Shown here one piece after another: positions 1 through 64,000 of a stretch of 64,000 nt of DNA. Position numbers and translations under genes: made by a program. Within the stretch, counting starts at the first letter, position 1. Each line of letters starts with the position of its first letter. A model generated the notes under the pieces. That model saw nothing but the letters and a program-made list of their open reading frames with translations, had not been told where the DNA came from and did not search any database. Where the stretch lies: NCBI GenBank assembly GCA_051010635.1, contig JBPCVJ010000022.1:38985-102984 (forward strand), written 5' to 3'. The stretch comes from Alphaproteobacteria bacterium (GTDB lineage Bacteria > Pseudomonadota > Alphaproteobacteria > JASGCL01).

Positions 1-833
1 TAAATCGGGCATTACAATTTTTTCTTGATATAAAAATTACTATTTTTTATCCAGTATTATTACAAGTTTTTGATTATTGGCAAGATAAGAAAACAATTAC
101 ACCTGAAGATGTCATTGCTATCATTGAAGAATTAGAAAATTTTTTATTCATACGCATGTTATATTTAGGAAGTCCAACAGCAGGTTTAAACAAACTAGTG
201 CTTTTTATTATTGGTAATATTGAGGATAACATTAACCGATCCTCTTACTTAAATATTTTATTATATTATTTACATGATCCTAATAATTATTATAATTATC
301 ATATAAATTACAAGGACGCTTCTTCTTTAGCAGAGGTAATAAAAAATTATCATTTTCAAGGATTTGAAAGATTGCGACCATTATTAAATAAATTGGAATA
401 TGATTTACAATTAAAAAAAGAATTTGTTGATGTTAATAATAACAATATATCCACTGAACATATTTTACCACAAAAAATTCCAGTCGGTTCGCAATGGGAA
501 AAAGATTTCGGTAAGAATGAAGGTGATGACCATATAGAATATTGCTATAAACTTGGCAATATGACCCTGACTGGTTATAATTCTGAATATTCTAATAACG
601 AATTTTCTGAAAAAAAATCATGCGAAAATGGTTTTGATAAAAGCCCCCTTGCACTAAATAGTTTTCTTAAACAATGCGACAAATGGACAAAGCAAGAAAT
701 AGATAAAAGAACCGCTGAATTAGCAGAAAAATTAGCCAAATTAATCTTTCCTAGAGAAAGTAATTATTCTCCTAAAATTATACTTAAAACCAAAACACTT
801 GATGAAAACGAGGACGAGGACGAGGACGAATAA
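1..833 (+). CDS. GmrSD-like DUF262/DUF1524 HNH nuclease, C-terminal part (5' end outside window)
   Basis: Frame is open from position 3 to the stop at 833. STEHILPQ...LGNMTL...NSEYSN is the DUF1524 HNH signature. AT-rich DNA. Confidence 0.8.
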   Translation, partial: NRALQFFLDIKITIFYPVLLQVFDYWQDKKTITPEDVIAIIEELENFLFIRMLYLGSPTAGLNKLVLFIIGNIEDNINRSSYLNILLYYLHDPNNYYNYHINYKDASSLAEVIKNYHFQGFERLRPLLNKLEYDLQLKKEFVDVNNNNISTEHILPQKIPVGSQWEKDFGKNEGDDHIEYCYKLGNMTLTGYNSEYSNNEFSEKKSCENGFDKSPLALNSFLKQCDKWTKQEIDKRTAELAEKLAKLIFPRESNYSPKIILKTKTLDENEDEDEDE

Positions 834-838
834 CCCCC

Positions 839-1447
839 TCAGCTCAACCCCCGTTCCAACTTGCCAATGATGTAAGATAGCCAATGGTAAAATTCTTCAG
901 CCTGTGGTATGCGGTTCACTATCGGTTCGTGAAAAATAATCATCAATACCAATAATAAAAATCCTGCCACTGCCAGCCCCAATAATAAACCAATAATGGT
1001 AAACCAATCCACCCTTCTGTGTGATGGCAAATAAGGGCTTTGGTTTTTCATCTTTTTTTTGAATGTTTTTAACCTATCTTGGTTGGCTTGATAGGTTTGA
1101 TAATCTGTATCGCTCATGCGTGATATATCCAATGATAACATATCATCATCTGCCGCATCATTAACAGCGGTGTTTTTTACAGCCGCCACAGGGGCGGGTA
1201 TTTCGCTTGGCATCTGCGGCAGATCATTTACATTTTTTGCCTTGCCCTTATCTTTTGCCATATCTTTTTCGACAAGATGGGGTTTGGCACTTGGGACATC
1301 GCTTGCCAATAACATACCCTTATTGGCTTGCCATTCATAAAAACAATAGGGGCAACGCACCCGCTGAAAACGGGTTGTCAAAAGACCCGATGCCACCGTG
1401 GCATTTTTTTGACAAGACGGGCAAGGTAATTTATAAATGGTTGCCAT
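839..1447 (-). CDS. MJ0042-type zinc-ribbon membrane protein
   Basis: N-terminal CPSC...VRCPYCFYEW, low-complexity linker, one C-terminal TM helix. Confidence 0.7.
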   Translation of the reverse strand: MATIYKLPCPSCQKNATVASGLLTTRFQRVRCPYCFYEWQANKGMLLASDVPSAKPHLVEKDMAKDKGKAKNVNDLPQMPSEIPAPVAAVKNTAVNDAADDDMLSLDISRMSDTDYQTYQANQDRLKTFKKKMKNQSPYLPSHRRVDWFTIIGLLLGLAVAGFLLLVLMIIFHEPIVNRIPQAEEFYHWLSYIIGKLERGLS

Positions 1448-1578
1448 ATATTTGTAATATAAATTTTTATTTTTTCGTTCGCATTATAGGTTCATTGCAA
1501 TTTTTTTGCCATTTGTTTTTTCTTGATTTTCGGTGAATAAAAAGACTATAGCAATCATAGCTATTTTAAATAAAAACA

Positions 1579-3570
1579 TTGCAAAAAATAATAAACCCTA
1601 CCGCCATAGAAACTATGCCTTTGTTGGCATCGGCAGTGCGTGCCTTAAGCGTTGCCATGGTTGAGCGGGCACAATCGGGACACCCAGGCTTGCCATTGGG
1701 CGCCGCCGATGTGGCATCGGTGCTTTTTGCCCGCCATCTTTTTTATTCCCCCGAAAATCCCGATGATATTTTTCGTGACCGATTTATTTTATCGGCAGGT
1801 CATGGCTCGGCAATGCTTTATAGTATTTTGCATCTTTTGGGTTATCAGGGTTTTCCCCTTTCGGTTTTACAAAAATTTCGTTCGCTCAATTCAATAACCG
1901 CGGGTCACCCCGAATACCATATAACGGCGGGCATCGAAACCACCACCGGACCACTCGGGCAAGGGCTAGCCAATGGAGTGGGTATGGCACTTGGCTTAAA
2001 AAAAATTTTTAATACCGCACCCGCACCAAAAGTCTATGTTTTGCTGGGTGATGGTTGCCTGATGGAGGGCATATCAGAAGAAGCCATATCATTCGCTGGG
2101 CATTTAGAATTGGATAATTTGATATTGCTGTTTGATGATAACCATGTATCAATTGATGGTAATACCAACCTTGCCACCCGCACCGACCAAGTGGCAAGGC
2201 TGTCTGCCAATGGGTTTCACACCATATCGGTTGATGGGCATGATGTGGTTGCGATTGATAAATCATTAGCCGAAGCCAAAACTATAAATAAACCTAAATT
2301 GATAGCGTGCCGCACCACCATCGGCAAAGGCGCCCCCAGCAAACAGGGCACCGCGGCGGTGCATGGTGCAGCTTTGGGTAAAGATGAAGCCATGATAGTT
2401 TTAAAAAACCTTAATATCCCCGATGCCGAAAAATTCTTAGATGATTTTATATTACCACCCGCATGGGTTGATGCTTGGCACCAGCTTGCCAAAAACAAAA
2501 CTGCCCTTTATGCTGAAAAAAAACACGCATTGATAAAACAATACCCAACTATCAAAAAACCCGATAACCATATCAACCATTTTAGCCAACCATTAAAAGT
2601 TGATATAAAAAATTATAAATTAACCACTATCAAAGAAAAAAAATCCATCGCCACCAGAGTCGCCAGCCAACAGGTGATTTCTATTTTTTGTAAATTCTTG
2701 CCACAATTAATAGGCGGGTCAGCCGATTTAACTGGCTCAAATGGCACAAAAATTAATGAACAAACTATTATCAATAAAGATAATTTTGGCGGGCAATATA
2801 TTCATTACGGGGTGCGCGAACATGGTATGGCGGCGATGATGAATGGTTTGGCATTGATCGGATTCATTCCATATGGTGGCACTTTTTTGGTATTTAGCGA
2901 TTATATGCGTGGTGGCTTGCGATTATCGGCGGTGATGAAACAAAAAGTGATTTATGTTCTAACCCACGATTCGATAGGCGTGGGGGAAGATGGACCCACC
3001 CATCAACCCATCGAGCATTTGGCGGCTTTGCGTGCCATACCACATCTATTGGTGCTACGGCCTTGCGATGCGATTGAAACCATAGAATCTTGGCAAATAG
3101 CCTTAACCCATCAACAACCATCGGTCTTGGCATTATCACGACAAAATTTGCCAGTTTTACGCTATGATAAAGATGTTGATGACAATAAAACAGCCATGGG
3201 GGGCTATATTATCTATGGGGCAGAAAAACAACGCTCCTTAACTTTTTTGGCAAGCGGGTCAGAAGTTTGTTTGGCGATCGAGGCCGCACAAGATTTAGAA
3301 AAAAATGGCAAACGGGTGGCAGTGGTATCAATACCATGTTTTGAATTATTTCGCCAACAAACAGCAACATGGCGTAGCCATATTTTGGGCGATGCACCAA
3401 TCATAGCGATCGAAGCGGCAGCCAAACAACCATGGCACGAATGGCTACGCCATGGCGATGAATTTATTGGGCTAGATGATTTTGGCGCATCAGCACCCTA
3501 TAAGGATATTTATCATCAACGGGGTTTATATAAAGAAAATATCTTGAAGATTGCTGGTAAATTGCTATAA
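1579..3570 (+). CDS. tkt: transketolase (start may be ATG 1615)
   Basis: SGHPGLPLG, DRFILSAGHGS, GDGCLMEG, YGVREHGM, THDSIGVGEDGPTHQP. Confidence 0.97.
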   Translation: MQKIINPTAIETMPLLASAVRALSVAMVERAQSGHPGLPLGAADVASVLFARHLFYSPENPDDIFRDRFILSAGHGSAMLYSILHLLGYQGFPLSVLQKFRSLNSITAGHPEYHITAGIETTTGPLGQGLANGVGMALGLKKIFNTAPAPKVYVLLGDGCLMEGISEEAISFAGHLELDNLILLFDDNHVSIDGNTNLATRTDQVARLSANGFHTISVDGHDVVAIDKSLAEAKTINKPKLIACRTTIGKGAPSKQGTAAVHGAALGKDEAMIVLKNLNIPDAEKFLDDFILPPAWVDAWHQLAKNKTALYAEKKHALIKQYPTIKKPDNHINHFSQPLKVDIKNYKLTTIKEKKSIATRVASQQVISIFCKFLPQLIGGSADLTGSNGTKINEQTIINKDNFGGQYIHYGVREHGMAAMMNGLALIGFIPYGGTFLVFSDYMRGGLRLSAVMKQKVIYVLTHDSIGVGEDGPTHQPIEHLAALRAIPHLLVLRPCDAIETIESWQIALTHQQPSVLALSRQNLPVLRYDKDVDDNKTAMGGYIIYGAEKQRSLTFLASGSEVCLAIEAAQDLEKNGKRVAVVSIPCFELFRQQTATWRSHILGDAPIIAIEAAAKQPWHEWLRHGDEFIGLDDFGASAPYKDIYHQRGLYKENILKIAGKLL

Positions 3571-3625
3571 TTTACTTTGGCAAAAATTTTATATGATGAT
3601 GGCAAAAAATATAGCATAAAATATC

Positions 3626-4465
3626 ATGATAGATAAACCCACCATCAGTGCCGAACATCAAGCCATAGCAAACAAATTGGCAAGCGCTTTTATTGATGAA
3701 GAAACTTTTCCTACCGATGTGGTTAGTTTTTCAGAAGACGATGCCTTTTCTATCAAACGAGCCATGTTTCGTATTTTAAAAACAACCTTGCCAGAAAAAA
3801 AACCAATGGTCAAAATTATTGGTCGCAAAATTGGTCGCAATGATAATGTTGGGTTAATAGCCACCCCAATTTATAGACAGGGCGAGCGGTCATCTCACCC
3901 CTTGCCAAAAAATTTAATCGGGCTAGAGCCAGAATTGGCAGTGGTGTGGGGCAATGAATTACCCGCCCGCATAAAAAATGAAAAAGATTTTTATCAAGCC
4001 TTAAAAGATGTTGGTGGTCAATTGGTGCTGGGGGTTGAAATTTTAGCCAATCGTTTTCAAGTGCCTCCCCTGCCGTGGCATGAAAAAAACCGCCCCGATT
4101 TTTCTATTATTTTGGCTGACCACTTGCATCAATGGGGTTTTGTTGTTGGGGATAAAATAGAAACCATTGATGTGGCACGGCATTACCATCAAGAATCTTT
4201 TGCTTTTCATTATGGCGATAAAACCATCAAAGCCGGTAGTGCAAAATTGGCTTTTGGTAATCCCATCAATATGTTGTGGCAATTTTATCAAACTCGCCCT
4301 TTCAATCCCCTAACCACCACCGAACAATTTAATACTGGCGATATTATTACACTTGGCAGTCTGTTTGGCTCAGCCCTGCCATTGACCAAAGGCGATGTAA
4401 AACCCAATGATAAAGTTTTGTTTGAATTTCCCGGTTTTGAGCCTTTGGAAATTATTTGGCAATAA
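3626..4465 (+). CDS. divergent fumarylacetoacetate-hydrolase-fold protein (2-keto-4-pentenoate hydratase-like)
   Basis: EPELAV, VEILANRF, AD...GFVVG, GNPINML, GDIITLGS pattern. Confidence 0.6.
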   Translation: MIDKPTISAEHQAIANKLASAFIDEETFPTDVVSFSEDDAFSIKRAMFRILKTTLPEKKPMVKIIGRKIGRNDNVGLIATPIYRQGERSSHPLPKNLIGLEPELAVVWGNELPARIKNEKDFYQALKDVGGQLVLGVEILANRFQVPPLPWHEKNRPDFSIILADHLHQWGFVVGDKIETIDVARHYHQESFAFHYGDKTIKAGSAKLAFGNPINMLWQFYQTRPFNPLTTTEQFNTGDIITLGSLFGSALPLTKGDVKPNDKVLFEFPGFEPLEIIWQ

Positions 4466-4469
4466 TATT

Positions 4470-5507
4470 TTATAAGATAGTTTTTCGCAAAATAATATAA
4501 GGCAAAAAATTTATCAAACACCGACTGATAAACACCCAAACGGCAAGAAAAAAATGGCGTTGCCCTGCTAGGAAAAAAAATCTTAGCCATGCCGATAGAT
4601 AACGATAAAACAGCCAAGGCCTTATCACCATAGAACGCATCTGTTCTAACAAAAACCACCCTATTTCATCAGCGATATTTTTTTTTATCGCACCATACAA
4701 TGATGGATGATAAAATTTTTGAAAATCATCAAGGGTAATGGTATGGTGGGTATCAAGCGGGTCGGGCAGATTTTTTTGCCTTGCCTCGACCGACAAACGC
4801 ACCATCATACCAAAAATGAATTTTTTAAAATATGCTCGGGTTATGCCATGCCGATGTTTGCGATAATAATAAAGCGGTTGGGGCAGGTTTTTGATAATAC
4901 CATTTTTTTCTAACAAACGATAACACCAATCGCTATCGCTACCACTGGGCAAAGGGCGATAGGAAATTTTTTGATAGATAGATTTCCTCACCAATAGGGT
5001 AGGGAAATGGCAAGAAAAATTTTTTTTATTTTTATCAATCAGTGCGGTTGGCGGTTTAGCGATTTTAATTTTTTTACCCCGTTTGATATAAAAACCGCTA
5101 CCGATGGCAGAAAGATGATGATTTTTTTCTATATGTTCAAGTAAAATTTGCAATCTCTCAGCGGCGGATTCATCATCGGCATCTTGCCACAAAATATACT
5201 GCCCCACAGCCTGTGCCACCCCTACCTGTCTAGCACCTGCATCCCCTAGATTTTTTTTATTGCGAATAATTTTTATTCGCTTATCTTTGGCTTGATAAAA
5301 TTTGGCAATATCATAACTATTATCGCTTGAGGCATCATCAATTATCAACAATTCAAAATCGTGCATGGTTTGTGCCAAAACCGATTCAATAGCATAACGA
5401 AGATAAAGGGCGGCATTAAAAACTGGCATCACCACCGAAACCAGCCTTGATGGTTTGGTTTTATGTTTTGGCAAATTATGGTAGCGTTTTGGCATCATAT
5501 AAATCAA
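4470..5507 (-). CDS. glycosyltransferase family 2
   Basis: VSVVMPVFN, IIDDASSD, QDADD, YYYRKH. Confidence 0.9.
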   Translation of the reverse strand: MIYMMPKRYHNLPKHKTKPSRLVSVVMPVFNAALYLRYAIESVLAQTMHDFELLIIDDASSDNSYDIAKFYQAKDKRIKIIRNKKNLGDAGARQVGVAQAVGQYILWQDADDESAAERLQILLEHIEKNHHLSAIGSGFYIKRGKKIKIAKPPTALIDKNKKNFSCHFPTLLVRKSIYQKISYRPLPSGSDSDWCYRLLEKNGIIKNLPQPLYYYRKHRHGITRAYFKKFIFGMMVRLSVEARQKNLPDPLDTHHTITLDDFQKFYHPSLYGAIKKNIADEIGWFLLEQMRSMVIRPWLFYRYLSAWLRFFFLAGQRHFFLAVWVFISRCLINFLPYIILRKTIL

Positions 5508-5599
5508 TTTGATATTTTTTATTTACCCCGAATGATGTTTTTTTACTAGATTTTTTTTATTTTTTGGGTTAAGAAAGCAATATAAAAATACAAAATATC

Positions 5600-5992
5600 A
5601 TGATAATATCTAAACTTACATTTTTCACCGCACCATTATTGTTTCTAACCATAAGCCTAGGGTTGGCATCACAATCTATGGCACAGGCAGGCGGCGATGT
5701 GCCATCGGCTATGTTGCAACTTTTACCTTTGGCACTGATATTTGCCATTTTTTGGTTCTTGCTCATCCGCCCGCAAATGAAAAAACAAAAAGAACATCAA
5801 GCCAAAATAGCGGCAGTCAAAAAGGGCGATGCGATTGTTTTATCATCAGGTATTTATGGCAAAATCACCCAGTTGATTGATGACAATCGGATTGAGGTAG
5901 AAATTGCATCTGGAGTCAGGGTCAAGGTCGCCAAATCCATGTTGGCGGATGTGGTGAATCCCAACGCCCCTTCAGCTGTGCAAAAAAAATAA
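5600..5992 (+). CDS. yajC: preprotein translocase subunit YajC
   Basis: FWFLLIRPQMKKQKEH, KGD.IV..SGIYGKI; upstream of secD. Confidence 0.95.
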   Translation: MIISKLTFFTAPLLFLTISLGLASQSMAQAGGDVPSAMLQLLPLALIFAIFWFLLIRPQMKKQKEHQAKIAAVKKGDAIVLSSGIYGKITQLIDDNRIEVEIASGVRVKVAKSMLADVVNPNAPSAVQKK

Positions 5993-6021
5993 TTTTTAAA
6001 AAATAAAAGTGCTATCCATCC

Positions 6022-7584
6022 ATGGTACTTGATTATCCTCTTTGGAAAAGAATATTGGTGTTTTGCATCATGGGTTTGGGGTTTGCATATGCCTTGCCGA
6101 ATTTTGTGCCCGCCTTACAAAATAAAAATGCCAGCGAATTTTTTGCCCCAGGCTCGCAACTCAATTTGGGGCTTGACTTAAAGGGCGGTGCCTATTTGCT
6201 GTTAGAAATTGATAGCGAAGAATTTATCAAAGAAAAAATTATTAGATTGGAAGATGATATAAGAAATCTTTTGCGTGAAAATAATTTTGGTTATTTAGCT
6301 TTAAGCCATGATGACACATCGGTGCGTTTGACGGTGCGTGATAATGATGTTGCCATGATTGAAACATTGTTAGAAAAAAATTATGCCAGCCATAATTTTG
6401 TCGCCACCGCAGCAAACACCCCATCGGTGATCGAGATTGATAGAAATGGCAATGGATTTCGTTTGCGCTATTCTAATCAAGGGCGTGATGAATTAATAAA
6501 ACAATTACAAGACCAAGCCGCCAATATCGTAAGAAGGCGGGTTGATGCATTGGGGAATAAAGAGGCCGCCGTATCACCACAAGGATCTAGCCGCTTGATG
6601 GTGCAGGTGCCCGGCGAAAAGGACCCCGAAAACTTAAAATTGGCAATAGGAAAAACTGCCAAATTATCATTTTATTTATCTGCCGAAGCGGGGGATCCAA
6701 GTTTTACCTTTTATGATGAAATCGGGCAAGGTTATAATCTGGCGGCAACCCCTGTGGTGGGTGGCGATGATTTGGAAGATGCGGGGGCAAGTTTTTCAGA
6801 TGGTCAGCCTGTGGTGACTTTTCGTTTTTCGGGCAAAGGTGCAAGAGACTTTGCCAAAGCCACCACCGAAAATGTCGGCAGACCATTATTCATCGTGCTT
6901 GATGGCAAAATTATCAGCGCCCCCAATATCCGCCAACCCATCACTGGTGGCAATGGTATCATCACTGGCAATTTCACCACCAACGAAACCAACCAATTGG
7001 CATTGTTGCTAAAGGCTGGGGCATTGCCCGCACCCTTAAAGATATTGGAAGAACGCTCGGTCGGGGCGGGATTAGGGGCGGATAGTATTCAAGCGGGCAA
7101 AGTGGCATCATTTATCGGTTTCATAGCGGTATTGATGTTGATGGTTTTTATCTATCGTTTGCCAGGGTTTTTTTCGGGTATCGCCTTGATGGGCAATTTG
7201 ATTTTGCTATTGGGTATTATGACCGCTTTTCATTCCACCCTCACCCTGCCAGGCATTGCGGGGGTTGTTTTAACCATGGGTATAGCGGTGGATGCCAATG
7301 TTTTGATTTATGAAAGGGCAAAAGAAGAATTATTAAAGGGCAAATCGGTCATACACAGCTGGCAAGATGGGTTTCGTTTTGCCTTTGCCACCATTTGGGA
7401 TAGCCATTTAACCAGCCTGTTTGCGACATTATTATTATTTTTATTTGGCTCAGGACCTATCAAGGGTTTTGCCCTCACCCTATCGCTTGGCATTATGACA
7501 TCACTTTTTTCGGCTATCATGGTAACCCGTATGTTGGTGGTATGGTGGTTAAAAAAATACAAACCACAAACCATGGGATTTTAA
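6022..7584 (+). CDS. secD: protein translocase subunit SecD
   Basis: LGLDLKGG, RRRVDALG, LKAGALPAP, GIAVDANVLIYER. Confidence 0.97.
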   Translation: MVLDYPLWKRILVFCIMGLGFAYALPNFVPALQNKNASEFFAPGSQLNLGLDLKGGAYLLLEIDSEEFIKEKIIRLEDDIRNLLRENNFGYLALSHDDTSVRLTVRDNDVAMIETLLEKNYASHNFVATAANTPSVIEIDRNGNGFRLRYSNQGRDELIKQLQDQAANIVRRRVDALGNKEAAVSPQGSSRLMVQVPGEKDPENLKLAIGKTAKLSFYLSAEAGDPSFTFYDEIGQGYNLAATPVVGGDDLEDAGASFSDGQPVVTFRFSGKGARDFAKATTENVGRPLFIVLDGKIISAPNIRQPITGGNGIITGNFTTNETNQLALLLKAGALPAPLKILEERSVGAGLGADSIQAGKVASFIGFIAVLMLMVFIYRLPGFFSGIALMGNLILLLGIMTAFHSTLTLPGIAGVVLTMGIAVDANVLIYERAKEELLKGKSVIHSWQDGFRFAFATIWDSHLTSLFATLLLFLFGSGPIKGFALTLSLGIMTSLFSAIMVTRMLVVWWLKKYKPQTMGF

Positions 7585-7605
7585 ACCAAGAAAGGAAACA
7601 ATATT

Positions 7606-8541
7606 ATGTGGAAAAAATTGCGTGCCAAACATCATTTTGATTTTATCAAATACCGCCCTTGGCATGTTGGGTTGGCAGGGTTTATCATTCTTATTTCGGC
7701 AATTTTATTTTTTACCAAAGGGTTAAATTATGGCATTGATTTTAAGGGCGGGGTGTTATTAGAAATAAAAACTGCCCCCAACATCGGCATTGCCGATATT
7801 CGTGCCAAAACCGCATCTTTACCAGTGAAATCCTATTCATTACAAGAATTTGGCGCCCCTGATATTTTGCTGGTTAATATCGATAAAGATGAAACCGCAT
7901 CGCCCGAAACAATTTTACAACAGGCAAAAAATATCTATGGCGATTCGGTTTTGGAATATAGGCGGGTTGAAACGGTGGGGCCAGTGGTAGGAGATGAATT
8001 AAAAAAATCGGCTATCTGGGCAGTTTTGGCAGGTCTTTTGGTGATGTTTATCTATGTTTGGTTGCGTTTTGAATGGCAATTTGCTTTGGGCGGTATATTG
8101 GCATTGTTGCATGATGTGGCGGCTACCATAGGTTGGTTTTGTTTAAGCGGATTAGAATTTAATTTGGTATCGGTGGCGGCGCTTTTAACCATAGCGGGTT
8201 ATTCTATCAATGATACGGTGGTGATTTATGATAGGTTGCGTGAAAATATCCGCCTAACGCCAAAAAAACCTTTGAATGAATTGATGAATATTTCTATTAA
8301 CGCCACCCTATCACGCACCATCTTAACTGCCACCACAACCCTTATGTCAATGTTGGCACTTGCGATATTTGGCGGAGCGGCAATACAGGGTTTTGGTATA
8401 ACCATGGTGTTTGGCATTATTTTTGGCACCTATTCTTCCATCGCTTTATCTTTACCAGTGGTGGCTTATTTTCGCCCAAAATCTGCCAAAGGTATGCATG
8501 GCTATGGCGATTTATTTGTAAAAAAAGATAAACAACCATAA
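7606..8541 (+). CDS. secF: protein translocase subunit SecF
   Basis: GIDFKGG, VGPVVGDEL, GYSINDTVVIYDRLREN. Confidence 0.97.
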   Translation: MWKKLRAKHHFDFIKYRPWHVGLAGFIILISAILFFTKGLNYGIDFKGGVLLEIKTAPNIGIADIRAKTASLPVKSYSLQEFGAPDILLVNIDKDETASPETILQQAKNIYGDSVLEYRRVETVGPVVGDELKKSAIWAVLAGLLVMFIYVWLRFEWQFALGGILALLHDVAATIGWFCLSGLEFNLVSVAALLTIAGYSINDTVVIYDRLRENIRLTPKKPLNELMNISINATLSRTILTATTTLMSMLALAIFGGAAIQGFGITMVFGIIFGTYSSIALSLPVVAYFRPKSAKGMHGYGDLFVKKDKQP

Positions 8542-8564
8542 TCACATCGGCTATCATATTTATT

Positions 8565-8948
8565 ATGGATATTTTACCCCTTTCCAGTGATGGTAAATTT
8601 GCTATCTGTTCTTATGGTAGTGGCGGTTTTGTTATTAGAGACGACAAGGGGCAAGAGCAAGAATGGCAAGGTGCAATTTTTATCAAACCCGATGGGGTGG
8701 TGCCTATAACCTATAAAAAATTTGATGATATGAAATTAACAGAAATTATTCCCCTATTGCCATTAAAATTGGAATTGCTATTGATAGGTTGTGGCAACAA
8801 AATGACCATGCCAGATCGTCAAGAACAACAGCGTTGGCAAGTTTTAGCCAATGGTGTAGAATGGATGGCAACCGCCGCCGCGGCACGCACCTATCAAATC
8901 GCCATCGATGAAGGGCGATTGGCAGCCGCATTGTTATTGGCAATTTGA
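8565..8948 (+). CDS. Mth938-like (DUF498) protein
   Basis: SYGSGGF, LLLIGCG, MATAAAARTY..AIDEGRLAAALL; usual alphaproteobacterial neighbour of secF. Confidence 0.85.
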   Translation: MDILPLSSDGKFAICSYGSGGFVIRDDKGQEQEWQGAIFIKPDGVVPITYKKFDDMKLTEIIPLLPLKLELLLIGCGNKMTMPDRQEQQRWQVLANGVEWMATAAAARTYQIAIDEGRLAAALLLAI

Positions 8949-8958
8949 AAAAAATACC

Positions 8959-8990
8959 TTGCAGATTTTAGCGAATCATAAGATAAAAAT
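8959..8990 (+). promoter_or_regulatory. putative sigma70 promoter with GANTC site (TTGCAG-N8-GAATC)
   Basis: TTGCAG 8959-8964 and GAATC 8973-8977 directly upstream of the REase ATG. The -10 element is ambiguous. Confidence 0.4.
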
Positions 8991-8993
8991 ATT

Positions 8994-9827
8994 ATGTCGC
9001 CTTATCAAGATTTTATCAACCGACTAAAGTTATTAATAAAAAAAAATCCACAATTAATAACCACTACCTTAAGTAATATTTTCACTTGTCGCTTAATAGG
9101 TAATAAAACACATGGCGACCTATCAGAAATTGCAATAGCAGAATTTATTAATCAATTTATGTATGATTATCAAGCCATTCATGTTGGCAAAGATTTATTT
9201 CGTGCAAAAGATAAAGAACAAGATATAAAAATTAAAAATGAAATTACTGGCAATGAATTTCCCGTTAGCTTAAAAGCATATGGACTTGGTCCATTACAAT
9301 TATCAACCGATAAGAATAATACTATGTTTCCAGCATTGCAACCATTGAAAAACAAAACAACTGATAAAAAAACCATTGATAATTTATGGCAATTACCAGC
9401 CTTTAAAAACTTTGATGACATACATATTTTGCCGTTAATTTATGATGAAAAAGAATATAAATGCAATATTTTAATATTTAATACTTATAAAGCAAAAAAT
9501 AATACTAAAAGCGTTACTTTATTGACGAAAGGGCATGGACGCAAACATCCCGTTTATATATTTTTAGATAAAGATAAAAATTATATTTGTGAAGTTCGTT
9601 ATGGAGATAAGTCTGCTAATGCTTTACAAAGAGGTCTTTGGACAAATACTGAAAAAGCAATAGAATATTTTGATTCTTTAACAGACGGTTGGATAAGCTA
9701 TCAACAAAATAAAATTTTGGTACAATTTTTTTCTTATGCCTTAATTGCCACCACCGAGGGAATTGAATTAGCTACAGAGAAATTAAAAAATGATATTGAT
9801 GAACAAAAAAATAATTTAAATAAATAA
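8994..9827 (+). CDS. putative Type II restriction endonuclease
   Basis: AT-rich ORF 9 bp upstream of a DNA MTase; E...QDIKI...VSLK resembles a PD-(D/E)xK core. Confidence 0.65.
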   Translation: MSPYQDFINRLKLLIKKNPQLITTTLSNIFTCRLIGNKTHGDLSEIAIAEFINQFMYDYQAIHVGKDLFRAKDKEQDIKIKNEITGNEFPVSLKAYGLGPLQLSTDKNNTMFPALQPLKNKTTDKKTIDNLWQLPAFKNFDDIHILPLIYDEKEYKCNILIFNTYKAKNNTKSVTLLTKGHGRKHPVYIFLDKDKNYICEVRYGDKSANALQRGLWTNTEKAIEYFDSLTDGWISYQQNKILVQFFSYALIATTEGIELATEKLKNDIDEQKNNLNK

Positions 9828-9836
9828 AATAATATC

Positions 9837-10964
9837 ATGACAACAGAATTATCTACAAATTTATCAACAGAAACACCTTATCAGCTATCTGGTCAACCGT
9901 TGATAACTGAAGGCATTAAATACACTGGATCAAAAAAGAAACTCCTGCCACAAATTTTATCTTTAGTTGCTCAAATAAATCCAAACAGCATTTTTGATGG
10001 TTTTTCGGGAACAACAAGGGTATCGCAAGCTTTTGCACAATCTGGCTATCAAGTTATTGCCAATGATATTTCTATTTGGTCAGAAATTTTTGCCAATTGT
10101 TATCTGTTAAATAAACAACCAGCATCATATTATCAAAAAATGATAGATGAGCTTAATCATCTTAAACCAATGGCAGGGTGGTTTTCAGAACATTACGGCG
10201 GCTTACCATCAGCAATAAAAAAACCATGGCAAAAGCATAATACCATGAAGCTTGATGCCATCAGGCAAGAAATTGCTAATTGGCAATTAAACAAAATTGA
10301 AGAATCGGTTTTATTAACCAGTTTAATTCATGCCATGGATGCGGTAGACAGCACAATAGGACATTATGCCTCTTATTTGCATCATTGGTCAAAGCGTTCT
10401 TACAAAACAATGAAAATGAAAATGCCACATTTACATTTTTATAAAAAAAATCACATAGTGCAAAGACAAGATATTTTTTCTGCTATCAAAGAAGCAACTG
10501 TTGACTTGGCTTATTTTGATCCACCATATGGTTCAAATAATGAAAAAATGCCGCCATCACGAGTGCGTTATGCGGCTTATTATCATCTATGGAAGACAAT
10601 TATCCTAAACGATCGCCCCCATGTTTTTGGCAAATCGTCACGGCGATATGATTCATCGGATACCATAGCAGCTTCAGTATTTGAAGAATTTAGAAAAGAT
10701 GATGGAGGGCATTTTATTGCAGTTAATGCAATTAAAAAACTATTATGCGATACCCGTGCCAAATATATTTTGCTATCTTATAGTTCAGGCGGGCGAGCAA
10801 CCATTGATGAATTATATGATGCTATGGCTACAGCAGGCAAATTAAAAAAAATTGTAGAAATAGATTATCGTAAAAATGTCATGGCAGATATGACATGGAG
10901 CCAAAAATGGATAACAAATACCGCAACTCCTCATAAAGAATTTTTATTTTTGATTGAGAAATAA
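9837..10964 (+). CDS. N6-adenine DNA methyltransferase (Dam/D12 class, alpha motif order)
   Basis: KYTGSKKKL, FDGFSGT (motif I), YFDPPY (motif IV), LSYS. Confidence 0.9.
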   Translation: MTTELSTNLSTETPYQLSGQPLITEGIKYTGSKKKLLPQILSLVAQINPNSIFDGFSGTTRVSQAFAQSGYQVIANDISIWSEIFANCYLLNKQPASYYQKMIDELNHLKPMAGWFSEHYGGLPSAIKKPWQKHNTMKLDAIRQEIANWQLNKIEESVLLTSLIHAMDAVDSTIGHYASYLHHWSKRSYKTMKMKMPHLHFYKKNHIVQRQDIFSAIKEATVDLAYFDPPYGSNNEKMPPSRVRYAAYYHLWKTIILNDRPHVFGKSSRRYDSSDTIAASVFEEFRKDDGGHFIAVNAIKKLLCDTRAKYILLSYSSGGRATIDELYDAMATAGKLKKIVEIDYRKNVMADMTWSQKWITNTATPHKEFLFLIEK

Positions 10965-10967
10965 TTC

Positions 10968-12731
10968 ATGACTTCCCCTACCCCCAATGTTTTTGCCGAA
11001 ATGCGTGCAAAAATAAAAACCATTATTGCGGGTGTTTATCGACTGGATGAAAACACCATTCCCATTTTTCAAATTGAACGACCCAAAAACAAAAATGGCG
11101 AAAATGATTATGGCGATCTAGCCTCTAATGTGGCGATGGTGCTGACAAAATTTTTATCCGACCAACCCAAAAACATTGCCGAAAAAATTATAAGCGAATT
11201 ACAAAAAGATCCAGCGGTCAAATATGCCGTGTGTGCGGGGGCAGGATTTATCAATATTGTTTTGACAGATAATTATTGGCAAAATTTATTACAAAATATC
11301 CATCAAGCGGCCGATGATTATGGCAAGGGTAGCCTTAAACAGGAAGTGGTTAATGTAGAATTTGTCTCAGCCAACCCAACTGGTCCTCTGCATGTAGGTC
11401 ATGCAAGGGGTGCGGTGGTAGGGGATGTATTATGTAGATTATTGCGGTTTGCTGGTTTTAAGGTCACTGCCGAATATTATATCAATGATGCGGGAGTGCA
11501 AATTGATAAATTGGCACGATCTTTTTATTTTCGTTACCAACAGGCAAGCGGGGAGATAGATGAAGAAAAAATCCCACCCGATGATTATTACCCTGGCCAT
11601 TATCTTATAGAACCTGCCAATGAATTATATCAAACCATCGGTGATAAATATAAAAAAGCAAACGAGTCAATATGGTTAGATTTTTTTAAAAACTATGCGA
11701 TTAAAAAAATGATGCAGGAGATAAAAAAAGATTTAGCCGATATGAATATCAAGCATGATGTTTTTTCATCAGAAAAGAAATTGGTCACCAGCGGGCGAGT
11801 CAAACAGGTTTTACAGGAATTAGAAAAAGAAAATAAAATTTATGAAGGGGTGCTGGAAAAACCAAAAGGTAAAATGGTGGAAGATTGGGAACCCCGCCCC
11901 CAAAAATTATTTCGTAGTAGCCAAGATGGCGATGAAACCGATAGACCGATTCAAAAATCCGATGGCAGTTTTACCTATTTCGCCAATGATATTGCCTATC
12001 ATTTGGATAAATTTCAACGCGGCGCAACCAGATTGATAAATGTGCTGGGTGCCGACCATGGCGGTTATATCAAACGCATTTCATCGGCAACCCATGCGGT
12101 TTCGCACGGTAAGGCGCGGCTGGATTATCTGTTGATGCAGGTGGTGCGGTTTATGGAAAATGGCGTGCCATTAAAAATGTCAAAACGCTCGGGTAATTTT
12201 ATTATGTTGCGTGATGTGGTGGCAGAGGTTGGTGCCGATGCTTTGCGTATTTTTTTATTGTCGCGTCGCCCCGATAGTCAAATGGATTTTGATTATGAAG
12301 AGGTTAAGGCAACTAGGCGAGAAAACCCTGTGTTTTATTTACATTATGGCTATGCCCGTGCCCATTCGCTGATGAAAATGATTGATAAACAATTTACAAA
12401 CCTATCCCCCGATTTTTCTGATAAAGCCATAAAACGCATCACCCATCGCTTAGAATTGTCGCTGATAAAAAAAATTGCCGAATTTCCCCATATCGTGGAA
12501 ACCTCAGCCAAGCTTGCCGAACCACACCGAATCGTGTTCTACTTAGACGATTTGGCAGCTTGTTTTCATCAATTATGGACAGCGGGTCGCAATGATGAAG
12601 GTTTAAAATTTCTACAAGGCGATGATAAACAGCTTACCGCGGCAAAGCTTTCATTGGTTAAGGTATTTTGCCAAGTTATGAATATCTGTGGTAATATCAT
12701 GGCAATAGAATGGAAAAAGGAATTATTATAA
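10968..12731 (+). CDS. argS: arginine--tRNA ligase
   Basis: EFVSANPTGPLHVGHARG, GADHGGY, KMSKRSG. Confidence 0.97.
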   Translation: MTSPTPNVFAEMRAKIKTIIAGVYRLDENTIPIFQIERPKNKNGENDYGDLASNVAMVLTKFLSDQPKNIAEKIISELQKDPAVKYAVCAGAGFINIVLTDNYWQNLLQNIHQAADDYGKGSLKQEVVNVEFVSANPTGPLHVGHARGAVVGDVLCRLLRFAGFKVTAEYYINDAGVQIDKLARSFYFRYQQASGEIDEEKIPPDDYYPGHYLIEPANELYQTIGDKYKKANESIWLDFFKNYAIKKMMQEIKKDLADMNIKHDVFSSEKKLVTSGRVKQVLQELEKENKIYEGVLEKPKGKMVEDWEPRPQKLFRSSQDGDETDRPIQKSDGSFTYFANDIAYHLDKFQRGATRLINVLGADHGGYIKRISSATHAVSHGKARLDYLLMQVVRFMENGVPLKMSKRSGNFIMLRDVVAEVGADALRIFLLSRRPDSQMDFDYEEVKATRRENPVFYLHYGYARAHSLMKMIDKQFTNLSPDFSDKAIKRITHRLELSLIKKIAEFPHIVETSAKLAEPHRIVFYLDDLAACFHQLWTAGRNDEGLKFLQGDDKQLTAAKLSLVKVFCQVMNICGNIMAIEWKKELL

Positions 12732-12741
12732 AGGATAAAAA

Positions 12742-13521
12742 ATGAGTGGCGATATTTTGGATAAAGGTTCAACTGGGCGGCGCATCATTGTGCTTTTGAC
12801 CCTGCTATTATTATTGATTAGTGCTTTGATATTTTTATTTAATAGTGCCAGTTTTTTTTCTGACAAACCATCATCGCCCATAGTGATAAGCCCCGATGGT
12901 GATGTAAAAACCTTCCCCGATAATGATGATGCAGATGGCAAAATGCCCACCGCCAAAGTATATGATATGTTAGAAAAACTTCCCCCGAATGGAAAAACAT
13001 CCGTTTCGGTAAAGGATATTGTTGCCAATGATGGCAAAGTGCCAAAGACCCAAACCATAGGCGATAAATTAAAATCCAAACCATCAGCCAATAAAGCGGA
13101 AAATAAAACACCCACTTCGGTTGCCGATTTGGTCAAAACCAATGATAAGAAAAAAATTGCTGCCAGCGGCAAGAAAAAAACCGAACCCGCTACCAGCGAT
13201 AAGAAAAAAACCGAAACGGCTGCCAGCGATACAAAAAAAATTGCCACCGCATCAACCACCATCTATAGTTTGCAAATCGCATCCTTCACCGATGAAATAA
13301 CTGCAACAAAATTCTTAAATAGTCTTAAGCCACGCATTGAAAAAATTATCACCCAAAAAAATATCCGCTATCGTATCGCCCAAGGGCGCCTTAGCAATGG
13401 GCAACAGGTTTTTCGCCCGCAAATAACTGGTTTTCAAAAACGCAACGAAGCGGTCAAGGCGTGCCAACAAATAAAATCGCGTCTGTCACGGGTGGATTGT
13501 TTGGTGCTGAAATCTTCTTAA
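12742..13521 (+). CDS. SPOR-domain cell division protein (FtsN-like)
   Basis: N-terminal TM, K/T/A-rich linker, C-terminal SPOR (LQIASF...AVKACQQIK...CLV); conserved position between argS and nagZ. Confidence 0.85.
   Translation: MSGDILDKGSTGRRIIVLLTLLLLLISALIFLFNSASFFSDKPSSPIVISPDGDVKTFPDNDDADGKMPTAKVYDMLEKLPPNGKTSVSVKDIVANDGKVPKTQTIGDKLKSKPSANKAENKTPTSVADLVKTNDKKKIAASGKKKTEPATSDKKKTETAASDTKKIATASTTIYSLQIASFTDEITATKFLNSLKPRIEKIITQKNIRYRIAQGRLSNGQQVFRPQITGFQKRNEAVKACQQIKSRLSRVDCLVLKSS
13147..13250 (+). repeat. 30-bp coding tandem repeat in the SPOR linker
   Basis: Units 13171-13200 and 13201-13230 encode KKKTEPATSD and KKKTETAASD, with degenerate flanking copies. Confidence 0.8.
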
Positions 13522-13546
13522 AAAAAATTCACACCAACAATTTTTT

Positions 13547-14638
13547 ATGGTTGCTTCATCTTTTTTTTCATCGCCCCTGCCCTTCATAGTCGGGTTGGCA
13601 GGAAAAACTATCAGCCCTGAAGAAAAAAAATTTTTTTCTACTTATCCGCCTTTTGGCTTTATTTTGTTTGAACGCAATATCGCATCACACCAACAATTAA
13701 AATCCCTCACCCATCAATTAAAAAATTGGGGGCAAGAACATCTTGGCAATGATATATTCATATTCATTGACCAAGAGGGCGGTCGGGTGCGCCGCCTAAA
13801 ACCGCCTTTGGTATATGATGCACCATCAATGATACATTTCAATCAATGCTACCAACACAACCCTGAAAATGGCAAAAAGGCAATAAAATTATATGGTGCA
13901 TTGCAAGGTGCAGAATTACAAAATTTGGGTATCAATGTTAATTGCGCACCCGTTTTGGATATATATTTTGCCAAGGCTCATGATATTATTGGCGATCGTG
14001 CATTGAGTAATAACCATGAAGATATTATCACCCTTGCCGATAATTATCTTTATGGTTTAAACGAAAGCGGTGTTTTATCGGTAATGAAACATATCCCAGG
14101 TCATGGGCGGGCTATGGTTGATAGCCACCATGATTTGCCGTCTATCAAAACCGATAGGGCGATATTGGAAAAAAGCGATTTTATGCCATTTCGCCATTTT
14201 GCCAAAACCATTCCCTTTGCCATGACCGCCCATATGGTTTATGAAAATTGGGATAACACACCAGCCACCCTATCAAAAACCATCATCAAAAATGTCATCA
14301 GAGACCATATCGGGTTTAACGGCTTATTGATAACCGATGACCTATCAATGAAAGCCTTGAGTGGCGATATGGCGGAGCGTGGGCGGGCGGCATTGCTGGC
14401 GGGTTGCGATATTTTGCTCCATTGCAATGGCAGGCTAGATGAAATGAAAAAATTGGCACAAATGCTCATGGATATATTTGATGAAAAAAAACAAATGGCT
14501 TTCAAAAAATCCTATCAAAATATTGCGAATCTCTATAAACTCAAAAAAGAAAAAATGCGACAATTAGATGAAAAAAAACAGGCAGATGATTACAAAACCA
14601 TAACCAGATTATTATCATGCGATACAAAAACCAAATAA
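13547..14638 (+). CDS. nagZ: beta-N-acetylhexosaminidase
   Basis: IDQEGGRV, KHIPGHG...DSH, MTAH, TDDLSM. Confidence 0.95.
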   Translation: MVASSFFSSPLPFIVGLAGKTISPEEKKFFSTYPPFGFILFERNIASHQQLKSLTHQLKNWGQEHLGNDIFIFIDQEGGRVRRLKPPLVYDAPSMIHFNQCYQHNPENGKKAIKLYGALQGAELQNLGINVNCAPVLDIYFAKAHDIIGDRALSNNHEDIITLADNYLYGLNESGVLSVMKHIPGHGRAMVDSHHDLPSIKTDRAILEKSDFMPFRHFAKTIPFAMTAHMVYENWDNTPATLSKTIIKNVIRDHIGFNGLLITDDLSMKALSGDMAERGRAALLAGCDILLHCNGRLDEMKKLAQMLMDIFDEKKQMAFKKSYQNIANLYKLKKEKMRQLDEKKQADDYKTITRLLSCDTKTK

Positions 14639-14648
14639 AATTATCCCC

Positions 14649-15536
14649 ATGACCGAGAATATCATAAAAACCGATTTGGCAAAAACACCAAAAACCATGA
14701 CGGGGGAGGAGGCTTTTGCTACCGATAAAATAACCAAGCTTGACCCCAAGCGTGATGAAGATGCGGTATTAAATGTTAGTTTAGAAAATTATGAAGGTCC
14801 GCTGGAATTATTGCTTGATTTGGCACGCAACCAAAAAGTTGATTTGAAAGAAATATCCCTATCGCTATTGGTCGATCAATATATTGCCTTCATTGAAAAA
14901 ATAAAAAAAAATCATATTGATATCGCCGCCGAATATTTGGTGATGGCATCATGGCTTGCCTTGTTAAAAGCAAAATTATTATTGCCCGAGCCGCAAACAG
15001 ATGGCGATGAACCGCCCGAAGCCATGGTGGCACGCCGTGCGCTTTTGATGTTAGATGCGATGCGGCAAAAATCTATCGAGCTTTTTCAACGCCATCGCTA
15101 TGGGGTTGATTTTTTCCTAAAAGGTATGGTTGAAGATTTGCCCGAAGAGGTTGAGGTAAGGTGGGAATGCGATATCAATAAATTAATCGCCGCCTATGCC
15201 GCGGCACATAACACCAAACCCATCAAGCAACTTAATATCTTGCCAACCAAACTAACATCCCCCGAAGTGGCAATAGAAAAATTACGCCATGCTTTGCCAT
15301 TCTTAAAAGATTGGACGGTGCTAGAAAAATTTATTGGTCAATTATTTGAAAAAGGCTTTGATAACAGATTGCAATGGCGTGCCTCTTTGGCTTCAAGTTT
15401 TTTTGCCAGTTTGGAATTGGCACGCATCGGTTTGATAGAAATTCGCCAAGGCGGTATTTTTGAAAATTTAGAGATACGCCAAAAAATACCTGATAACACC
15501 ATAAGCAAGGATAATATCAAATATGGCAAAAAATAA
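14649..15536 (+). CDS. scpA: segregation and condensation protein A
   Basis: YEGPLELLLDLAR, AAEYLVMASWLA, FFASLELAR. Confidence 0.93.
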   Translation: MTENIIKTDLAKTPKTMTGEEAFATDKITKLDPKRDEDAVLNVSLENYEGPLELLLDLARNQKVDLKEISLSLLVDQYIAFIEKIKKNHIDIAAEYLVMASWLALLKAKLLLPEPQTDGDEPPEAMVARRALLMLDAMRQKSIELFQRHRYGVDFFLKGMVEDLPEEVEVRWECDINKLIAAYAAAHNTKPIKQLNILPTKLTSPEVAIEKLRHALPFLKDWTVLEKFIGQLFEKGFDNRLQWRASLASSFFASLELARIGLIEIRQGGIFENLEIRQKIPDNTISKDNIKYGKK

Positions 15537-16314
15537 AACCCAAGAAAAAACACCAAATAAAAATTCTGATTTGGTTATCGTGCCACATCGCATTGTTGAG
15601 GCGGCGATATTTGCCGCCGCCGCACCCATAAGCAAAAAATCACTCATCGCCATATTACCCAAAAAACCAACATTTGATATTGATAAAATTTTACTTGATT
15701 TGAAAAAAAATAACCAATCGCGTGGTGTAGAATTGATGGAAAGCAAGGAAGGTTTTTATTTTCGCACTGCCCCCGACCTTGCACCTTATTTGACACAATT
15801 TCGTGTTGAATTAAAAAAATTATCTCGTGCCGCTATGGAGGCATTGGCGGTGATAGCCTATCACCAACCTGTTAGCCGTGCCGAAATTGAAACCATTCGT
15901 GGCGTTGCCATTTCAAAAGGCACTTTGGATATTTTATTTGATACTGGCTGGATAAAATTTAAGGGGCGACGCAAAACCATCGGCAACCCCATCACGCTTG
16001 GCACCACCGATAAATTTTTAATTGATTTTGATTTACCATCATTGCAAGATTTACCCGGGGTTGAAGAATTAAAAGAAATGGGGTTATTGCATCTGGGGCA
16101 TGATTTATCATCTATCGGTGTCGATGAACAAGAAGAATTGTCGCCCGATGAACAGGTAGATATGTTGCAATCATCGCTGGATAATATTCTTAATCAAACA
16201 CCAGCCCATGATGATGAAAAAGAATTATTGATGGATGAACCTATTGATGATGCGGTGGATAATGTTGCTAATGGTAAAAAAATACCATCTAGCAAAATAC
16301 AAAAAAAGAAATAA
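15523..16314 (+). CDS. scpB: segregation and condensation protein B
   Basis: LSRAAMEALAVIAYHQPVSRAEIETIRGV, TTDKFL. Confidence 0.95.
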   Translation: MAKNKTQEKTPNKNSDLVIVPHRIVEAAIFAAAAPISKKSLIAILPKKPTFDIDKILLDLKKNNQSRGVELMESKEGFYFRTAPDLAPYLTQFRVELKKLSRAAMEALAVIAYHQPVSRAEIETIRGVAISKGTLDILFDTGWIKFKGRRKTIGNPITLGTTDKFLIDFDLPSLQDLPGVEELKEMGLLHLGHDLSSIGVDEQEELSPDEQVDMLQSSLDNILNQTPAHDDEKELLMDEPIDDAVDNVANGKKIPSSKIQKKK

Positions 16315-16349
16315 TTTTTTTTATAAGCATAGTTTGCTATAAAAAAAAT

Positions 16350-17090
16350 ATGGTTGCCTTAAGTGTGAATATCAATAAAGTGGCGTGGCTACGCAACAGC
16401 CGTGATGGCGATATTCCATCGCCGATCGCCGCTATGAAAGAAATTATTGCTTCGGGCGCAGATGGCATCACCATCCACCCCCGCCCCGATGAAAGGCATA
16501 TCACCCATGCCGACACACTATCTATTGCCAATGAATGGCGACAAACAAAAAATATTGAACTTAATATCGAAGGTTTCCCCGATGACCGCTGGTTGGCTTT
16601 GTTAGAAAATATAAAACCCAATCAAGCAACCCTAGTGCCCGACAGCCCGACACAAAAAACATCCGACCATGGTTATCGTTTAGCCCATCAGATGACTGCC
16701 ATGACCCAATTGGTTAAAAAAATAAAATCCTTTGCTGGCATCAGGGTGGCTATTTTTATTGATGGTGATGGCAATGGTGATGAAATAAAAAGGGTGCGTG
16801 ATATTGGCGCCGATAGGGTAGAATTTTATACCGGACCATATGCACATGCCTTTGCCAAAAAAAAAGGCGACGCCATATTGCAAAACTATGTGGCAAACAG
16901 CCAAACAGCGATCAATTGCCATTTGGGCATCAATGCTGGGCATGATTTGAATCTAAATAATTTGCCAGATTTGGTAAGGGCGCTACCACAACTTGATGAG
17001 GTTTCTATCGGTCATGCCTTGATAGCCGATGCCTTATGGTTTGGTTTTAACCATACCATAAAAAAATATCAAAACGCCATAGCAAAATAA
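16350..17090 (+). CDS. pdxJ: pyridoxine 5'-phosphate synthase
   Basis: LSVNINKVAWLRNSR, HPRPDERHI, NAGHDL, IGHALI. Confidence 0.96.
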   Translation: MVALSVNINKVAWLRNSRDGDIPSPIAAMKEIIASGADGITIHPRPDERHITHADTLSIANEWRQTKNIELNIEGFPDDRWLALLENIKPNQATLVPDSPTQKTSDHGYRLAHQMTAMTQLVKKIKSFAGIRVAIFIDGDGNGDEIKRVRDIGADRVEFYTGPYAHAFAKKKGDAILQNYVANSQTAINCHLGINAGHDLNLNNLPDLVRALPQLDEVSIGHALIADALWFGFNHTIKKYQNAIAK

Positions 17091-17093
17091 AAA

Positions 17094-17744
17094 ATGGTTG
17101 TAGCCTTGCCCCTTTTAAAACCGCTTTTATCTTTTGATACAGCGGGGCATAGATTATCGGTTGGTTTGGCGGTAGATAAAAACATCATCACCAACCAAGA
17201 AACCATCACCCATAGCCATAGCGATATATTATTGCCGATGATAAAAAAAACCATCAACATGGCTGATATAAAAATAAATGATATAAAAACAATTTTAATC
17301 ACTTTAGGACCAGGTTCTTTTACCGGTATAAGGGTGGGGATAGCGGCGGCGATGGGTTTGGGGTTTGCCACCAATATCAATTTATATGGTATTGATAATT
17401 TATCGGCACGAGCACTGGGGCATTTGCAGCATCACGCTTATTATGAAGACAAAAATTTTTTGGTGCTTGCCGATAGTCGCCGTGATGAGATATTTTATCA
17501 ACGCTATCTATTTTCCATCGCACAAAAAAAAATGATACCCCTAATGCCAGATATTGATATGGCAAGCAAAGATATATTATTAAAAAAATATAAAAATGAT
17601 GAAGTGCTGACAGGCGATGTGGTTATGGCTGATATGTTAGGGGTTTTATTATCACAGGATAAACATTATGGTGCTGGTGATTTTATCAGCGATCATCTAT
17701 CGCCATTATATGGGCGCAAACCCGATGTAATAAAAATGCGATAA
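17094..17744 (+). CDS. tsaB: t6A biosynthesis protein TsaB
   Basis: FDTA, HSDILLPMI, GPGSFTGIRVG, DSRRDEIF. Confidence 0.92.
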   Translation: MVVALPLLKPLLSFDTAGHRLSVGLAVDKNIITNQETITHSHSDILLPMIKKTINMADIKINDIKTILITLGPGSFTGIRVGIAAAMGLGFATNINLYGIDNLSARALGHLQHHAYYEDKNFLVLADSRRDEIFYQRYLFSIAQKKMIPLMPDIDMASKDILLKKYKNDEVLTGDVVMADMLGVLLSQDKHYGAGDFISDHLSPLYGRKPDVIKMR

Positions 17745-17760
17745 AGATGGAGTTATTTTT

Positions 17761-18732
17761 TTATAATGACGCACTATAAGGTAAAGATTTAATATAATTT
17801 TCCATAAATTGCCAATCGGGTTCGCCATTTTTTAAAGATGGTAAGCTAATTTTCTCATTTAAAAAATTATAAAATCTCAATTGCCTACCAAAACTAAATT
17901 TATATTTTAATCTATCTAAAATAGATAAAAGGAAAATACTAGAATACTTATTTTGTGAATGTTTGGGAAGCAATGTAAAAACATTATCGTCAGCAAAATA
18001 TCTATAGGGATGATAAAAGCAATTACCAAACATATCTATTGTTATTTTATCAAAATAACATTTTTTTTCATTTTTAAAATCCTCAAAAGAAATACACTCT
18101 GCAGCACCATTATTTAATGATTTTGCAGTTAATAATGGAATATTTTCATCACTTTGATATCTATTAGGTTTTGTTAATCTCTCTCCATGAACCACATTAA
18201 ATAATTCTTTTATGACAAAAGTTTTCCATTGGGTTGCATATAAATTAATTTTATTTCCAATCATCTTATTATCTTTAGGCATAGATGGCATAGTTGCATT
18301 TTTTACATAATCAGGGATATTATTCACATCAGGCACTTTAAGATAAGGCAAGGTTTTGTTTAATTGTCTACCATAATTATATCTATATGCATTGCTTTTT
18401 ATTATTAAACAATAAAACAACATTTCTTTAACAGACATCTTTTTATTTTTTGGCGATAAAATAAAAACATGAAAACCGCTATAATATTCATAAGGATGAT
18501 AAAAACTAGAACAAACTGAAGAACCACTTGCGGCTACAGAAATAGTATTGGCAGGATTGATAGCCTGTCCTTCAATTTTTTCAACAAAAGCAATAACACC
18601 ATTATTCTTTCCCGTTCGTGAAACAAAAGGGATGCCATTTTTTACAATATCGCAATTAATTAATTCAAGGCTAACCCCATAGTCTATATCAAATATTTCT
18701 TTTAATTCTATATTATCTTGTAATGGCTTCAT
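17761..18732 (-). CDS. specificity (S) subunit of a BcgI-like Type IIB R-M system
   Basis: Two TRD-like halves (PFVSRTGKNNG / PLLTAKSLNNG; YNYGRQ / FSFGRQ) and C-terminal PDWQFMENYIKSLPYS; 5 bp downstream of the RM subunit. Confidence 0.8.
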   Translation of the reverse strand: MKPLQDNIELKEIFDIDYGVSLELINCDIVKNGIPFVSRTGKNNGVIAFVEKIEGQAINPANTISVAASGSSVCSSFYHPYEYYSGFHVFILSPKNKKMSVKEMLFYCLIIKSNAYRYNYGRQLNKTLPYLKVPDVNNIPDYVKNATMPSMPKDNKMIGNKINLYATQWKTFVIKELFNVVHGERLTKPNRYQSDENIPLLTAKSLNNGAAECISFEDFKNEKKCYFDKITIDMFGNCFYHPYRYFADDNVFTLLPKHSQNKYSSIFLLSILDRLKYKFSFGRQLRFYNFLNEKISLPSLKNGEPDWQFMENYIKSLPYSASL

Positions 18733-18737
18733 GGTAT

Positions 18738-20561
18738 CTATTCCTTAAGAAATTGAAAGGCTACATAATTTTTTAAAACTTTCTCAAAATCCTTGTCTGT
18801 TAATTGGGAATAATCGGTTTCCATATAGGCTTCGGCACACCATTCATCTTTATAGGTTATTTCCTTTTTAATAGATAACCCAGCAATTTCGATTAAATTT
18901 TGATAACTAGATAACCATTTGTTTCTAATAGTATTCCATCTATTCTTAACATCTATTCTACCTTTATGTTTTCTTTTTTCATAACCATCTTCTTTAAAAT
19001 AACCAAACCATGTAGGGCGACCCTGATTAGGAATGTTAGATTGAAAAACCATAATGATTGTTATCACACCCACAGGATAAAAAAGTTCATTGGGCATAGA
19101 TAATGCCGCCTTAAGATGATGTTGCCCCAAAATAGATTTTTTTATAGATAATAATTCTGTTTCTTTTTTAGTGGCACAACTCATTTGTAAAATAGCTATT
19201 ACGATTCCATTTTGCGGTCTTACAATATCAAGTGCGTGTTCAACAAATTTCATTTGATCTACATTGCCTTTATCATAAGGGGGATTTAAAAAAGCTATAT
19301 TAGGTTTATGATTTTTTTTAATATCATTGGCAACATTAAAACAATCGCCATAATAAATATTTGACTTACCATCACCACGCATTATCATATTTGAACAGGC
19401 ATATGTAAACATTTCAGGTCGTTTTTCCACACCAATTAGTTGTTCGTTTTTTATTTTATTTCGTTTGATATTATCTGCCGAAGCCAAACCTAACATATAT
19501 TTCATAGCAGAAACCAAAAAGCCACCAGTGCCACAGCAGGGGTCATAAATAATACTTTCTTTGGTTATATTTGCCAAATCACAAAAGAAATTTGTAATAT
19601 GGGATGGGGTTAAAACCAACCCTTGCGATGCTTGATCGCCAGCATAACGAACAAATTCTCTATAAAATCTTCCCAAAATATCAAACCCCATATCTTCCAT
19701 TTCGGCTAAAGGATAAATATTTTTATGTAAATATTTTATAATTTCTTTTGCAACTTCAATAGATTGACGATTTTCAAATTGGTTTTGATTAAATAATGGT
19801 TGATTAAGAATCGTTTTATATTCATTTATCATTGCATCTACATTTCTAACTTTTGCCTTATCCAACTCCCTTTCAGTAGCTTGTAATAAAAATTTTGATA
19901 AATGAGTGGTGTTGCTTTGTGATTCATACCCTCTGCGAAAAGCATCATCCATTAAAGAAACCAAAATAGCACTAACCATAGTGCAACGATGAAGCTCTGT
20001 GATAGAATAATTTTGAAATTGTTTATTAAGCACAACAGCTTTTTCTACAATATCAGTCGTAATTAAATTGTCTAAAAATTCTTTTTCTCTAAATAATTTT
20101 GAATAATCATAAATAGTTAATAAATCCTTATTTTTTATTTCCTCATAAGGTGCATTTTTATAAAATAAAAAATTAGCAATATCTAAATCATCATTATGAC
20201 TACCACTAACAGCAATGGCAATAACATTAAATTCTTTGGATAAGGATTTTGCATAATGCAAAGCACCATCAACTGCAAAATTCGCTGGGTCATTTCTATT
20301 TTTGCTTTCATGTGCCTTTCTTGATGCTTTGCATTCAACAATAATTAAACAATTAGAATTCCCATCAGGAAATGAAATAATAAATTCAGGATAACCATGC
20401 CCTGCCCCGCTTTTAGAAGCATTTTTTAACAAATTAGCAATATGAATATTGTTAGATTTTTGTTCCTCTATTTTAATACGACTACTTAGCGGGTCATTCT
20501 TAAAACGATCTCTAACTATGCCTTCTGTAATTCTTTCATTCATAGATTTATTCCTTATCAT
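18738..20561 (-). CDS. fused endonuclease-N6-methyltransferase (BcgIA-like, Type IIB)
   Basis: N-terminal YPE...VECK nuclease, DPCCGTGGFL (motif I), NPPY (motif IV), C-terminal EWCAEAYMETDYS. Confidence 0.85.
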   Translation of the reverse strand: MIRNKSMNERITEGIVRDRFKNDPLSSRIKIEEQKSNNIHIANLLKNASKSGAGHGYPEFIISFPDGNSNCLIIVECKASRKAHESKNRNDPANFAVDGALHYAKSLSKEFNVIAIAVSGSHNDDLDIANFLFYKNAPYEEIKNKDLLTIYDYSKLFREKEFLDNLITTDIVEKAVVLNKQFQNYSITELHRCTMVSAILVSLMDDAFRRGYESQSNTTHLSKFLLQATERELDKAKVRNVDAMINEYKTILNQPLFNQNQFENRQSIEVAKEIIKYLHKNIYPLAEMEDMGFDILGRFYREFVRYAGDQASQGLVLTPSHITNFFCDLANITKESIIYDPCCGTGGFLVSAMKYMLGLASADNIKRNKIKNEQLIGVEKRPEMFTYACSNMIMRGDGKSNIYYGDCFNVANDIKKNHKPNIAFLNPPYDKGNVDQMKFVEHALDIVRPQNGIVIAILQMSCATKKETELLSIKKSILGQHHLKAALSMPNELFYPVGVITIIMVFQSNIPNQGRPTWFGYFKEDGYEKRKHKGRIDVKNRWNTIRNKWLSSYQNLIEIAGLSIKKEITYKDEWCAEAYMETDYSQLTDKDFEKVLKNYVAFQFLKE

Positions 20562-20629
20562 CTATTAAATTTTCAAAAAAGATAGCGGTGTTCGCTAATC
20601 AATGCAAATATATTTTATGACACAATAAC

Positions 20630-21130
20630 CTATGACAAAAACTCATCAACGATAAAAATAATTTTTTTAACCCTATCAATTTTAAGCATAGCAAAATCTT
20701 GAAAGGGCAAAAAATATTCAGCCTTTTTTGTATCATGAATAACCAAAATATCACCCGCCCCATAATTAACAAACCCTGCCACTTGACCAATGTTTTTTTT
20801 ATCTTTACCCACAACGGCAAACCCCAGCAGATCATGTTGATAATGCTGTTTTGGCGATAATGATGGCAAACATTGTCGGTTGATAAAAATATTATGATGC
20901 AAAATTTTTTCCACCGCATCGCGATTATCATAACCTTGCCATTTGGTCAAAAACCCACGATGCACCGCACGCCAATTTTCTATCACCATCACCTGCCCAT
21001 TTTTATCTTGCAATGGTTTTAAATCAAAAATAGCCATCGGCGGTTCGCTATAACTATAAAAATAACATTCGCCCTTTAACCCATGTGGTTTGCCGATGCA
21101 CCCCATCAACACAAGATTTTTCACCACCAT
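20630..21130 (-). CDS. rimM: ribosome maturation factor RimM
   Basis: IGKPHGLKGE, YQHDLLG, NYGAGDIL. Confidence 0.93.
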   Translation of the reverse strand: MVVKNLVLMGCIGKPHGLKGECYFYSYSEPPMAIFDLKPLQDKNGQVMVIENWRAVHRGFLTKWQGYDNRDAVEKILHHNIFINRQCLPSLSPKQHYQHDLLGFAVVGKDKKNIGQVAGFVNYGAGDILVIHDTKKAEYFLPFQDFAMLKIDRVKKIIFIVDEFLS

Positions 21131-21150
21131 TTTTTATAGGCTATCATCAA

Positions 21151-22353
21151 TTATTTAAAATAGCGTTTTTTCCATTCCTGTTCAAGAAAACTTGTCCAAT
21201 CGGGGTGCGGCTCGGGTAGTGTTTTTGCCTTGATAGGTTTTATTGCCGATACGCCCGCATTTTTCATAAATATATTTTTGTCAGCGGATTTTAATCGCCC
21301 CACATCAAGCACCGTTGGTTCGCCCCAAAATGCAGTATTGGTTTTGCGACCCTGTGCGATAGGCGATGATAAAAAATTAATAAAAACCATCGCCGCCTCT
21401 TTATTTTGGCTATTGAAAGGAATAGCCAAATAATGCTGATTGCTTAAAACACCACTATGCCAAATATATGTTTTCACCGATGGCGGCACGATTTTTTGTT
21501 TTATCGCCGCCGATGCCACCCCAGCATTATAAGAAAAACTTAAAGATAATTTTCCACGCGCAAACAATTTTAACAAATCAGATTCATTTTTGGGAAAATT
21601 TTTCCCCGCTTGCCAAAGATGCGGGTGAAGTTGGTCAAGATAATCCCAAAGAAATTTTGTTCTTTTTCTGGCAACCGCTTCATTCTTAAAAGATTTCTTA
21701 AAATAACGCTGCTTGCCATTTTTATGTGCCAAATCAAGCAACAGATGTTTTAAAAAAGCAACCCCAGTAAAATCAGGCGGTGTAGGGTAAGATAATTTGC
21801 CATGATGGTTTTTGGCAAATGATAATAATTCATCGGCAGTTTTTGGCGGGTTGGGCGTTTTTTTACTATCATAAACAAACACAAAATAGGCACGCCCCCA
21901 CGGCATTTCTAACCCATCAACCGCAATGGTAAAATCTTTTAACAAGGCGGGGTTTTGCCGCACCGATAGCAATTTATAATTGGGTAATTTTTTAATAAAG
22001 GGACCATACAGCAAGCGATTATCCTTCATGGTTTTAAAATTATTACCATTGATCCACAAAACATCGATCGCACCATTTTTTTTATTGCCCGCTTTTTTAT
22101 CGGTCAAAACTTGATTGACCGCTATAGCCGTATCGGTCAAACGCACATGTTTTACCCGCACCCCGTAAATCTGCCGCATCTGTTTTGCCGCCCAATTGAT
22201 ATAATTATTATAAAGTTCTGAACCACCCCATGCATTAAAATACACCGTCTGCCCACGGGCTTTTTTTAAGATATTATCAAAATTAGCTTTGGCTGTTGGG
22301 GCTAGCAATAAAAATAATAACCCGCACAAAAATGATATCCATAATTTCTTCAT
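21151..22353 (-). CDS. YnjB-like ABC transporter substrate-binding protein
   Basis: Signal peptide; ARGQTVYFNAWGG, DVLWING.NF, YPTPPDFTG..FLK, LPEPHPDW. Confidence 0.85.
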   Translation of the reverse strand: MKKLWISFLCGLLFLLLAPTAKANFDNILKKARGQTVYFNAWGGSELYNNYINWAAKQMRQIYGVRVKHVRLTDTAIAVNQVLTDKKAGNKKNGAIDVLWINGNNFKTMKDNRLLYGPFIKKLPNYKLLSVRQNPALLKDFTIAVDGLEMPWGRAYFVFVYDSKKTPNPPKTADELLSFAKNHHGKLSYPTPPDFTGVAFLKHLLLDLAHKNGKQRYFKKSFKNEAVARKRTKFLWDYLDQLHPHLWQAGKNFPKNESDLLKLFARGKLSLSFSYNAGVASAAIKQKIVPPSVKTYIWHSGVLSNQHYLAIPFNSQNKEAAMVFINFLSSPIAQGRKTNTAFWGEPTVLDVGRLKSADKNIFMKNAGVSAIKPIKAKTLPEPHPDWTSFLEQEWKKRYFK

Positions 22354-22447
22354 TGCCAAATTGGCTAGCAAATAACCGATGATTTTTCAAGATATTTTTT
22401 GTGGTAACTGAAAGCAAATAGAATGTTTTTTTTATTTAGGTTTTTTT

Positions 22448-24058
22448 TTAAACATCAAGTTCTACTTGATCTTTTTTAGAGGCTTCGGCTGATTTCAAAA
22501 CATCTTTTGTCATTGGTAAATTAATTCTTTTATTTGGGTCTTTTAATATGTCTTCTATGGTAACAATTTCAATTCGGTTAAATGGTGTATCGGTAAAAAG
22601 TGGATGAATAAATTTGCCCGCTACTTGCACTTCATCAAACATTGGTTTAGTTGGCGGTTCAAGGGTGATAAAAAAACCAATCTCTGCACCAAATTTTTTG
22701 CGGTCGTTATTAAAGGTTGCAATATCTTTTCGCCCTACCTTACCTGATTTAACTTGAAAAACAGCTTTTCCCTCTGTTGCTTTCTCTATGTAAAAATATG
22801 CTTCGCCATCAATTCCACCATCCGCTCCTTTTTTATCATTTATGATTGCCCGATTGTTTGTATAGGTAAGGATAGCCCATTTTTCAAATTCTTTTCTTAA
22901 CCTATCGTCTTTTTTATTTGCCAATGCTATTGCTGATACCATATCTGTTGGTATGCCATCAATTTTGATATTATTTTGTAATGCTTGCCATTTTTCATCG
23001 TTATGACAAGCATCTTCAAGGCGTTTTCTTATTAAACTGATTTGTTGATAACTTATATCAATCCCTATCCATTGGCGATGAAGTCGCTCGGCAACAGCTA
23101 CGGTTGTGCCACAACCACAAAAAGCATCCAGCACAACATCACCTTCTTTACTACTTGTTTTTATAATTCGTTCCATTAATTTTTCAGGTTTTTGCGTTTG
23201 TAAATCTAATGCTTCTATCGTATTTCCTTCTAATGCATTTATATCTTCCCATACATCATCTATTCTTACTCCTCCCTTATCTAATAAATATTGCTTAAAT
23301 TTTTCTTTGCCATTCTTATTTTTTACAATTTTATTCTCTTGTCTCATTTTTTCTATAGTTTCAGCACCATAATCTCTTAATTCTTGTAATCTATATTTGC
23401 CTCTGCCGTCATTATCATCATATTTATACAATTTTAATGTTGCCTCAGCATAAGGTCTGTGTGGCAATTCATAAAATTTATTTTGTTTTTTTTTATTTTT
23501 ACAATACAAAAAAATAATATCATGATTTCTAGGAAAAGATATTTTTGAACCATGTTTTGAAACATGACCCCTACGCCATATAATTTCATTCTTAAAATCA
23601 CCATCTTGAGAGCAAAAAATAGAATCAAGAATCAATTTAAGATAATGGCTAGCATTCGGATCGCAATGTAAATAAAAACTACCTGTCGGTTTTAGCACTC
23701 TATGAATTTCTATAAGCCGAATTGTCATAGCAACTAGATATGCCATAATATCGCCCTTACCCAAAACTTCAATTAACCCTTTTATTAGATAATATGTTCG
23801 CTTTGTAATTTTTTGTTTATTTACATTTTCAATATCTAAAAATTCTTTTAATTCTTTTTCTGCCCTATCGCCCCATTTCCAAGTATCAATAAATGCTCTT
23901 GCTTGTGCTCTATCAATTTCGCCTGCAACATTATTATAAATTTGATTATAGTCTCGTTTAGAATTGAATGGTGGGTCAATGTAACATAAATCCACCGATT
24001 CATCGGCTATTTTATCTCGCAAAATATCTAGGTTATCACCATAAAATAATTCTCTCAT
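22448..24058 (-). CDS. beta-class amino-methyltransferase fused to a C-terminal Mrr-like endonuclease domain
   Basis: LFYGDNL, YIDPPFNS (motif IV), TQKP, DAFCGCGTT (motif I), then GADGGIDG...QVKSG. ATG 24058 is preferred over TTG 24130. Confidence 0.85.
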   Translation of the reverse strand: MRELFYGDNLDILRDKIADESVDLCYIDPPFNSKRDYNQIYNNVAGEIDRAQARAFIDTWKWGDRAEKELKEFLDIENVNKQKITKRTYYLIKGLIEVLGKGDIMAYLVAMTIRLIEIHRVLKPTGSFYLHCDPNASHYLKLILDSIFCSQDGDFKNEIIWRRGHVSKHGSKISFPRNHDIIFLYCKNKKKQNKFYELPHRPYAEATLKLYKYDDNDGRGKYRLQELRDYGAETIEKMRQENKIVKNKNGKEKFKQYLLDKGGVRIDDVWEDINALEGNTIEALDLQTQKPEKLMERIIKTSSKEGDVVLDAFCGCGTTVAVAERLHRQWIGIDISYQQISLIRKRLEDACHNDEKWQALQNNIKIDGIPTDMVSAIALANKKDDRLRKEFEKWAILTYTNNRAIINDKKGADGGIDGEAYFYIEKATEGKAVFQVKSGKVGRKDIATFNNDRKKFGAEIGFFITLEPPTKPMFDEVQVAGKFIHPLFTDTPFNRIEIVTIEDILKDPNKRINLPMTKDVLKSAEASKKDQVELDV

Positions 24059-24061
24059 ATT

Positions 24062-24093
24062 GGTTATATGCAAAGATTCTATAATCATTGCAA
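24062..24093 (-). promoter_or_regulatory. putative promoter TTGCAA-N8-GAATC
   Basis: Minus strand TTGCAA (24093-24088), GAATC (24079-24075), then CATATAAC just before the ATG. Confidence 0.4.
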
Positions 24094-24194
24094 GCAAAAA
24101 AAAATCTTTAATCAAAACGGGTGTAAGCAAATTATTTTATAAATATTTCCGCTTGATTTCATTATGTGAATTTGGGAAGCTATAAAATATACCA

Positions 24195-24413
24195 ATGATA
24201 AAAAATTTTTTACATAAAACTTCAGCCAATGATATTTGGGTTATTTTGGGTGGAGGGTTGGCATTATTGATAATATGTTTGCTGGTGGCATTTATCATTG
24301 TGGTGGTGAAGTTTTTTATCAATTTGGTTATATTTATCATCACCTACCTTGGCATACCCATTGCGATAATAGCGGCTATTATGTGGTTGATGAAAAAAAA
24401 TCAATCATCATAA
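24195..24413 (+). CDS. small hydrophobic membrane protein
   Basis: 72 aa, about two TM helices, fills the intergenic gap. Confidence 0.55.
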   Translation: MIKNFLHKTSANDIWVILGGGLALLIICLLVAFIIVVVKFFINLVIFIITYLGIPIAIIAAIMWLMKKNQSS

Positions 24414-24422
24414 TTTTTTAAC

Positions 24423-24468
24423 TTGACAGGTTTTGGTGTTTGCTGTAAAAAATGTTCTTATTTTGTTT
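24423..24468 (+). promoter_or_regulatory. sigma70 promoter with LexA-box-like operator
   Basis: TTGACA 24423-24428, 17-nt spacer, TAAAAA; GTTC-N7-GTTT at 24454-24468 (alphaproteobacterial SOS box is GTTC-N7-GTTC). Confidence 0.5.
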
Positions 24469-24472
24469 TTTT

Positions 24473-24940
24473 ATGCAAAATCAATTTCACCACCAAACCC
24501 GCCATTTTGCCATTTGTTTTCATGGCAGTGCCCACCATTGGTGGCAAAGAATTTTGAAGAAAAAATTTCGCCATTGTTTTATGGTGATCGAACAACCAAA
24601 TGGCATTTGCCTAGTGGATGCAATGGCGCCGCACCTTAAATTGGTAATGTTTCCCAAACATTTATCTTTTTTGGCTATCATCAAGCATTATCGCAAAAAA
24701 AATTGTATCATTTGGCAAAAAAAATTTTTACCAAGCAGGGATATAAACCAGCACAAAAAAACATCAGCCAATTTGCATCGGCATATTTTTACAAAATGGT
24801 TTTTACCATATTTGCCAAGGTTTGGCATATATTCTTGTGTATCGGTTATAAAATCTTTTTTGAATTTGCGCCAACCTTTTGTCATCACCCCTTGGCAATT
24901 ATATCAATCATTGGAAAAAATCTATGCACCAAAAGATTGA
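24473..24940 (+). CDS. hypothetical protein with possible permuted papain-like His/Cys motif
   Basis: FRHCF...LVD...YSCVSVIK...ITPWQLY; ATG 24473 lies downstream of the predicted promoter. Confidence 0.6.
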   Translation: MQNQFHHQTRHFAICFHGSAHHWWQRILKKKFRHCFMVIEQPNGICLVDAMAPHLKLVMFPKHLSFLAIIKHYRKKNCIIWQKKFLPSRDINQHKKTSANLHRHIFTKWFLPYLPRFGIYSCVSVIKSFLNLRQPFVITPWQLYQSLEKIYAPKD

Positions 24941-24965
24941 CATTTTTTTTTATCAAGTATAAGAT
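24937..24965 (+). promoter_or_regulatory. sigma70 promoter of speB
   Basis: TTGACA-N17-TAAGAT with a T9 run in the spacer. Confidence 0.6.
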
Positions 24966-24984
24966 AAAAAAAACCAATCACTAG

Positions 24985-26004
24985 ATGGCAAAAAAGCAAT
25001 ATTATTTTGAACGAAAACCATTGCCACCCAGCAATGCCCCCGCCGCCAAACAGATTGATGGTGGCGACCAAGCTTTTCGTGCATCGGAAAATTTAGGGCG
25101 CAATCTTGAACAAACTTGGGCGGGGGCATTATCATTTTGTCGCCGCCGTTATAGCCGAGACCTAAAAGGGGTGGATGTTGCTGTATCGGGCATACCGCTT
25201 GATTTGGCGGTAACCTATCGCCCTGGCACCCGCTTAGGACCACGCGGTGTGCGTGCCGCATCGGTGCAGTTGGCAGAATTAGATGCCCACCCTTTTCGCT
25301 TTGACCCTTTTTCACATTTGGCGGTGGTGGATTATGGCGATTGCGAATTGGTGTTTGACCATGCCGATACCATACCCGCATCAATTGAAGACCATATTTA
25401 TAATATCATCAGCCAAGGGGTAAAATCGGCAACCATTGGCGGCGATCATTTTATTACCTATCCTATTTTGCGTGCCCACCATAGGGTGCATGGGCAGGTT
25501 GCCCTGTTGCAATTTGATGCCCACCCCGACACTTGGCCTGATGATGGCAAACAGATGAATCACGGCACCATGTTTACCCGTGCCATTCAAGATAAATTAA
25601 TCATTCCCGAAAAATCTTTACAAGTAGGCATAAGAACCGTTGCCCCCGAATATGGCATCAAAACCATCACTGCCGATGAGGTGCATGATGTGGGGGTGGC
25701 AGGGGTATTGAAAGCCATAGGCGATACCATTGGCGACACCCCATGTTATTTAACTTTTGACATTGATTGCCTAGACCCAAGCCATGCCCCAGGCACTGGC
25801 ACACCGGTTGCGGGCGGGCTGACATCACGCGAGGCATTAAAAATCATTCGTGGTTTTCAAACTATCAAAGGGTTAAATATCGTCGGTTGCGATATGGTGG
25901 AGGTATCACCGCCATTTGATATATCAGAAATAACTTCTTTGGCGGGGGCGCATATATTGCACGACATCATTTGCCAATGGGCTTGGCAAAAAATTGATGG
26001 GTGA
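24985..26004 (+). CDS. speB: agmatinase / ureohydrolase
   Basis: RPGTRLGP, GGDH, FDAHPD, FDIDCLDP..APGTGTP, VEVSP. Confidence 0.9.
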   Translation: MAKKQYYFERKPLPPSNAPAAKQIDGGDQAFRASENLGRNLEQTWAGALSFCRRRYSRDLKGVDVAVSGIPLDLAVTYRPGTRLGPRGVRAASVQLAELDAHPFRFDPFSHLAVVDYGDCELVFDHADTIPASIEDHIYNIISQGVKSATIGGDHFITYPILRAHHRVHGQVALLQFDAHPDTWPDDGKQMNHGTMFTRAIQDKLIIPEKSLQVGIRTVAPEYGIKTITADEVHDVGVAGVLKAIGDTIGDTPCYLTFDIDCLDPSHAPGTGTPVAGGLTSREALKIIRGFQTIKGLNIVGCDMVEVSPPFDISEITSLAGAHILHDIICQWAWQKIDG

Positions 26005-26032
26005 TTGGCATTATTTTTGCTTTGTCTAGATC

Positions 26033-26668
26033 ATGGATAAATTACTAGCCGATGTTGTTAAAGACTATAGCTTAGGTAAAAGCAATTTTATTAAAAAACT
26101 TAATACATATTCAAAAGAAAATTTAAATAAAATATTATCGGATATAATAACCCATTACTTCAACGATAAAAACTCTTCATATTTACGGGAATATATCACG
26201 GCTATTATGGCTGGCTACACCCCATCCAATGCAAAATTGGGCTATAATGGATATAAAACAAACGGAGGAGAAATAACTGCCTGCGAGATAAAACCCGCAA
26301 ATTGTTTATCTAATAGCAGTCAAATAAGAAAATTACGGGGATCTGGAAACTTCAGTGATTATACATGGGCTAGGTTTGCAAAAGATAAAAAAGCTAACCC
26401 GATGATTCTAATAAGTGGATTTGTTGATGGAATTCTTGTTTTTATTCTAGAAATACCATTTGCAAGCAAAGGAATCTGTGATAGATTAGAGAGGCAATTA
26501 AAGAGAATACTACCAAATGGTGATATGCCAAGAAATTATGTAAGAAGTGCTCAATTTACTTATAAAGACTATTTAAATAACGCAAAAAAAAAATACTTAA
26601 CAAACGATATAAATAAATTTAAAAATTATTTTACAAAAAAATTTTTTGATGAATTAATAAAAAAATGA
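26033..26668 (+). CDS. putative Type II restriction endonuclease
   Basis: AT-rich; overlaps the MTase start (ATGA); GYNG...CEIKP resembles a PD-(D/E)xK variant. Confidence 0.65.
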   Translation: MDKLLADVVKDYSLGKSNFIKKLNTYSKENLNKILSDIITHYFNDKNSSYLREYITAIMAGYTPSNAKLGYNGYKTNGGEITACEIKPANCLSNSSQIRKLRGSGNFSDYTWARFAKDKKANPMILISGFVDGILVFILEIPFASKGICDRLERQLKRILPNGDMPRNYVRSAQFTYKDYLNNAKKKYLTNDINKFKNYFTKKFFDELIKK

Positions 26669-27519
26669 CCAAAAACTCTTTCAAATTTTTAAAAGGCAAT
26701 AGCTTACAACTATTACAGGACTTGCCTAATAATTTATTTGATGCTGGCGTAACATCACCCCCCTATAATAAACAAGAAAACAAAAAGGGCTGGTTAGTAA
26801 AAAATGTAAAATATGACAATGCAAGCGATAAAAAAAATGAAAATAATTATCAAAGCGAACAGATAGCGGTCTTGAATGAATTATATAGAATTATCAAGCC
26901 TGGCGGTTCTTTTTTCTATAATCATAAAATCAGATGGGAAAAAGGTGATATGCTTCACCCAATAGCGTGGTTATCAAAAACAAATTGGACAATTCGTCAA
27001 GAAATTATTTGGGACAGAATTATTGCGGCGAATATAAGGGGATGGAGATTTTGGCAAATTGACGAAAGAATCTATTGGCTGTATAAGCCAAAAAATAATC
27101 ATAAAATAGGTGATGAACTAGAATCAAGACATGCAAAAATGACTTCTGTTTGGCGATTCCCGCCCGAAAGAAAAAACGGACACCCTGCACCATTCCCGCT
27201 ATTATTACCGCTTCGCTGTTTATATTCTGTTATGCCAAATAAAAATGGGCTTGTTATTGACCCATATGTAGGTAGCGGGACAACACTTGTTGCCGCCAAA
27301 ATACTAGGTCATGGCGGACATGGAATAGATATTTCTGGGGATTATATAATAAAAGCAAAAAATAGACTTGATAAATATTTAATGGAAAAAGAAAATGCTA
27401 ATAAAGAAATTTCTTTGCATAAAGTTTTAGATACTTTCAAAAATAAAAAAGAAAATGGCTATCGCGTCGGTAAATTTGCCCCCAATATTTCTTTTATGCA
27501 AAATGAATTAAGCCTTTAA
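26665..27519 (+). CDS. beta-class N4-cytosine/N6-adenine DNA methyltransferase
   Basis: VTSPPYN (motif IV), HPAPFP, DPYVGSGTT (motif I). Confidence 0.9.
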   Translation: MTKNSFKFLKGNSLQLLQDLPNNLFDAGVTSPPYNKQENKKGWLVKNVKYDNASDKKNENNYQSEQIAVLNELYRIIKPGGSFFYNHKIRWEKGDMLHPIAWLSKTNWTIRQEIIWDRIIAANIRGWRFWQIDERIYWLYKPKNNHKIGDELESRHAKMTSVWRFPPERKNGHPAPFPLLLPLRCLYSVMPNKNGLVIDPYVGSGTTLVAAKILGHGGHGIDISGDYIIKAKNRLDKYLMEKENANKEISLHKVLDTFKNKKENGYRVGKFAPNISFMQNELSL

Positions 27520-27590
27520 TTTGCTTTGCTAACATAATCTTTACACTTATCAACAAAAAAGCCAATAACACCCACCATACAAAAAAACCC

Positions 27591-30114
<2,524 letters not shown>

Positions 30115-30257
30115 ATATGCGATTTTTTTTTAAGAATAAAATTTGCCCAATTATTACAATATTTTTATGGCTGGCGCAAGCCAATTTTCAGCTTGCGATT
30201 TTTTATTTTTTTGCCTAAAAGGTTTTGATATAAAAAACCATCATCAGATTAAAAAAA

Positions 30258-30665
30258 ATGCGTTCCAACATTCACCCCGAATACCACGAAATAACCATTG
30301 AAACCACCAATGGCATGGAATATAAAACCCGATCTACTTGGGGCAAGGCGGGGGATAAAATGAAATTAGAAATTGACCCTGATACCCACCCCGCATGGAC
30401 CGGCGGCACACAAAAAATTTTGGAGGGCGGGCAAGTGGCAAGGTTTGGCAGGCGTTTTCAAGGCAAAAGTTTTAGCCAGATGACACCAACCCCGCAAGAT
30501 AATTCGGCTGGCAATAAACCACCAAAACCCACAGCAAAACCACAGGTGAAAAAAGAAGAGGTTAAACCGAATGCTGATGAGAAAGATAAAATGGAGTCAA
30601 AACCCGAAGCCAAAACGGATAATAAAGCGACCGCTGAAGCAAAGGATGTAGGCGGAGAAGATTAA
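30258..30665 (+). CDS. rpmE: 50S ribosomal protein bL31 with long C-terminal extension
   Basis: [10 protein letters not shown]...HPAWTGG...GQVARF, followed by about 65 low-complexity residues. Confidence 0.93.
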
Positions 30666-30669
30666 AATT

Positions 30670-30936
30670 ATGCGTTTATATCATAAAGAAATTCATCAGA
30701 CTATGTTGCCATATAAAGGGAAAACTCTTAAAACTGGATACATTATTGGGCAAGTTATGCAAGCACACAACCTTGATAAATCAGAGAGAAAGTGGATTCA
30801 ACCATCTGACCATTGCGATAACAATGATGCCCCAAGTATCAAAAGAAAATCAACATGGTGGTGTGATAAGTGTCGTGATGATTCCTCTAATGCTATTTTT
30901 CATAAAATAGACAGAGGCATATATCAAGTTAGATAA
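30670..30936 (+). CDS. small hypothetical protein with His/Cys cluster
   Basis: 88 aa, starts 4 nt after rpmE; PSDHCDNN...CDKC...IFHKIDRGIYQVR; island-like codon use. Confidence 0.65.
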   Translation: MRLYHKEIHQTMLPYKGKTLKTGYIIGQVMQAHNLDKSERKWIQPSDHCDNNDAPSIKRKSTWWCDKCRDDSSNAIFHKIDRGIYQVR

Positions 30937-30947
30937 AAAAAGATAAA

Positions 30948-32813
30948 TTATTTAATAATCTTGGGGTCAAATACCCAGATTTTATAGGCTTGTTCAGCTA
31001 AAGATTCTGCCCTGTCTTTGATTGCATCATCATTCCACAATTTATGTTTTTTGGGATATTCTAAAAACTCATTAATCGCTTTTATCAAATTATTATCCGC
31101 AATTTTTTTTGCATTAATATTTAATGAAGAATCTTTTTTTATAATATCAGATAATATTTTATATTTTTTTTCTGGCATATCATTACCCATATCATCATTA
31201 TTAACAGGTTTTGGCAGAATTAATAAATTACCTATATTATCTACCAAAGAATCATCTTTTAATTTTCTAGCTCTAGATTCATTAGGGCTTTGGGGATACC
31301 AATGCTCAATTTCATTTTCTTTAGCTTTGCTCTTGCTATAACGAAAAGAAACATTATACATTTTATGAAACATATATCTTATAATTTCACGCTTCGAACC
31401 CGCTAATTCAAAATCTACAAATTTTGATATAAATACTTCCTCTGCTGTTATATTATCTTGTAATTCGTTAAATAATTTTTTTGTTGTTGTTAAAAAATCA
31501 TCTTTATTTTTTGCCTCACTATATTCTTTAGCAGAATTAGCATAAATTTTTTCAACCAAATTGGCTCGTGTTTTACAGATAGCAGAATTTATAAAATGAT
31601 AATTTCTAATTTGTTCAAAAAATTCAATTATATATTCGTCATCAATTTTTTTTCTATCAGCAAAATTAATTACCGAATAAAATAAAGGAATAACTTGCGA
31701 AACCCCAAAAATACGGCAAGCCAATATAGAATCTAAAATTTTATTTATAGAAGATTCATTATCAGCGGTAATTTTTTTATATTCTTCACCAAAAAGATAT
31801 GTTTCTATTTCTTCACGATTGCCTTTGGTAGCTCTTCTATAAAATTCAGAAAAATCTTTTAATTCATCGACCAGTTTGGGTGCGTTTCTTTTATCAGTAA
31901 CTATTTTGCTTAATTCTTTATAAAGAGCACTCTTTCCAATATAACCTTCTTTAGTCATATAAAAATATCTTAACATTTTAACAATGGTAGATTTAATATT
32001 TGTTTCACTAGATGGTTCGGCATTTTTTTCAATAATTTTCCATTCATCTTGAATATTTGCAATATCTTTAGAAAAAAGATTATTTTTTAATTTTTCAGAA
32101 ACCGTCAACTCTATACCACGCGCATTTGTTTTTTCAAAAATAGGAAAAATTTCACTTGCCTTTTCAATCTCAATATAAACAATACGCGCCTTAATAGCGG
32201 CTCGATAAATTTTATAAATATCTTCGTAATCATATTCTCTCATTTCATCTATAAATATTTCATAGATTGGTTTAATTTTTTTATTAGGCTTTTTAAGGCT
32301 TTTGCCATCAGCATCTTTGTCTTTAAACTTTCTATCCCATGACTTTTTTGCCATAATGTCAAAGGTTGGCTTAATTTTTTCTGATGGTATAAGTCGGGCA
32401 TAATTAGTTTCTTCCCCTACTTCATCATGAATAATAATATATTTTTGTATCATACTAATTAATTTTCTTGCCTTGTCATTATCATCTTCTTTAGCAATAA
32501 TTGCCAAACACTCCCTACAAGCAATCAAAAGCAACATAAGACTGGTTATCCGTTGTTGCCCATCAACAATTTCTATTATTTCAAACTGACTTTCTGCATC
32601 TCTTTTTTTATCATCCCCTATTGGTCTATAAAAAATCATTGTGCCGAGAAATAATGATTCTTCACTATCTTGCAAATCATCAATAAGCTCCTCAGCAGCC
32701 TCTTCATCCCAAACAAATTCTCTTTGAGAATCGGTTAAGGTGTAATGGCATTCCTTGAGGTCTTGGTTACCCTCCAAAATATCATGTATGGTTGTTCTTT
32801 CAACAACTTTCAT
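30948..32813 (-). CDS. GmrSD-like DUF262-DUF1524 (Type IV-like) nuclease
   Basis: SQREFVW, IVDGQQRIT, FEKTNARG (DUF262); IEHWYPQ...NIGNLLIL...N (HNH); ATG 32813 preferred. Confidence 0.88.
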   Translation of the reverse strand: MKVVERTTIHDILEGNQDLKECHYTLTDSQREFVWDEEAAEELIDDLQDSEESLFLGTMIFYRPIGDDKKRDAESQFEIIEIVDGQQRITSLMLLLIACRECLAIIAKEDDNDKARKLISMIQKYIIIHDEVGEETNYARLIPSEKIKPTFDIMAKKSWDRKFKDKDADGKSLKKPNKKIKPIYEIFIDEMREYDYEDIYKIYRAAIKARIVYIEIEKASEIFPIFEKTNARGIELTVSEKLKNNLFSKDIANIQDEWKIIEKNAEPSSETNIKSTIVKMLRYFYMTKEGYIGKSALYKELSKIVTDKRNAPKLVDELKDFSEFYRRATKGNREEIETYLFGEEYKKITADNESSINKILDSILACRIFGVSQVIPLFYSVINFADRKKIDDEYIIEFFEQIRNYHFINSAICKTRANLVEKIYANSAKEYSEAKNKDDFLTTTKKLFNELQDNITAEEVFISKFVDFELAGSKREIIRYMFHKMYNVSFRYSKSKAKENEIEHWYPQSPNESRARKLKDDSLVDNIGNLLILPKPVNNDDMGNDMPEKKYKILSDIIKKDSSLNINAKKIADNNLIKAINEFLEYPKKHKLWNDDAIKDRAESLAEQAYKIWVFDPKIIK

Positions 32814-32852
32814 AAAAATTGCTTTAAACAATTTTATGAAAAAGATCAACCC

Positions 32853-33308
32853 TTAATTGATATTCTCCATCTCATAAACAACCCATTTTCTCTCTCTTAA
32901 AAAATCATCTTTGTCATATTCAAATAAACGCAAACTAATTCTGTGTTCTTGTTGGGCAAACTGGATACAAAAAATATTCTTAATTTTTTTATAATTTTCA
33001 TAATAATAACAAACATCAAACATTTTTTGAAAAAATTTTTCTAAACTGGTTTTTTTGCCATCGGCAATAATATAAATATCATTATCATATTCAACAATAA
33101 TGGGAATTTGTAAAATTCGCTTTTTAATTTTAACTTCATCAGGTAAATAAATATTCAAACGGGCATCTTGGTCAATCCCTATAAAATTATGTAAAATTTT
33201 TTGATTATTAATAAATGAAAAAATATTATCATCAATTACATTATCAAGCATCGCTGGCTGGTAATGCCATTTTTCTATTTGGAAAGCGGTCTCCATAATC
33301 TTCATCAT
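32853..33308 (-). CDS. hypothetical protein
   Basis: 151-aa ORF with its own predicted promoter; no recognised motif. Confidence 0.6.
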   Translation of the reverse strand: MMKIMETAFQIEKWHYQPAMLDNVIDDNIFSFINNQKILHNFIGIDQDARLNIYLPDEVKIKKRILQIPIIVEYDNDIYIIADGKKTSLEKFFQKMFDVCYYYENYKKIKNIFCIQFAQQEHRISLRLFEYDKDDFLRERKWVVYEMENIN

Positions 33309-33313
33309 ATTTT

Positions 33314-33342
33314 ATTCTATTCTAAAATGTTGATTCTTGCAA
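33314..33342 (-). promoter_or_regulatory. sigma70 promoter, probably leaderless transcript
   Basis: TTGCAA-N17-TAGAAT ending 5 nt before the ATG; GAATC immediately after the -35. Confidence 0.55.
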
Positions 33343-33389
33343 AGCCTTTTTCTCACCACCCCCCCAATAAAATAAAACTCATTCGCCAG

Positions 33390-33418
33390 TTGACAGGTGG
33401 TATTTTTTCGGCTATAGC
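33390..33418 (+). promoter_or_regulatory. sigma70 promoter of rpsF-rpsR-rplI
   Basis: TTGACA-N17-TATAGC. Confidence 0.7.
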
Positions 33419-33428
33419 CATATTTATC

Positions 33429-33537
33429 AGGGGCAAATTTTGTTAAAAAAAACAAATATGCCCCTAAAACCAAAATACGACTCTTTGGGCATTGATGGTG
33501 ATTGATGCTCTTTATATCCACAAAGGGGAAAAAAACG
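33429..33537 (+). promoter_or_regulatory. structured rpsF leader (S6:S18-type autoregulatory RNA)
   Basis: Hairpin AGGGGCA/TGCCCCT (33429-33465); stem CTCTTT/AAAGGG sequestering the SD, with inner hairpin 33487-33510 and unpaired CCA at 33518-33520. Confidence 0.6.
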
Positions 33538-33933
33538 ATGGCTTATTATGAAACGGTGGTGCTTATCCGTAATGATAAAACCCCCGCACAGGTCAAATCG
33601 CTATCTGCCAAATTGGTAGATTTTATAAAAAACAATAAACCCAGTGGCAAGGTTTCTCGCCAAGAATATTGGGGGTTAAAGCCTTTGGCTTATATTATCA
33701 AAAAAAATTCTTACGCCCATTATATTTTATTAAATTATGCCACCACATCAAACCATAAAGACGAAATGGAAAGACAATTAAAATTAAATGGTGATGTTTT
33801 GCGTTATATGACCATAAAAACCGACCATCTGCCAAGCGAAGAATCGATCCAAATGAAGCCCGTTGAGGATGATGCCCCCGCCACCAACAAAAAAACCGAA
33901 AAATTAAGCAAAAAACCATGGCGCGAGAAATAA
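33538..33933 (+). CDS. rpsF: 30S ribosomal protein bS6
   Basis: [30 protein letters not shown]. Confidence 0.95.
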
Positions 33934-34175
33934 GAAAAAAATCAGCTATCCCCATGGCACCCCGCCCGATAGGCAAGGGGCATTGCCCGTTGTCACGCCC
34001 TGATTCCCCCCCGATCGATTATAAAGATGTTCGCTTGCTATCAAGATATATTTCAGAAAAAGGTCGCATCACCCCTAGCCGTATTTCTAATGTTTCACAA
34101 AAAAAACAACGGCAATTATCCAATGCCATCAAACGGGCTAGGTTTGTAGCTTTGTTATCTTATTTGGTAAGATAA
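33918..34175 (+). CDS. rpsR: 30S ribosomal protein bS18
   Basis: [31 protein letters not shown]. Confidence 0.97.
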
Positions 34176-34188
34176 AAGGTTTAAGGTT

Positions 34189-34923
34189 ATGACAGTTGAA
34201 GTTATTTTATTAGAACGCATGAAAAATTTGGGCGATCTGGGCGATGTGGTGCGGGTAGCCCCCGGTTATGCAAGAAATTTTTTATTGCCAAATGGTAAGG
34301 CGTTGCGTGCCAATGCTGAAAATAAAAAAAAATTTGAAAGCGAAAGAAAAAAATTTGAATCCGCCCACGAAGCCAAAAAATTATCAGCCGAAAAAACCGC
34401 CAAAAAAGTTGATGGCACAAAAATAAAATTGGTGCGGGCGGCATCAGAAACTGGGCAATTATATGGTTCGGTAAATGCGCGTGATATTGCCGAAGCACTT
34501 GATAAAAAAGGTCATAAGGTTGAACGCTCATACATTTTAATCGGCAAACCCATCAAAGATATTGGCAATTACCAAATTGCCATGCGTTTTCATGCCGATA
34601 TATCTGCCGACATTATGGTCGAGGTGGTAAAAAATGCCGAGGATGTTATCACCATCGAAGCGCCATCAAGCGAAGATAGAAAATTGGATAAGGCAAAAAT
34701 AGCCGAGCAAATAAAAATTGAAAAGAAAATATCAGCCGACAGGGCGAAATTGGCAAAACAAACTGCCAAAATGGTGGAACAACCATCCACCGAGAAAAAA
34801 TTTGCAAAAAAACCATCCACCACAAAAGCCCCCGAGAAAAAACTTATAAAAAAACCAGCCACTACAAAAGCCGCAGTAAAAAAATCAGCTACAAAAAAAT
34901 CAACCGCAAAAAAGAAAAAATAA
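34189..34923 (+). CDS. rplI: 50S ribosomal protein bL9 with lysine-rich tail
   Basis: LGDLGDVVRVAPGYARNFLLP, GQLYGSV; K/A/T/P-rich C-terminus. Confidence 0.96.
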   Translation: MTVEVILLERMKNLGDLGDVVRVAPGYARNFLLPNGKALRANAENKKKFESERKKFESAHEAKKLSAEKTAKKVDGTKIKLVRAASETGQLYGSVNARDIAEALDKKGHKVERSYILIGKPIKDIGNYQIAMRFHADISADIMVEVVKNAEDVITIEAPSSEDRKLDKAKIAEQIKIEKKISADRAKLAKQTAKMVEQPSTEKKFAKKPSTTKAPEKKLIKKPATTKAAVKKSATKKSTAKKKK

Positions 34924-34940
34924 TCAATGCTATGGATATT

Positions 34941-35891
34941 TTATAAAAAAATCTTTTGCCATTTTTTTATTGCATAACCAAAAAATCGCCCATCTACCAA
35001 TAACAAACCGATAGATACAATCAAAAAACCAACCAGCTGATTCCATAATAATTTTTCATCAAAAAATAAAAAAGCATATAAAACACCCAACGGCGGCACA
35101 AACATCGCAAACATCGAACCATTCACCGAACCAGCCTGTTTGATAATGTTAAAATAAACACCATAGGCATAACCCATTGATAAAATGTTATAGATAACAA
35201 CTATCAATAATAATTTTCCATCGGGGTTAATGATATAATCAAACGGGGTATCAAACAAAAAAACCAACGGCAATAAAATAATCACCGAAAATATATTTTG
35301 CCCTGCGACTATCACCGCCGCGGGAATTTTTTTTATATTATGTTTTCGCACCAACACCGCCTGCACCGCAAAAGAAACCGCCACCATCAACAATGCCAAT
35401 TCTTTTAAAAAATAATTATCATCATTTTTTTGTAAAAACAAAAAAGCATCAACCCCCATCATAACGCTTATCCCCATCACCGCCACCAAAATACCCGAAA
35501 ATCTTAGCGGCGATAGGCGATGGTCTTGATAAAAAAATCTTACCAGTAAAGCTATCAATATCGGGTTCATAGAATAGATGATAGCCGAAACCCCCGCCCC
35601 CACATCTTTAATCAACCAACCCGACAAGGTAAAGGGAATGATATTACTCAATAAACCAAATATCACAAATATAGGAAAATATTGTTTATAATGCCAAAGG
35701 GAAATTTTTTTATACCCGCAATAAACCCAAAGGCAACTCGCCCCTATCACACAGCGGATAAGCGCTATCATCAAGGGCTGATAAACTGCCCCCATCGCCT
35801 TGTAAATCACAAAAGACGATGACCAAATGACCGAAATAATAAAAATCGCCCGCCATTGTTGAAAATTCATCACTGGCTGATTGATAGACAT
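34941..35891 (-). CDS. EamA/DMT family transporter
   Basis: About 10 TM helices with duplicated EamA pattern (IWSSSF...R; FFDEKL...G). Confidence 0.85.
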   Translation of the reverse strand: MSINQPVMNFQQWRAIFIISVIWSSSFVIYKAMGAVYQPLMIALIRCVIGASCLWVYCGYKKISLWHYKQYFPIFVIFGLLSNIIPFTLSGWLIKDVGAGVSAIIYSMNPILIALLVRFFYQDHRLSPLRFSGILVAVMGISVMMGVDAFLFLQKNDDNYFLKELALLMVAVSFAVQAVLVRKHNIKKIPAAVIVAGQNIFSVIILLPLVFLFDTPFDYIINPDGKLLLIVVIYNILSMGYAYGVYFNIIKQAGSVNGSMFAMFVPPLGVLYAFLFFDEKLLWNQLVGFLIVSIGLLLVDGRFFGYAIKKWQKIFL

Positions 35892-35900
35892 AACATAACC

Positions 35901-37361
35901 TTAACCCATCAAAAATTTTGCCATCAGCAAAAAAGATAAAAACCCCACCGTATCGGTCACCCAAGTCAAAACCACCGTGGAAGAAACCGCAGGGTCCTGT
36001 TTTAATTTTTGCAATACAATAGGAATAATCACCCCAAACACCGCCGCGGCGAACAAAGTGGTAATCAATGCGCCGCCTATCGCATAAGCCATCAAAAATG
36101 ACCCTTTCCAAACATAAACCACTATCCCCACAATCAATGCAAATAAAACACCATTTAACCAACCCACTGCCGTTTCTTTCCACAATGTTTTTATGGTGTT
36201 TGTGCTGATAAGATCGCCAGTTGCCATCGCCCGCACCACCACGGTGGTGGTTTGCAAACCAGCATTACCGCCCATACTAGGCACAATGGGCATCAACACT
36301 GCCAAGGCAATTAATTGTTCGATAGTTGATTCAAAAATGTTAATCACCATCGATGCAAAAATTGCCGTCAATAAATTAACAAATAACCAAACAAACCTTA
36401 ACATGGTGGTGGGAAGAATGGGTTTATAAAAATCACCACCCTGCACCCCGCCAAGCCGTAAAATATCTTCTTCATTTTCTTCCTCCAACACATCAACAAT
36501 ATCATCCACCGTTATCGTGCCCACCAAACGATTTGCCGAATCAACCACCGGGGCCTCAACCAACCCATAACGCTTAAACATTCTTGCCACCTCCTCTTGA
36601 TTCATGTTGATAGGAATTTCTTGAAAATCTTTCAGCATAATTTTTGCCAAAGGCGTCGGGCGATTGGCACGCAATAATTTGGCTATCGGCAATATACCAA
36701 CTGGGCGATGCGATGGACCAACCACAATGATATTATAAAATAAGTCAGGGGTTTTCATTTTACGATCACGAAAATAATCTATCATCTGCCCCACGGTTGA
36801 AAATTTTGGCGCGGTGACCAACTCACGGCGCATCAATTTGCCTGCCGTATCATCGGGCAAATTCAAAACATAATTATATTCGGCTCGGTCCTCTCGGGGA
36901 ATGAAGGATAGCAATTTTTGTTGCTCTGCTTCATCAAACATCTCAATCAAATTGAGCGCATCATCGCTTTCTAACTTTTTTAATAAACTTTGCCACACCC
37001 TAGTTGGCAATTTGGGTAAGATTTTTTTCAATACCACATCATCAATTTTGGTAAATACCAAAGGGTTGATATGGTCTATCATTTTTTCAATAAACTGCAA
37101 TCGTTGCCGTGGATTCAATAATTGTATCAATTCGCCAACATCGGGCGCCGACAATGGCTTGATAAGCTGGGCAATACCGCTGGTGGTTTTTTTATGATGC
37201 AATTTTTTTTGCACCATATCCACCAATTCTCGCCATTCGGTACTATTTTTATCAATATCATGTAGCGGCTTACCGCTACCATCTTGCGACATATGTGCCA
37301 ATGCCACACCAAGGCTTTTATCCTTTAGATATTTATCGCTTTTTTTCTTTATATTTTTCAT
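35901..37361 (-). CDS. mgtE: magnesium transporter MgtE
   Basis: CBS pair, GTITVDDIVD, MGGNAGLQT, DPAVSS...TDTVG. Confidence 0.95.
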   Translation of the reverse strand: MKNIKKKSDKYLKDKSLGVALAHMSQDGSGKPLHDIDKNSTEWRELVDMVQKKLHHKKTTSGIAQLIKPLSAPDVGELIQLLNPRQRLQFIEKMIDHINPLVFTKIDDVVLKKILPKLPTRVWQSLLKKLESDDALNLIEMFDEAEQQKLLSFIPREDRAEYNYVLNLPDDTAGKLMRRELVTAPKFSTVGQMIDYFRDRKMKTPDLFYNIIVVGPSHRPVGILPIAKLLRANRPTPLAKIMLKDFQEIPINMNQEEVARMFKRYGLVEAPVVDSANRLVGTITVDDIVDVLEEENEEDILRLGGVQGGDFYKPILPTTMLRFVWLFVNLLTAIFASMVINIFESTIEQLIALAVLMPIVPSMGGNAGLQTTTVVVRAMATGDLISTNTIKTLWKETAVGWLNGVLFALIVGIVVYVWKGSFLMAYAIGGALITTLFAAAVFGVIIPIVLQKLKQDPAVSSTVVLTWVTDTVGFLSFLLMAKFLMG

Positions 37362-37486
37362 TTTGTTTTATATGTTTTTTTTGGCTATTTGTTGTCTATA
37401 AAATATAACAAAAAAAAGCAATCACCAGACTTTTGCCAACAACATAAATTTGGCTTATTTTTTGCAATTATTTATAAAAAAATAAT

Positions 37487-38116
37487 ATGAAAACAGATTC
37501 TAAACCTATCAAACACCAGATATTACGGCGATACTGCTACCGCTTAGCTTTATTTTTATTATTATGGCAGGCACAACCCGCCATATCACAAACCACCAGC
37601 CAAACATTGGAAGAAAAATTTCACCAAAAATTTGGCACAGAATTCAACCCCGACCGCTATAATTTTGTGCCAGCCTTTAATCAGACAACCGCGTCATTTT
37701 TTGGCACACCAAAAATCGGCAACCCCTATCAGGTGGAGGGCGAAAAAATTCGCCCATTCTTTCCCGAAGGTGCTTTTATTGAAAGCGGTATGGCTTCTTG
37801 GTATGGCGACAAATTCCATGGCAAACCCACCGCCAATGGCGGACAATTTAACATGGGGTTGGTATCGGCGGCGCACCGCACCCTACCCTTGCCAGCGGTG
37901 GCAGTTATTGTCAATTTACGCAATGGGCGGGCTATCAAATTAATCATCAATGACCGCGGTCCTTTTGCCAAAAACCGCATCCTTGATATGTCAAAACAAG
38001 CCGCCAACCTTATCGGCTATTATGGGGTTGGCACAGCCCCAGTGAAGGTTATTTTTATGCGTCAAGAAACCCTTGCTCTATGGCAAAAAATGGGGTTCGC
38101 GGTCGGCAAAAAATAA
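37487..38116 (+). CDS. rlpA: RlpA-family septal lytic transglycosylase
   Basis: GMASWYG..FHGKPTANG, AAHRTLPLP, INDRGPF..RILDMS. Confidence 0.92.
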   Translation: MKTDSKPIKHQILRRYCYRLALFLLLWQAQPAISQTTSQTLEEKFHQKFGTEFNPDRYNFVPAFNQTTASFFGTPKIGNPYQVEGEKIRPFFPEGAFIESGMASWYGDKFHGKPTANGGQFNMGLVSAAHRTLPLPAVAVIVNLRNGRAIKLIINDRGPFAKNRILDMSKQAANLIGYYGVGTAPVKVIFMRQETLALWQKMGFAVGKK

Positions 38117-38209
38117 TACCCACCCTAATAAACATTAACATAAATTAACATTTGCGACCTTGTATAAATTAGGGCGGATAGCATATTATGAAGAAAGCGA
38201 CCCAAATTA

Positions 38210-38300
38210 AAAAATAACCGAAATTATTAAAAATAACCAAACCATAAGAAAAATAACCGAAATCATAAAAAATAACCAAACCATAAGAAAAATAACCGAA
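38210..38300 (+). repeat. 39-bp tandem repeat (about 2.3 copies) upstream of lpxC
   Basis: AAAAATAACC starts at 38210, 38229, 38249, 38268 and 38288 (alternating 19/20-nt spacing). Confidence 0.9.
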
Positions 38301-38303
38301 AAA

Positions 38304-39371
38304 ATGACTACCGATACCCCCTCCTCCCCCCAAGAAAATATAACAAATATGGCAAATATAGCCCCTGTGCCTAACCAAGCACCTAGGGTAGTGGATATGG
38401 AAAATACCCAGCCATACCAAAACAACCACCAAGAAATTAAAAAATTATCACTCCCCCCCAGTCTTTTGGCGGGGGATATGGTTTATTCGCCCTATCAATG
38501 GTCAATCAAAGAAAAAATTAGTTTTTCAGGGGTCGGGCTTCACAGTGGTAACATCGCCCATGTCACGCTTGAGCCTGCACCGCATGGCAGTGGCATAAAA
38601 TTTTACCGCACCGATATTAAAAAAAACCAAAACCCTGTCATACCTGCGGTTTTTTCTAATGTGGTATCCGCCAAATATTCTACCTGCCTTGCCAATCAAG
38701 ATGATATTCGTGTTAACACCGTTGAGCATCTGCTTGCGGCATTATTTGCCTTTGGCATTGATAATCTGTTGATTAAAATTGATAATAATGAAGTGCCTAT
38801 TCTTGATGGCTCGGCATTGCCTTTTTTAAAATGGCTTGAAAAGGCGGGCATCGCGATGCAAAAAAATGGCGCACCTTATCGGCGCACCTATTTAGAGGTG
38901 ATAAAAACCATCACCATAAAAGAAAAAAACATGACCGCCAGCCTCAGCCCCGCCGATTTTTTGGATATTGATTGCAACATTGATTACCCCAATCAATTCA
39001 TCGGCAAAATGGCATTAAAAAATTTGGTCAGCCGTGATTATTTTTTTCAAGATATTGCTGCCGCCCGCACCTTTTGTATGGAGGAAGAGGTTGATATGTT
39101 GCGTGCCGATGGGTTGGGGCTTGGTGGTTCATTTGACAATGTGATCATCGTCAAAACCGATGGGCATGGCACTCTCAACCCCGATGATTTGCGTTTCCCT
39201 GATGAATTCGTGCGCCACAAGTTTTTGGATATTATTGGCGATTTAGCCCTATCGCCCTATCGCATTATCGGCAAATATCAATCAAACCATGGCGGGCATT
39301 TGTTGAATAACCGAATGTTACAAAAATTATTTTCCGATAAATCGCATTATCGCCTTGTAATTTTAGATTAG
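38304..39371 (+). CDS. lpxC: UDP-3-O-acyl-GlcNAc deacetylase with N-terminal extension
   Basis: SGVGLHSG, TVEHLLAAL, EVPILDGS, HKFLDIIGDL. Confidence 0.95.
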   Translation: MTTDTPSSPQENITNMANIAPVPNQAPRVVDMENTQPYQNNHQEIKKLSLPPSLLAGDMVYSPYQWSIKEKISFSGVGLHSGNIAHVTLEPAPHGSGIKFYRTDIKKNQNPVIPAVFSNVVSAKYSTCLANQDDIRVNTVEHLLAALFAFGIDNLLIKIDNNEVPILDGSALPFLKWLEKAGIAMQKNGAPYRRTYLEVIKTITIKEKNMTASLSPADFLDIDCNIDYPNQFIGKMALKNLVSRDYFFQDIAAARTFCMEEEVDMLRADGLGLGGSFDNVIIVKTDGHGTLNPDDLRFPDEFVRHKFLDIIGDLALSPYRIIGKYQSNHGGHLLNNRMLQKLFSDKSHYRLVILD

Positions 39372-39389
39372 AATCCCCATATAAGCATT

Positions 39390-39472
39390 AAGGGTGGTGT
39401 GCCACTTTTATTGGGGCATTGCCCTTCGCACTCCCTCCTCCATTTCCTCCCTCCTTTATGGGGGAGGGGTGT
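39390..39472 (+). ncRNA. candidate two-hairpin sRNA with CU-rich anti-SD loop
   Basis: GC-rich patch in an AT-rich gap. Hairpins 39390-39426 and 39428-39472 both rely on G-U pairs on the + strand; second loop TTCCTCCCTCCTTT. Confidence 0.5.
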
Positions 39473-39498
39473 AAGGTAAGTATCCACCCCCCCCTTGT

Positions 39499-39546
39499 TG
39501 ATTGATTTTTTTGCCATTCTCGCCTGATTGATTTTTTTTGCCATTC
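39499..39546 (+). repeat. direct duplication in ffh upstream region
   Basis: TGATTGA(T7)GCCATTC at 39499-39519 and TGATTGA(T8)GCCATTC at 39525-39546. Confidence 0.85.
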
Positions 39547-39563
39547 GGTGCATAAATAATATC

Positions 39564-40949
39564 ATGTTTGATAATTTAGGAAAAAAACTACAAAGCCAAT
39601 TTCGCACCCTAACTGGTCGTGGCATCTTATCAGAAAAAGATATTGATAATACCCTAAAAGATATCAGGCTAAGCCTATTGGAAGCCGATGTTGCCTTGCC
39701 CGTGGTCGAACGGCTTTTAACCAATATCAGGCAAGAAGCCGTTGGGCAAAAAATCTTATCCTCCATCCGCCCTGGCGATGCGGTAGTAAAGATCGTGCAT
39801 GATAATTTGGCATCATTGCTAACCACCCAACAAGGTTTAAGTGCCAAAGAAAAACTCCTTAACCCCAAAACCACCCCCCATATTATTATGATGGTTGGAT
39901 TACAAGGTTCGGGCAAAACCACCAGCACGGTCAAATTGGCAAAATGGCTAGAAACCCATCAAAAAAGCAAAACACTGGTTGCATCATTGGATATTTATCG
40001 CCCCGCCGCACAAGACCAATTGGAAATTTTTGCCAAAAAAAATAACATTGATAGTTTAGAAATTATTCAAGACGAAAAACCTGCCACCATCGCCCAGCGT
40101 GCCCTCGCCATGGCAAAAAAAAATGATTACCATTATCTGTTGCTTGATACCGCAGGGCGATTGACCTTAAACAAACAATTGATGGATGAATTGCGTGAAT
40201 TAAAAAAAACCATCAAACCAAAAGATATTATTTTGGTATTAGATGGTCTCAGCGGGCAATCGGCATTGCCCACCGCTTCGGGGTTTCACGACCCATTGCA
40301 ATTATCGGGGGCATTGATAACCCGTATGGATGGTGATGGGCGCGGCGGAGCGGCGCTTTCGCTGACTGCCGAAACAGGTTGCCCCTTGTGGTTTATGGGG
40401 GTGGGGGAAGCGGCCGATAAATTAGAGATTTTTGATGGCACAAGAATAGCAGGGCAAATTTTGGGTATGGGCGATATTGTGTCTTTGGTTGAAAAGGCAC
40501 AAATAGCCTCAGACGAAGATGATATGGCTGAAATGGAGGAGCGATTCAAAAAAGGCATCTTCACCATGATGGATATGCAAAAACAAATCCGCCAGATGAA
40601 AAAAATGGGCGGTATGAAAGAAATGCTGAATATGTTACCGCAAGGTTTGTTGCCACAAAATGCTCGGCAATTACAAAATGCCAATCTTGATGATAAAATT
40701 TTTGCCCGCCAAGATGCCATCATCAATTCGATGACGCCTGCCGAGCGTATCCGCCCCGATATTATTCTTGCCAGACGCAAAAGCCGTATTGCCAATGGTG
40801 CGGGGGTGCAACTGGCAGATGTCAATCGCTTACTAAAACAATTTATCACCACCCAAAAAATGATGAAACAGGCGGGCAAGATGAACCAAACCGATATGAT
40901 GCGTCAATTACAAACCATGAAGGGGCAAAGGCATCTTGGTATAAAATAA
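39564..40949 (+). CDS. ffh: signal recognition particle protein
   Basis: LLEADV, GLQGSGKTT, DTAGR, Met-rich M domain; ATG 39564. Confidence 0.97.
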   Translation: MFDNLGKKLQSQFRTLTGRGILSEKDIDNTLKDIRLSLLEADVALPVVERLLTNIRQEAVGQKILSSIRPGDAVVKIVHDNLASLLTTQQGLSAKEKLLNPKTTPHIIMMVGLQGSGKTTSTVKLAKWLETHQKSKTLVASLDIYRPAAQDQLEIFAKKNNIDSLEIIQDEKPATIAQRALAMAKKNDYHYLLLDTAGRLTLNKQLMDELRELKKTIKPKDIILVLDGLSGQSALPTASGFHDPLQLSGALITRMDGDGRGGAALSLTAETGCPLWFMGVGEAADKLEIFDGTRIAGQILGMGDIVSLVEKAQIASDEDDMAEMEERFKKGIFTMMDMQKQIRQMKKMGGMKEMLNMLPQGLLPQNARQLQNANLDDKIFARQDAIINSMTPAERIRPDIILARRKSRIANGAGVQLADVNRLLKQFITTQKMMKQAGKMNQTDMMRQLQTMKGQRHLGIK

Positions 40950-41013
40950 TAAGCCAGCTTTAAGCCAAAAATATTTGGCACATCAATGCCAAGCGTGGTA
41001 TAATAAAAAAATT

Positions 41014-43635
41014 ATGCAGGATAAAAAAACCAACCATCAACATCCATTTCATCAATTTATTCAAACATTATCCATTGGTCAGCATGATTATCATTATTAT
41101 CCTATTATCAGCATTGCCAAACATATCTTCAATGCCGATATAAAACAATTACCCCTATCATTAAAAATTTTATTTGAAAATGCACTGCGGCATGGCGATG
41201 CATCATCGGCAACCGAAATTATCGCTTGGTTAAAACATCAAACGAATAACAAAGAAATTGCTTTTCGCCCTGCTAGGATTTTGTTGCAAGATTTTACTGG
41301 CGTGCCAGCCATTGCCGATTTGGCGGCGATGCGTGATGCGATGAAAAATTTGCACCACGACCCTTCTGTTATCAACCCCACCATTCCAGTTGATTTGGTG
41401 ATAGATCATTCGGTGATGGTGAATGAATTTGGCAAAAGCGATTCATTGGCACATAATATGGCAATAGAATTTGAACAGAATCTTGAACGCTATGAATTCT
41501 TAAAATGGGGGCAAAATTCATTTAACAATTTACGCATCGTGCCACCCGGGCTTGGCATTTGCCATCAAATCAATATTGAATATTTGGCAAAGGTTATTTT
41601 TGCAAAAGATGATTTTCTCTACCCTGATAGTTTGGTCGGCACCGATAGCCACACCACCATGGTCAATGGGCTTGGTATCATTGGTTTTGGCGTCGGGGGT
41701 ATCGAAGCCGAGGCCGCCATGTTGGGACAACCTATCCCTATGGTATTGCCCGAGGTTATCGGTTTTAAATTGCACGGGCAATTACCCATTGCCACGACCG
41801 CCACCGACCTTGTTTTAACTGCCACCGAAATGTTGCGTAAAAAAAATGTCGTCAATAAATTTGTTGAATTCTATGGCGAGGGCGTGAAAGGTTTATCGCT
41901 TGAAACCCGTGCCACGCTTGCCAATATGGCACCCGAATATGGTGCAACCATCGGGCTATTCCCTATCGACCAAGAAACCATTCGCTATTTGCGTGCCACC
42001 AACCGCTCGCCCGAACATCTATCACGCATCAAGCATTATGCCAAAACCAATGGTATGTGGCATGATGCCACCACCTCTAATCCTATATTTAGCGATGAAT
42101 TGACATTGGATTTATCATCGGTTGAGCCATCGCTGGCTGGCCCAAAGCGCCCCCAAGATCGTGTGCCATTACATCAAGTTAAATCGGTTAGTTTATCCCT
42201 ATCCGATAACCAACCGCATCATACCCCGCAACATCTACCGCACCATGCGGTGGTGATAGCCGCCATCACATCATGCACCAACACATCTAATCCCTTTGTG
42301 ATGGTGGCGGCGGGGTTATTGGCAAAAAAAGCGGTGCACATCGGGCTCACCACCAAACCTTGGGTCAAAACATCGCTGGCACCTGGCTCACGGGTGGTGA
42401 TGGATTATCTAAAAAATGCCGACCTGTTAAAACCTTTGGAGACTTTGGGTTTTGGCATTGTGGGGTTTGGTTGCACCACCTGTATCGGCAACAGCGGGCC
42501 ATTAAAAAATAAAACCATCGAGGATGACATAAAACAAAATGATTTGATAGTTTCGGCGGTTTTATCTGGCAACAGAAATTTTGAAGGGCGCATCCACCCA
42601 TTGGTCAAGGCAAATTGGCTGGCATCGCCACCATTGGTGGTGGTATATGCCCTATTGGGGTCAACCGCCAAAGACCCAACCAGCGATATGTTGGGGCAAG
42701 ATAAAAATGGCAAGGCTATTTTCTTAAAAGATATTTGGCCAAGCAACCACGATATTCAAAATACCATTGATGAATTTATTACTCCAGCCATTTATAAACA
42801 ACGCTATGAAAATATTTTTCATGGCACCAATGAATGGCAAAATATCGCCAGCGATAATACCCCCGCTTTCAAATGGCGCCCTGCCTCGACCTATATTAAA
42901 AAACCACCTTTTTTTGATTTACCGCCGCCAAAAAAAATAACCGATATCACCGCTTGCAAGGTGTTGGCATTTTTGGGCGATTCTATCACCACCGACCATA
43001 TTTCCCCAGCGGGCTCTATCAAACCCGAAAGTCCAGCGGGTGATTACCTTAAACAGCATCAAGTGGCGGAGAAAAATTTTAACAGCTTCGGCGCCCGCCG
43101 TGGCAACCATGAGGTTATGATGCGTGGCACCTTGGCTAGTATTCGCTTAAAAAATGATTTGGTCGAAAAGGTCGGTGGCTTTACCCTATATGATAACCAA
43201 CCAACCACCATGTTTGATGCCGCCATGCAATATAAAAAAACCAACCAACCACTTTTGATTATAGCTGGGCATGAATATGGCACAGGTTCATCGCGCGATT
43301 GGGCGGCCAAAGGTGTAAAATTGCTTGGCGTCAAGGCGGTGGTGGCATTGAGTTTTGAACGCATCCATCGTTCCAATTTGATTGGTATGGGGGTTTTGCC
43401 GCTTGAATTTATTGATGAAGCAAATTATAAAAATCTATCGCTTGATGGTAAGGAATATTTTGATATTTTGGGGCTTGATAATTTATCACCCCAAAAAAAA
43501 TTAACCTTGGTTTTGCATCAAAACCAGCAAACACAAAATATAATGGTGAAGGCACGCATCGACAATGAAAGCGAATTACATTATTTCAAACAAGGTGGTG
43601 TGTTGCCCTTTATGTTGGGGCAAATGGCGGCATAA
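41014..43635 (+). CDS. acnA: aconitate hydratase A
   Basis: QDFTGVPA, GTDSHTTM, AAITSCTNTSN, GCTTCIGNSG, GSSRDWAAKG. Confidence 0.97.
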   Translation: MQDKKTNHQHPFHQFIQTLSIGQHDYHYYPIISIAKHIFNADIKQLPLSLKILFENALRHGDASSATEIIAWLKHQTNNKEIAFRPARILLQDFTGVPAIADLAAMRDAMKNLHHDPSVINPTIPVDLVIDHSVMVNEFGKSDSLAHNMAIEFEQNLERYEFLKWGQNSFNNLRIVPPGLGICHQINIEYLAKVIFAKDDFLYPDSLVGTDSHTTMVNGLGIIGFGVGGIEAEAAMLGQPIPMVLPEVIGFKLHGQLPIATTATDLVLTATEMLRKKNVVNKFVEFYGEGVKGLSLETRATLANMAPEYGATIGLFPIDQETIRYLRATNRSPEHLSRIKHYAKTNGMWHDATTSNPIFSDELTLDLSSVEPSLAGPKRPQDRVPLHQVKSVSLSLSDNQPHHTPQHLPHHAVVIAAITSCTNTSNPFVMVAAGLLAKKAVHIGLTTKPWVKTSLAPGSRVVMDYLKNADLLKPLETLGFGIVGFGCTTCIGNSGPLKNKTIEDDIKQNDLIVSAVLSGNRNFEGRIHPLVKANWLASPPLVVVYALLGSTAKDPTSDMLGQDKNGKAIFLKDIWPSNHDIQNTIDEFITPAIYKQRYENIFHGTNEWQNIASDNTPAFKWRPASTYIKKPPFFDLPPPKKITDITACKVLAFLGDSITTDHISPAGSIKPESPAGDYLKQHQVAEKNFNSFGARRGNHEVMMRGTLASIRLKNDLVEKVGGFTLYDNQPTTMFDAAMQYKKTNQPLLIIAGHEYGTGSSRDWAAKGVKLLGVKAVVALSFERIHRSNLIGMGVLPLEFIDEANYKNLSLDGKEYFDILGLDNLSPQKKLTLVLHQNQQTQNIMVKARIDNESELHYFKQGGVLPFMLGQMAA

Positions 43636-43646
43636 TAAAAAAAACC

Positions 43647-44972
43647 ATGGTGCAATTAAGCAATGATCATTTTGCCATCAAGCGAAAACAAGCTGGCAAA
43701 TATCAACCAAATGGTTTGATAAATTTATCAACCGCATTGGCAAGGTTAGAAAAAAAATTTCAAAAATCGCTTGGCAAAAAACCCATCGCCCATATCATAA
43801 AAAAAAATATTTTACAATCCATAGGTATGGTATCGGCTGAAAATGTTATCGCCAAAAACCCTGTGCCGCATTTTGCCAATAGCGCGGTTGATGGTTATGC
43901 ATTTTGTTTTGCTGATATTGTCAAACTTGCCAAAACGCAAAAACCCATCAGCCTGCCGATAGCGGGTAGCCATGTTGCCAAAGCACAAACCACCAAAACC
44001 ATATTACAAAAAAATACAGCGATAGAAATTTTTACTGGTGCGGCATTACCCAAAAATGCCGATTGCGTTATTATGAAAGAAGATATTGTGGTAAAAAACC
44101 ATTCCATCATCTTGCCAAACAACATCAGCGAAAAATTTATCGCCACCACCAATGTAAGGCAAATTGGCGATGATGTGGGCAAAAAACAATTATTATTAAA
44201 ACAAGGCGATACCATAACCGCTTTGCATATCGGTTTATTGGCGGCGCAAAATATCAAGCAAGTGATGGTGTTTCAGCCTTTAACCATAGCGGTTTTTTCA
44301 AGTGGCAATGAAATAAAATCATCTGGCAAATTATATATTGGTGAAATGTTTGATAGCAACCGACCGAGCATCATCAGCCTGCTTAACACATGGGGTTATC
44401 GGGTGATCGATGGCGGGCATATCATTGATGATAAAAAAATAATGGCAAAAAAATTATCCCGCTTTGCCAAAATATCTGATGTTATCATTACCACTGGCGG
44501 TATGGCGGTTGGCAAATACGACTTTACCGCGATGTTGCTAAAAAAATCGGCAATGGAATTTTATGGCATTGCCATGAAGCCCGGTCGCCCGATAGGTTTT
44601 AGCCATATCAATGGCAAACAATGGCTCGCCTTGCCCGGTAACCCCGTTGCGGTGATGATGGGGTTGTTTTTTCTTATCAAACCATTTTTAGGATTGCTAC
44701 AAGGGCGGGGCAAAATCATATTGCCCGACAGCCATCAAGTGATCGCCAATTTTGATATGAAAAAAAAATTGGGGCGATTAGAATTTGTAAGGGTAACATG
44801 GCAAAAAAAAAATGGAAAATATCTGGCAACAAAAATTGCAAAATCGGGGTCAGCCGTGCTATCATCTTTGGCGATGGCTGATGGTATTGTAGCGATCGAT
44901 GAAAATATCACCAGCATCGCCATAGGCGATTCATTAACCGCTTACAGCCTGAAAGAATTATTGCAACCTTAA
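43647..44972 (+). CDS. moeA: molybdopterin molybdenumtransferase
   Basis: NSAVDGYA, IFTGA, SSGNE, MKPGRP, LPGNP. Confidence 0.93.
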   Translation: MVQLSNDHFAIKRKQAGKYQPNGLINLSTALARLEKKFQKSLGKKPIAHIIKKNILQSIGMVSAENVIAKNPVPHFANSAVDGYAFCFADIVKLAKTQKPISLPIAGSHVAKAQTTKTILQKNTAIEIFTGAALPKNADCVIMKEDIVVKNHSIILPNNISEKFIATTNVRQIGDDVGKKQLLLKQGDTITALHIGLLAAQNIKQVMVFQPLTIAVFSSGNEIKSSGKLYIGEMFDSNRPSIISLLNTWGYRVIDGGHIIDDKKIMAKKLSRFAKISDVIITTGGMAVGKYDFTAMLLKKSAMEFYGIAMKPGRPIGFSHINGKQWLALPGNPVAVMMGLFFLIKPFLGLLQGRGKIILPDSHQVIANFDMKKKLGRLEFVRVTWQKKNGKYLATKIAKSGSAVLSSLAMADGIVAIDENITSIAIGDSLTAYSLKELLQP

Positions 44973-44979
44973 AAAAAAA

Positions 44980-45240
44980 ATGACCACCATCACCTTACGC
45001 TATTTTTCTTGGTTAAGAGAAAAATTACACAAAGACCGCGAGGTCATTACCCTATCGCCCGAAACCCATGATATAGCCGATGTGCTACGGGTGCTTTATC
45101 AACGGGGTGGCGATTATGATATTTTAAAACATAATCAAAAAATTTTACGCTATGCCCGCAACCAACAATTTGCCAAACAGAATGATAAAATAAAACATGG
45201 TGATGAAATAGCTATATTCCCCCCCATCACTGGCGGTTAA
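44980..45240 (+). CDS. moaD: molybdopterin synthase sulfur carrier
   Basis: YFSWLRE...GDEIAIFPPITGG C-terminus. Confidence 0.93.
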   Translation: MTTITLRYFSWLREKLHKDREVITLSPETHDIADVLRVLYQRGGDYDILKHNQKILRYARNQQFAKQNDKIKHGDEIAIFPPITGG

Positions 45241-45244
45241 AAAA

Positions 45245-45700
45245 ATGCAAAACAAAATTATTATCCAAAAAGAAACTATCCACCAACAGATGGTTTATGA
45301 TTTTTTACAACATCACGATGGTATGGTGGGGGCGATGGTGGTTTTTAATGGCGTGATGCGTCGCCACAATAAACAAGGCGATATAAAAAAAATTATCATA
45401 GAACATTATGATACAATGACCCATAGGGCGATAGATGATATTATCAACCATGCACGAAAAAAATTTATCATTGATAGGGTGATGGTGATGCATCGGGTTG
45501 GCGATATCAAGCCAAGCGACAATATCGTTATCGTCGGGGTGGCGGCGGCGCATCGGGCATCTGCCTTTCAGGCGGCCACCATGATAATGGATTTTTTAAA
45601 ATCCGATGTGCCGATTTGGAAAAAAGAAATCATGGCAAATGGCGAATCATGGGTCGAGCAAAAAACCAATGATAGGGAGAGTATAAAAAAATGGCAATAA
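45245..45700 (+). CDS. moaE: molybdopterin synthase catalytic subunit
   Basis: HRVG, AAHR..AF, MDFLKSDVPIWKKE. Confidence 0.93.
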   Translation: MQNKIIIQKETIHQQMVYDFLQHHDGMVGAMVVFNGVMRRHNKQGDIKKIIIEHYDTMTHRAIDDIINHARKKFIIDRVMVMHRVGDIKPSDNIVIVGVAAAHRASAFQAATMIMDFLKSDVPIWKKEIMANGESWVEQKTNDRESIKKWQ

Positions 45701-46188
45701 AAAAATCCCTTGCCAATATTTTTTTGCAAGAACGCTATCATGTTGAATTGGCAGATGCGGGTGATGCCGATTTGGTTGCCTTGCTAATCGATAAATTATT
45801 GCGTGAATCATTTTTTCCAGCCGATTTGCCCCGCCCCGAAGAAATTCAACAAACCACCGAATATCTTTTAAGCGATGGTCGCTATCAGGCTATATTGGCA
45901 TATGGCGAAGATAACCAAGCGGTCGGGGTGATGACGGTGGTGGAGGGCGTGGCATTGCGGTCACGGGGGCGTTATGGGCAAATTATGGGGATTTATGTTT
46001 CACCCAAACAACGCTCGAAAGGTATCGGTAAAGCCTTGATGGGTTTTCTTAAAGAACATGCCAAACAAAATAATTGGGCAAGGCTAGAGGTGGTGGTGCC
46101 ATCGCGCGGCGATGCACCCACCGCCGAAAAATTTTTTCAACATTCTGGTTTTTCTATCACTGGCAAATCGCTAACCATATTATTATAA
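45691..46188 (+). CDS. GNAT family N-acetyltransferase
   Basis: YVSPKQRSKGIGKAL motif A, A..FF...GF. Confidence 0.85.
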   Translation: MAIKKSLANIFLQERYHVELADAGDADLVALLIDKLLRESFFPADLPRPEEIQQTTEYLLSDGRYQAILAYGEDNQAVGVMTVVEGVALRSRGRYGQIMGIYVSPKQRSKGIGKALMGFLKEHAKQNNWARLEVVVPSRGDAPTAEKFFQHSGFSITGKSLTILL

Positions 46189-46194
46189 ATGTAA

Positions 46195-46641
46195 TTATTT
46201 TATCACCATCATATCACCGATGGTAATATGATATTGTTTGGCTTTGCCTGCCAAAATTTCCAATACCCATTTCACTGGCACTTTTGAACTGATAATTTTT
46301 TTACTATAGGGCACAGCATGGCTGGCAATGGTTTTCACCCGACCATCATGACCAATAAAAATCATATCAAGTGCTAATGGTGTGTTTTTCATCCACATCG
46401 ATACAATTTGTGGCTGGTCAAATAAAAATAACATCCCCCCCCTATCGGGCAAATGGTGGCGAAACATCAACCCCCTTTCACGGGTTTTTTCATTCATCGC
46501 ATATTCCACGGTTAAAGATATTTTTTCAAAACCAGAATCTTTATCAATAAAACCAATGGTAATTTTTTCTACCGCTATGGCAGTTTGTGGCATTGCCAAT
46601 AATGCCACCAACCACAGATTGATAAAAAAAAATTTCATCAA
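46195..46641 (-). CDS. DUF192 family exported protein
   Basis: RERGLMFR, GMLF, MWMKNTPLALDMIFI, VLEI. Confidence 0.9.
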   Translation of the reverse strand: MMKFFFINLWLVALLAMPQTAIAVEKITIGFIDKDSGFEKISLTVEYAMNEKTRERGLMFRHHLPDRGGMLFLFDQPQIVSMWMKNTPLALDMIFIGHDGRVKTIASHAVPYSKKIISSKVPVKWVLEILAGKAKQYHITIGDMMVIK

Positions 46642-46642
46642 A

Positions 46643-48058
46643 TTATTTCAAAAATAAATATTCTATCAAAAAATATATCGGCAATAAAATAACCAATGAA
46701 TAAAAACTATAGGCAAAAAAATGCGGTGCAGAAATTTTATATTGATTGGCAAGGGTTTTAACCATAAAATTAGGGGCATTGCCGATATAACTATTCGCCC
46801 CCATAAAAACTGCCCCCAATGAAATTGCCATCAACACCACCGATTTATTCAACATCAATTCTTCGGCTTGCCCGCCAGCCAATTGAAAAAATACCAAATA
46901 GGTCGGGGCATTATCTAGCGTGCTAGAAAAAAACCCAGTCAACCAAAAATATGCCGATGGATTATCAGCCCCCGAGCTTTGCATCAAATTATCAGCCAAG
47001 GCACGGCCGCCACTACCCGATAAAATATCTATCACTGGCATCAGGGTCATAAAAATACCAAAAAATAAAATTGCCAATTCACGCGGCGGGGCAAGATTAA
47101 AATCATTTTCCTTATGAATTTTTTTTGGCGTGGTGCGATAAGATAATATTGCCAATGACAAAAATACCACATCACGGGTTAAGGATTTTACTGCCACCCC
47201 AACCCCTAGCACCTCAACCACTTGATTATTATCCCACCAAGCGGTTAGTAGCAATGTCAAAACCACCCCGAACAAAAATAAAAAATTATGCGTGCCACGA
47301 ATTTTTAATTTGGCTGGTTTAAAATCATATTGTTTTTCACGCCGCCAAAGATAAACATCCACAACATAAAAAATCACAAGCACAATACTAGCGGTTAATA
47401 AAAATGGTGCCCACAGGTTTTGTAATGGCCAGAAAAAATCCACCCCACGCAAAAAACCCAAAAACAAAGGCGGGTCCCCCAATGGGCTCAATGCGCCACC
47501 AATATTTGCCACCAAAATAATAAAAAATACCACCAGATGCGATTGATGTTGGCGCCGCCTTGCCGCCACCAACAATGGCCGTATCAATAACATCGCCGCC
47601 CCCATCGTGCCCATCAAACTTGCCAACAGCGTGCCCACCAATAATAATTGTAAATTTTTATCAGGCCGCCCATCAAAATAACCATGGATGGTGATGCCGC
47701 CCGATATAACAAACAAGGTGGCAAGCAAAATAATAAATGGCAGATATTCATAAAATAGCATGGCGATCACCGCACTTATCGTATCATCAAAACCCAAAAG
47801 AAAAATCAATGGCACAAAAACCAATAACACCCAAAACAAGGTTATTTTATCAAAATGTTCGTCCCAAATATGATGAAAAAAAATTGGTGCCAATGCCAAA
47901 CATAATAACAAACCAATGAAGGGAAGAGCCCACAGCAAATTACCCGATTCAATCAAATGCCCTTCGCTGGCTGCCAATGCCAGCGATGGTGTAGAAAAAA
48001 TAATTGCCACAACAATAAAAAAAATTCTTGCCAAAGGTTTTATAAAGTTTTTTATCAT
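46643..48058 (-). CDS. putative sodium:proton antiporter (IT superfamily)
   Basis: Polytopic; ANIGGALSPLGDPPLFLGFL, LDNAPTYL, YIGNAPNFMV. Confidence 0.85.
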   Translation of the reverse strand: MIKNFIKPLARIFFIVVAIIFSTPSLALAASEGHLIESGNLLWALPFIGLLLCLALAPIFFHHIWDEHFDKITLFWVLLVFVPLIFLLGFDDTISAVIAMLFYEYLPFIILLATLFVISGGITIHGYFDGRPDKNLQLLLVGTLLASLMGTMGAAMLLIRPLLVAARRRQHQSHLVVFFIILVANIGGALSPLGDPPLFLGFLRGVDFFWPLQNLWAPFLLTASIVLVIFYVVDVYLWRREKQYDFKPAKLKIRGTHNFLFLFGVVLTLLLTAWWDNNQVVEVLGVGVAVKSLTRDVVFLSLAILSYRTTPKKIHKENDFNLAPPRELAILFFGIFMTLMPVIDILSGSGGRALADNLMQSSGADNPSAYFWLTGFFSSTLDNAPTYLVFFQLAGGQAEELMLNKSVVLMAISLGAVFMGANSYIGNAPNFMVKTLANQYKISAPHFFAYSFYSLVILLPIYFLIEYLFLK

Positions 48059-48108
48059 CGCTTGTTTTTTATAAATGAAATTGTTATGAAACCTACTATA
48101 AAATATTT

Positions 48109-49308
48109 ATGCTGTCAATTGCAAAAAATTATTATGGCAAAATTTTGTTGGTGCGTGCCGATTTGAATATGCCCATCAAACAACCCATCATCAGCGATAC
48201 CACCCGTTTAGAAAGGTTTTTGCCATCATTAAAAACTTGGCAGGCAGGGTCGGCAAGCAAGATAGTGGTGATGTCGCATCTTGGTCGCCCCAATGGAAAA
48301 AAAAATGCAAACGATAGTCTAAAACCGATCGCCGAAAAAATGGCTGACGAGTTAAAACAACAGGTTGTTTTTTTGCCCGATGTGGTTGGCGATGATATTG
48401 TAAAAACCATCAAACATTCTACGGCAAAAATTTTCCTTGGCGAAAATTTACGCTTTCATGCTGGCGAAGAAACCAATGATGCCAATTTTGCAAAATCACT
48501 ATCTGACAACGGGGATATATATATCAATGATGCTTTTTCCATTAGCCACCGCAAACACGCATCGCTTTGTGCTATTACAAAATTTTTGCCATCTTTTGCC
48601 GGGCCATCGCTGATGGCAGAGGTTACTGCCTTAGAAAAAATTTTTGTTGCACCAAAAAAACCAGTTATGGCGATCGTTGGTGGGGCAAAAATTTCTAGCA
48701 AAATTGCTATTTTAGAATTTTTATTGCCACGGCTTGACCATTTGGTGATAGCTGGTGCTATGGCAAATACATTCTTAAAAGCCAATAACATTGCCATCGG
48801 TGCATCATTGGTGGAGGATTCCCATATCCTGACCGCACAAAAAATTATTCAATCGGCAAAAACCCACCATTGCCATATCCATTTGCCACAAGATGTCGTG
48901 GTTGCCGATAGATTGGCAAGCGATGCCATCAGCAAAACAAAAAACCTCACCACCAGCATTGACCACCATGAAATGATATTGGATATTGGCGATGCCACCA
49001 TCGCCCATATTTCTAACATCATAGGCAATAGCAAAACCATCTTATGGAATGGACCGCTGGGTGCATTTGAAACCACGCCTTTTGATAAAGGCACCATTGC
49101 CATCGCAAAAAAAATTGCCAGCCTAACCAAACAAAATAAAATTATTTCCATAGCGGGCGGCGGTGATACGGCGGCGGCATTGCACCATGCCAAAGTGGCA
49201 AATGATTTCAGTTATCTTTCAACCGCGGGCGGGGCTTTTTTAGAATGGTTGGAGGGCAAAAAATTACCCGCCATTGTGGCATTGGAAAATAATAAAGAAT
49301 TTTTTTAA
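48109..49308 (+). CDS. pgk: phosphoglycerate kinase
   Basis: VRADLNMP, SHLGRP, ENLRF, GGAKISSK, WNGPLG.FE, GGGDT. Confidence 0.97.
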   Translation: MLSIAKNYYGKILLVRADLNMPIKQPIISDTTRLERFLPSLKTWQAGSASKIVVMSHLGRPNGKKNANDSLKPIAEKMADELKQQVVFLPDVVGDDIVKTIKHSTAKIFLGENLRFHAGEETNDANFAKSLSDNGDIYINDAFSISHRKHASLCAITKFLPSFAGPSLMAEVTALEKIFVAPKKPVMAIVGGAKISSKIAILEFLLPRLDHLVIAGAMANTFLKANNIAIGASLVEDSHILTAQKIIQSAKTHHCHIHLPQDVVVADRLASDAISKTKNLTTSIDHHEMILDIGDATIAHISNIIGNSKTILWNGPLGAFETTPFDKGTIAIAKKIASLTKQNKIISIAGGGDTAAALHHAKVANDFSYLSTAGGAFLEWLEGKKLPAIVALENNKEFF

Positions 49309-50054
49309 CCATTATTTTTCACCCCATCAATGTTTTTTTCGGCAAGGGTTATATCAGCCAGCGTGCCGATAGTAAAAAATTTTCCTGCCATCAATAAACC
49401 ATAAAGGCGCATCTTGGTTATCGCCCTATCATAAATTTTATTCAAAGAAAAAACATCGCCTTTCATATCGGCAAATAATTGACTGGTTAATATCTGCACC
49501 CCGCAAAACACCAGCGAATCATCGCCGCCATCTCGCTCAATCGGTATCGCACCATGATGCATAGCATCAGCTTTGAAATCACCATGCTTGATCGAGATTG
49601 CCACCATATTTTTTTTTTCAACCAAAGCCAACAGCCCTGCCATTTTTTTTTCATCAAAATGTTGTGAAAGGCGGTGTAGCCCATCGCCATTTTGCAAAAA
49701 CCCATCGCCATTGATAACCAAAAACGGCAAAGAAGTTGATGATAACAATGGCAGGGCATTTTTTACCCCGCCACCTGTTTCCAAAATAGTTGGTTCATAA
49801 ATAACATCATAAGAAATATCGCCAAGAATATTTGCCCCCACCCCCTTCATATAAGCATCTATCTGGGTTGCCAAATGATGGCTATTCAACACCACATGGC
49901 GAATGCTACCATAATTTTTTATTGCCCCCAAAACCCGTGACAGCACTGGCACACCACCAACCTCAACCAATGGTTTTGGTGTATGGTCGGTCAGCGGGGA
50001 TAATCTTTTGCCAAATCCTGCCGACAAAATAATAGCGGATTCTATCTGCACCAA
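49305..50054 (-). CDS. MurU-like nucleotidyltransferase
   Basis: LSAGFGKRLSPLTDHTPKPL, LETGGG, INGD. Confidence 0.85.
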   Translation of the reverse strand: MVQIESAIILSAGFGKRLSPLTDHTPKPLVEVGGVPVLSRVLGAIKNYGSIRHVVLNSHHLATQIDAYMKGVGANILGDISYDVIYEPTILETGGGVKNALPLLSSTSLPFLVINGDGFLQNGDGLHRLSQHFDEKKMAGLLALVEKKNMVAISIKHGDFKADAMHHGAIPIERDGGDDSLVFCGVQILTSQLFADMKGDVFSLNKIYDRAITKMRLYGLLMAGKFFTIGTLADITLAEKNIDGVKNNG

Positions 50055-50057
50055 TCT

Positions 50058-50648
50058 TTATATTATTTTACAAGCCTCATCAAATGGATGGCGGTAACCC
50101 CGTGGGTATAATTTTTTATTATCGCCATAACCAAGATTGCAAAGAAAATTTGATTTATAACGCCCATCGGCAAAAAATTCTTTATCCAGCTTATCATTAT
50201 TAAACCCCGACATACCGCAGGTATCAAGCCCTAACGCCCGTGCCGCCAATATAAAATACCCACCCTGCAATGAACCATTGCGAAAGGCTAAAGATTCTGC
50301 CGATTTGGCATTGTTGGCAAAATTATCTTTCATGTTTGGCACAGCGGGAAAAGTTTTTGGAAAATGTTCATAAAATTTTATATCATAAGCAATAATTGCC
50401 GTTGCCGCCGCCGCGCGGGTATGTTCCACATTGCCTGCCATCAACACGGGCAATAATCTTTGTTTGGCTTCTTGACTTACCACAAACACAATATGAATCG
50501 GCTGGGCATTGAGCGAGGTCGGCGCCCATTTCATCAAATCATAAATTTGGCGGAGAATTTTTTCATCCACCGCTTTATCTTGCCAACTATGATGGGTGCG
50601 GGCTTCGCTAAATAATAATTTTTGACCTTCAATTGGTAATTGCGGCAT
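50058..50648 (-). CDS. RutE/HadB-like nitroreductase (malonic semialdehyde reductase)
   Basis: LFSEARTH, APTSLNAQP, RNGSLQGGY, GMSGF, NFLCNLGYG. Confidence 0.88.
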   Translation of the reverse strand: MPQLPIEGQKLLFSEARTHHSWQDKAVDEKILRQIYDLMKWAPTSLNAQPIHIVFVVSQEAKQRLLPVLMAGNVEHTRAAAATAIIAYDIKFYEHFPKTFPAVPNMKDNFANNAKSAESLAFRNGSLQGGYFILAARALGLDTCGMSGFNNDKLDKEFFADGRYKSNFLCNLGYGDNKKLYPRGYRHPFDEACKII

Positions 50649-50695
50649 AATAATTTCCTTTTGTTTTTTATAAAATTTTTGATAGATGATAATAA

Positions 50696-50724
50696 AACAT
50701 AAAACGATTCTATTAAACTTGCAA
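50696..50724 (-). promoter_or_regulatory. putative promoter TTGCAA-N8-GAATC-N4-TATGTT
   Basis: 17-nt spacer containing GANTC, upstream of the rutE-like gene. Confidence 0.5.
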
Positions 50725-50754
50725 ACCATTTAAAAAAACCTTTTCATCAACACC

Positions 50755-51288
50755 ATGCTACATTTCATTTTGGGCGGACAATCTTCTGGTAAAACACGGC
50801 ACGGGCTTATGGTTAGCGAAAACTATGCCGCCACCAATCAATCACTCACCTATATTGCCACGGCTATCATTGGTTTGGCTGATAAGGAAATGAATGATAA
50901 AGCCCTTGCCCATCAAAAGGAACGAGCTTTGCGAAAAAAAAAATGGCACACCATAGAAGAAAGTTTTGAACTTGCACCCACAATAGAAAAAACCAATGGC
51001 GTCTTATTGATCGATAGTTTGACCCTATGGTTATTTAACATAACCCAACATGAAAAAAATGTCGCCATGGCGATCGATGGATTATTGACAGCCATCAAAC
51101 ATAACCCTGACAAAAAAATTATCATCATCAGCGATGAAATAAATTTTGCCCCTATCAGCCCCGACCAAACGACCCGCCATTTTTGTAAAACATTAGGTTC
51201 ATTGCATCAAGCCATCGCCCATATCGCCCATCTGGTTGAATTGATGGTGGCAGGTTTGCCATTAACCATAAAACATAACCCCGCTTAA
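50755..51288 (+). CDS. cobU: adenosylcobinamide kinase / cobinamide-phosphate guanylyltransferase
   Basis: GGQSSGKT, YIATA, H...R...WHTIEE, LIDSLTLW, VAGLP. Confidence 0.88.
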   Translation: MLHFILGGQSSGKTRHGLMVSENYAATNQSLTYIATAIIGLADKEMNDKALAHQKERALRKKKWHTIEESFELAPTIEKTNGVLLIDSLTLWLFNITQHEKNVAMAIDGLLTAIKHNPDKKIIIISDEINFAPISPDQTTRHFCKTLGSLHQAIAHIAHLVELMVAGLPLTIKHNPA

Positions 51289-51815
51289 ATGCGCGGCAAC
51301 AGCTCGGCAAAATTACAAGGGCGTTGGCGATTATCAAGTTGCGACAAAAGTATCATTTGCCATGCATCCTTGACTGCCGATGGGCTACCAGGTAGGGCGA
51401 ATAGCAACATCCCGCCTGCCACAAACCCGATCGCACGGGATTGCACGGTTGATGCACCAATTTTTTCATAAGATAATTGGCGAAACAATTCGCCAAACCC
51501 AACAATTTCCTTGCCATGGTGGTTTTTGGCAAATAATGACAAAGCCTCAGGGGTGATATCACGAGCCGTGATACCCGTGCCACCATTCAAAATCACCACC
51601 GATGTTTTTTTTTCGGCTTTAATTTTTTCTAACAAACCAACAATATCATCCAGCGAATCTTTGAGCAGATGACGCCCATGCAGACTATGCCCCGCATCAC
51701 GAATCATCGCAACCAACAGGTCGCCCGATTTATCATTGGTTAGATCCCGTGTATCCGATAATGTAACCAAGCTCATCGCCAAAGGCACAAAAGGCAAGGT
51801 TTCATCAAGTGGCAT
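51285..51815 (-). CDS. moaB: molybdenum cofactor biosynthesis protein B
   Basis: SDTR...DKSG, GGTGITARDITPE, LPGS, RPCNF. Confidence 0.92.
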   Translation of the reverse strand: MPLDETLPFVPLAMSLVTLSDTRDLTNDKSGDLLVAMIRDAGHSLHGRHLLKDSLDDIVGLLEKIKAEKKTSVVILNGGTGITARDITPEALSLFAKNHHGKEIVGFGELFRQLSYEKIGASTVQSRAIGFVAGGMLLFALPGSPSAVKDAWQMILLSQLDNRQRPCNFAELLPRI

Positions 51816-51818
51816 TTT

Positions 51819-53648
51819 TTATTCACCAACAAATTTTTTCGGCCAACGATTATTGGCAATATCGGTCAGGGTGCTATGATTCAAATCTAATATATGATTA
51901 TAAACCCAATAATTCGCCAAAACCCGTGATACATAAAGCCTAGTTTCACGCAAAGGGATCGATTCAATAAACAACAATGGGTCATTGCCATATATCTTTT
52001 TTTTCTTTACCCATTTTCGCACATTGTTAGGTCCGCCATTATAAGCCGCCACCGCAAAAATCAAATTGCCATTAAAATCATTCAATCGCAACAGCGACGC
52101 CAAATAACGCGTGCCCATAATAAAATTCAATTCGGGGTTGTATAAATCATAGCGCGACGGCCATTTGTTATTATTATAAAATTGAGTGAGGTCCTTAAAA
52201 TCATCCCAACGGCTGACCATAGTGGCAGTGGTTGGCATCATCTGCATCATACCGATGGCGCCACTACGGCTGATGGCATAAGGAAAAAAATGCGATTCTT
52301 GCCTTGCCACCCCCAATGCCAAGGCCGCATCATCAGGTTTCAAATCTTTATCACCGCCGCTGACGATAGGAAAAAGTGCATAACCATAATGGCGACCAGA
52401 AATTCTTTTCAAATGAAGTGCCAGACGCATACCGGTATGGTGTAATTGATAATCATCGGTCACTGCCAATAAATTTTCGCTATAGGATTTTTTTAACTTA
52501 TTCAAAATAAATTGCCATTCCAACATTGCCAATTCGGGTTCATCAACATTCAACAAGGCAAACCCGCGTGCCATCACCGCAATTTGTGAAAGCCGTGCCA
52601 GCACCCTACGATTGGGGCGGGGGTTGGCACGAAAAATATCAAATTCGGTTATTTTTTTACCGCGTGGTTCCATATATTTTAAACCTATTTGACCATAAAA
52701 GGTCGTGGGGTTTTTGGTAGCATTCGCCACCGCTTGCAAGGCAAGGTCATCTTTATGCATCGATGCCAACGCCCGCCCTTGCCAAAAAAACGCCGCCGAT
52801 TGCAAAAATGGGTCAACGCTTTTGCTGGTTACCAAAAAATATTTTTGTGCCTTGTTATAACGACTGCGTTGCCATTCGGCTAAACCACCCCACCATGAGC
52901 TTTCTATCGCCTTATCTTTCAGTATCAGCGATGCCTCATCCGCCAAATTGCTAGCCTGTTGATAGCGCTGGGCAAAATAAAAACCCGATATGGTGATGGC
53001 AAACATTCTATCAAGCAATTTGGGATTATTTTTTTTATTTTCTGCGGTGACATTTTGGCGGGTCAATGCCAAAGCCTGGGTTAATCTTTTGCGTTTTACC
53101 AACCGCCTCAAACGATAGACTCTTCTTTCCAACTGGCTAATCGCAAATTCGCCCGCATCCATCTTGCCATTTTTGGTTTGTTTGGCTAAAAATTTTTTTC
53201 TTGCTTCGCTTTCCATCGCATCAAGTGGTAAGGTCGGCACTTCGGGTTTGGTGAGGGGATATTTTTTATTGGGGCGTTTAATCAATGCCAAACGATAGAT
53301 ATTGCGTGCCATACCTTGCTCATAATATTTTTTTAGCCATACCGACAATTCGCCTATATTGCTTTTGTAATTGGGGTGAATATAAATCTGTGCTAGCACC
53401 GCGGGGCGCAAAATAGGGTCATCAGCTGTTTTGATAAGTTGTTTGGCAGTGGCAAATTGCTTGGCACGCACCGCCGCAAAGGCTTTTTTATAAATGGCTT
53501 GGTCGCTGCGATTAAGCACATTTGGCACCGCAGAGCTTGCCTCAACTGCCGCCAGCAAAAACAACCCCACAACCAAAAAAAACCACAACCAATTTTTTCC
53601 TAGGCAACGAGTGATTCTAACCATAGAATCCACCATAGCATGATTCAC
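51819..53648 (-). CDS. soluble lytic murein transglycosylase (Slt70-like)
   Basis: ARQES.F, GAIGMMQMMPTTA, AAYNGGP, ETRLYV; helical N-terminus. Confidence 0.9.
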   Translation of the reverse strand: MNHAMVDSMVRITRCLGKNWLWFFLVVGLFLLAAVEASSAVPNVLNRSDQAIYKKAFAAVRAKQFATAKQLIKTADDPILRPAVLAQIYIHPNYKSNIGELSVWLKKYYEQGMARNIYRLALIKRPNKKYPLTKPEVPTLPLDAMESEARKKFLAKQTKNGKMDAGEFAISQLERRVYRLRRLVKRKRLTQALALTRQNVTAENKKNNPKLLDRMFAITISGFYFAQRYQQASNLADEASLILKDKAIESSWWGGLAEWQRSRYNKAQKYFLVTSKSVDPFLQSAAFFWQGRALASMHKDDLALQAVANATKNPTTFYGQIGLKYMEPRGKKITEFDIFRANPRPNRRVLARLSQIAVMARGFALLNVDEPELAMLEWQFILNKLKKSYSENLLAVTDDYQLHHTGMRLALHLKRISGRHYGYALFPIVSGGDKDLKPDDAALALGVARQESHFFPYAISRSGAIGMMQMMPTTATMVSRWDDFKDLTQFYNNNKWPSRYDLYNPELNFIMGTRYLASLLRLNDFNGNLIFAVAAYNGGPNNVRKWVKKKKIYGNDPLLFIESIPLRETRLYVSRVLANYWVYNHILDLNHSTLTDIANNRWPKKFVGE

Positions 53649-53649
53649 C

Positions 53650-54069
53650 TTAAGAATACATCTTTTCGCTTAAAGATGCCAAAGCCGCCCGTGCCACCTG
53701 TAATTTTTGTTCGATGATGGTTTGCTGGCTTTCATCTTTATTATGTTTTAATTCTTCTGATAATTGGCTGATATGTTTTTCAATATCTTTGCTTTGTAAA
53801 TCATCAACATTATCAGCACTATTTGCCAAAACAGCCACTTTTTTATCACCAATATCGGCAAACCCGCCACTAATAAAAAATTTCTTTGTCAATTTGCCGC
53901 CATGATAAATCCACAAAACACCCGCACGCAAAGCCGCTATGGTGGCAATATGGCCTGCCAAAATACCCAAATCGCCATCATCACCCGGTATGATAACCAT
54001 ATCGCCATCGCCCTGAAATAAAGCACCCGTAGGGGCAATAATATCAATTTGTAATTGTTCGCTTGCCAT
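53650..54069 (-). CDS. atpC: ATP synthase epsilon subunit
   Basis: PG..GDLGILAGH, ISGGFA; follows atpD. Confidence 0.95.
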   Translation of the reverse strand: MASEQLQIDIIAPTGALFQGDGDMVIIPGDDGDLGILAGHIATIAALRAGVLWIYHGGKLTKKFFISGGFADIGDKKVAVLANSADNVDDLQSKDIEKHISQLSEELKHNKDESQQTIIEQKLQVARAALASLSEKMYS

Positions 54070-54104
54070 CTATACCCCGATATTATGCTTACACCATCGC
54101 ATGA

Positions 54105-55565
<1,461 letters not shown>

Positions 55566-55616
55566 CTATCATCAAGCCGTAGCGATTTTTTAAAAAAAAA
55601 GCAAGCCCCGTTCTTG

Positions 55617-55991
55617 TCAAAGGCGGCAATGATTGCCCTTGCCTTGAAAAGATTCCACCCGATTATTTTTTATAATAAAAGTTGTTTGACACCATTTTTT
55701 ATAATAGGTCTGCCCCAATGCGCCTTCACGAAACACCGAACCCTTATCTTCCCCCGTTACCACCACACCCGCACCTGCCACCCCAAGCTCGGCACGCCGA
55801 TAAACCATATAAACCCGACCTTCCAATCTATATTCACGGCTAGGCGGTCCCAAAGCATTTATTACCGCTGATGGTTTCTTACCCACCAGCGATCGCATCA
55901 TATCATTATAATTGGCACGGCTGGCACAAGATGCCAACATAGATAACAATAACAGCCATGGTAGATATTTTATTTTATACATATCAATCAT
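55617..55991 (-). CDS. putative lipoprotein
   Basis: Lipobox LASC after a hydrophobic stretch; LGPPS and WCQTTF...GNHC. Confidence 0.7.
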   Translation of the reverse strand: MIDMYKIKYLPWLLLLSMLASCASRANYNDMMRSLVGKKPSAVINALGPPSREYRLEGRVYMVYRRAELGVAGAGVVVTGEDKGSVFREGALGQTYYKKWCQTTFIIKNNRVESFQGKGNHCRL

Positions 55992-56916
55992 GTTTTATAA
56001 ATTTTTTTTTACCAATATCCCTAATATCATGGGGGCTAGATTGATAAACCATATTAATCCAGTTGGCGAATAACAGATGGGCGTGCGAACGCCAGCGACT
56101 GGGCGGGGTTTGATTGGTATTATTATCAGAAAAATAATTTTTTGGTTTGGCAATACCAAGCCCCGCCTGCCCATCCCTTTCATATTCTAAAGCCAATGTA
56201 TCAACATCATATTCTATGTGATTAAACATATAGGTGGTGTGGTATTTTTTATCACTAAGCAAACAGGCCTGCCCATCGCTTGATGCCAATAGCAATGACA
56301 AATCTTGGTTATAGACAATATCATCAACCGCGGTATAGCGAGACACTGGAATATAAATTTCATCATCAAAGCCACGCACCAAAGGGTGGTTTTTTTGTAA
56401 AACATGGTGGGCATAAAGCCCAAAGGCTTTTTCATGCAATGGGTGTTTGCCAATGCCGCGATGGTAATAGATAGCCGCCTGTGCCCCCCAACAGATGGCA
56501 AAGGTTGAATGGACATGGGTTTGCGTCCAGCTTAAAATTTCGGTCAATTCTTGCCAATAATCCACCTCAGTAAATGGTATTTTTTCCACTGGCGCACCAG
56601 TGATGATAAATCCATCAAATTTTTTATGTTGGATTTTATGAAAAGCATTATAAAATTTTTGCAAATGCCCTTCGGGGGCATTTTTTGGTTTATAACTACC
56701 TGTGGTTACCAGCGTCAATTCAAGTTGTAGCGGGCTGCCGCCAAGCAACCTTGCCAATTGCAATTCGGTGACTTCTTTGGTGGGCATCAAATTCAAAAGG
56801 GCAATTTGCATCGGGCGAATATCTTGGCGTATAGCGTCTTTTTCTAATATCAACACCACGCCTTCGTCTTCTAATTGACGGCTGGCGGGCAAATCATTGG
56901 GAATTTTTATCGGCAT
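55984..56916 (-). CDS. metA: homoserine O-acyltransferase (MetA family)
   Basis: MPIKIP, QDIRP, LNLMP, ITGAPVE, ICWGAQ, HIEY, WRSHA. Confidence 0.95.
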   Translation of the reverse strand: MPIKIPNDLPASRQLEDEGVVLILEKDAIRQDIRPMQIALLNLMPTKEVTELQLARLLGGSPLQLELTLVTTGSYKPKNAPEGHLQKFYNAFHKIQHKKFDGFIITGAPVEKIPFTEVDYWQELTEILSWTQTHVHSTFAICWGAQAAIYYHRGIGKHPLHEKAFGLYAHHVLQKNHPLVRGFDDEIYIPVSRYTAVDDIVYNQDLSLLLASSDGQACLLSDKKYHTTYMFNHIEYDVDTLALEYERDGQAGLGIAKPKNYFSDNNTNQTPPSRWRSHAHLLFANWINMVYQSSPHDIRDIGKKKFIKHD

Positions 56917-56965
56917 ATTTTTTTTTGGATAGCTTTCAATCAATTTCTATGCTAGACCATAAATC

Positions 56966-57904
56966 ATGAGCAGAAAATTGGCAAGGGAGTCATCACGCCA
57001 CCATCACAGCCAACCACCTAGTGCTAAACATAGCAATAAAAAACATTTGACAACCAAACAACATCGCCCAGATGTTCGCCCTGCCTTTCGACCAAAAACC
57101 AAACACCCCAAAATAAAAAACCCGCACTATTATCTTTATGGTTTTCATGCGGTGGCGGCGGCATTGCTTAACCCACAGCGGGAAAAAATAAAATTGCATC
57201 TTACCCCCGAGGTCAAGGCAAAATTGGAAAAAAATTCGGCATTAAAAAATATCTTATCACAGCTGGCAACAGAATCGGCGGTCAATATAACCAACCGATA
57301 TGGCATAGACCAGCGATTCGCCGATATATTGGAAAATGCACCCCACCAAGGGGTGGTGTTTGAAACCAAACCCATCGCCCATATCGACCTTAAACATTAT
57401 TTAGAAAATATCATCACCATCAACCAAAGCCAAAACCACCATTGTTTTTTATTATTGGATAAATTACAAGATGCGCATAATATCGGTGCCATATTACGCT
57501 CGGCAGATTATTTTAACATTGATGGTATTGTCTTGCCCGAACGCCACACCGCCCCCGAATCGGCGGCGATGGCAAAATCAGCCAGCGGTGCTTTGGAATC
57601 TATACCCTTGATAAGGGTGAGTAATTTATCCCAAGCATTACAAATTTTTAAAAAAAATGGTTTTTGGATTTATGGGCTACAACAAAATGGCGAACATCAT
57701 TTAGAAAATATTATGTTTGATAAAAAATCAATCTTGGTATTGGGGCAAGAGGGCGATGGTATTTCCGCCATGATCGATGCCAAAACCGACTTTTCCATCG
57801 CCATTCATCGCACCAAACATAATAATCAAATTGATAGTTTGAATGTCAGCAATGCGGTTGCGATCGCACTTTATCATTGGTCTATCACCGCTTATAAAAA
57901 ATAA
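56966..57904 (+). CDS. rlmB: TrmH-family 23S rRNA 2'-O-methyltransferase
   Basis: YGFHAV, HQG, DAHNIGAILRSA, GQEGDG, SLNVSNA. Confidence 0.85.
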   Translation: MSRKLARESSRHHHSQPPSAKHSNKKHLTTKQHRPDVRPAFRPKTKHPKIKNPHYYLYGFHAVAAALLNPQREKIKLHLTPEVKAKLEKNSALKNILSQLATESAVNITNRYGIDQRFADILENAPHQGVVFETKPIAHIDLKHYLENIITINQSQNHHCFLLLDKLQDAHNIGAILRSADYFNIDGIVLPERHTAPESAAMAKSASGALESIPLIRVSNLSQALQIFKKNGFWIYGLQQNGEHHLENIMFDKKSILVLGQEGDGISAMIDAKTDFSIAIHRTKHNNQIDSLNVSNAVAIALYHWSITAYKK

Positions 57905-57946
57905 TTCTAGCTAGTTTTTTTAATAAAAAACCGATAAATTGCCGAT

Positions 57947-58438
57947 ATGACAAAACCCAGCGTGCTGGTGGTGATGGGTAGCGAAAGCGACTCCGCCATC
58001 ATGGCAGAAACATTAAAAACCTTACAATCATTTGATGTAGAGGCGGTGGCAAAAATTATATCCGCCCACCGCACCCCCGAAAGATTACGCGAAGTTGCCA
58101 ACCAAGCCATGGCAGATGGCATCAAAATTATCATTGCTGGTGCGGGCGGGGCGGCGCATTTACCCGGTATGATGGCAAGTTTTTCCAGCTTGCCTGTGCT
58201 GGGTGTGCCGATACCCAGCAAAACCTTAGAAGGGCTTGATAGTTTATTATCCATCGTGCAGATGCCAAAGGGAATCCCCGTGGGTAGTTTGGCTATCGGC
58301 GAAACGGGTGCGGTGAATGCTGGTCTGTTGGCGGTAGCTATTCTTGCCCTCAATGATGAATCTTTGGCAAAAAAATTGACAGAATTTCGTAAAAACCAAA
58401 CTGCCGAGGTTGCCATTGCACCCAAAAACCATCTTTAA
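57947..58438 (+). CDS. purE: N5-CAIR mutase
   Basis: [29 protein letters not shown]. Confidence 0.97.
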
Positions 58439-58443
58439 AAAAA

Positions 58444-59541
58444 ATGCCCCAAGCCGACCATGCATCGCTTATCACCAAAAACCGATTGGGTATTTTGGGT
58501 GGCGGACAGTTGGGGCGTATGATGATAGAAAATGGTGCGGGCCTAGCAAAAAAATTTATCGTCTGGGATAAAAATAAAGATAGCCCCGCTATGGCATTAT
58601 CATCGCATAATATCATTGCCGCATTTGATGACAAAATGGCTTTACAAGAATTTTTATCAGCCATTGATAGCGTGGTGATCGAATGGGAAAATATTCCCAC
58701 CCAGCTGGTTGAAAAAATTGCCAAACACAAACCCATCATAGCGCCCGCATCTATTTTGGGCATAGCGCAAAGCCGCCAAGCGGAAAAAAAATTTTTTTTA
58801 ACCAGCCCGATTCACCCCGCACCCTTTGCCATATTATCAGCCAGCGATGATAGGGCGATGATGATAAAAAAAATTACCACTGCCAACCTCACCCTGCCCG
58901 CCATATTAAAAACCGATCGGTTGGGTTATGATGGCAAGGGGCAATATATTATCAAAACCATCGATGATATTTTAGCCGCCATAGAAAATCAAACGGGCGA
59001 TTTTGTATTGGAACAAAAAATAAATTTTATCAGCGAAGGCTCGGTATTGGTGGCACGGGATAGGTATGGCAAGGTGATATCTTACCCAATGGTTGAAAAT
59101 ATTCACAAAAATGGTATTTTGCATTCAACATCATATCCTGCCAAAAAAATTTCACCCGCATTGCAAAAAACTGCTATCCATGCCACCAAACAAATGGCAA
59201 ACAAATTGAACTTAATCGGTTTATTATGCGTTGAATATTTTATCAGCCATGATGAAAAATTAATTGCCAATGAAATGGCACCCCGCCCGCATAATTCATT
59301 TCACTGGACGATCGAGGCTGTCACCATCAGCCAATTTTTACAAATCACCCGCATCGCCCTGGGGCTTTCGGCTATCGAGCCAGAGGTCAAGGCAAACGGC
59401 GCCACCATGTATAATATCTTGGGCGATGATATCAACCACCATAAAAAATGGCACAACAAAAAAAATTATTTTTTACATCTTTATGGCAAAACCATTGCCA
59501 CACCCAATAGAAAAATGGGGCATTATACTATTTTATCATAA
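58444..59541 (+). CDS. purK: N5-CAIR synthase
   Basis: GGGQLGRM, GYDGKGQ, NEMAPRPHNS, RKMGH. Confidence 0.95.
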   Translation: MPQADHASLITKNRLGILGGGQLGRMMIENGAGLAKKFIVWDKNKDSPAMALSSHNIIAAFDDKMALQEFLSAIDSVVIEWENIPTQLVEKIAKHKPIIAPASILGIAQSRQAEKKFFLTSPIHPAPFAILSASDDRAMMIKKITTANLTLPAILKTDRLGYDGKGQYIIKTIDDILAAIENQTGDFVLEQKINFISEGSVLVARDRYGKVISYPMVENIHKNGILHSTSYPAKKISPALQKTAIHATKQMANKLNLIGLLCVEYFISHDEKLIANEMAPRPHNSFHWTIEAVTISQFLQITRIALGLSAIEPEVKANGATMYNILGDDINHHKKWHNKKNYFLHLYGKTIATPNRKMGHYTILS

Positions 59542-59544
59542 TCT

Positions 59545-61344
59545 ATGTTAAAATATTTGCGTGCCAATTTAAAAAAAAATGCCATTGATGGTTGGCTACA
59601 AAATCGCGGCGACCAATTTTTGAATGAATATATTGCACCCGATGATGATAGATTGACGCCTTTGAGCGGTTTTAGCGGCTCCAGCGGTTTGGCATTGGTA
59701 TTAGCCAACGATGCCTTTTTATTGATCGATGGTCGTTATGATACCCAAGCCCGTGCCGAGGTGGATAAAAATTGGCACATTTTAGGTCCAACAGAAATGA
59801 AAAAAATAAATTGCCAAGATTTTCCCGATGTTGCCCTATCGCTTAAAAAAAAATTAACCATCGGGTTTCCTGCCGATTCATTTTCTTATCGGCAAATCAT
59901 GGCTTGGCAAAAAAAATTAAAAAACTCACCAGTTAGATTAAAAGCCTTTCAAAAAAACTTAAACCCACCGCTTGATAAAAAAAAAACCATCGGCAAAATT
60001 TTTAACCATGATATAAAATATGCAGGTTTATCACGCCAAAAAAAATTGGCACAATTACGCCAAATTTTAAAACAAAAAAATATTCATCAATTTATCATTG
60101 GCAACAATGCCAACCTATCATGGCTTTTAAATTTGCGTGGCGATATGATCCCCTATAACCCCATCATCACCGCTATCGGTTTGGTGGGAAAAACATCATG
60201 CCATGTTTTTTTACCCGATAATATGTTGCCACAAAATTTTGATAAAAACCATATCACCATCCACCCTTTATCAAGCTGGTCGCGATTTATCAAAAACCTA
60301 CCCAGCCACGCAACCATCGCTATGGATGATGGCGATAGCAATTATCAATTAATCAATAGCGTGCCGCCGAAAAAAAGAATCTTTATGCCCGACCCGATAA
60401 GCAAAATGAAGTCTAGCAAAAATAAAATTGAAATGGATGGTGCGAAATTGGCGCATCTGTATGATGGCATAGCTATGGTGCGATTTTTATATTGGTTAGA
60501 TATGGCAATGAAGCAATCATCACCGCTTGATGAAATTAACATAGCTGAAAAATTATGGTGGTTTCGCCAACAAAATAAAAATTGTGTGATGCCAAGTTTT
60601 GCCACCATCGCCGCCATTACAGAACATGCCGCCCTACCGCATTATCAGGCAAAACCGCATAGCCGCCGCCATCTGGCAAACCATGATATTCTATTACTTG
60701 ATTCGGGGGCACATTATTTTTTTGGCACCACCGACATCACCCGCACCATCGTGCCATCACCGCTTGCCTTAAGCAAAAACCATTGGGGCGATGATTTTGC
60801 CCGCCATTATACTCTGGTGCTAAAAGGGCATTTGGCTATCGCTAGGGCGCGTTTTCCCAAACATACATTGGGGTCGCAACTTGACCCATTGGCAAGGCAG
60901 TATCTTTGGCAATTTGGGTTGGATTATAACCATAGCACTGGGCATGGTATCGGGCATTTTTTATCGGTGCATGAATCGCCACCACATATATCTGCCCATA
61001 GCCAGACGGCTGTTTGCCCCGCCCATCTTACCAGCAATGAACCAGCCTTTTATCAAACAGATAATAAAACCGCCGCGGGTGTTTATGGTATCAGAATAGA
61101 AAATATTGAATTATGCAAAATTGTCGGCCGCACCAAACATGGCGATGATATTTTGGGGTTTGAAACCCTAACCCTTTGCCCGATCGATACCACCCCGCTT
61201 CATCACCAGAATAATTTGGCTTGGTTGAATGATGATGAAAAAAACCAATTGAATCTTTATCATCAAAAAGTAAAAAATACCCTGTCGCCGCATCTATCGC
61301 CCGATGAAAAAAAATGGCTATCTCATCGCACCATAGCAATTTAA
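59545..61344 (+). CDS. Xaa-Pro aminopeptidase (aminopeptidase P family)
   Basis: SGFSGSSG, DGRY, DSGAHY..GTTDITRT, HSTGHGIG..LSVHE, GIRIEN. Confidence 0.92.
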   Translation: MLKYLRANLKKNAIDGWLQNRGDQFLNEYIAPDDDRLTPLSGFSGSSGLALVLANDAFLLIDGRYDTQARAEVDKNWHILGPTEMKKINCQDFPDVALSLKKKLTIGFPADSFSYRQIMAWQKKLKNSPVRLKAFQKNLNPPLDKKKTIGKIFNHDIKYAGLSRQKKLAQLRQILKQKNIHQFIIGNNANLSWLLNLRGDMIPYNPIITAIGLVGKTSCHVFLPDNMLPQNFDKNHITIHPLSSWSRFIKNLPSHATIAMDDGDSNYQLINSVPPKKRIFMPDPISKMKSSKNKIEMDGAKLAHLYDGIAMVRFLYWLDMAMKQSSPLDEINIAEKLWWFRQQNKNCVMPSFATIAAITEHAALPHYQAKPHSRRHLANHDILLLDSGAHYFFGTTDITRTIVPSPLALSKNHWGDDFARHYTLVLKGHLAIARARFPKHTLGSQLDPLARQYLWQFGLDYNHSTGHGIGHFLSVHESPPHISAHSQTAVCPAHLTSNEPAFYQTDNKTAAGVYGIRIENIELCKIVGRTKHGDDILGFETLTLCPIDTTPLHHQNNLAWLNDDEKNQLNLYHQKVKNTLSPHLSPDEKKWLSHRTIAI

Positions 61345-61381
61345 TTTTTTTTCATCATAGAATCGGTTTAATGATGGTTTT

Positions 61382-63478
61382 ATGAAACAAACACCATTTG
61401 TGGTTGCCACCCCACTTGATATGGCATTTGATTATGCCATCAGCGATGACAACCATATCAAGGGTGGCGATATTGCTATGGTGCCATTTGGCAAACGCTA
61501 TCTATTGGCGGTGCATTTTCCCGATATGGCGAATATGAAAAAAAATATCGACCCGAATAAATTAAAATCACCGATAGGTTTTTTTCATCAACCGCCTTTT
61601 TCTTATCAAAGGCTTTCAGCCAACCATCTTAAATTTTTATCACAACTATCGCAATATTATGGCGGGCGGCTTGGCGCACCACTGGGCGGCGTGGTGAAGA
61701 TGGCATTGCCGATACCAAAAATTTTTAGCAAAAAATTCTTAGAAAAAATATCACACCATACAGCACCCACCGCTACGGCATTGCCTGAAAGCCAACATAA
61801 AAAAAAATTCGCCCTCAATGATTTTCAATTAACTGCCATCAACCATATTAAAAAAAATTTTATCAGCCAGCAATTTTCAACCCATCTGTTGCATGGTATT
61901 ACAGGGTCGGGTAAGACCGCAGTTTATTTTGAAATGATGCGTGAGGTATTGATGCAAGGTAAAAAAGTCTTGGTGTTGTTGCCCGAAATTTCCCTATCCA
62001 CCCAATGGCGAGAAAAATTCTATGATTATTTTGGCAATGATATAAAATTATTTGAATGGCATTCCCACCTATCAAACAAACAACGCGAAGAAAATTTTTA
62101 TCATATTATGAAAAATGATGTTAGTGTTTTGGTGGGGGCGCGTTCCGCCCTGTTATTACCACTCGAGCCTTTGGGGCTGGTTGTAGTTGATGAAGAGCAT
62201 GACCCATCATACAAACAACAATCGGGCGTGCGTTACCATGCAAGGGATATGGCAATTTTGCGTGCCAAAATTTTTTCTTGCCCGATTATTTTATCATCGG
62301 CAACCCCCAGTTTAGAAAGCTACCACAATGCCACCATAAAAAAATATCATCTCACCCACATCAGCGACCGAGTGTTGGCAAAAAAACTACCCACCATCAA
62401 TATCATTGACCTAAAACAACACCCATTGGCAAAAGATGAATTTATTTCCACCCCGCTGAAAACCGCTATGGAGGCGGCTTTGCTAAAAGGCGAACAGGCT
62501 TTGCTGTTTATCAATCGCCGTGGTTTTGCCCCCATCACCCTTTGCACCGCCTGCGGCAAAAAATTGGCGTGCCATCAATGTTCATCTTACCTTACCCATC
62601 ACAGCGCTAAAAAAAAATACCAATGCCATCAATGCGATTGGTTTATCAGCGAACAACAATTAAAAAATGCCGATGGTGCTATCGCTTGCCCCGATTGTAA
62701 AAAACCCGATAGTCTTATCGCTTTTGGTCCGGGTGCCGAACGGGTGATGGCGGAAGTGCAACAAAAATTCCCCACCGCCCGCACCGCTCTTGCCACCAGC
62801 GATAGTATAAAAAAGGAAGCCGACTTGAAAAAACTCATCAGCGATATAGAAACAAAAAAAATTGATATTGTGGTTGGCACACAAATTTTGGCGAAGGGGC
62901 ATGATTTTCCCTACCTATCATTGGTGGGGGTGATAGCCACCGACCAATTATTCTTGGGCGAGGACCCAAGGGCTATGGAAAAAGCTTGGCAAGGTTTAGC
63001 CCAAGTGATAGGGCGGGCGGGCAGACACCAAACCACCAGCTCGGCATTTGCGATATTGCAAACCTACCAACCCAATGAAGAAACCTTATCATTGTTGGTG
63101 GCGGGGAAAGAGGAAGAATTTTTACAAAAATTATTGACCATTCGTTTTGATAACCGCCTACCGCCATTTGCGCGGCTTTCGCTTTTGACATTGCTACATA
63201 AAAATGAAGAGGTGTTAAAAAATATTTTGCGTGCCATGAAACAACAGGCAATCACATTATTGCCCGCACAACCCGCTACCTTTAAAATATATGGTCCTGC
63301 ACCATCGCCTATGGCAAAAATTCGTGGGCTGTATCGTTATCGGTTTTTAATCATTGCCCATCGCCATCAAACATTGATAGATTTTTTTAAAATATGGTTA
63401 AAACTTTGCCATGACAATATTCCCGATTATAAAAAAATTCACAAGGAATTGGATATTGACCCGCAAGATTTTATGTAA
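61382..63478 (+). CDS. priA: primosomal protein N'
   Basis: GITGSGKT, DEEHD, four CxxC pairs, GTQILAKGHDFP, QVIGRAGR. Confidence 0.96.
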   Translation: MKQTPFVVATPLDMAFDYAISDDNHIKGGDIAMVPFGKRYLLAVHFPDMANMKKNIDPNKLKSPIGFFHQPPFSYQRLSANHLKFLSQLSQYYGGRLGAPLGGVVKMALPIPKIFSKKFLEKISHHTAPTATALPESQHKKKFALNDFQLTAINHIKKNFISQQFSTHLLHGITGSGKTAVYFEMMREVLMQGKKVLVLLPEISLSTQWREKFYDYFGNDIKLFEWHSHLSNKQREENFYHIMKNDVSVLVGARSALLLPLEPLGLVVVDEEHDPSYKQQSGVRYHARDMAILRAKIFSCPIILSSATPSLESYHNATIKKYHLTHISDRVLAKKLPTINIIDLKQHPLAKDEFISTPLKTAMEAALLKGEQALLFINRRGFAPITLCTACGKKLACHQCSSYLTHHSAKKKYQCHQCDWFISEQQLKNADGAIACPDCKKPDSLIAFGPGAERVMAEVQQKFPTARTALATSDSIKKEADLKKLISDIETKKIDIVVGTQILAKGHDFPYLSLVGVIATDQLFLGEDPRAMEKAWQGLAQVIGRAGRHQTTSSAFAILQTYQPNEETLSLLVAGKEEEFLQKLLTIRFDNRLPPFARLSLLTLLHKNEEVLKNILRAMKQQAITLLPAQPATFKIYGPAPSPMAKIRGLYRYRFLIIAHRHQTLIDFFKIWLKLCHDNIPDYKKIHKELDIDPQDFM

Positions 63479-63483
63479 AAATA

Positions 63484-63771
63484 TTACTTTGGCAAGACCT
63501 GCTTAAAAGGATATATCGTGGTGGTGGCAAATAACCCCGCCTGATGATAGGGGTCGGCGTTTAAAAAATTTTTTATCACCATTTCATCGGTGGCGGCCAA
63601 CACCAAATGCGAACCTATCATATCATCACCAGATAATAAGGGACCCGCCAATATAATCTCCACCCCCCATTGTTTTGCCGATGATAAAAATAAAAGATGC
63701 TCATCACGATGCTGTTGCCTTAAATCGCTGACATTTTTTTTATCAAGAGCGGTGATAACAAATTGTCGCAT
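63484..63771 (-). CDS. YciI family protein
   Basis: R..HRDEHL, AGPL, GS, DPY..AGLF. Confidence 0.85.
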   Translation of the reverse strand: MRQFVITALDKKNVSDLRQQHRDEHLLFLSSAKQWGVEIILAGPLLSGDDMIGSHLVLAATDEMVIKNFLNADPYHQAGLFATTTIYPFKQVLPK

Positions 63772-63781
63772 GGTTATTTTT

Positions 63782-64000
63782 TTAAAAGAAACCACCCCAA
63801 AGAGCAAGCATTTGTTTTTTAATTATGGTTTGCGAAAATTTTTTTAATACCAATTGCCTAGCACCATACCCCAATTTTTTTCTTAAACCATCATCGCATA
63901 GAATTTTTTCCATCGCCATTGCCAGCGATGCTGGTTGGTGATGTTTTATCAAAAGACCGCTGATATGGTGTTTGCAAATATCACGCGACCCCGCAACATC
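63782..64000 (-). CDS. glycosyltransferase family 4, C-terminal fragment (5' end outside window)
   Basis: Own translation from 64000: DVAGSRDIC...SGLLI...LAMAMEKIL...LRKKLG..ARQLVLKKFS; not in the ORF track. Confidence 0.75.
   Translation of the reverse strand, partial: DVAGSRDICKHHISGLLIKHHQPASLAMAMEKILCDDGLRKKLGYGARQLVLKKFSQTIIKKQMLALWGGFF

Follow-up and report, generated by a model that had tools for sequence, protein, structure and literature searches.

How does a genome come to hold restriction loci of several types, one by one, between essential genes and with no recognisable mobility genes beside them? The question was raised by a 64-kb window, by which we mean the whole stretch of DNA that was analysed. 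It belongs to a 104-kb contig of an uncultured alphaproteobacterium with a reduced, gene-dense genome of 1.42 Mb (a 40-contig draft of metagenome-type data). A preliminary description had placed six restriction-type loci in the first 33 kb. Window ORFs were searched with Pfam profiles and PADLOC models, and the host genome (G000) was compared with three congeners (G001, G002 and G003) and with a fifth genome (G004). In a tree of ArgS alone (support 0.887), G000 is the first branch in the genus, sister to the other three congeners, and its genome is the smallest.

Restriction loci in the window

Pfam, PADLOC and fold matches identified all six loci as real restriction-modification (R-M) or type IV loci (Table 1). 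They are uninterrupted, and their profile matches run nearly end to end. The last 30 kb had been described as free of R-M genes, and the 28 main ORFs between 34.9 and 63.8 kb indeed belong to housekeeping families only.

Table 1. Genes of the six restriction loci, with positions in the window
Locus	Feature	Position	Strand	Evidence
1	GmrSD type IV restriction gene, 3' part (C-terminal)	1..833 (3-833)	+	GmrSD_C 1e-21; PADLOC Orf5/HEC-06
2	Type II restriction endonuclease	8994..9827	+	PADLOC REase_II PDLC03568, 2.4e-112, full length
2	D12-class N6-adenine methylase	9837..10964	+	MethyltransfD12 1.6e-25; MTase_II PDLC03342 1.8e-138
3	Specificity (S) subunit, two target-recognition domains	17761..18732	-	Methylase_S 4.3e-28 in 2 stretches; Specificity_II PDLC03594 and PDLC03591
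3	Type IIG restriction-methylase	18738..20561	-	REase_MTase_IIG PDLC03608 3.1e-106, residues 35-603; N6_Mtase
4	Single-chain fusion of N6_N4 methylase and Mrr-type nuclease domain	22448..24130	-	N6_N4_Mtase 3.7e-43; Mrr_cat 4.2e-06
5	Probable restriction endonuclease, PvuII-like fold, rare family	26033..26668	+	Predicted fold
5	N6_N4 (beta-class) DNA methylase	26665..27519	+	N6_N4_Mtase 3.4e-29; MTase_II
6	Uncharacterised 88-aa ORF	30670..30936	+	No family match; GC 0.345; AGA in 4/6 Arg codons
6	Full-length GmrSD type IV (modification-dependent) restriction enzyme	30948..32849	-	GmrSD_N 1.2e-29 and GmrSD_C 3.3e-13; HEC-06 9.3e-48
6	Uncharacterised 151-aa ORF, most AT-rich in the window	32853..33308	-	No family match; GC 0.254

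The whole gene of locus 1 (L010:18003-19817, 604 aa) starts 981 bp before the window and carries both GmrSD_N and GmrSD_C domains, as a type IV GmrSD enzyme does. Upstream of it, a type II methylase (L010:16325-17371; MTase_II PDLC03280, 6.4e-52) and an uncharacterised 181-aa ORF lie in the same AT-rich islet. The first reading is amended accordingly: locus 1 is a three-gene islet. In G001, VIT1 abuts unk202 at the corresponding position, and thus the site is empty there.

By its gene content, a methylase next to a separate endonuclease, locus 2 is a predicted type II R-M system. For its endonuclease gene (GC 0.273, GC3 0.176), tblastn found no counterpart in the regions of the three congeners, and none was seen in plasmids. 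The stop codon of the D12 methylase lies 3 bp ahead of the argS start. G001 and G003 have a 71% identical orthologue in this position; the gene is missing from G002, where the gap measures 146 bp. Since 71% identity is about the level of core genes, the methylase is an old vertical resident; its GC3 of 0.24 shows that it is AT-rich despite long residence.

Locus 3 is, as judged from its sequence, a type IIG/IIB-like R-M system with a separate type I-like S protein, an arrangement that we take to be similar to BcgI. In the IIG enzyme an N-terminal part of about 290 aa is followed by a gamma-class N6 methylase. Its nearest homologues are 71, 68 and 67% identical, followed by a cloud at 55–60% across bacteria and archaea. 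A classical type I system was also considered; there is no HsdR-like ORF at or near 17.7–20.6 kb, and the IIG models outscore the type I methylase models by far. The relatives hold rimI at this site instead. At locus 4, a putative single-chain methylase–nuclease enzyme, the methylase domain was detected and the Mrr_cat match is partial, covering profile positions 26–90 of 115. In G002 the corresponding interval between SBP and unk162 is a rearrangement breakpoint; in both G001 and G003 its length is about 840 bp.

The first ORF of locus 5 had no match in the Pfam and PADLOC searches. It has 17 homologues (43–49% identity), in which E85 and K87 are invariant, and Foldseek with its AlphaFold2 model (pLDDT 80.4, pTM 0.79) returned PvuII chains as all of the top 10 matches (prob 0.97–1.00, best E 5e-4). 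This protein is therefore a probable restriction endonuclease. Together with the adjacent methylase, whose gene overlaps its own by 4 bp, the PvuII-fold protein would make locus 5 a type II R-M system by gene content. The same site holds a different gene, a methylase–T5orf172 fusion, in G001 and G002, and a glyoxalase in G003 and G002.

At locus 6, an N-terminal DUF262/GmrSD_N domain and a C-terminal DUF1524/GmrSD_C HNH-type nuclease are joined in one protein, the composition of a type IV enzyme. It gave no blastp match to the GmrSD protein of locus 1 at 1e-10. In the congeners, the neighbouring 88-aa ORF had no tblastn match and the 151-aa ORF no counterpart. The site is a synteny breakpoint relative to all three.

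Composition, borders and genome-wide distribution

Three properties ascribed to the loci, AT-richness, preference for AGA and GGA codons and tight borders, were borne out by the counts. GC is 0.25–0.35 and GC3 0.17–0.27 in the cargo, compared with 0.35–0.49 and 0.32–0.45 in core genes. AGA makes up 50% of the Arg codons in cargo and 11% in core, and GGA 22% and 5% of the Gly codons, respectively. Cassette and core genes are separated by gaps of 3, 5, 11, 16, 28, 45, 68, 71 and 76 bp; two border gaps are longer (193 and 321 bp). Paralogues of the window cargo genes reach 31–37% identity at best, and there is no match between the two GmrSD genes, so that the cassettes are of independent origin. 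These data show that each window cassette has a separate origin and a foreign composition and is placed exactly at a gene boundary. AT-richness gives no date for the acquisition: old residents (the D12 methylase and the methylase–T5orf172 gene of the relatives) stay AT-rich.

The loci had also been said to lack flanking integrases, transposases and tRNA genes. The window contains no tRNA gene and the 104-kb contig no recombinase. Phage_integrase has exactly two matches in each of the five genomes, and the recombinases found in G000 are two Xer-like proteins and one partial resolvase, the latter on another contig. For rve, DDE_Tnp_1, TnpB, Transposase_mut and the HK97 capsid no match exceeded the family cut-off; the sole match at E ≤ 0.001 among these families was a sub-threshold rve in G001 (23 bits, internal stop). 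Neither target duplications nor terminal or att-like repeats bracket any of the six cassettes. The repeats detected nearby are 70–89% AT-rich matches in the wrong places, and the empty sites of the relatives are too diverged for alignment. Thus the recombinase, tRNA gene and att-type border repeats of an integrase- or transposase-borne genomic island were not found, nor were the direct repeats of >30 bp that flank an R-M unit inserted with a long target duplication (Furuta et al., 2010). As to DNA entry, the genome encodes ComEC and DprA; neither a secretin nor a PilB/PilT/VirB11-type ATPase scored above the family cut-off, and a GTA-type (HK97) capsid was not found either.

Restriction loci extend beyond the upstream end of the window and occur throughout the genome, and the window is not a local oddity. 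G000 has about 41 defence islets, about 30 methylase-bearing loci among them; the cassettes consist of one to three genes and are of type II, type IIG, single-chain fusion or type IV. The idea of a distributed arsenal without recognisable mobility genes consequently holds for the 104-kb contig and genome-wide. Among 121 low-GC ORFs outside C22, 30 have R-M domains and none a transposase or integrase domain. In the order G000 to G004, matches number 24, 4, 11, 5 and 15 for PF01555, 6, 0, 2, 1 and 6 for GmrSD_N, and 4, 0, 0, 0 and 2 for Mrr_cat. With 19 N6_N4-methylase matches at E ≤ 1e-20, G000 ranks at the top of 121 class genomes sampled (next 13, 11 and 9). Few broken R-M copies were seen genome-wide in G000.

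The densest stretch, with eight loci in 43 kb, runs from about 10 kb upstream of the window through its first 33 kb. For 41 defence-type loci that we compiled ourselves, and for window sizes picked after inspection of the data, the maximum is six loci in any 33 kb (simulated P 0.03) and eight in any 43 kb (P 0.002). One to nine core genes stand between successive cassettes every time, and hence the cassettes do not form a contiguous defence island.

Short palindromes are strongly avoided in G000: 11 of the 16 four-base palindromes have an observed/expected ratio (O/E) below 0.7, compared with 2.5% of the non-palindromic 4-mers (O/E of ACGT 0.05, GGCC 0.11, GTAC 0.15, CCGG 0.15). The avoidance spectrum differs in each relative, and the cargo ORFs follow that of the host. 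Avoidance of GTAC and GATC is common to all five genomes; for ACGT, GGCC, TCGA, GCGC and CGCG, it is far more pronounced in G000 than in the congeners. From this extreme, lineage-specific purging we infer that such enzymes have probably long been active on this genome family.

Comparison with congeners

Of the six intervals, five are either empty or otherwise filled in the three congeners. The speB–ctaD interval takes four states in four genomes; what lies between a given pair of core genes thus varies, as in the hotspots described by Oliveira and co-workers. Two cassettes stand in for dispensable resident genes, rimI and the glyoxalase, neither of which has a tblastn match anywhere in G000. 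Because the relatives hold these two conserved genes of housekeeping type, the G000 state at these two sites is derived. Where a cassette replaces nothing, the basal position of G000 makes its acquisition by G000 just as parsimonious as one loss among the other three species. Synteny or rearrangement breakpoints coincide with three of the six sites. The part of the window from 34.9 to 51.3 kb is inverted relative to G002, and the other inversion endpoint lies at cobU.

Exchange of cassettes by recombination in the flanking genes had been proposed as well. This was analysed at species level and for the sister pair G001/G003 only. At the DUF498–argS site of this pair, synonymous identity is 0.61 for the DUF3800 gene; 14 of 15 comparison genes, the DUF3800 flanks included, lie at 0.76–0.91, and rimI at 0.68 (40 sites). 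Both synonymous and protein divergence of the DUF3800 allele are raised and its flanks are normal, a pattern expected of an allele swapped by recombination within conserved flanks; the allele looks imported. At speB–ctaD, the difference between G001 and G003 is not accompanied by flank divergence and fits differential deletion. The methylase–T5orf172 gene at this site in G001 and G002 is saturated at synonymous sites, as core genes are, which marks it as an old vertical resident. The proposal is therefore upheld in part: the DUF3800 import signal, the variability of the intervals and the presence of ComEC and DprA speak for it, while the vertical residents (D12 methylase and methylase–T5orf172), the plain deletion and the lack of an uptake pilus or secretin speak against it.

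Scans of metagenome collections yielded no close relative of G000. The sequence turned up in only two metagenome runs, both of one study and possibly those from which the assembly was made; in them, cassettes and flanks are covered alike and no clean empty-site junction was seen.

Explanations and known systems

Taken as a whole, the data are explained, with slightly better than even probability, by a genome-wide archipelago of small restriction cassettes that is turned over without integrases. The cassette enzymes would be functional: methylases would protect the chromosome, cognate or fused nucleases would cut incoming unmethylated DNA, and GmrSD enzymes would cut modified phage DNA. Gain, swap and loss of cassettes would proceed without integrases via recombination in the conserved DNA on both sides, with plain deletion and occasional illegitimate insertion tied to rearrangement as further processes. 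We propose that cassettes persist because the loss of a methylase would be lethal while its nuclease lasts, and because of phage defence. Turnover is slow on the species scale, and some cassette genes have been in place since the origin of the genus.

The coincidence of three sites with breakpoints among the congeners and the displacement of rimI and the glyoxalase would also be expected if R-M cassettes were mobile elements themselves (Kobayashi model; Endomicrobium Rs-D17), inserted by break-induced or illegitimate events that their own nucleases promote and that cause local deletions, substitutions and inversions; flank recombination would then be minor. Conventional mobile elements were not found in the genome, and precedents exist as far as outlined in PMC4760077 and PMC2853133. 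However, the signatures described for such insertions (long target duplications, flanking inverted repeats) are all missing, the breakpoints are not assignable to the G000 lineage and the cobU endpoint carries no R-M gene, which leaves this reading unlikely. We give a smaller chance still to an arsenal mostly ancestral to the genus, lost once in the ancestor of the other three species and kept in G000. Given the first branching of G000, one loss costs no more steps than one gain, the D12 methylase is demonstrably old, old resident genes are still AT-rich and all five genomes avoid GTAC and GATC. Against this, G000 is derived at the rimI and glyoxalase sites, has the smallest genome yet 2–6 times the methylase matches of its congeners, and avoids the five palindromes named above far more strongly.

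That the cassettes are relics of integrative elements, phages or plasmids whose integrases and backbones were deleted in streamlining is improbable. The genome is strongly reduced and gene-dense, and matches over at least 80% of the length occur in 27 plasmid records for the IIG enzyme and in 28 temperate phage records for the methylase–Mrr fusion (36–40% identity). Yet plasmid and phage copies taken together are only 36–41% identical to the cassette genes, the six sites lack a tRNA gene, an att-like repeat and an integrase fragment, and about 40 clean removals without one recognisable relic would be needed. An artefact, in which mis-assembly or mis-binning of metagenome data attached AT-rich foreign pieces to core contigs, might be suspected in a 40-contig draft of metagenome-type data, but its probability is close to nil: short contigs of the two runs, possibly the source data, span junctions with 0–2 mismatches (10160-10984, 10223-11255, 20331-21484 and 21624-22560), junctions are tight and in-frame, cargo ORFs show the peculiar palindrome avoidance of the host, and the methylase of locus 2 has syntenic counterparts in two other genomes.

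An archipelago of this kind is already known from Helicobacter, Endomicrobium Rs-D17 and hotspots free of mobile genetic elements (MGEs), and the present genome adds a case. With Helicobacter pylori, and also Neisseria and Haemophilus, it shares a small genome in which numerous different R-M systems are dispersed one at a time between core genes, variation between relatives, a link to rearrangement and strong avoidance of short palindromes. These bacteria are naturally competent and have a known uptake machine, whereas no secretin or pilus/T4SS ATPase was found here; unlike Helicobacter-type arsenals, the window cassettes have no phase-variation repeats apart from a single A10 run. The survey figures quoted from PMC4176335 are a mean of 11.8 R-M systems per Helicobacter genome and fewer than one per Mb in Alphaproteobacteria, reported as R-M-poor.

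Candidatus Endomicrobium trichonymphae Rs-D17, a symbiont from the termite gut with 1.13 Mb, 18 R-M systems and five solitary methylases (Zheng et al., 2015; PMC4760077), is similar in being a reduced, MGE-free and R-M-rich genome with R-M genes of foreign composition at rearrangements. The sections of that report drawn on here describe no transposons or prophages, and R-M genes at insertions and rearrangements that are scarce in a relative. They also give 16 of the 18 systems as inactivated by pseudogenes, in contrast to the six uninterrupted window loci, and there is no sign that the present organism is intracellular.

MGE-free hotspots (Oliveira et al., 2017; PMC5635113), whose diversification that study attributes to recombination in the core genes beside them, likewise hold accessory genes between conserved core genes, without integrases and with content varying among relatives. 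They were analysed within species, in many genomes and with measured flank recombination; our comparison is at species level, one of its two polymorphisms has no flank signal, and the sites are many and small rather than few and large. The core defence hotspots (cDHS) of Pseudomonas aeruginosa are, as outlined in PMC10250203, contiguous blocks with a median of 6–26 kb of defence genes. The present region resembles them and defence islands in its enrichment of defence loci between core genes, but argS, secDF, ctaCD, rpmE and other essential genes part every cassette from the next. Such a one-by-one layout of cassettes between essential genes is unusual for Alphaproteobacteria.

Restriction cassettes of the window and their borders

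The host genome (G000) is a draft of 1.42 Mb in 40 contigs, with 39% GC and 99.6% completeness; the window corresponds to C22:38985-102984. Pfam and PADLOC searches recovered all six restriction-type loci of the preliminary description in the first 33 kb of the window. Just upstream of the window, locus 1 is adjoined by a type II methylase (PDLC03280, 6.4e-52) and an unknown ORF of 181 aa. Locus 3 has no HsdR gene and is therefore not a classical type I system. The 211-aa protein of locus 5 had no family match and belongs to a rare family of 17 homologues at 43–49% identity, in which E85 and K87 are invariant. Its AlphaFold2 model (pLDDT 80.4, pTM 0.79) gave ten top Foldseek matches that were all PvuII endonuclease (prob 0.97–1.00, best E 5e-4). 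The TM-scores normalised to PvuII were 0.29–0.63, the two lowest being against an engineered double-length single-chain PvuII. The last 30 kb are indeed free of restriction loci, as the 28 main ORFs at 34.9–63.8 kb are all housekeeping genes. No tRNA genes were found in the 64-kb window.

Positions of cassettes and other features (window coordinates unless a contig, C, or a region taken from a named genome, L, is given)
Feature	Position	Description
Locus 1	1-833	3' end of 604-aa GmrSD gene, remainder just upstream of the window
Locus 2	8994-10964	type II endonuclease (PDLC03568, 2.4e-112) and D12 adenine methylase
Locus 3	17761-20561	type IIG restriction-methylase (PDLC03608, 3.1e-106) and separate two-domain specificity subunit
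Locus 4	22448-24130	N6_N4 methylase and Mrr-type nuclease domain in a single chain
Locus 5	26033-27519	N6_N4 methylase paired with 211-aa protein
Locus 6	30948-32849	second GmrSD, unrelated to that of locus 1, and two small unknown AT-rich ORFs
Repeat in SPOR-domain gene	13159-13248	three tandem 30-nt units, 70-100% alike, translated as a brief repeat rich in Ala, Ser and Lys
Gap right of locus 4	24131-24451	321 bp; apparent short, very hydrophobic ORF from near 24196, under the 80-aa list cut-off
L31 (rpmE)	30258-30665	135 aa; Pfam domain 1-68, long C-terminal tail beyond
S6 (rpsF)	33502-33933	143 aa; Pfam domain 16-106, long C-terminal tail beyond
L9 (rplI)	34189-34923	244 aa; Pfam domains 1-147, long C-terminal tail beyond
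A10 run	26584-26593	simple repeat
289-305-aa gene	4466-4469	between unk279 and GT2 in congeners, missing in G000
rimI	17745-20629	in all or most congeners, missing in G000
Glyoxalase gene	26005-27590	in all or most congeners, missing in G000
MAPEG gene	30115-30257	in all or most congeners, missing in G000
EamA-cobU block	34941-51288	inverted in G002 (C33:39401-56836)
Methylase-T5orf172, G000	C36:76292-78938	
Methylase-T5orf172, G000	C16:11860-14753	
Methylase-T5orf172, G000	C29:5611-6897	
Methylase-T5orf172, G000	C2:108348-109622	
Methylase-T5orf172, G001	L001:17441-18688	
Methylase-T5orf172, G002	L008:13602-14849	
Methylase-T5orf172, G003	L147:7537-8778	
Type ISP enzyme, G000	C8:18513-23191	Type_ISP_C 3.6e-93; looks split, 333-aa Mrr_cat frame just upstream of 1259-aa frame
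HaeIII-family endonuclease, G001	L003:14271-16020	5.2e-98; beside D12-class adenine methylase
Resolvase, G000	C18:24013-24390	single partial match, profile positions 40-143
Xer-like gene, G000	C38:16628-18050	one of two; directly beside methylase-like frame

The cargo genes had been described as AT-richer and as using more GGA and AGA codons than their neighbours, which holds by GC (0.25–0.35 vs 0.35–0.49 in core genes), by GC3 (0.17–0.27 vs 0.32–0.45) and by the shares of AGA among Arg codons (50% vs 11%) and of GGA among Gly codons (22% vs 5%). The gaps between cassettes and core genes are small as well (3, 5, 11, 16, 28, 45, 68, 71 and 76 bp), apart from two of 193 and 321 bp. None of the six loci has a pair of direct or inverted repeats bracketing its cassette, and the A10 run was the only simple-repeat tract of the phase-variation kind in the window's cassettes.

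The best paralogues of the window cargo genes share only 31–37% identity, so that none of these genes is a recent internal duplicate. Among 5.8 billion proteins the nearest relatives of the IIG enzyme of locus 3 were 71, 68 and 67% identical, followed by a cloud at 55–60% that spans bacteria and archaea. Cargo families also occur on plasmids and temperate phages, at 36–41% identity only, and the locus 2 endonuclease had no match on plasmids. A recent donor of the cargo is not among the sampled sequences.

Cassette intervals in related genomes

The host was compared with three congeners (G001, G002 and G003; genomes of 1.6–1.7 Mb, regions compared 46–50% GC) and one family-level relative (G004). 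For ArgS, identity between the congeners and the host is 74%. Over 12 syntenic core proteins the host shares 74–75% identity with the others, G001 and G002 share 78%, and G001 and G003 96%. The tree is (G000,(G002,(G001,G003))), rooted by the ArgS of G004 alone (support 0.887); G004 was discarded as a synteny outgroup, since only argS matched in the 60 kb around that gene.

Gene order from GT28 to rpmE is conserved among the congeners, and the content of the cassette intervals varies, although the D12 methylase at DUF498-argS is common to G000, G001 and G003. Cassette genes resident since the genus arose are still AT-rich, so that the age of an acquisition cannot be read from AT-richness here. 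In tblastn searches of the whole host genome, rimI, the glyoxalase and MAPEG genes of the relatives had no match; the host has therefore lost genes while carrying the most cassettes of the genomes compared. Gene loss and cassette gain went together in the smallest genome of the genus. One endpoint of the inversion in G002 lies at locus 6; the other, which has no defence gene, falls between cobU and the MoCF gene.

Content of core-gene intervals in the host and its congeners
Interval	G000	G001	G003	G002
VIT1-unk202	locus 1	genes abut		breakpoint
DUF498-argS	locus 2	same methylase (71%), DUF3800 on other strand replacing endonuclease	as G001	146-bp gap
tsaB-rimM	locus 3	rimI	rimI	rimI
SBP-unk162	locus 4	about 840 bp	about 840 bp	breakpoint
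speB-ctaD	locus 5	methylase-T5orf172 fusion	glyoxalase	both
rpmE-next gene	locus 6, then rpsF	331-aa unknown, then UDG	UDG	cobU

The proposal that this arsenal is exchanged through conserved flanking genes holds in part. The loci are dispersed, variable and free of mobile elements, and one case, in the relatives and not in the host lineage, suggests recombination through the flanks; some cassette genes are ancient residents. At speB-ctaD, G003 lacks the methylase-T5orf172 gene; its copy, 87% identical, lies between different core genes, although the DNA of G001 and G003 is about 92–96% identical. Over 43 kb the flanks of this difference are 94–97% identical, and differential deletion from a G002-like ancestor with both genes would be enough to produce it. 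The suggestive case is DUF3800, where G001 and G003 share 78% protein identity and a synonymous identity of 0.61 (61 sites), compared with 0.79 and 0.88 in its two neighbours and 0.76–0.91 in 14 of 15 other genes (rimI 0.68, 40 sites). Such values are those expected if recombination within conserved flanks had brought in the allele. Beside a 1.2-kb indel, the rpmE-MAPEG stretch of the same two genomes is 82–87% identical, and MAPEG (protein identity 0.79, synonymous 0.74) ranks third lowest of 16 genes after DUF3800 and rimI.

A recent transfer between G001 and G002 was considered for the methylase-T5orf172 gene, an N6_N4 methylase fused to a C-terminal T5orf172 (GIY-YIG-like) domain, as its protein identity of 92.8% exceeds that of core proteins (78%). 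It was rejected because the four-fold synonymous identity, 0.51, is within the core range of 0.38–0.58. Judged from these substitutions, with synonymous sites saturated, the gene is an old resident under strong purifying selection. It is as conserved as CtaD; restriction-type genes seldom are, and the conservation suggests that the gene has been domesticated or is essential. The host has six paralogues, 53–68% identical to the copy in G001; three lie at contig ends, and two tandem pairs occur among the six.

No close relatives were found in the metagenome collection: the TsaB scan gave no match and the best of 474 relatives in the SpeB scan was 56% identical. Two sequencing runs of one study, labelled cave metagenome, contain the stretch and may be the source data of the assembly. 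Their short contigs covered all 30 bins of 8500-28000, cassettes and flanks alike, with no clean example of an empty-site form. Three run-contig joints with short sides of 21–30 nt probably derive from paralogues and are evidence neither for nor against presence/absence polymorphism. Run contigs bridge four cassette-core junctions, which argues against mis-assembly, though the runs may be the source data.

Genome-wide restriction repertoire and palindrome avoidance

The dispersed arsenal noted in the window extends across the whole host genome. Upstream on contig C22, which holds the window, there are further single islets with a 618-aa Mrr-type methyl-directed enzyme and a T5orf172/PDC-S57 gene, and a type II endonuclease gene is truncated by the contig start. 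From 137 AT-rich ORFs (at least 90 aa, GC <0.335), the 121 outside C22 were scanned against Pfam (E<=1e-6). By our count 30 carried R-M domains, including MmeI-like and Eco57I-like IIG enzymes, type ISP, a type III pair, an EcoRI-type methylase, GmrSD, and endonucleases with methylases (MunI, TdeIII, CfrBI, DpnII-like). Five had other defence-linked domains (Fic, NYN, SocA, DUF3800, DUF2130), 42 had no Pfam match and none had a transposase or integrase domain. The remainder were surface-glycosylation genes (GT2, DUF6056), TPR or DUF805 proteins and a few AT-rich core genes.

Family matches compiled over the host gave about 30 methylase-bearing loci, leaving out a PrmC-like frame and a CcrM-like gene that all five genomes share. 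A nuclease gene or domain is recognisable in fifteen of these loci, and six more are methylase-T5orf172 fusions. Together with six type IV-type loci and five others (three solitary T5orf172 genes, one DUF3800 and one NYN-domain gene) the total is 41. For PF01555 at E<=1e-20, the host ranks first with 19 matches among 121 sampled genomes of the class, each at least 90% complete (one comparator, G044, with a single match, is unpublished); the next have 13, 11, 9 and 8, and 25 have none. Cas1 was not found in the host. The apparent split of the type ISP enzyme on C8 reflects either a frameshift or faulty assembly. In G001, the D12 methylase is an odd partner for a HaeIII-family endonuclease, a GGCC-type family; both genes are AT-rich (GC 0.32–0.34 in a 46% GC genome).

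When the 41 loci were placed randomly over the contigs, a 33-kb stretch with six loci arose in 3% of simulations and a 43-kb stretch with eight in 0.2%, the locus list and both window sizes having been picked after the data were seen. The region is thus a loose archipelago inside an already dense genome. A replication landmark was rejected as the cause, since GC skew on C22 tracks gene strand and shows no switch of the kind that marks an origin or terminus. As a proxy for strain variability, the enrichment of AT-rich islets at contig ends (22 of 80 ends vs 0.198 expected) was too weak.

Six-frame search matches (not gene counts) and observed/expected ratios (O/E) of four-base palindromes against a maximal-order Markov expectation (whole genome for G000, 57-100 kb for each relative)
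	G000	G001	G002	G003	G004
PF01555 matches	24	4	11	5	15
N6_Mtase matches	7	4	2	4	9
D12 matches	6	4	4	3	5
C5 methylase matches	0	1	0	0	1
GmrSD_N matches	6	0	2	1	6
Mrr_cat matches	4	0	0	0	2
ACGT O/E	0.05	0.68	0.89	0.57	0.00
GGCC O/E	0.11	0.49	0.72	0.56	0.02
GTAC O/E	0.15	0.17	0.03	0.20	0.06
CCGG O/E	0.15	0.02	0.84	0.02	0.29
GATC O/E	0.29	0.26	0.04	0.13	0.13
TCGA O/E	0.31	0.81	0.87	0.86	0.02
GCGC O/E	0.32	0.80	0.86	0.82	0.91
CGCG O/E	0.42	1.08	0.98	1.07	0.90

Strong palindrome avoidance is classically left by type II systems that change over a long period of exposure. In the host, 11 of the 16 four-base palindromes have an O/E below 0.7, compared with 2.5% of non-palindromic 4-mers. The nearly erased set differs by species, GTAC and GATC being depleted in all five genomes. 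AT-rich ORFs of the host avoid the same sites as its core genes do (ACGT 0.06, GGCC 0.10, CCGG 0.13), which reflects either long residence or entry limited to DNA poor in these sites. As no C5 methylase matched in the host, C-containing sites would presumably need N4-methylcytosine for protection. Such spectra could serve to predict the specificities of resident enzymes.

Gene entry and comparison with known systems

The described absence of mobility genes around the loci was confirmed, and no recombinase occurs anywhere on the 104-kb contig C22. Every one of the five genomes has exactly two Phage_integrase matches, presumably XerC and XerD. Within a search of selected families in a draft assembly, from which repeated elements can be absent, rve, DDE_Tnp_1, the TnpB domain, Transposase_mut and the HK97-type capsid had no match above the family cut-off in the host and its congeners. 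The sole match to these families at E<=0.001 was a sub-threshold rve in G001 (23 bits, one internal stop). The host has ComEC and DprA, and no secretin or PilB/PilT/VirB11-type ATPase was found above the family cut-off in the genus. The ATP/ADP translocase, a marker of intracellular life, gave no match, but its control also matched nothing.

One joint reading, which we regard as tentative and rather unlikely, would make the family a second, independent lineage of the Helicobacter type. Its reduced genomes would be under intense, shifting type II restriction, with palindromes at O/E 0.00–0.05 in a set differing per species. The host, with the highest methylase load seen in the class and without transposons, integrases, prophage or GTA capsids, or a pilus or T4SS uptake machine, would gain genes by an undescribed route (R-M cassettes as autonomous units, or pilus-free uptake by ComEC/DprA), and the resident enzymes would act as a filter admitting only site-purged DNA. 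What stands out in the host is the record methylase load for the sampled class, the species-specific purging of palindromes and the lack of a visible route of gene entry. It offers a clean, transposon-free setting for asking how defence genes enter and leave a streamlined genome, and a compact source of probably intact restriction enzymes, among them a rare PvuII-fold family and several single-chain methylase-nuclease fusions.

According to Oliveira et al. (2014; PMC4176335), Alphaproteobacteria have less than one R-M system per Mb and are the R-M-poorest large proteobacterial class, and Helicobacter has 11.8 systems per genome. A 1.42-Mb alphaproteobacterium that carries about 30 methylase-bearing loci and has lost several 4-base palindromes almost entirely is an exception to this rule. 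Our literature search, over sources available in part, found no earlier report of an R-M-rich reduced alphaproteobacterium or of its palindrome avoidance. Hotspots without mobile elements, diversified by recombination at flanking core genes, are described by Oliveira et al. (2017; PMC5635113). In the account of Furuta et al. (2010; PMC2853133), R-M units insert with a long target duplication, take part in allelic substitution and are linked to inversions. A genome of 1.13 Mb that lacks conventional mobile elements and carries 18 R-M systems, 16 of them inactivated, is reported by Zheng et al. (2015; PMC4760077); its R-M genes lie at rearrangements and are scarce in the free-living relative. 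Our host genome fits this picture but for two points: its cassettes look intact, and it belongs to an unexpected class.
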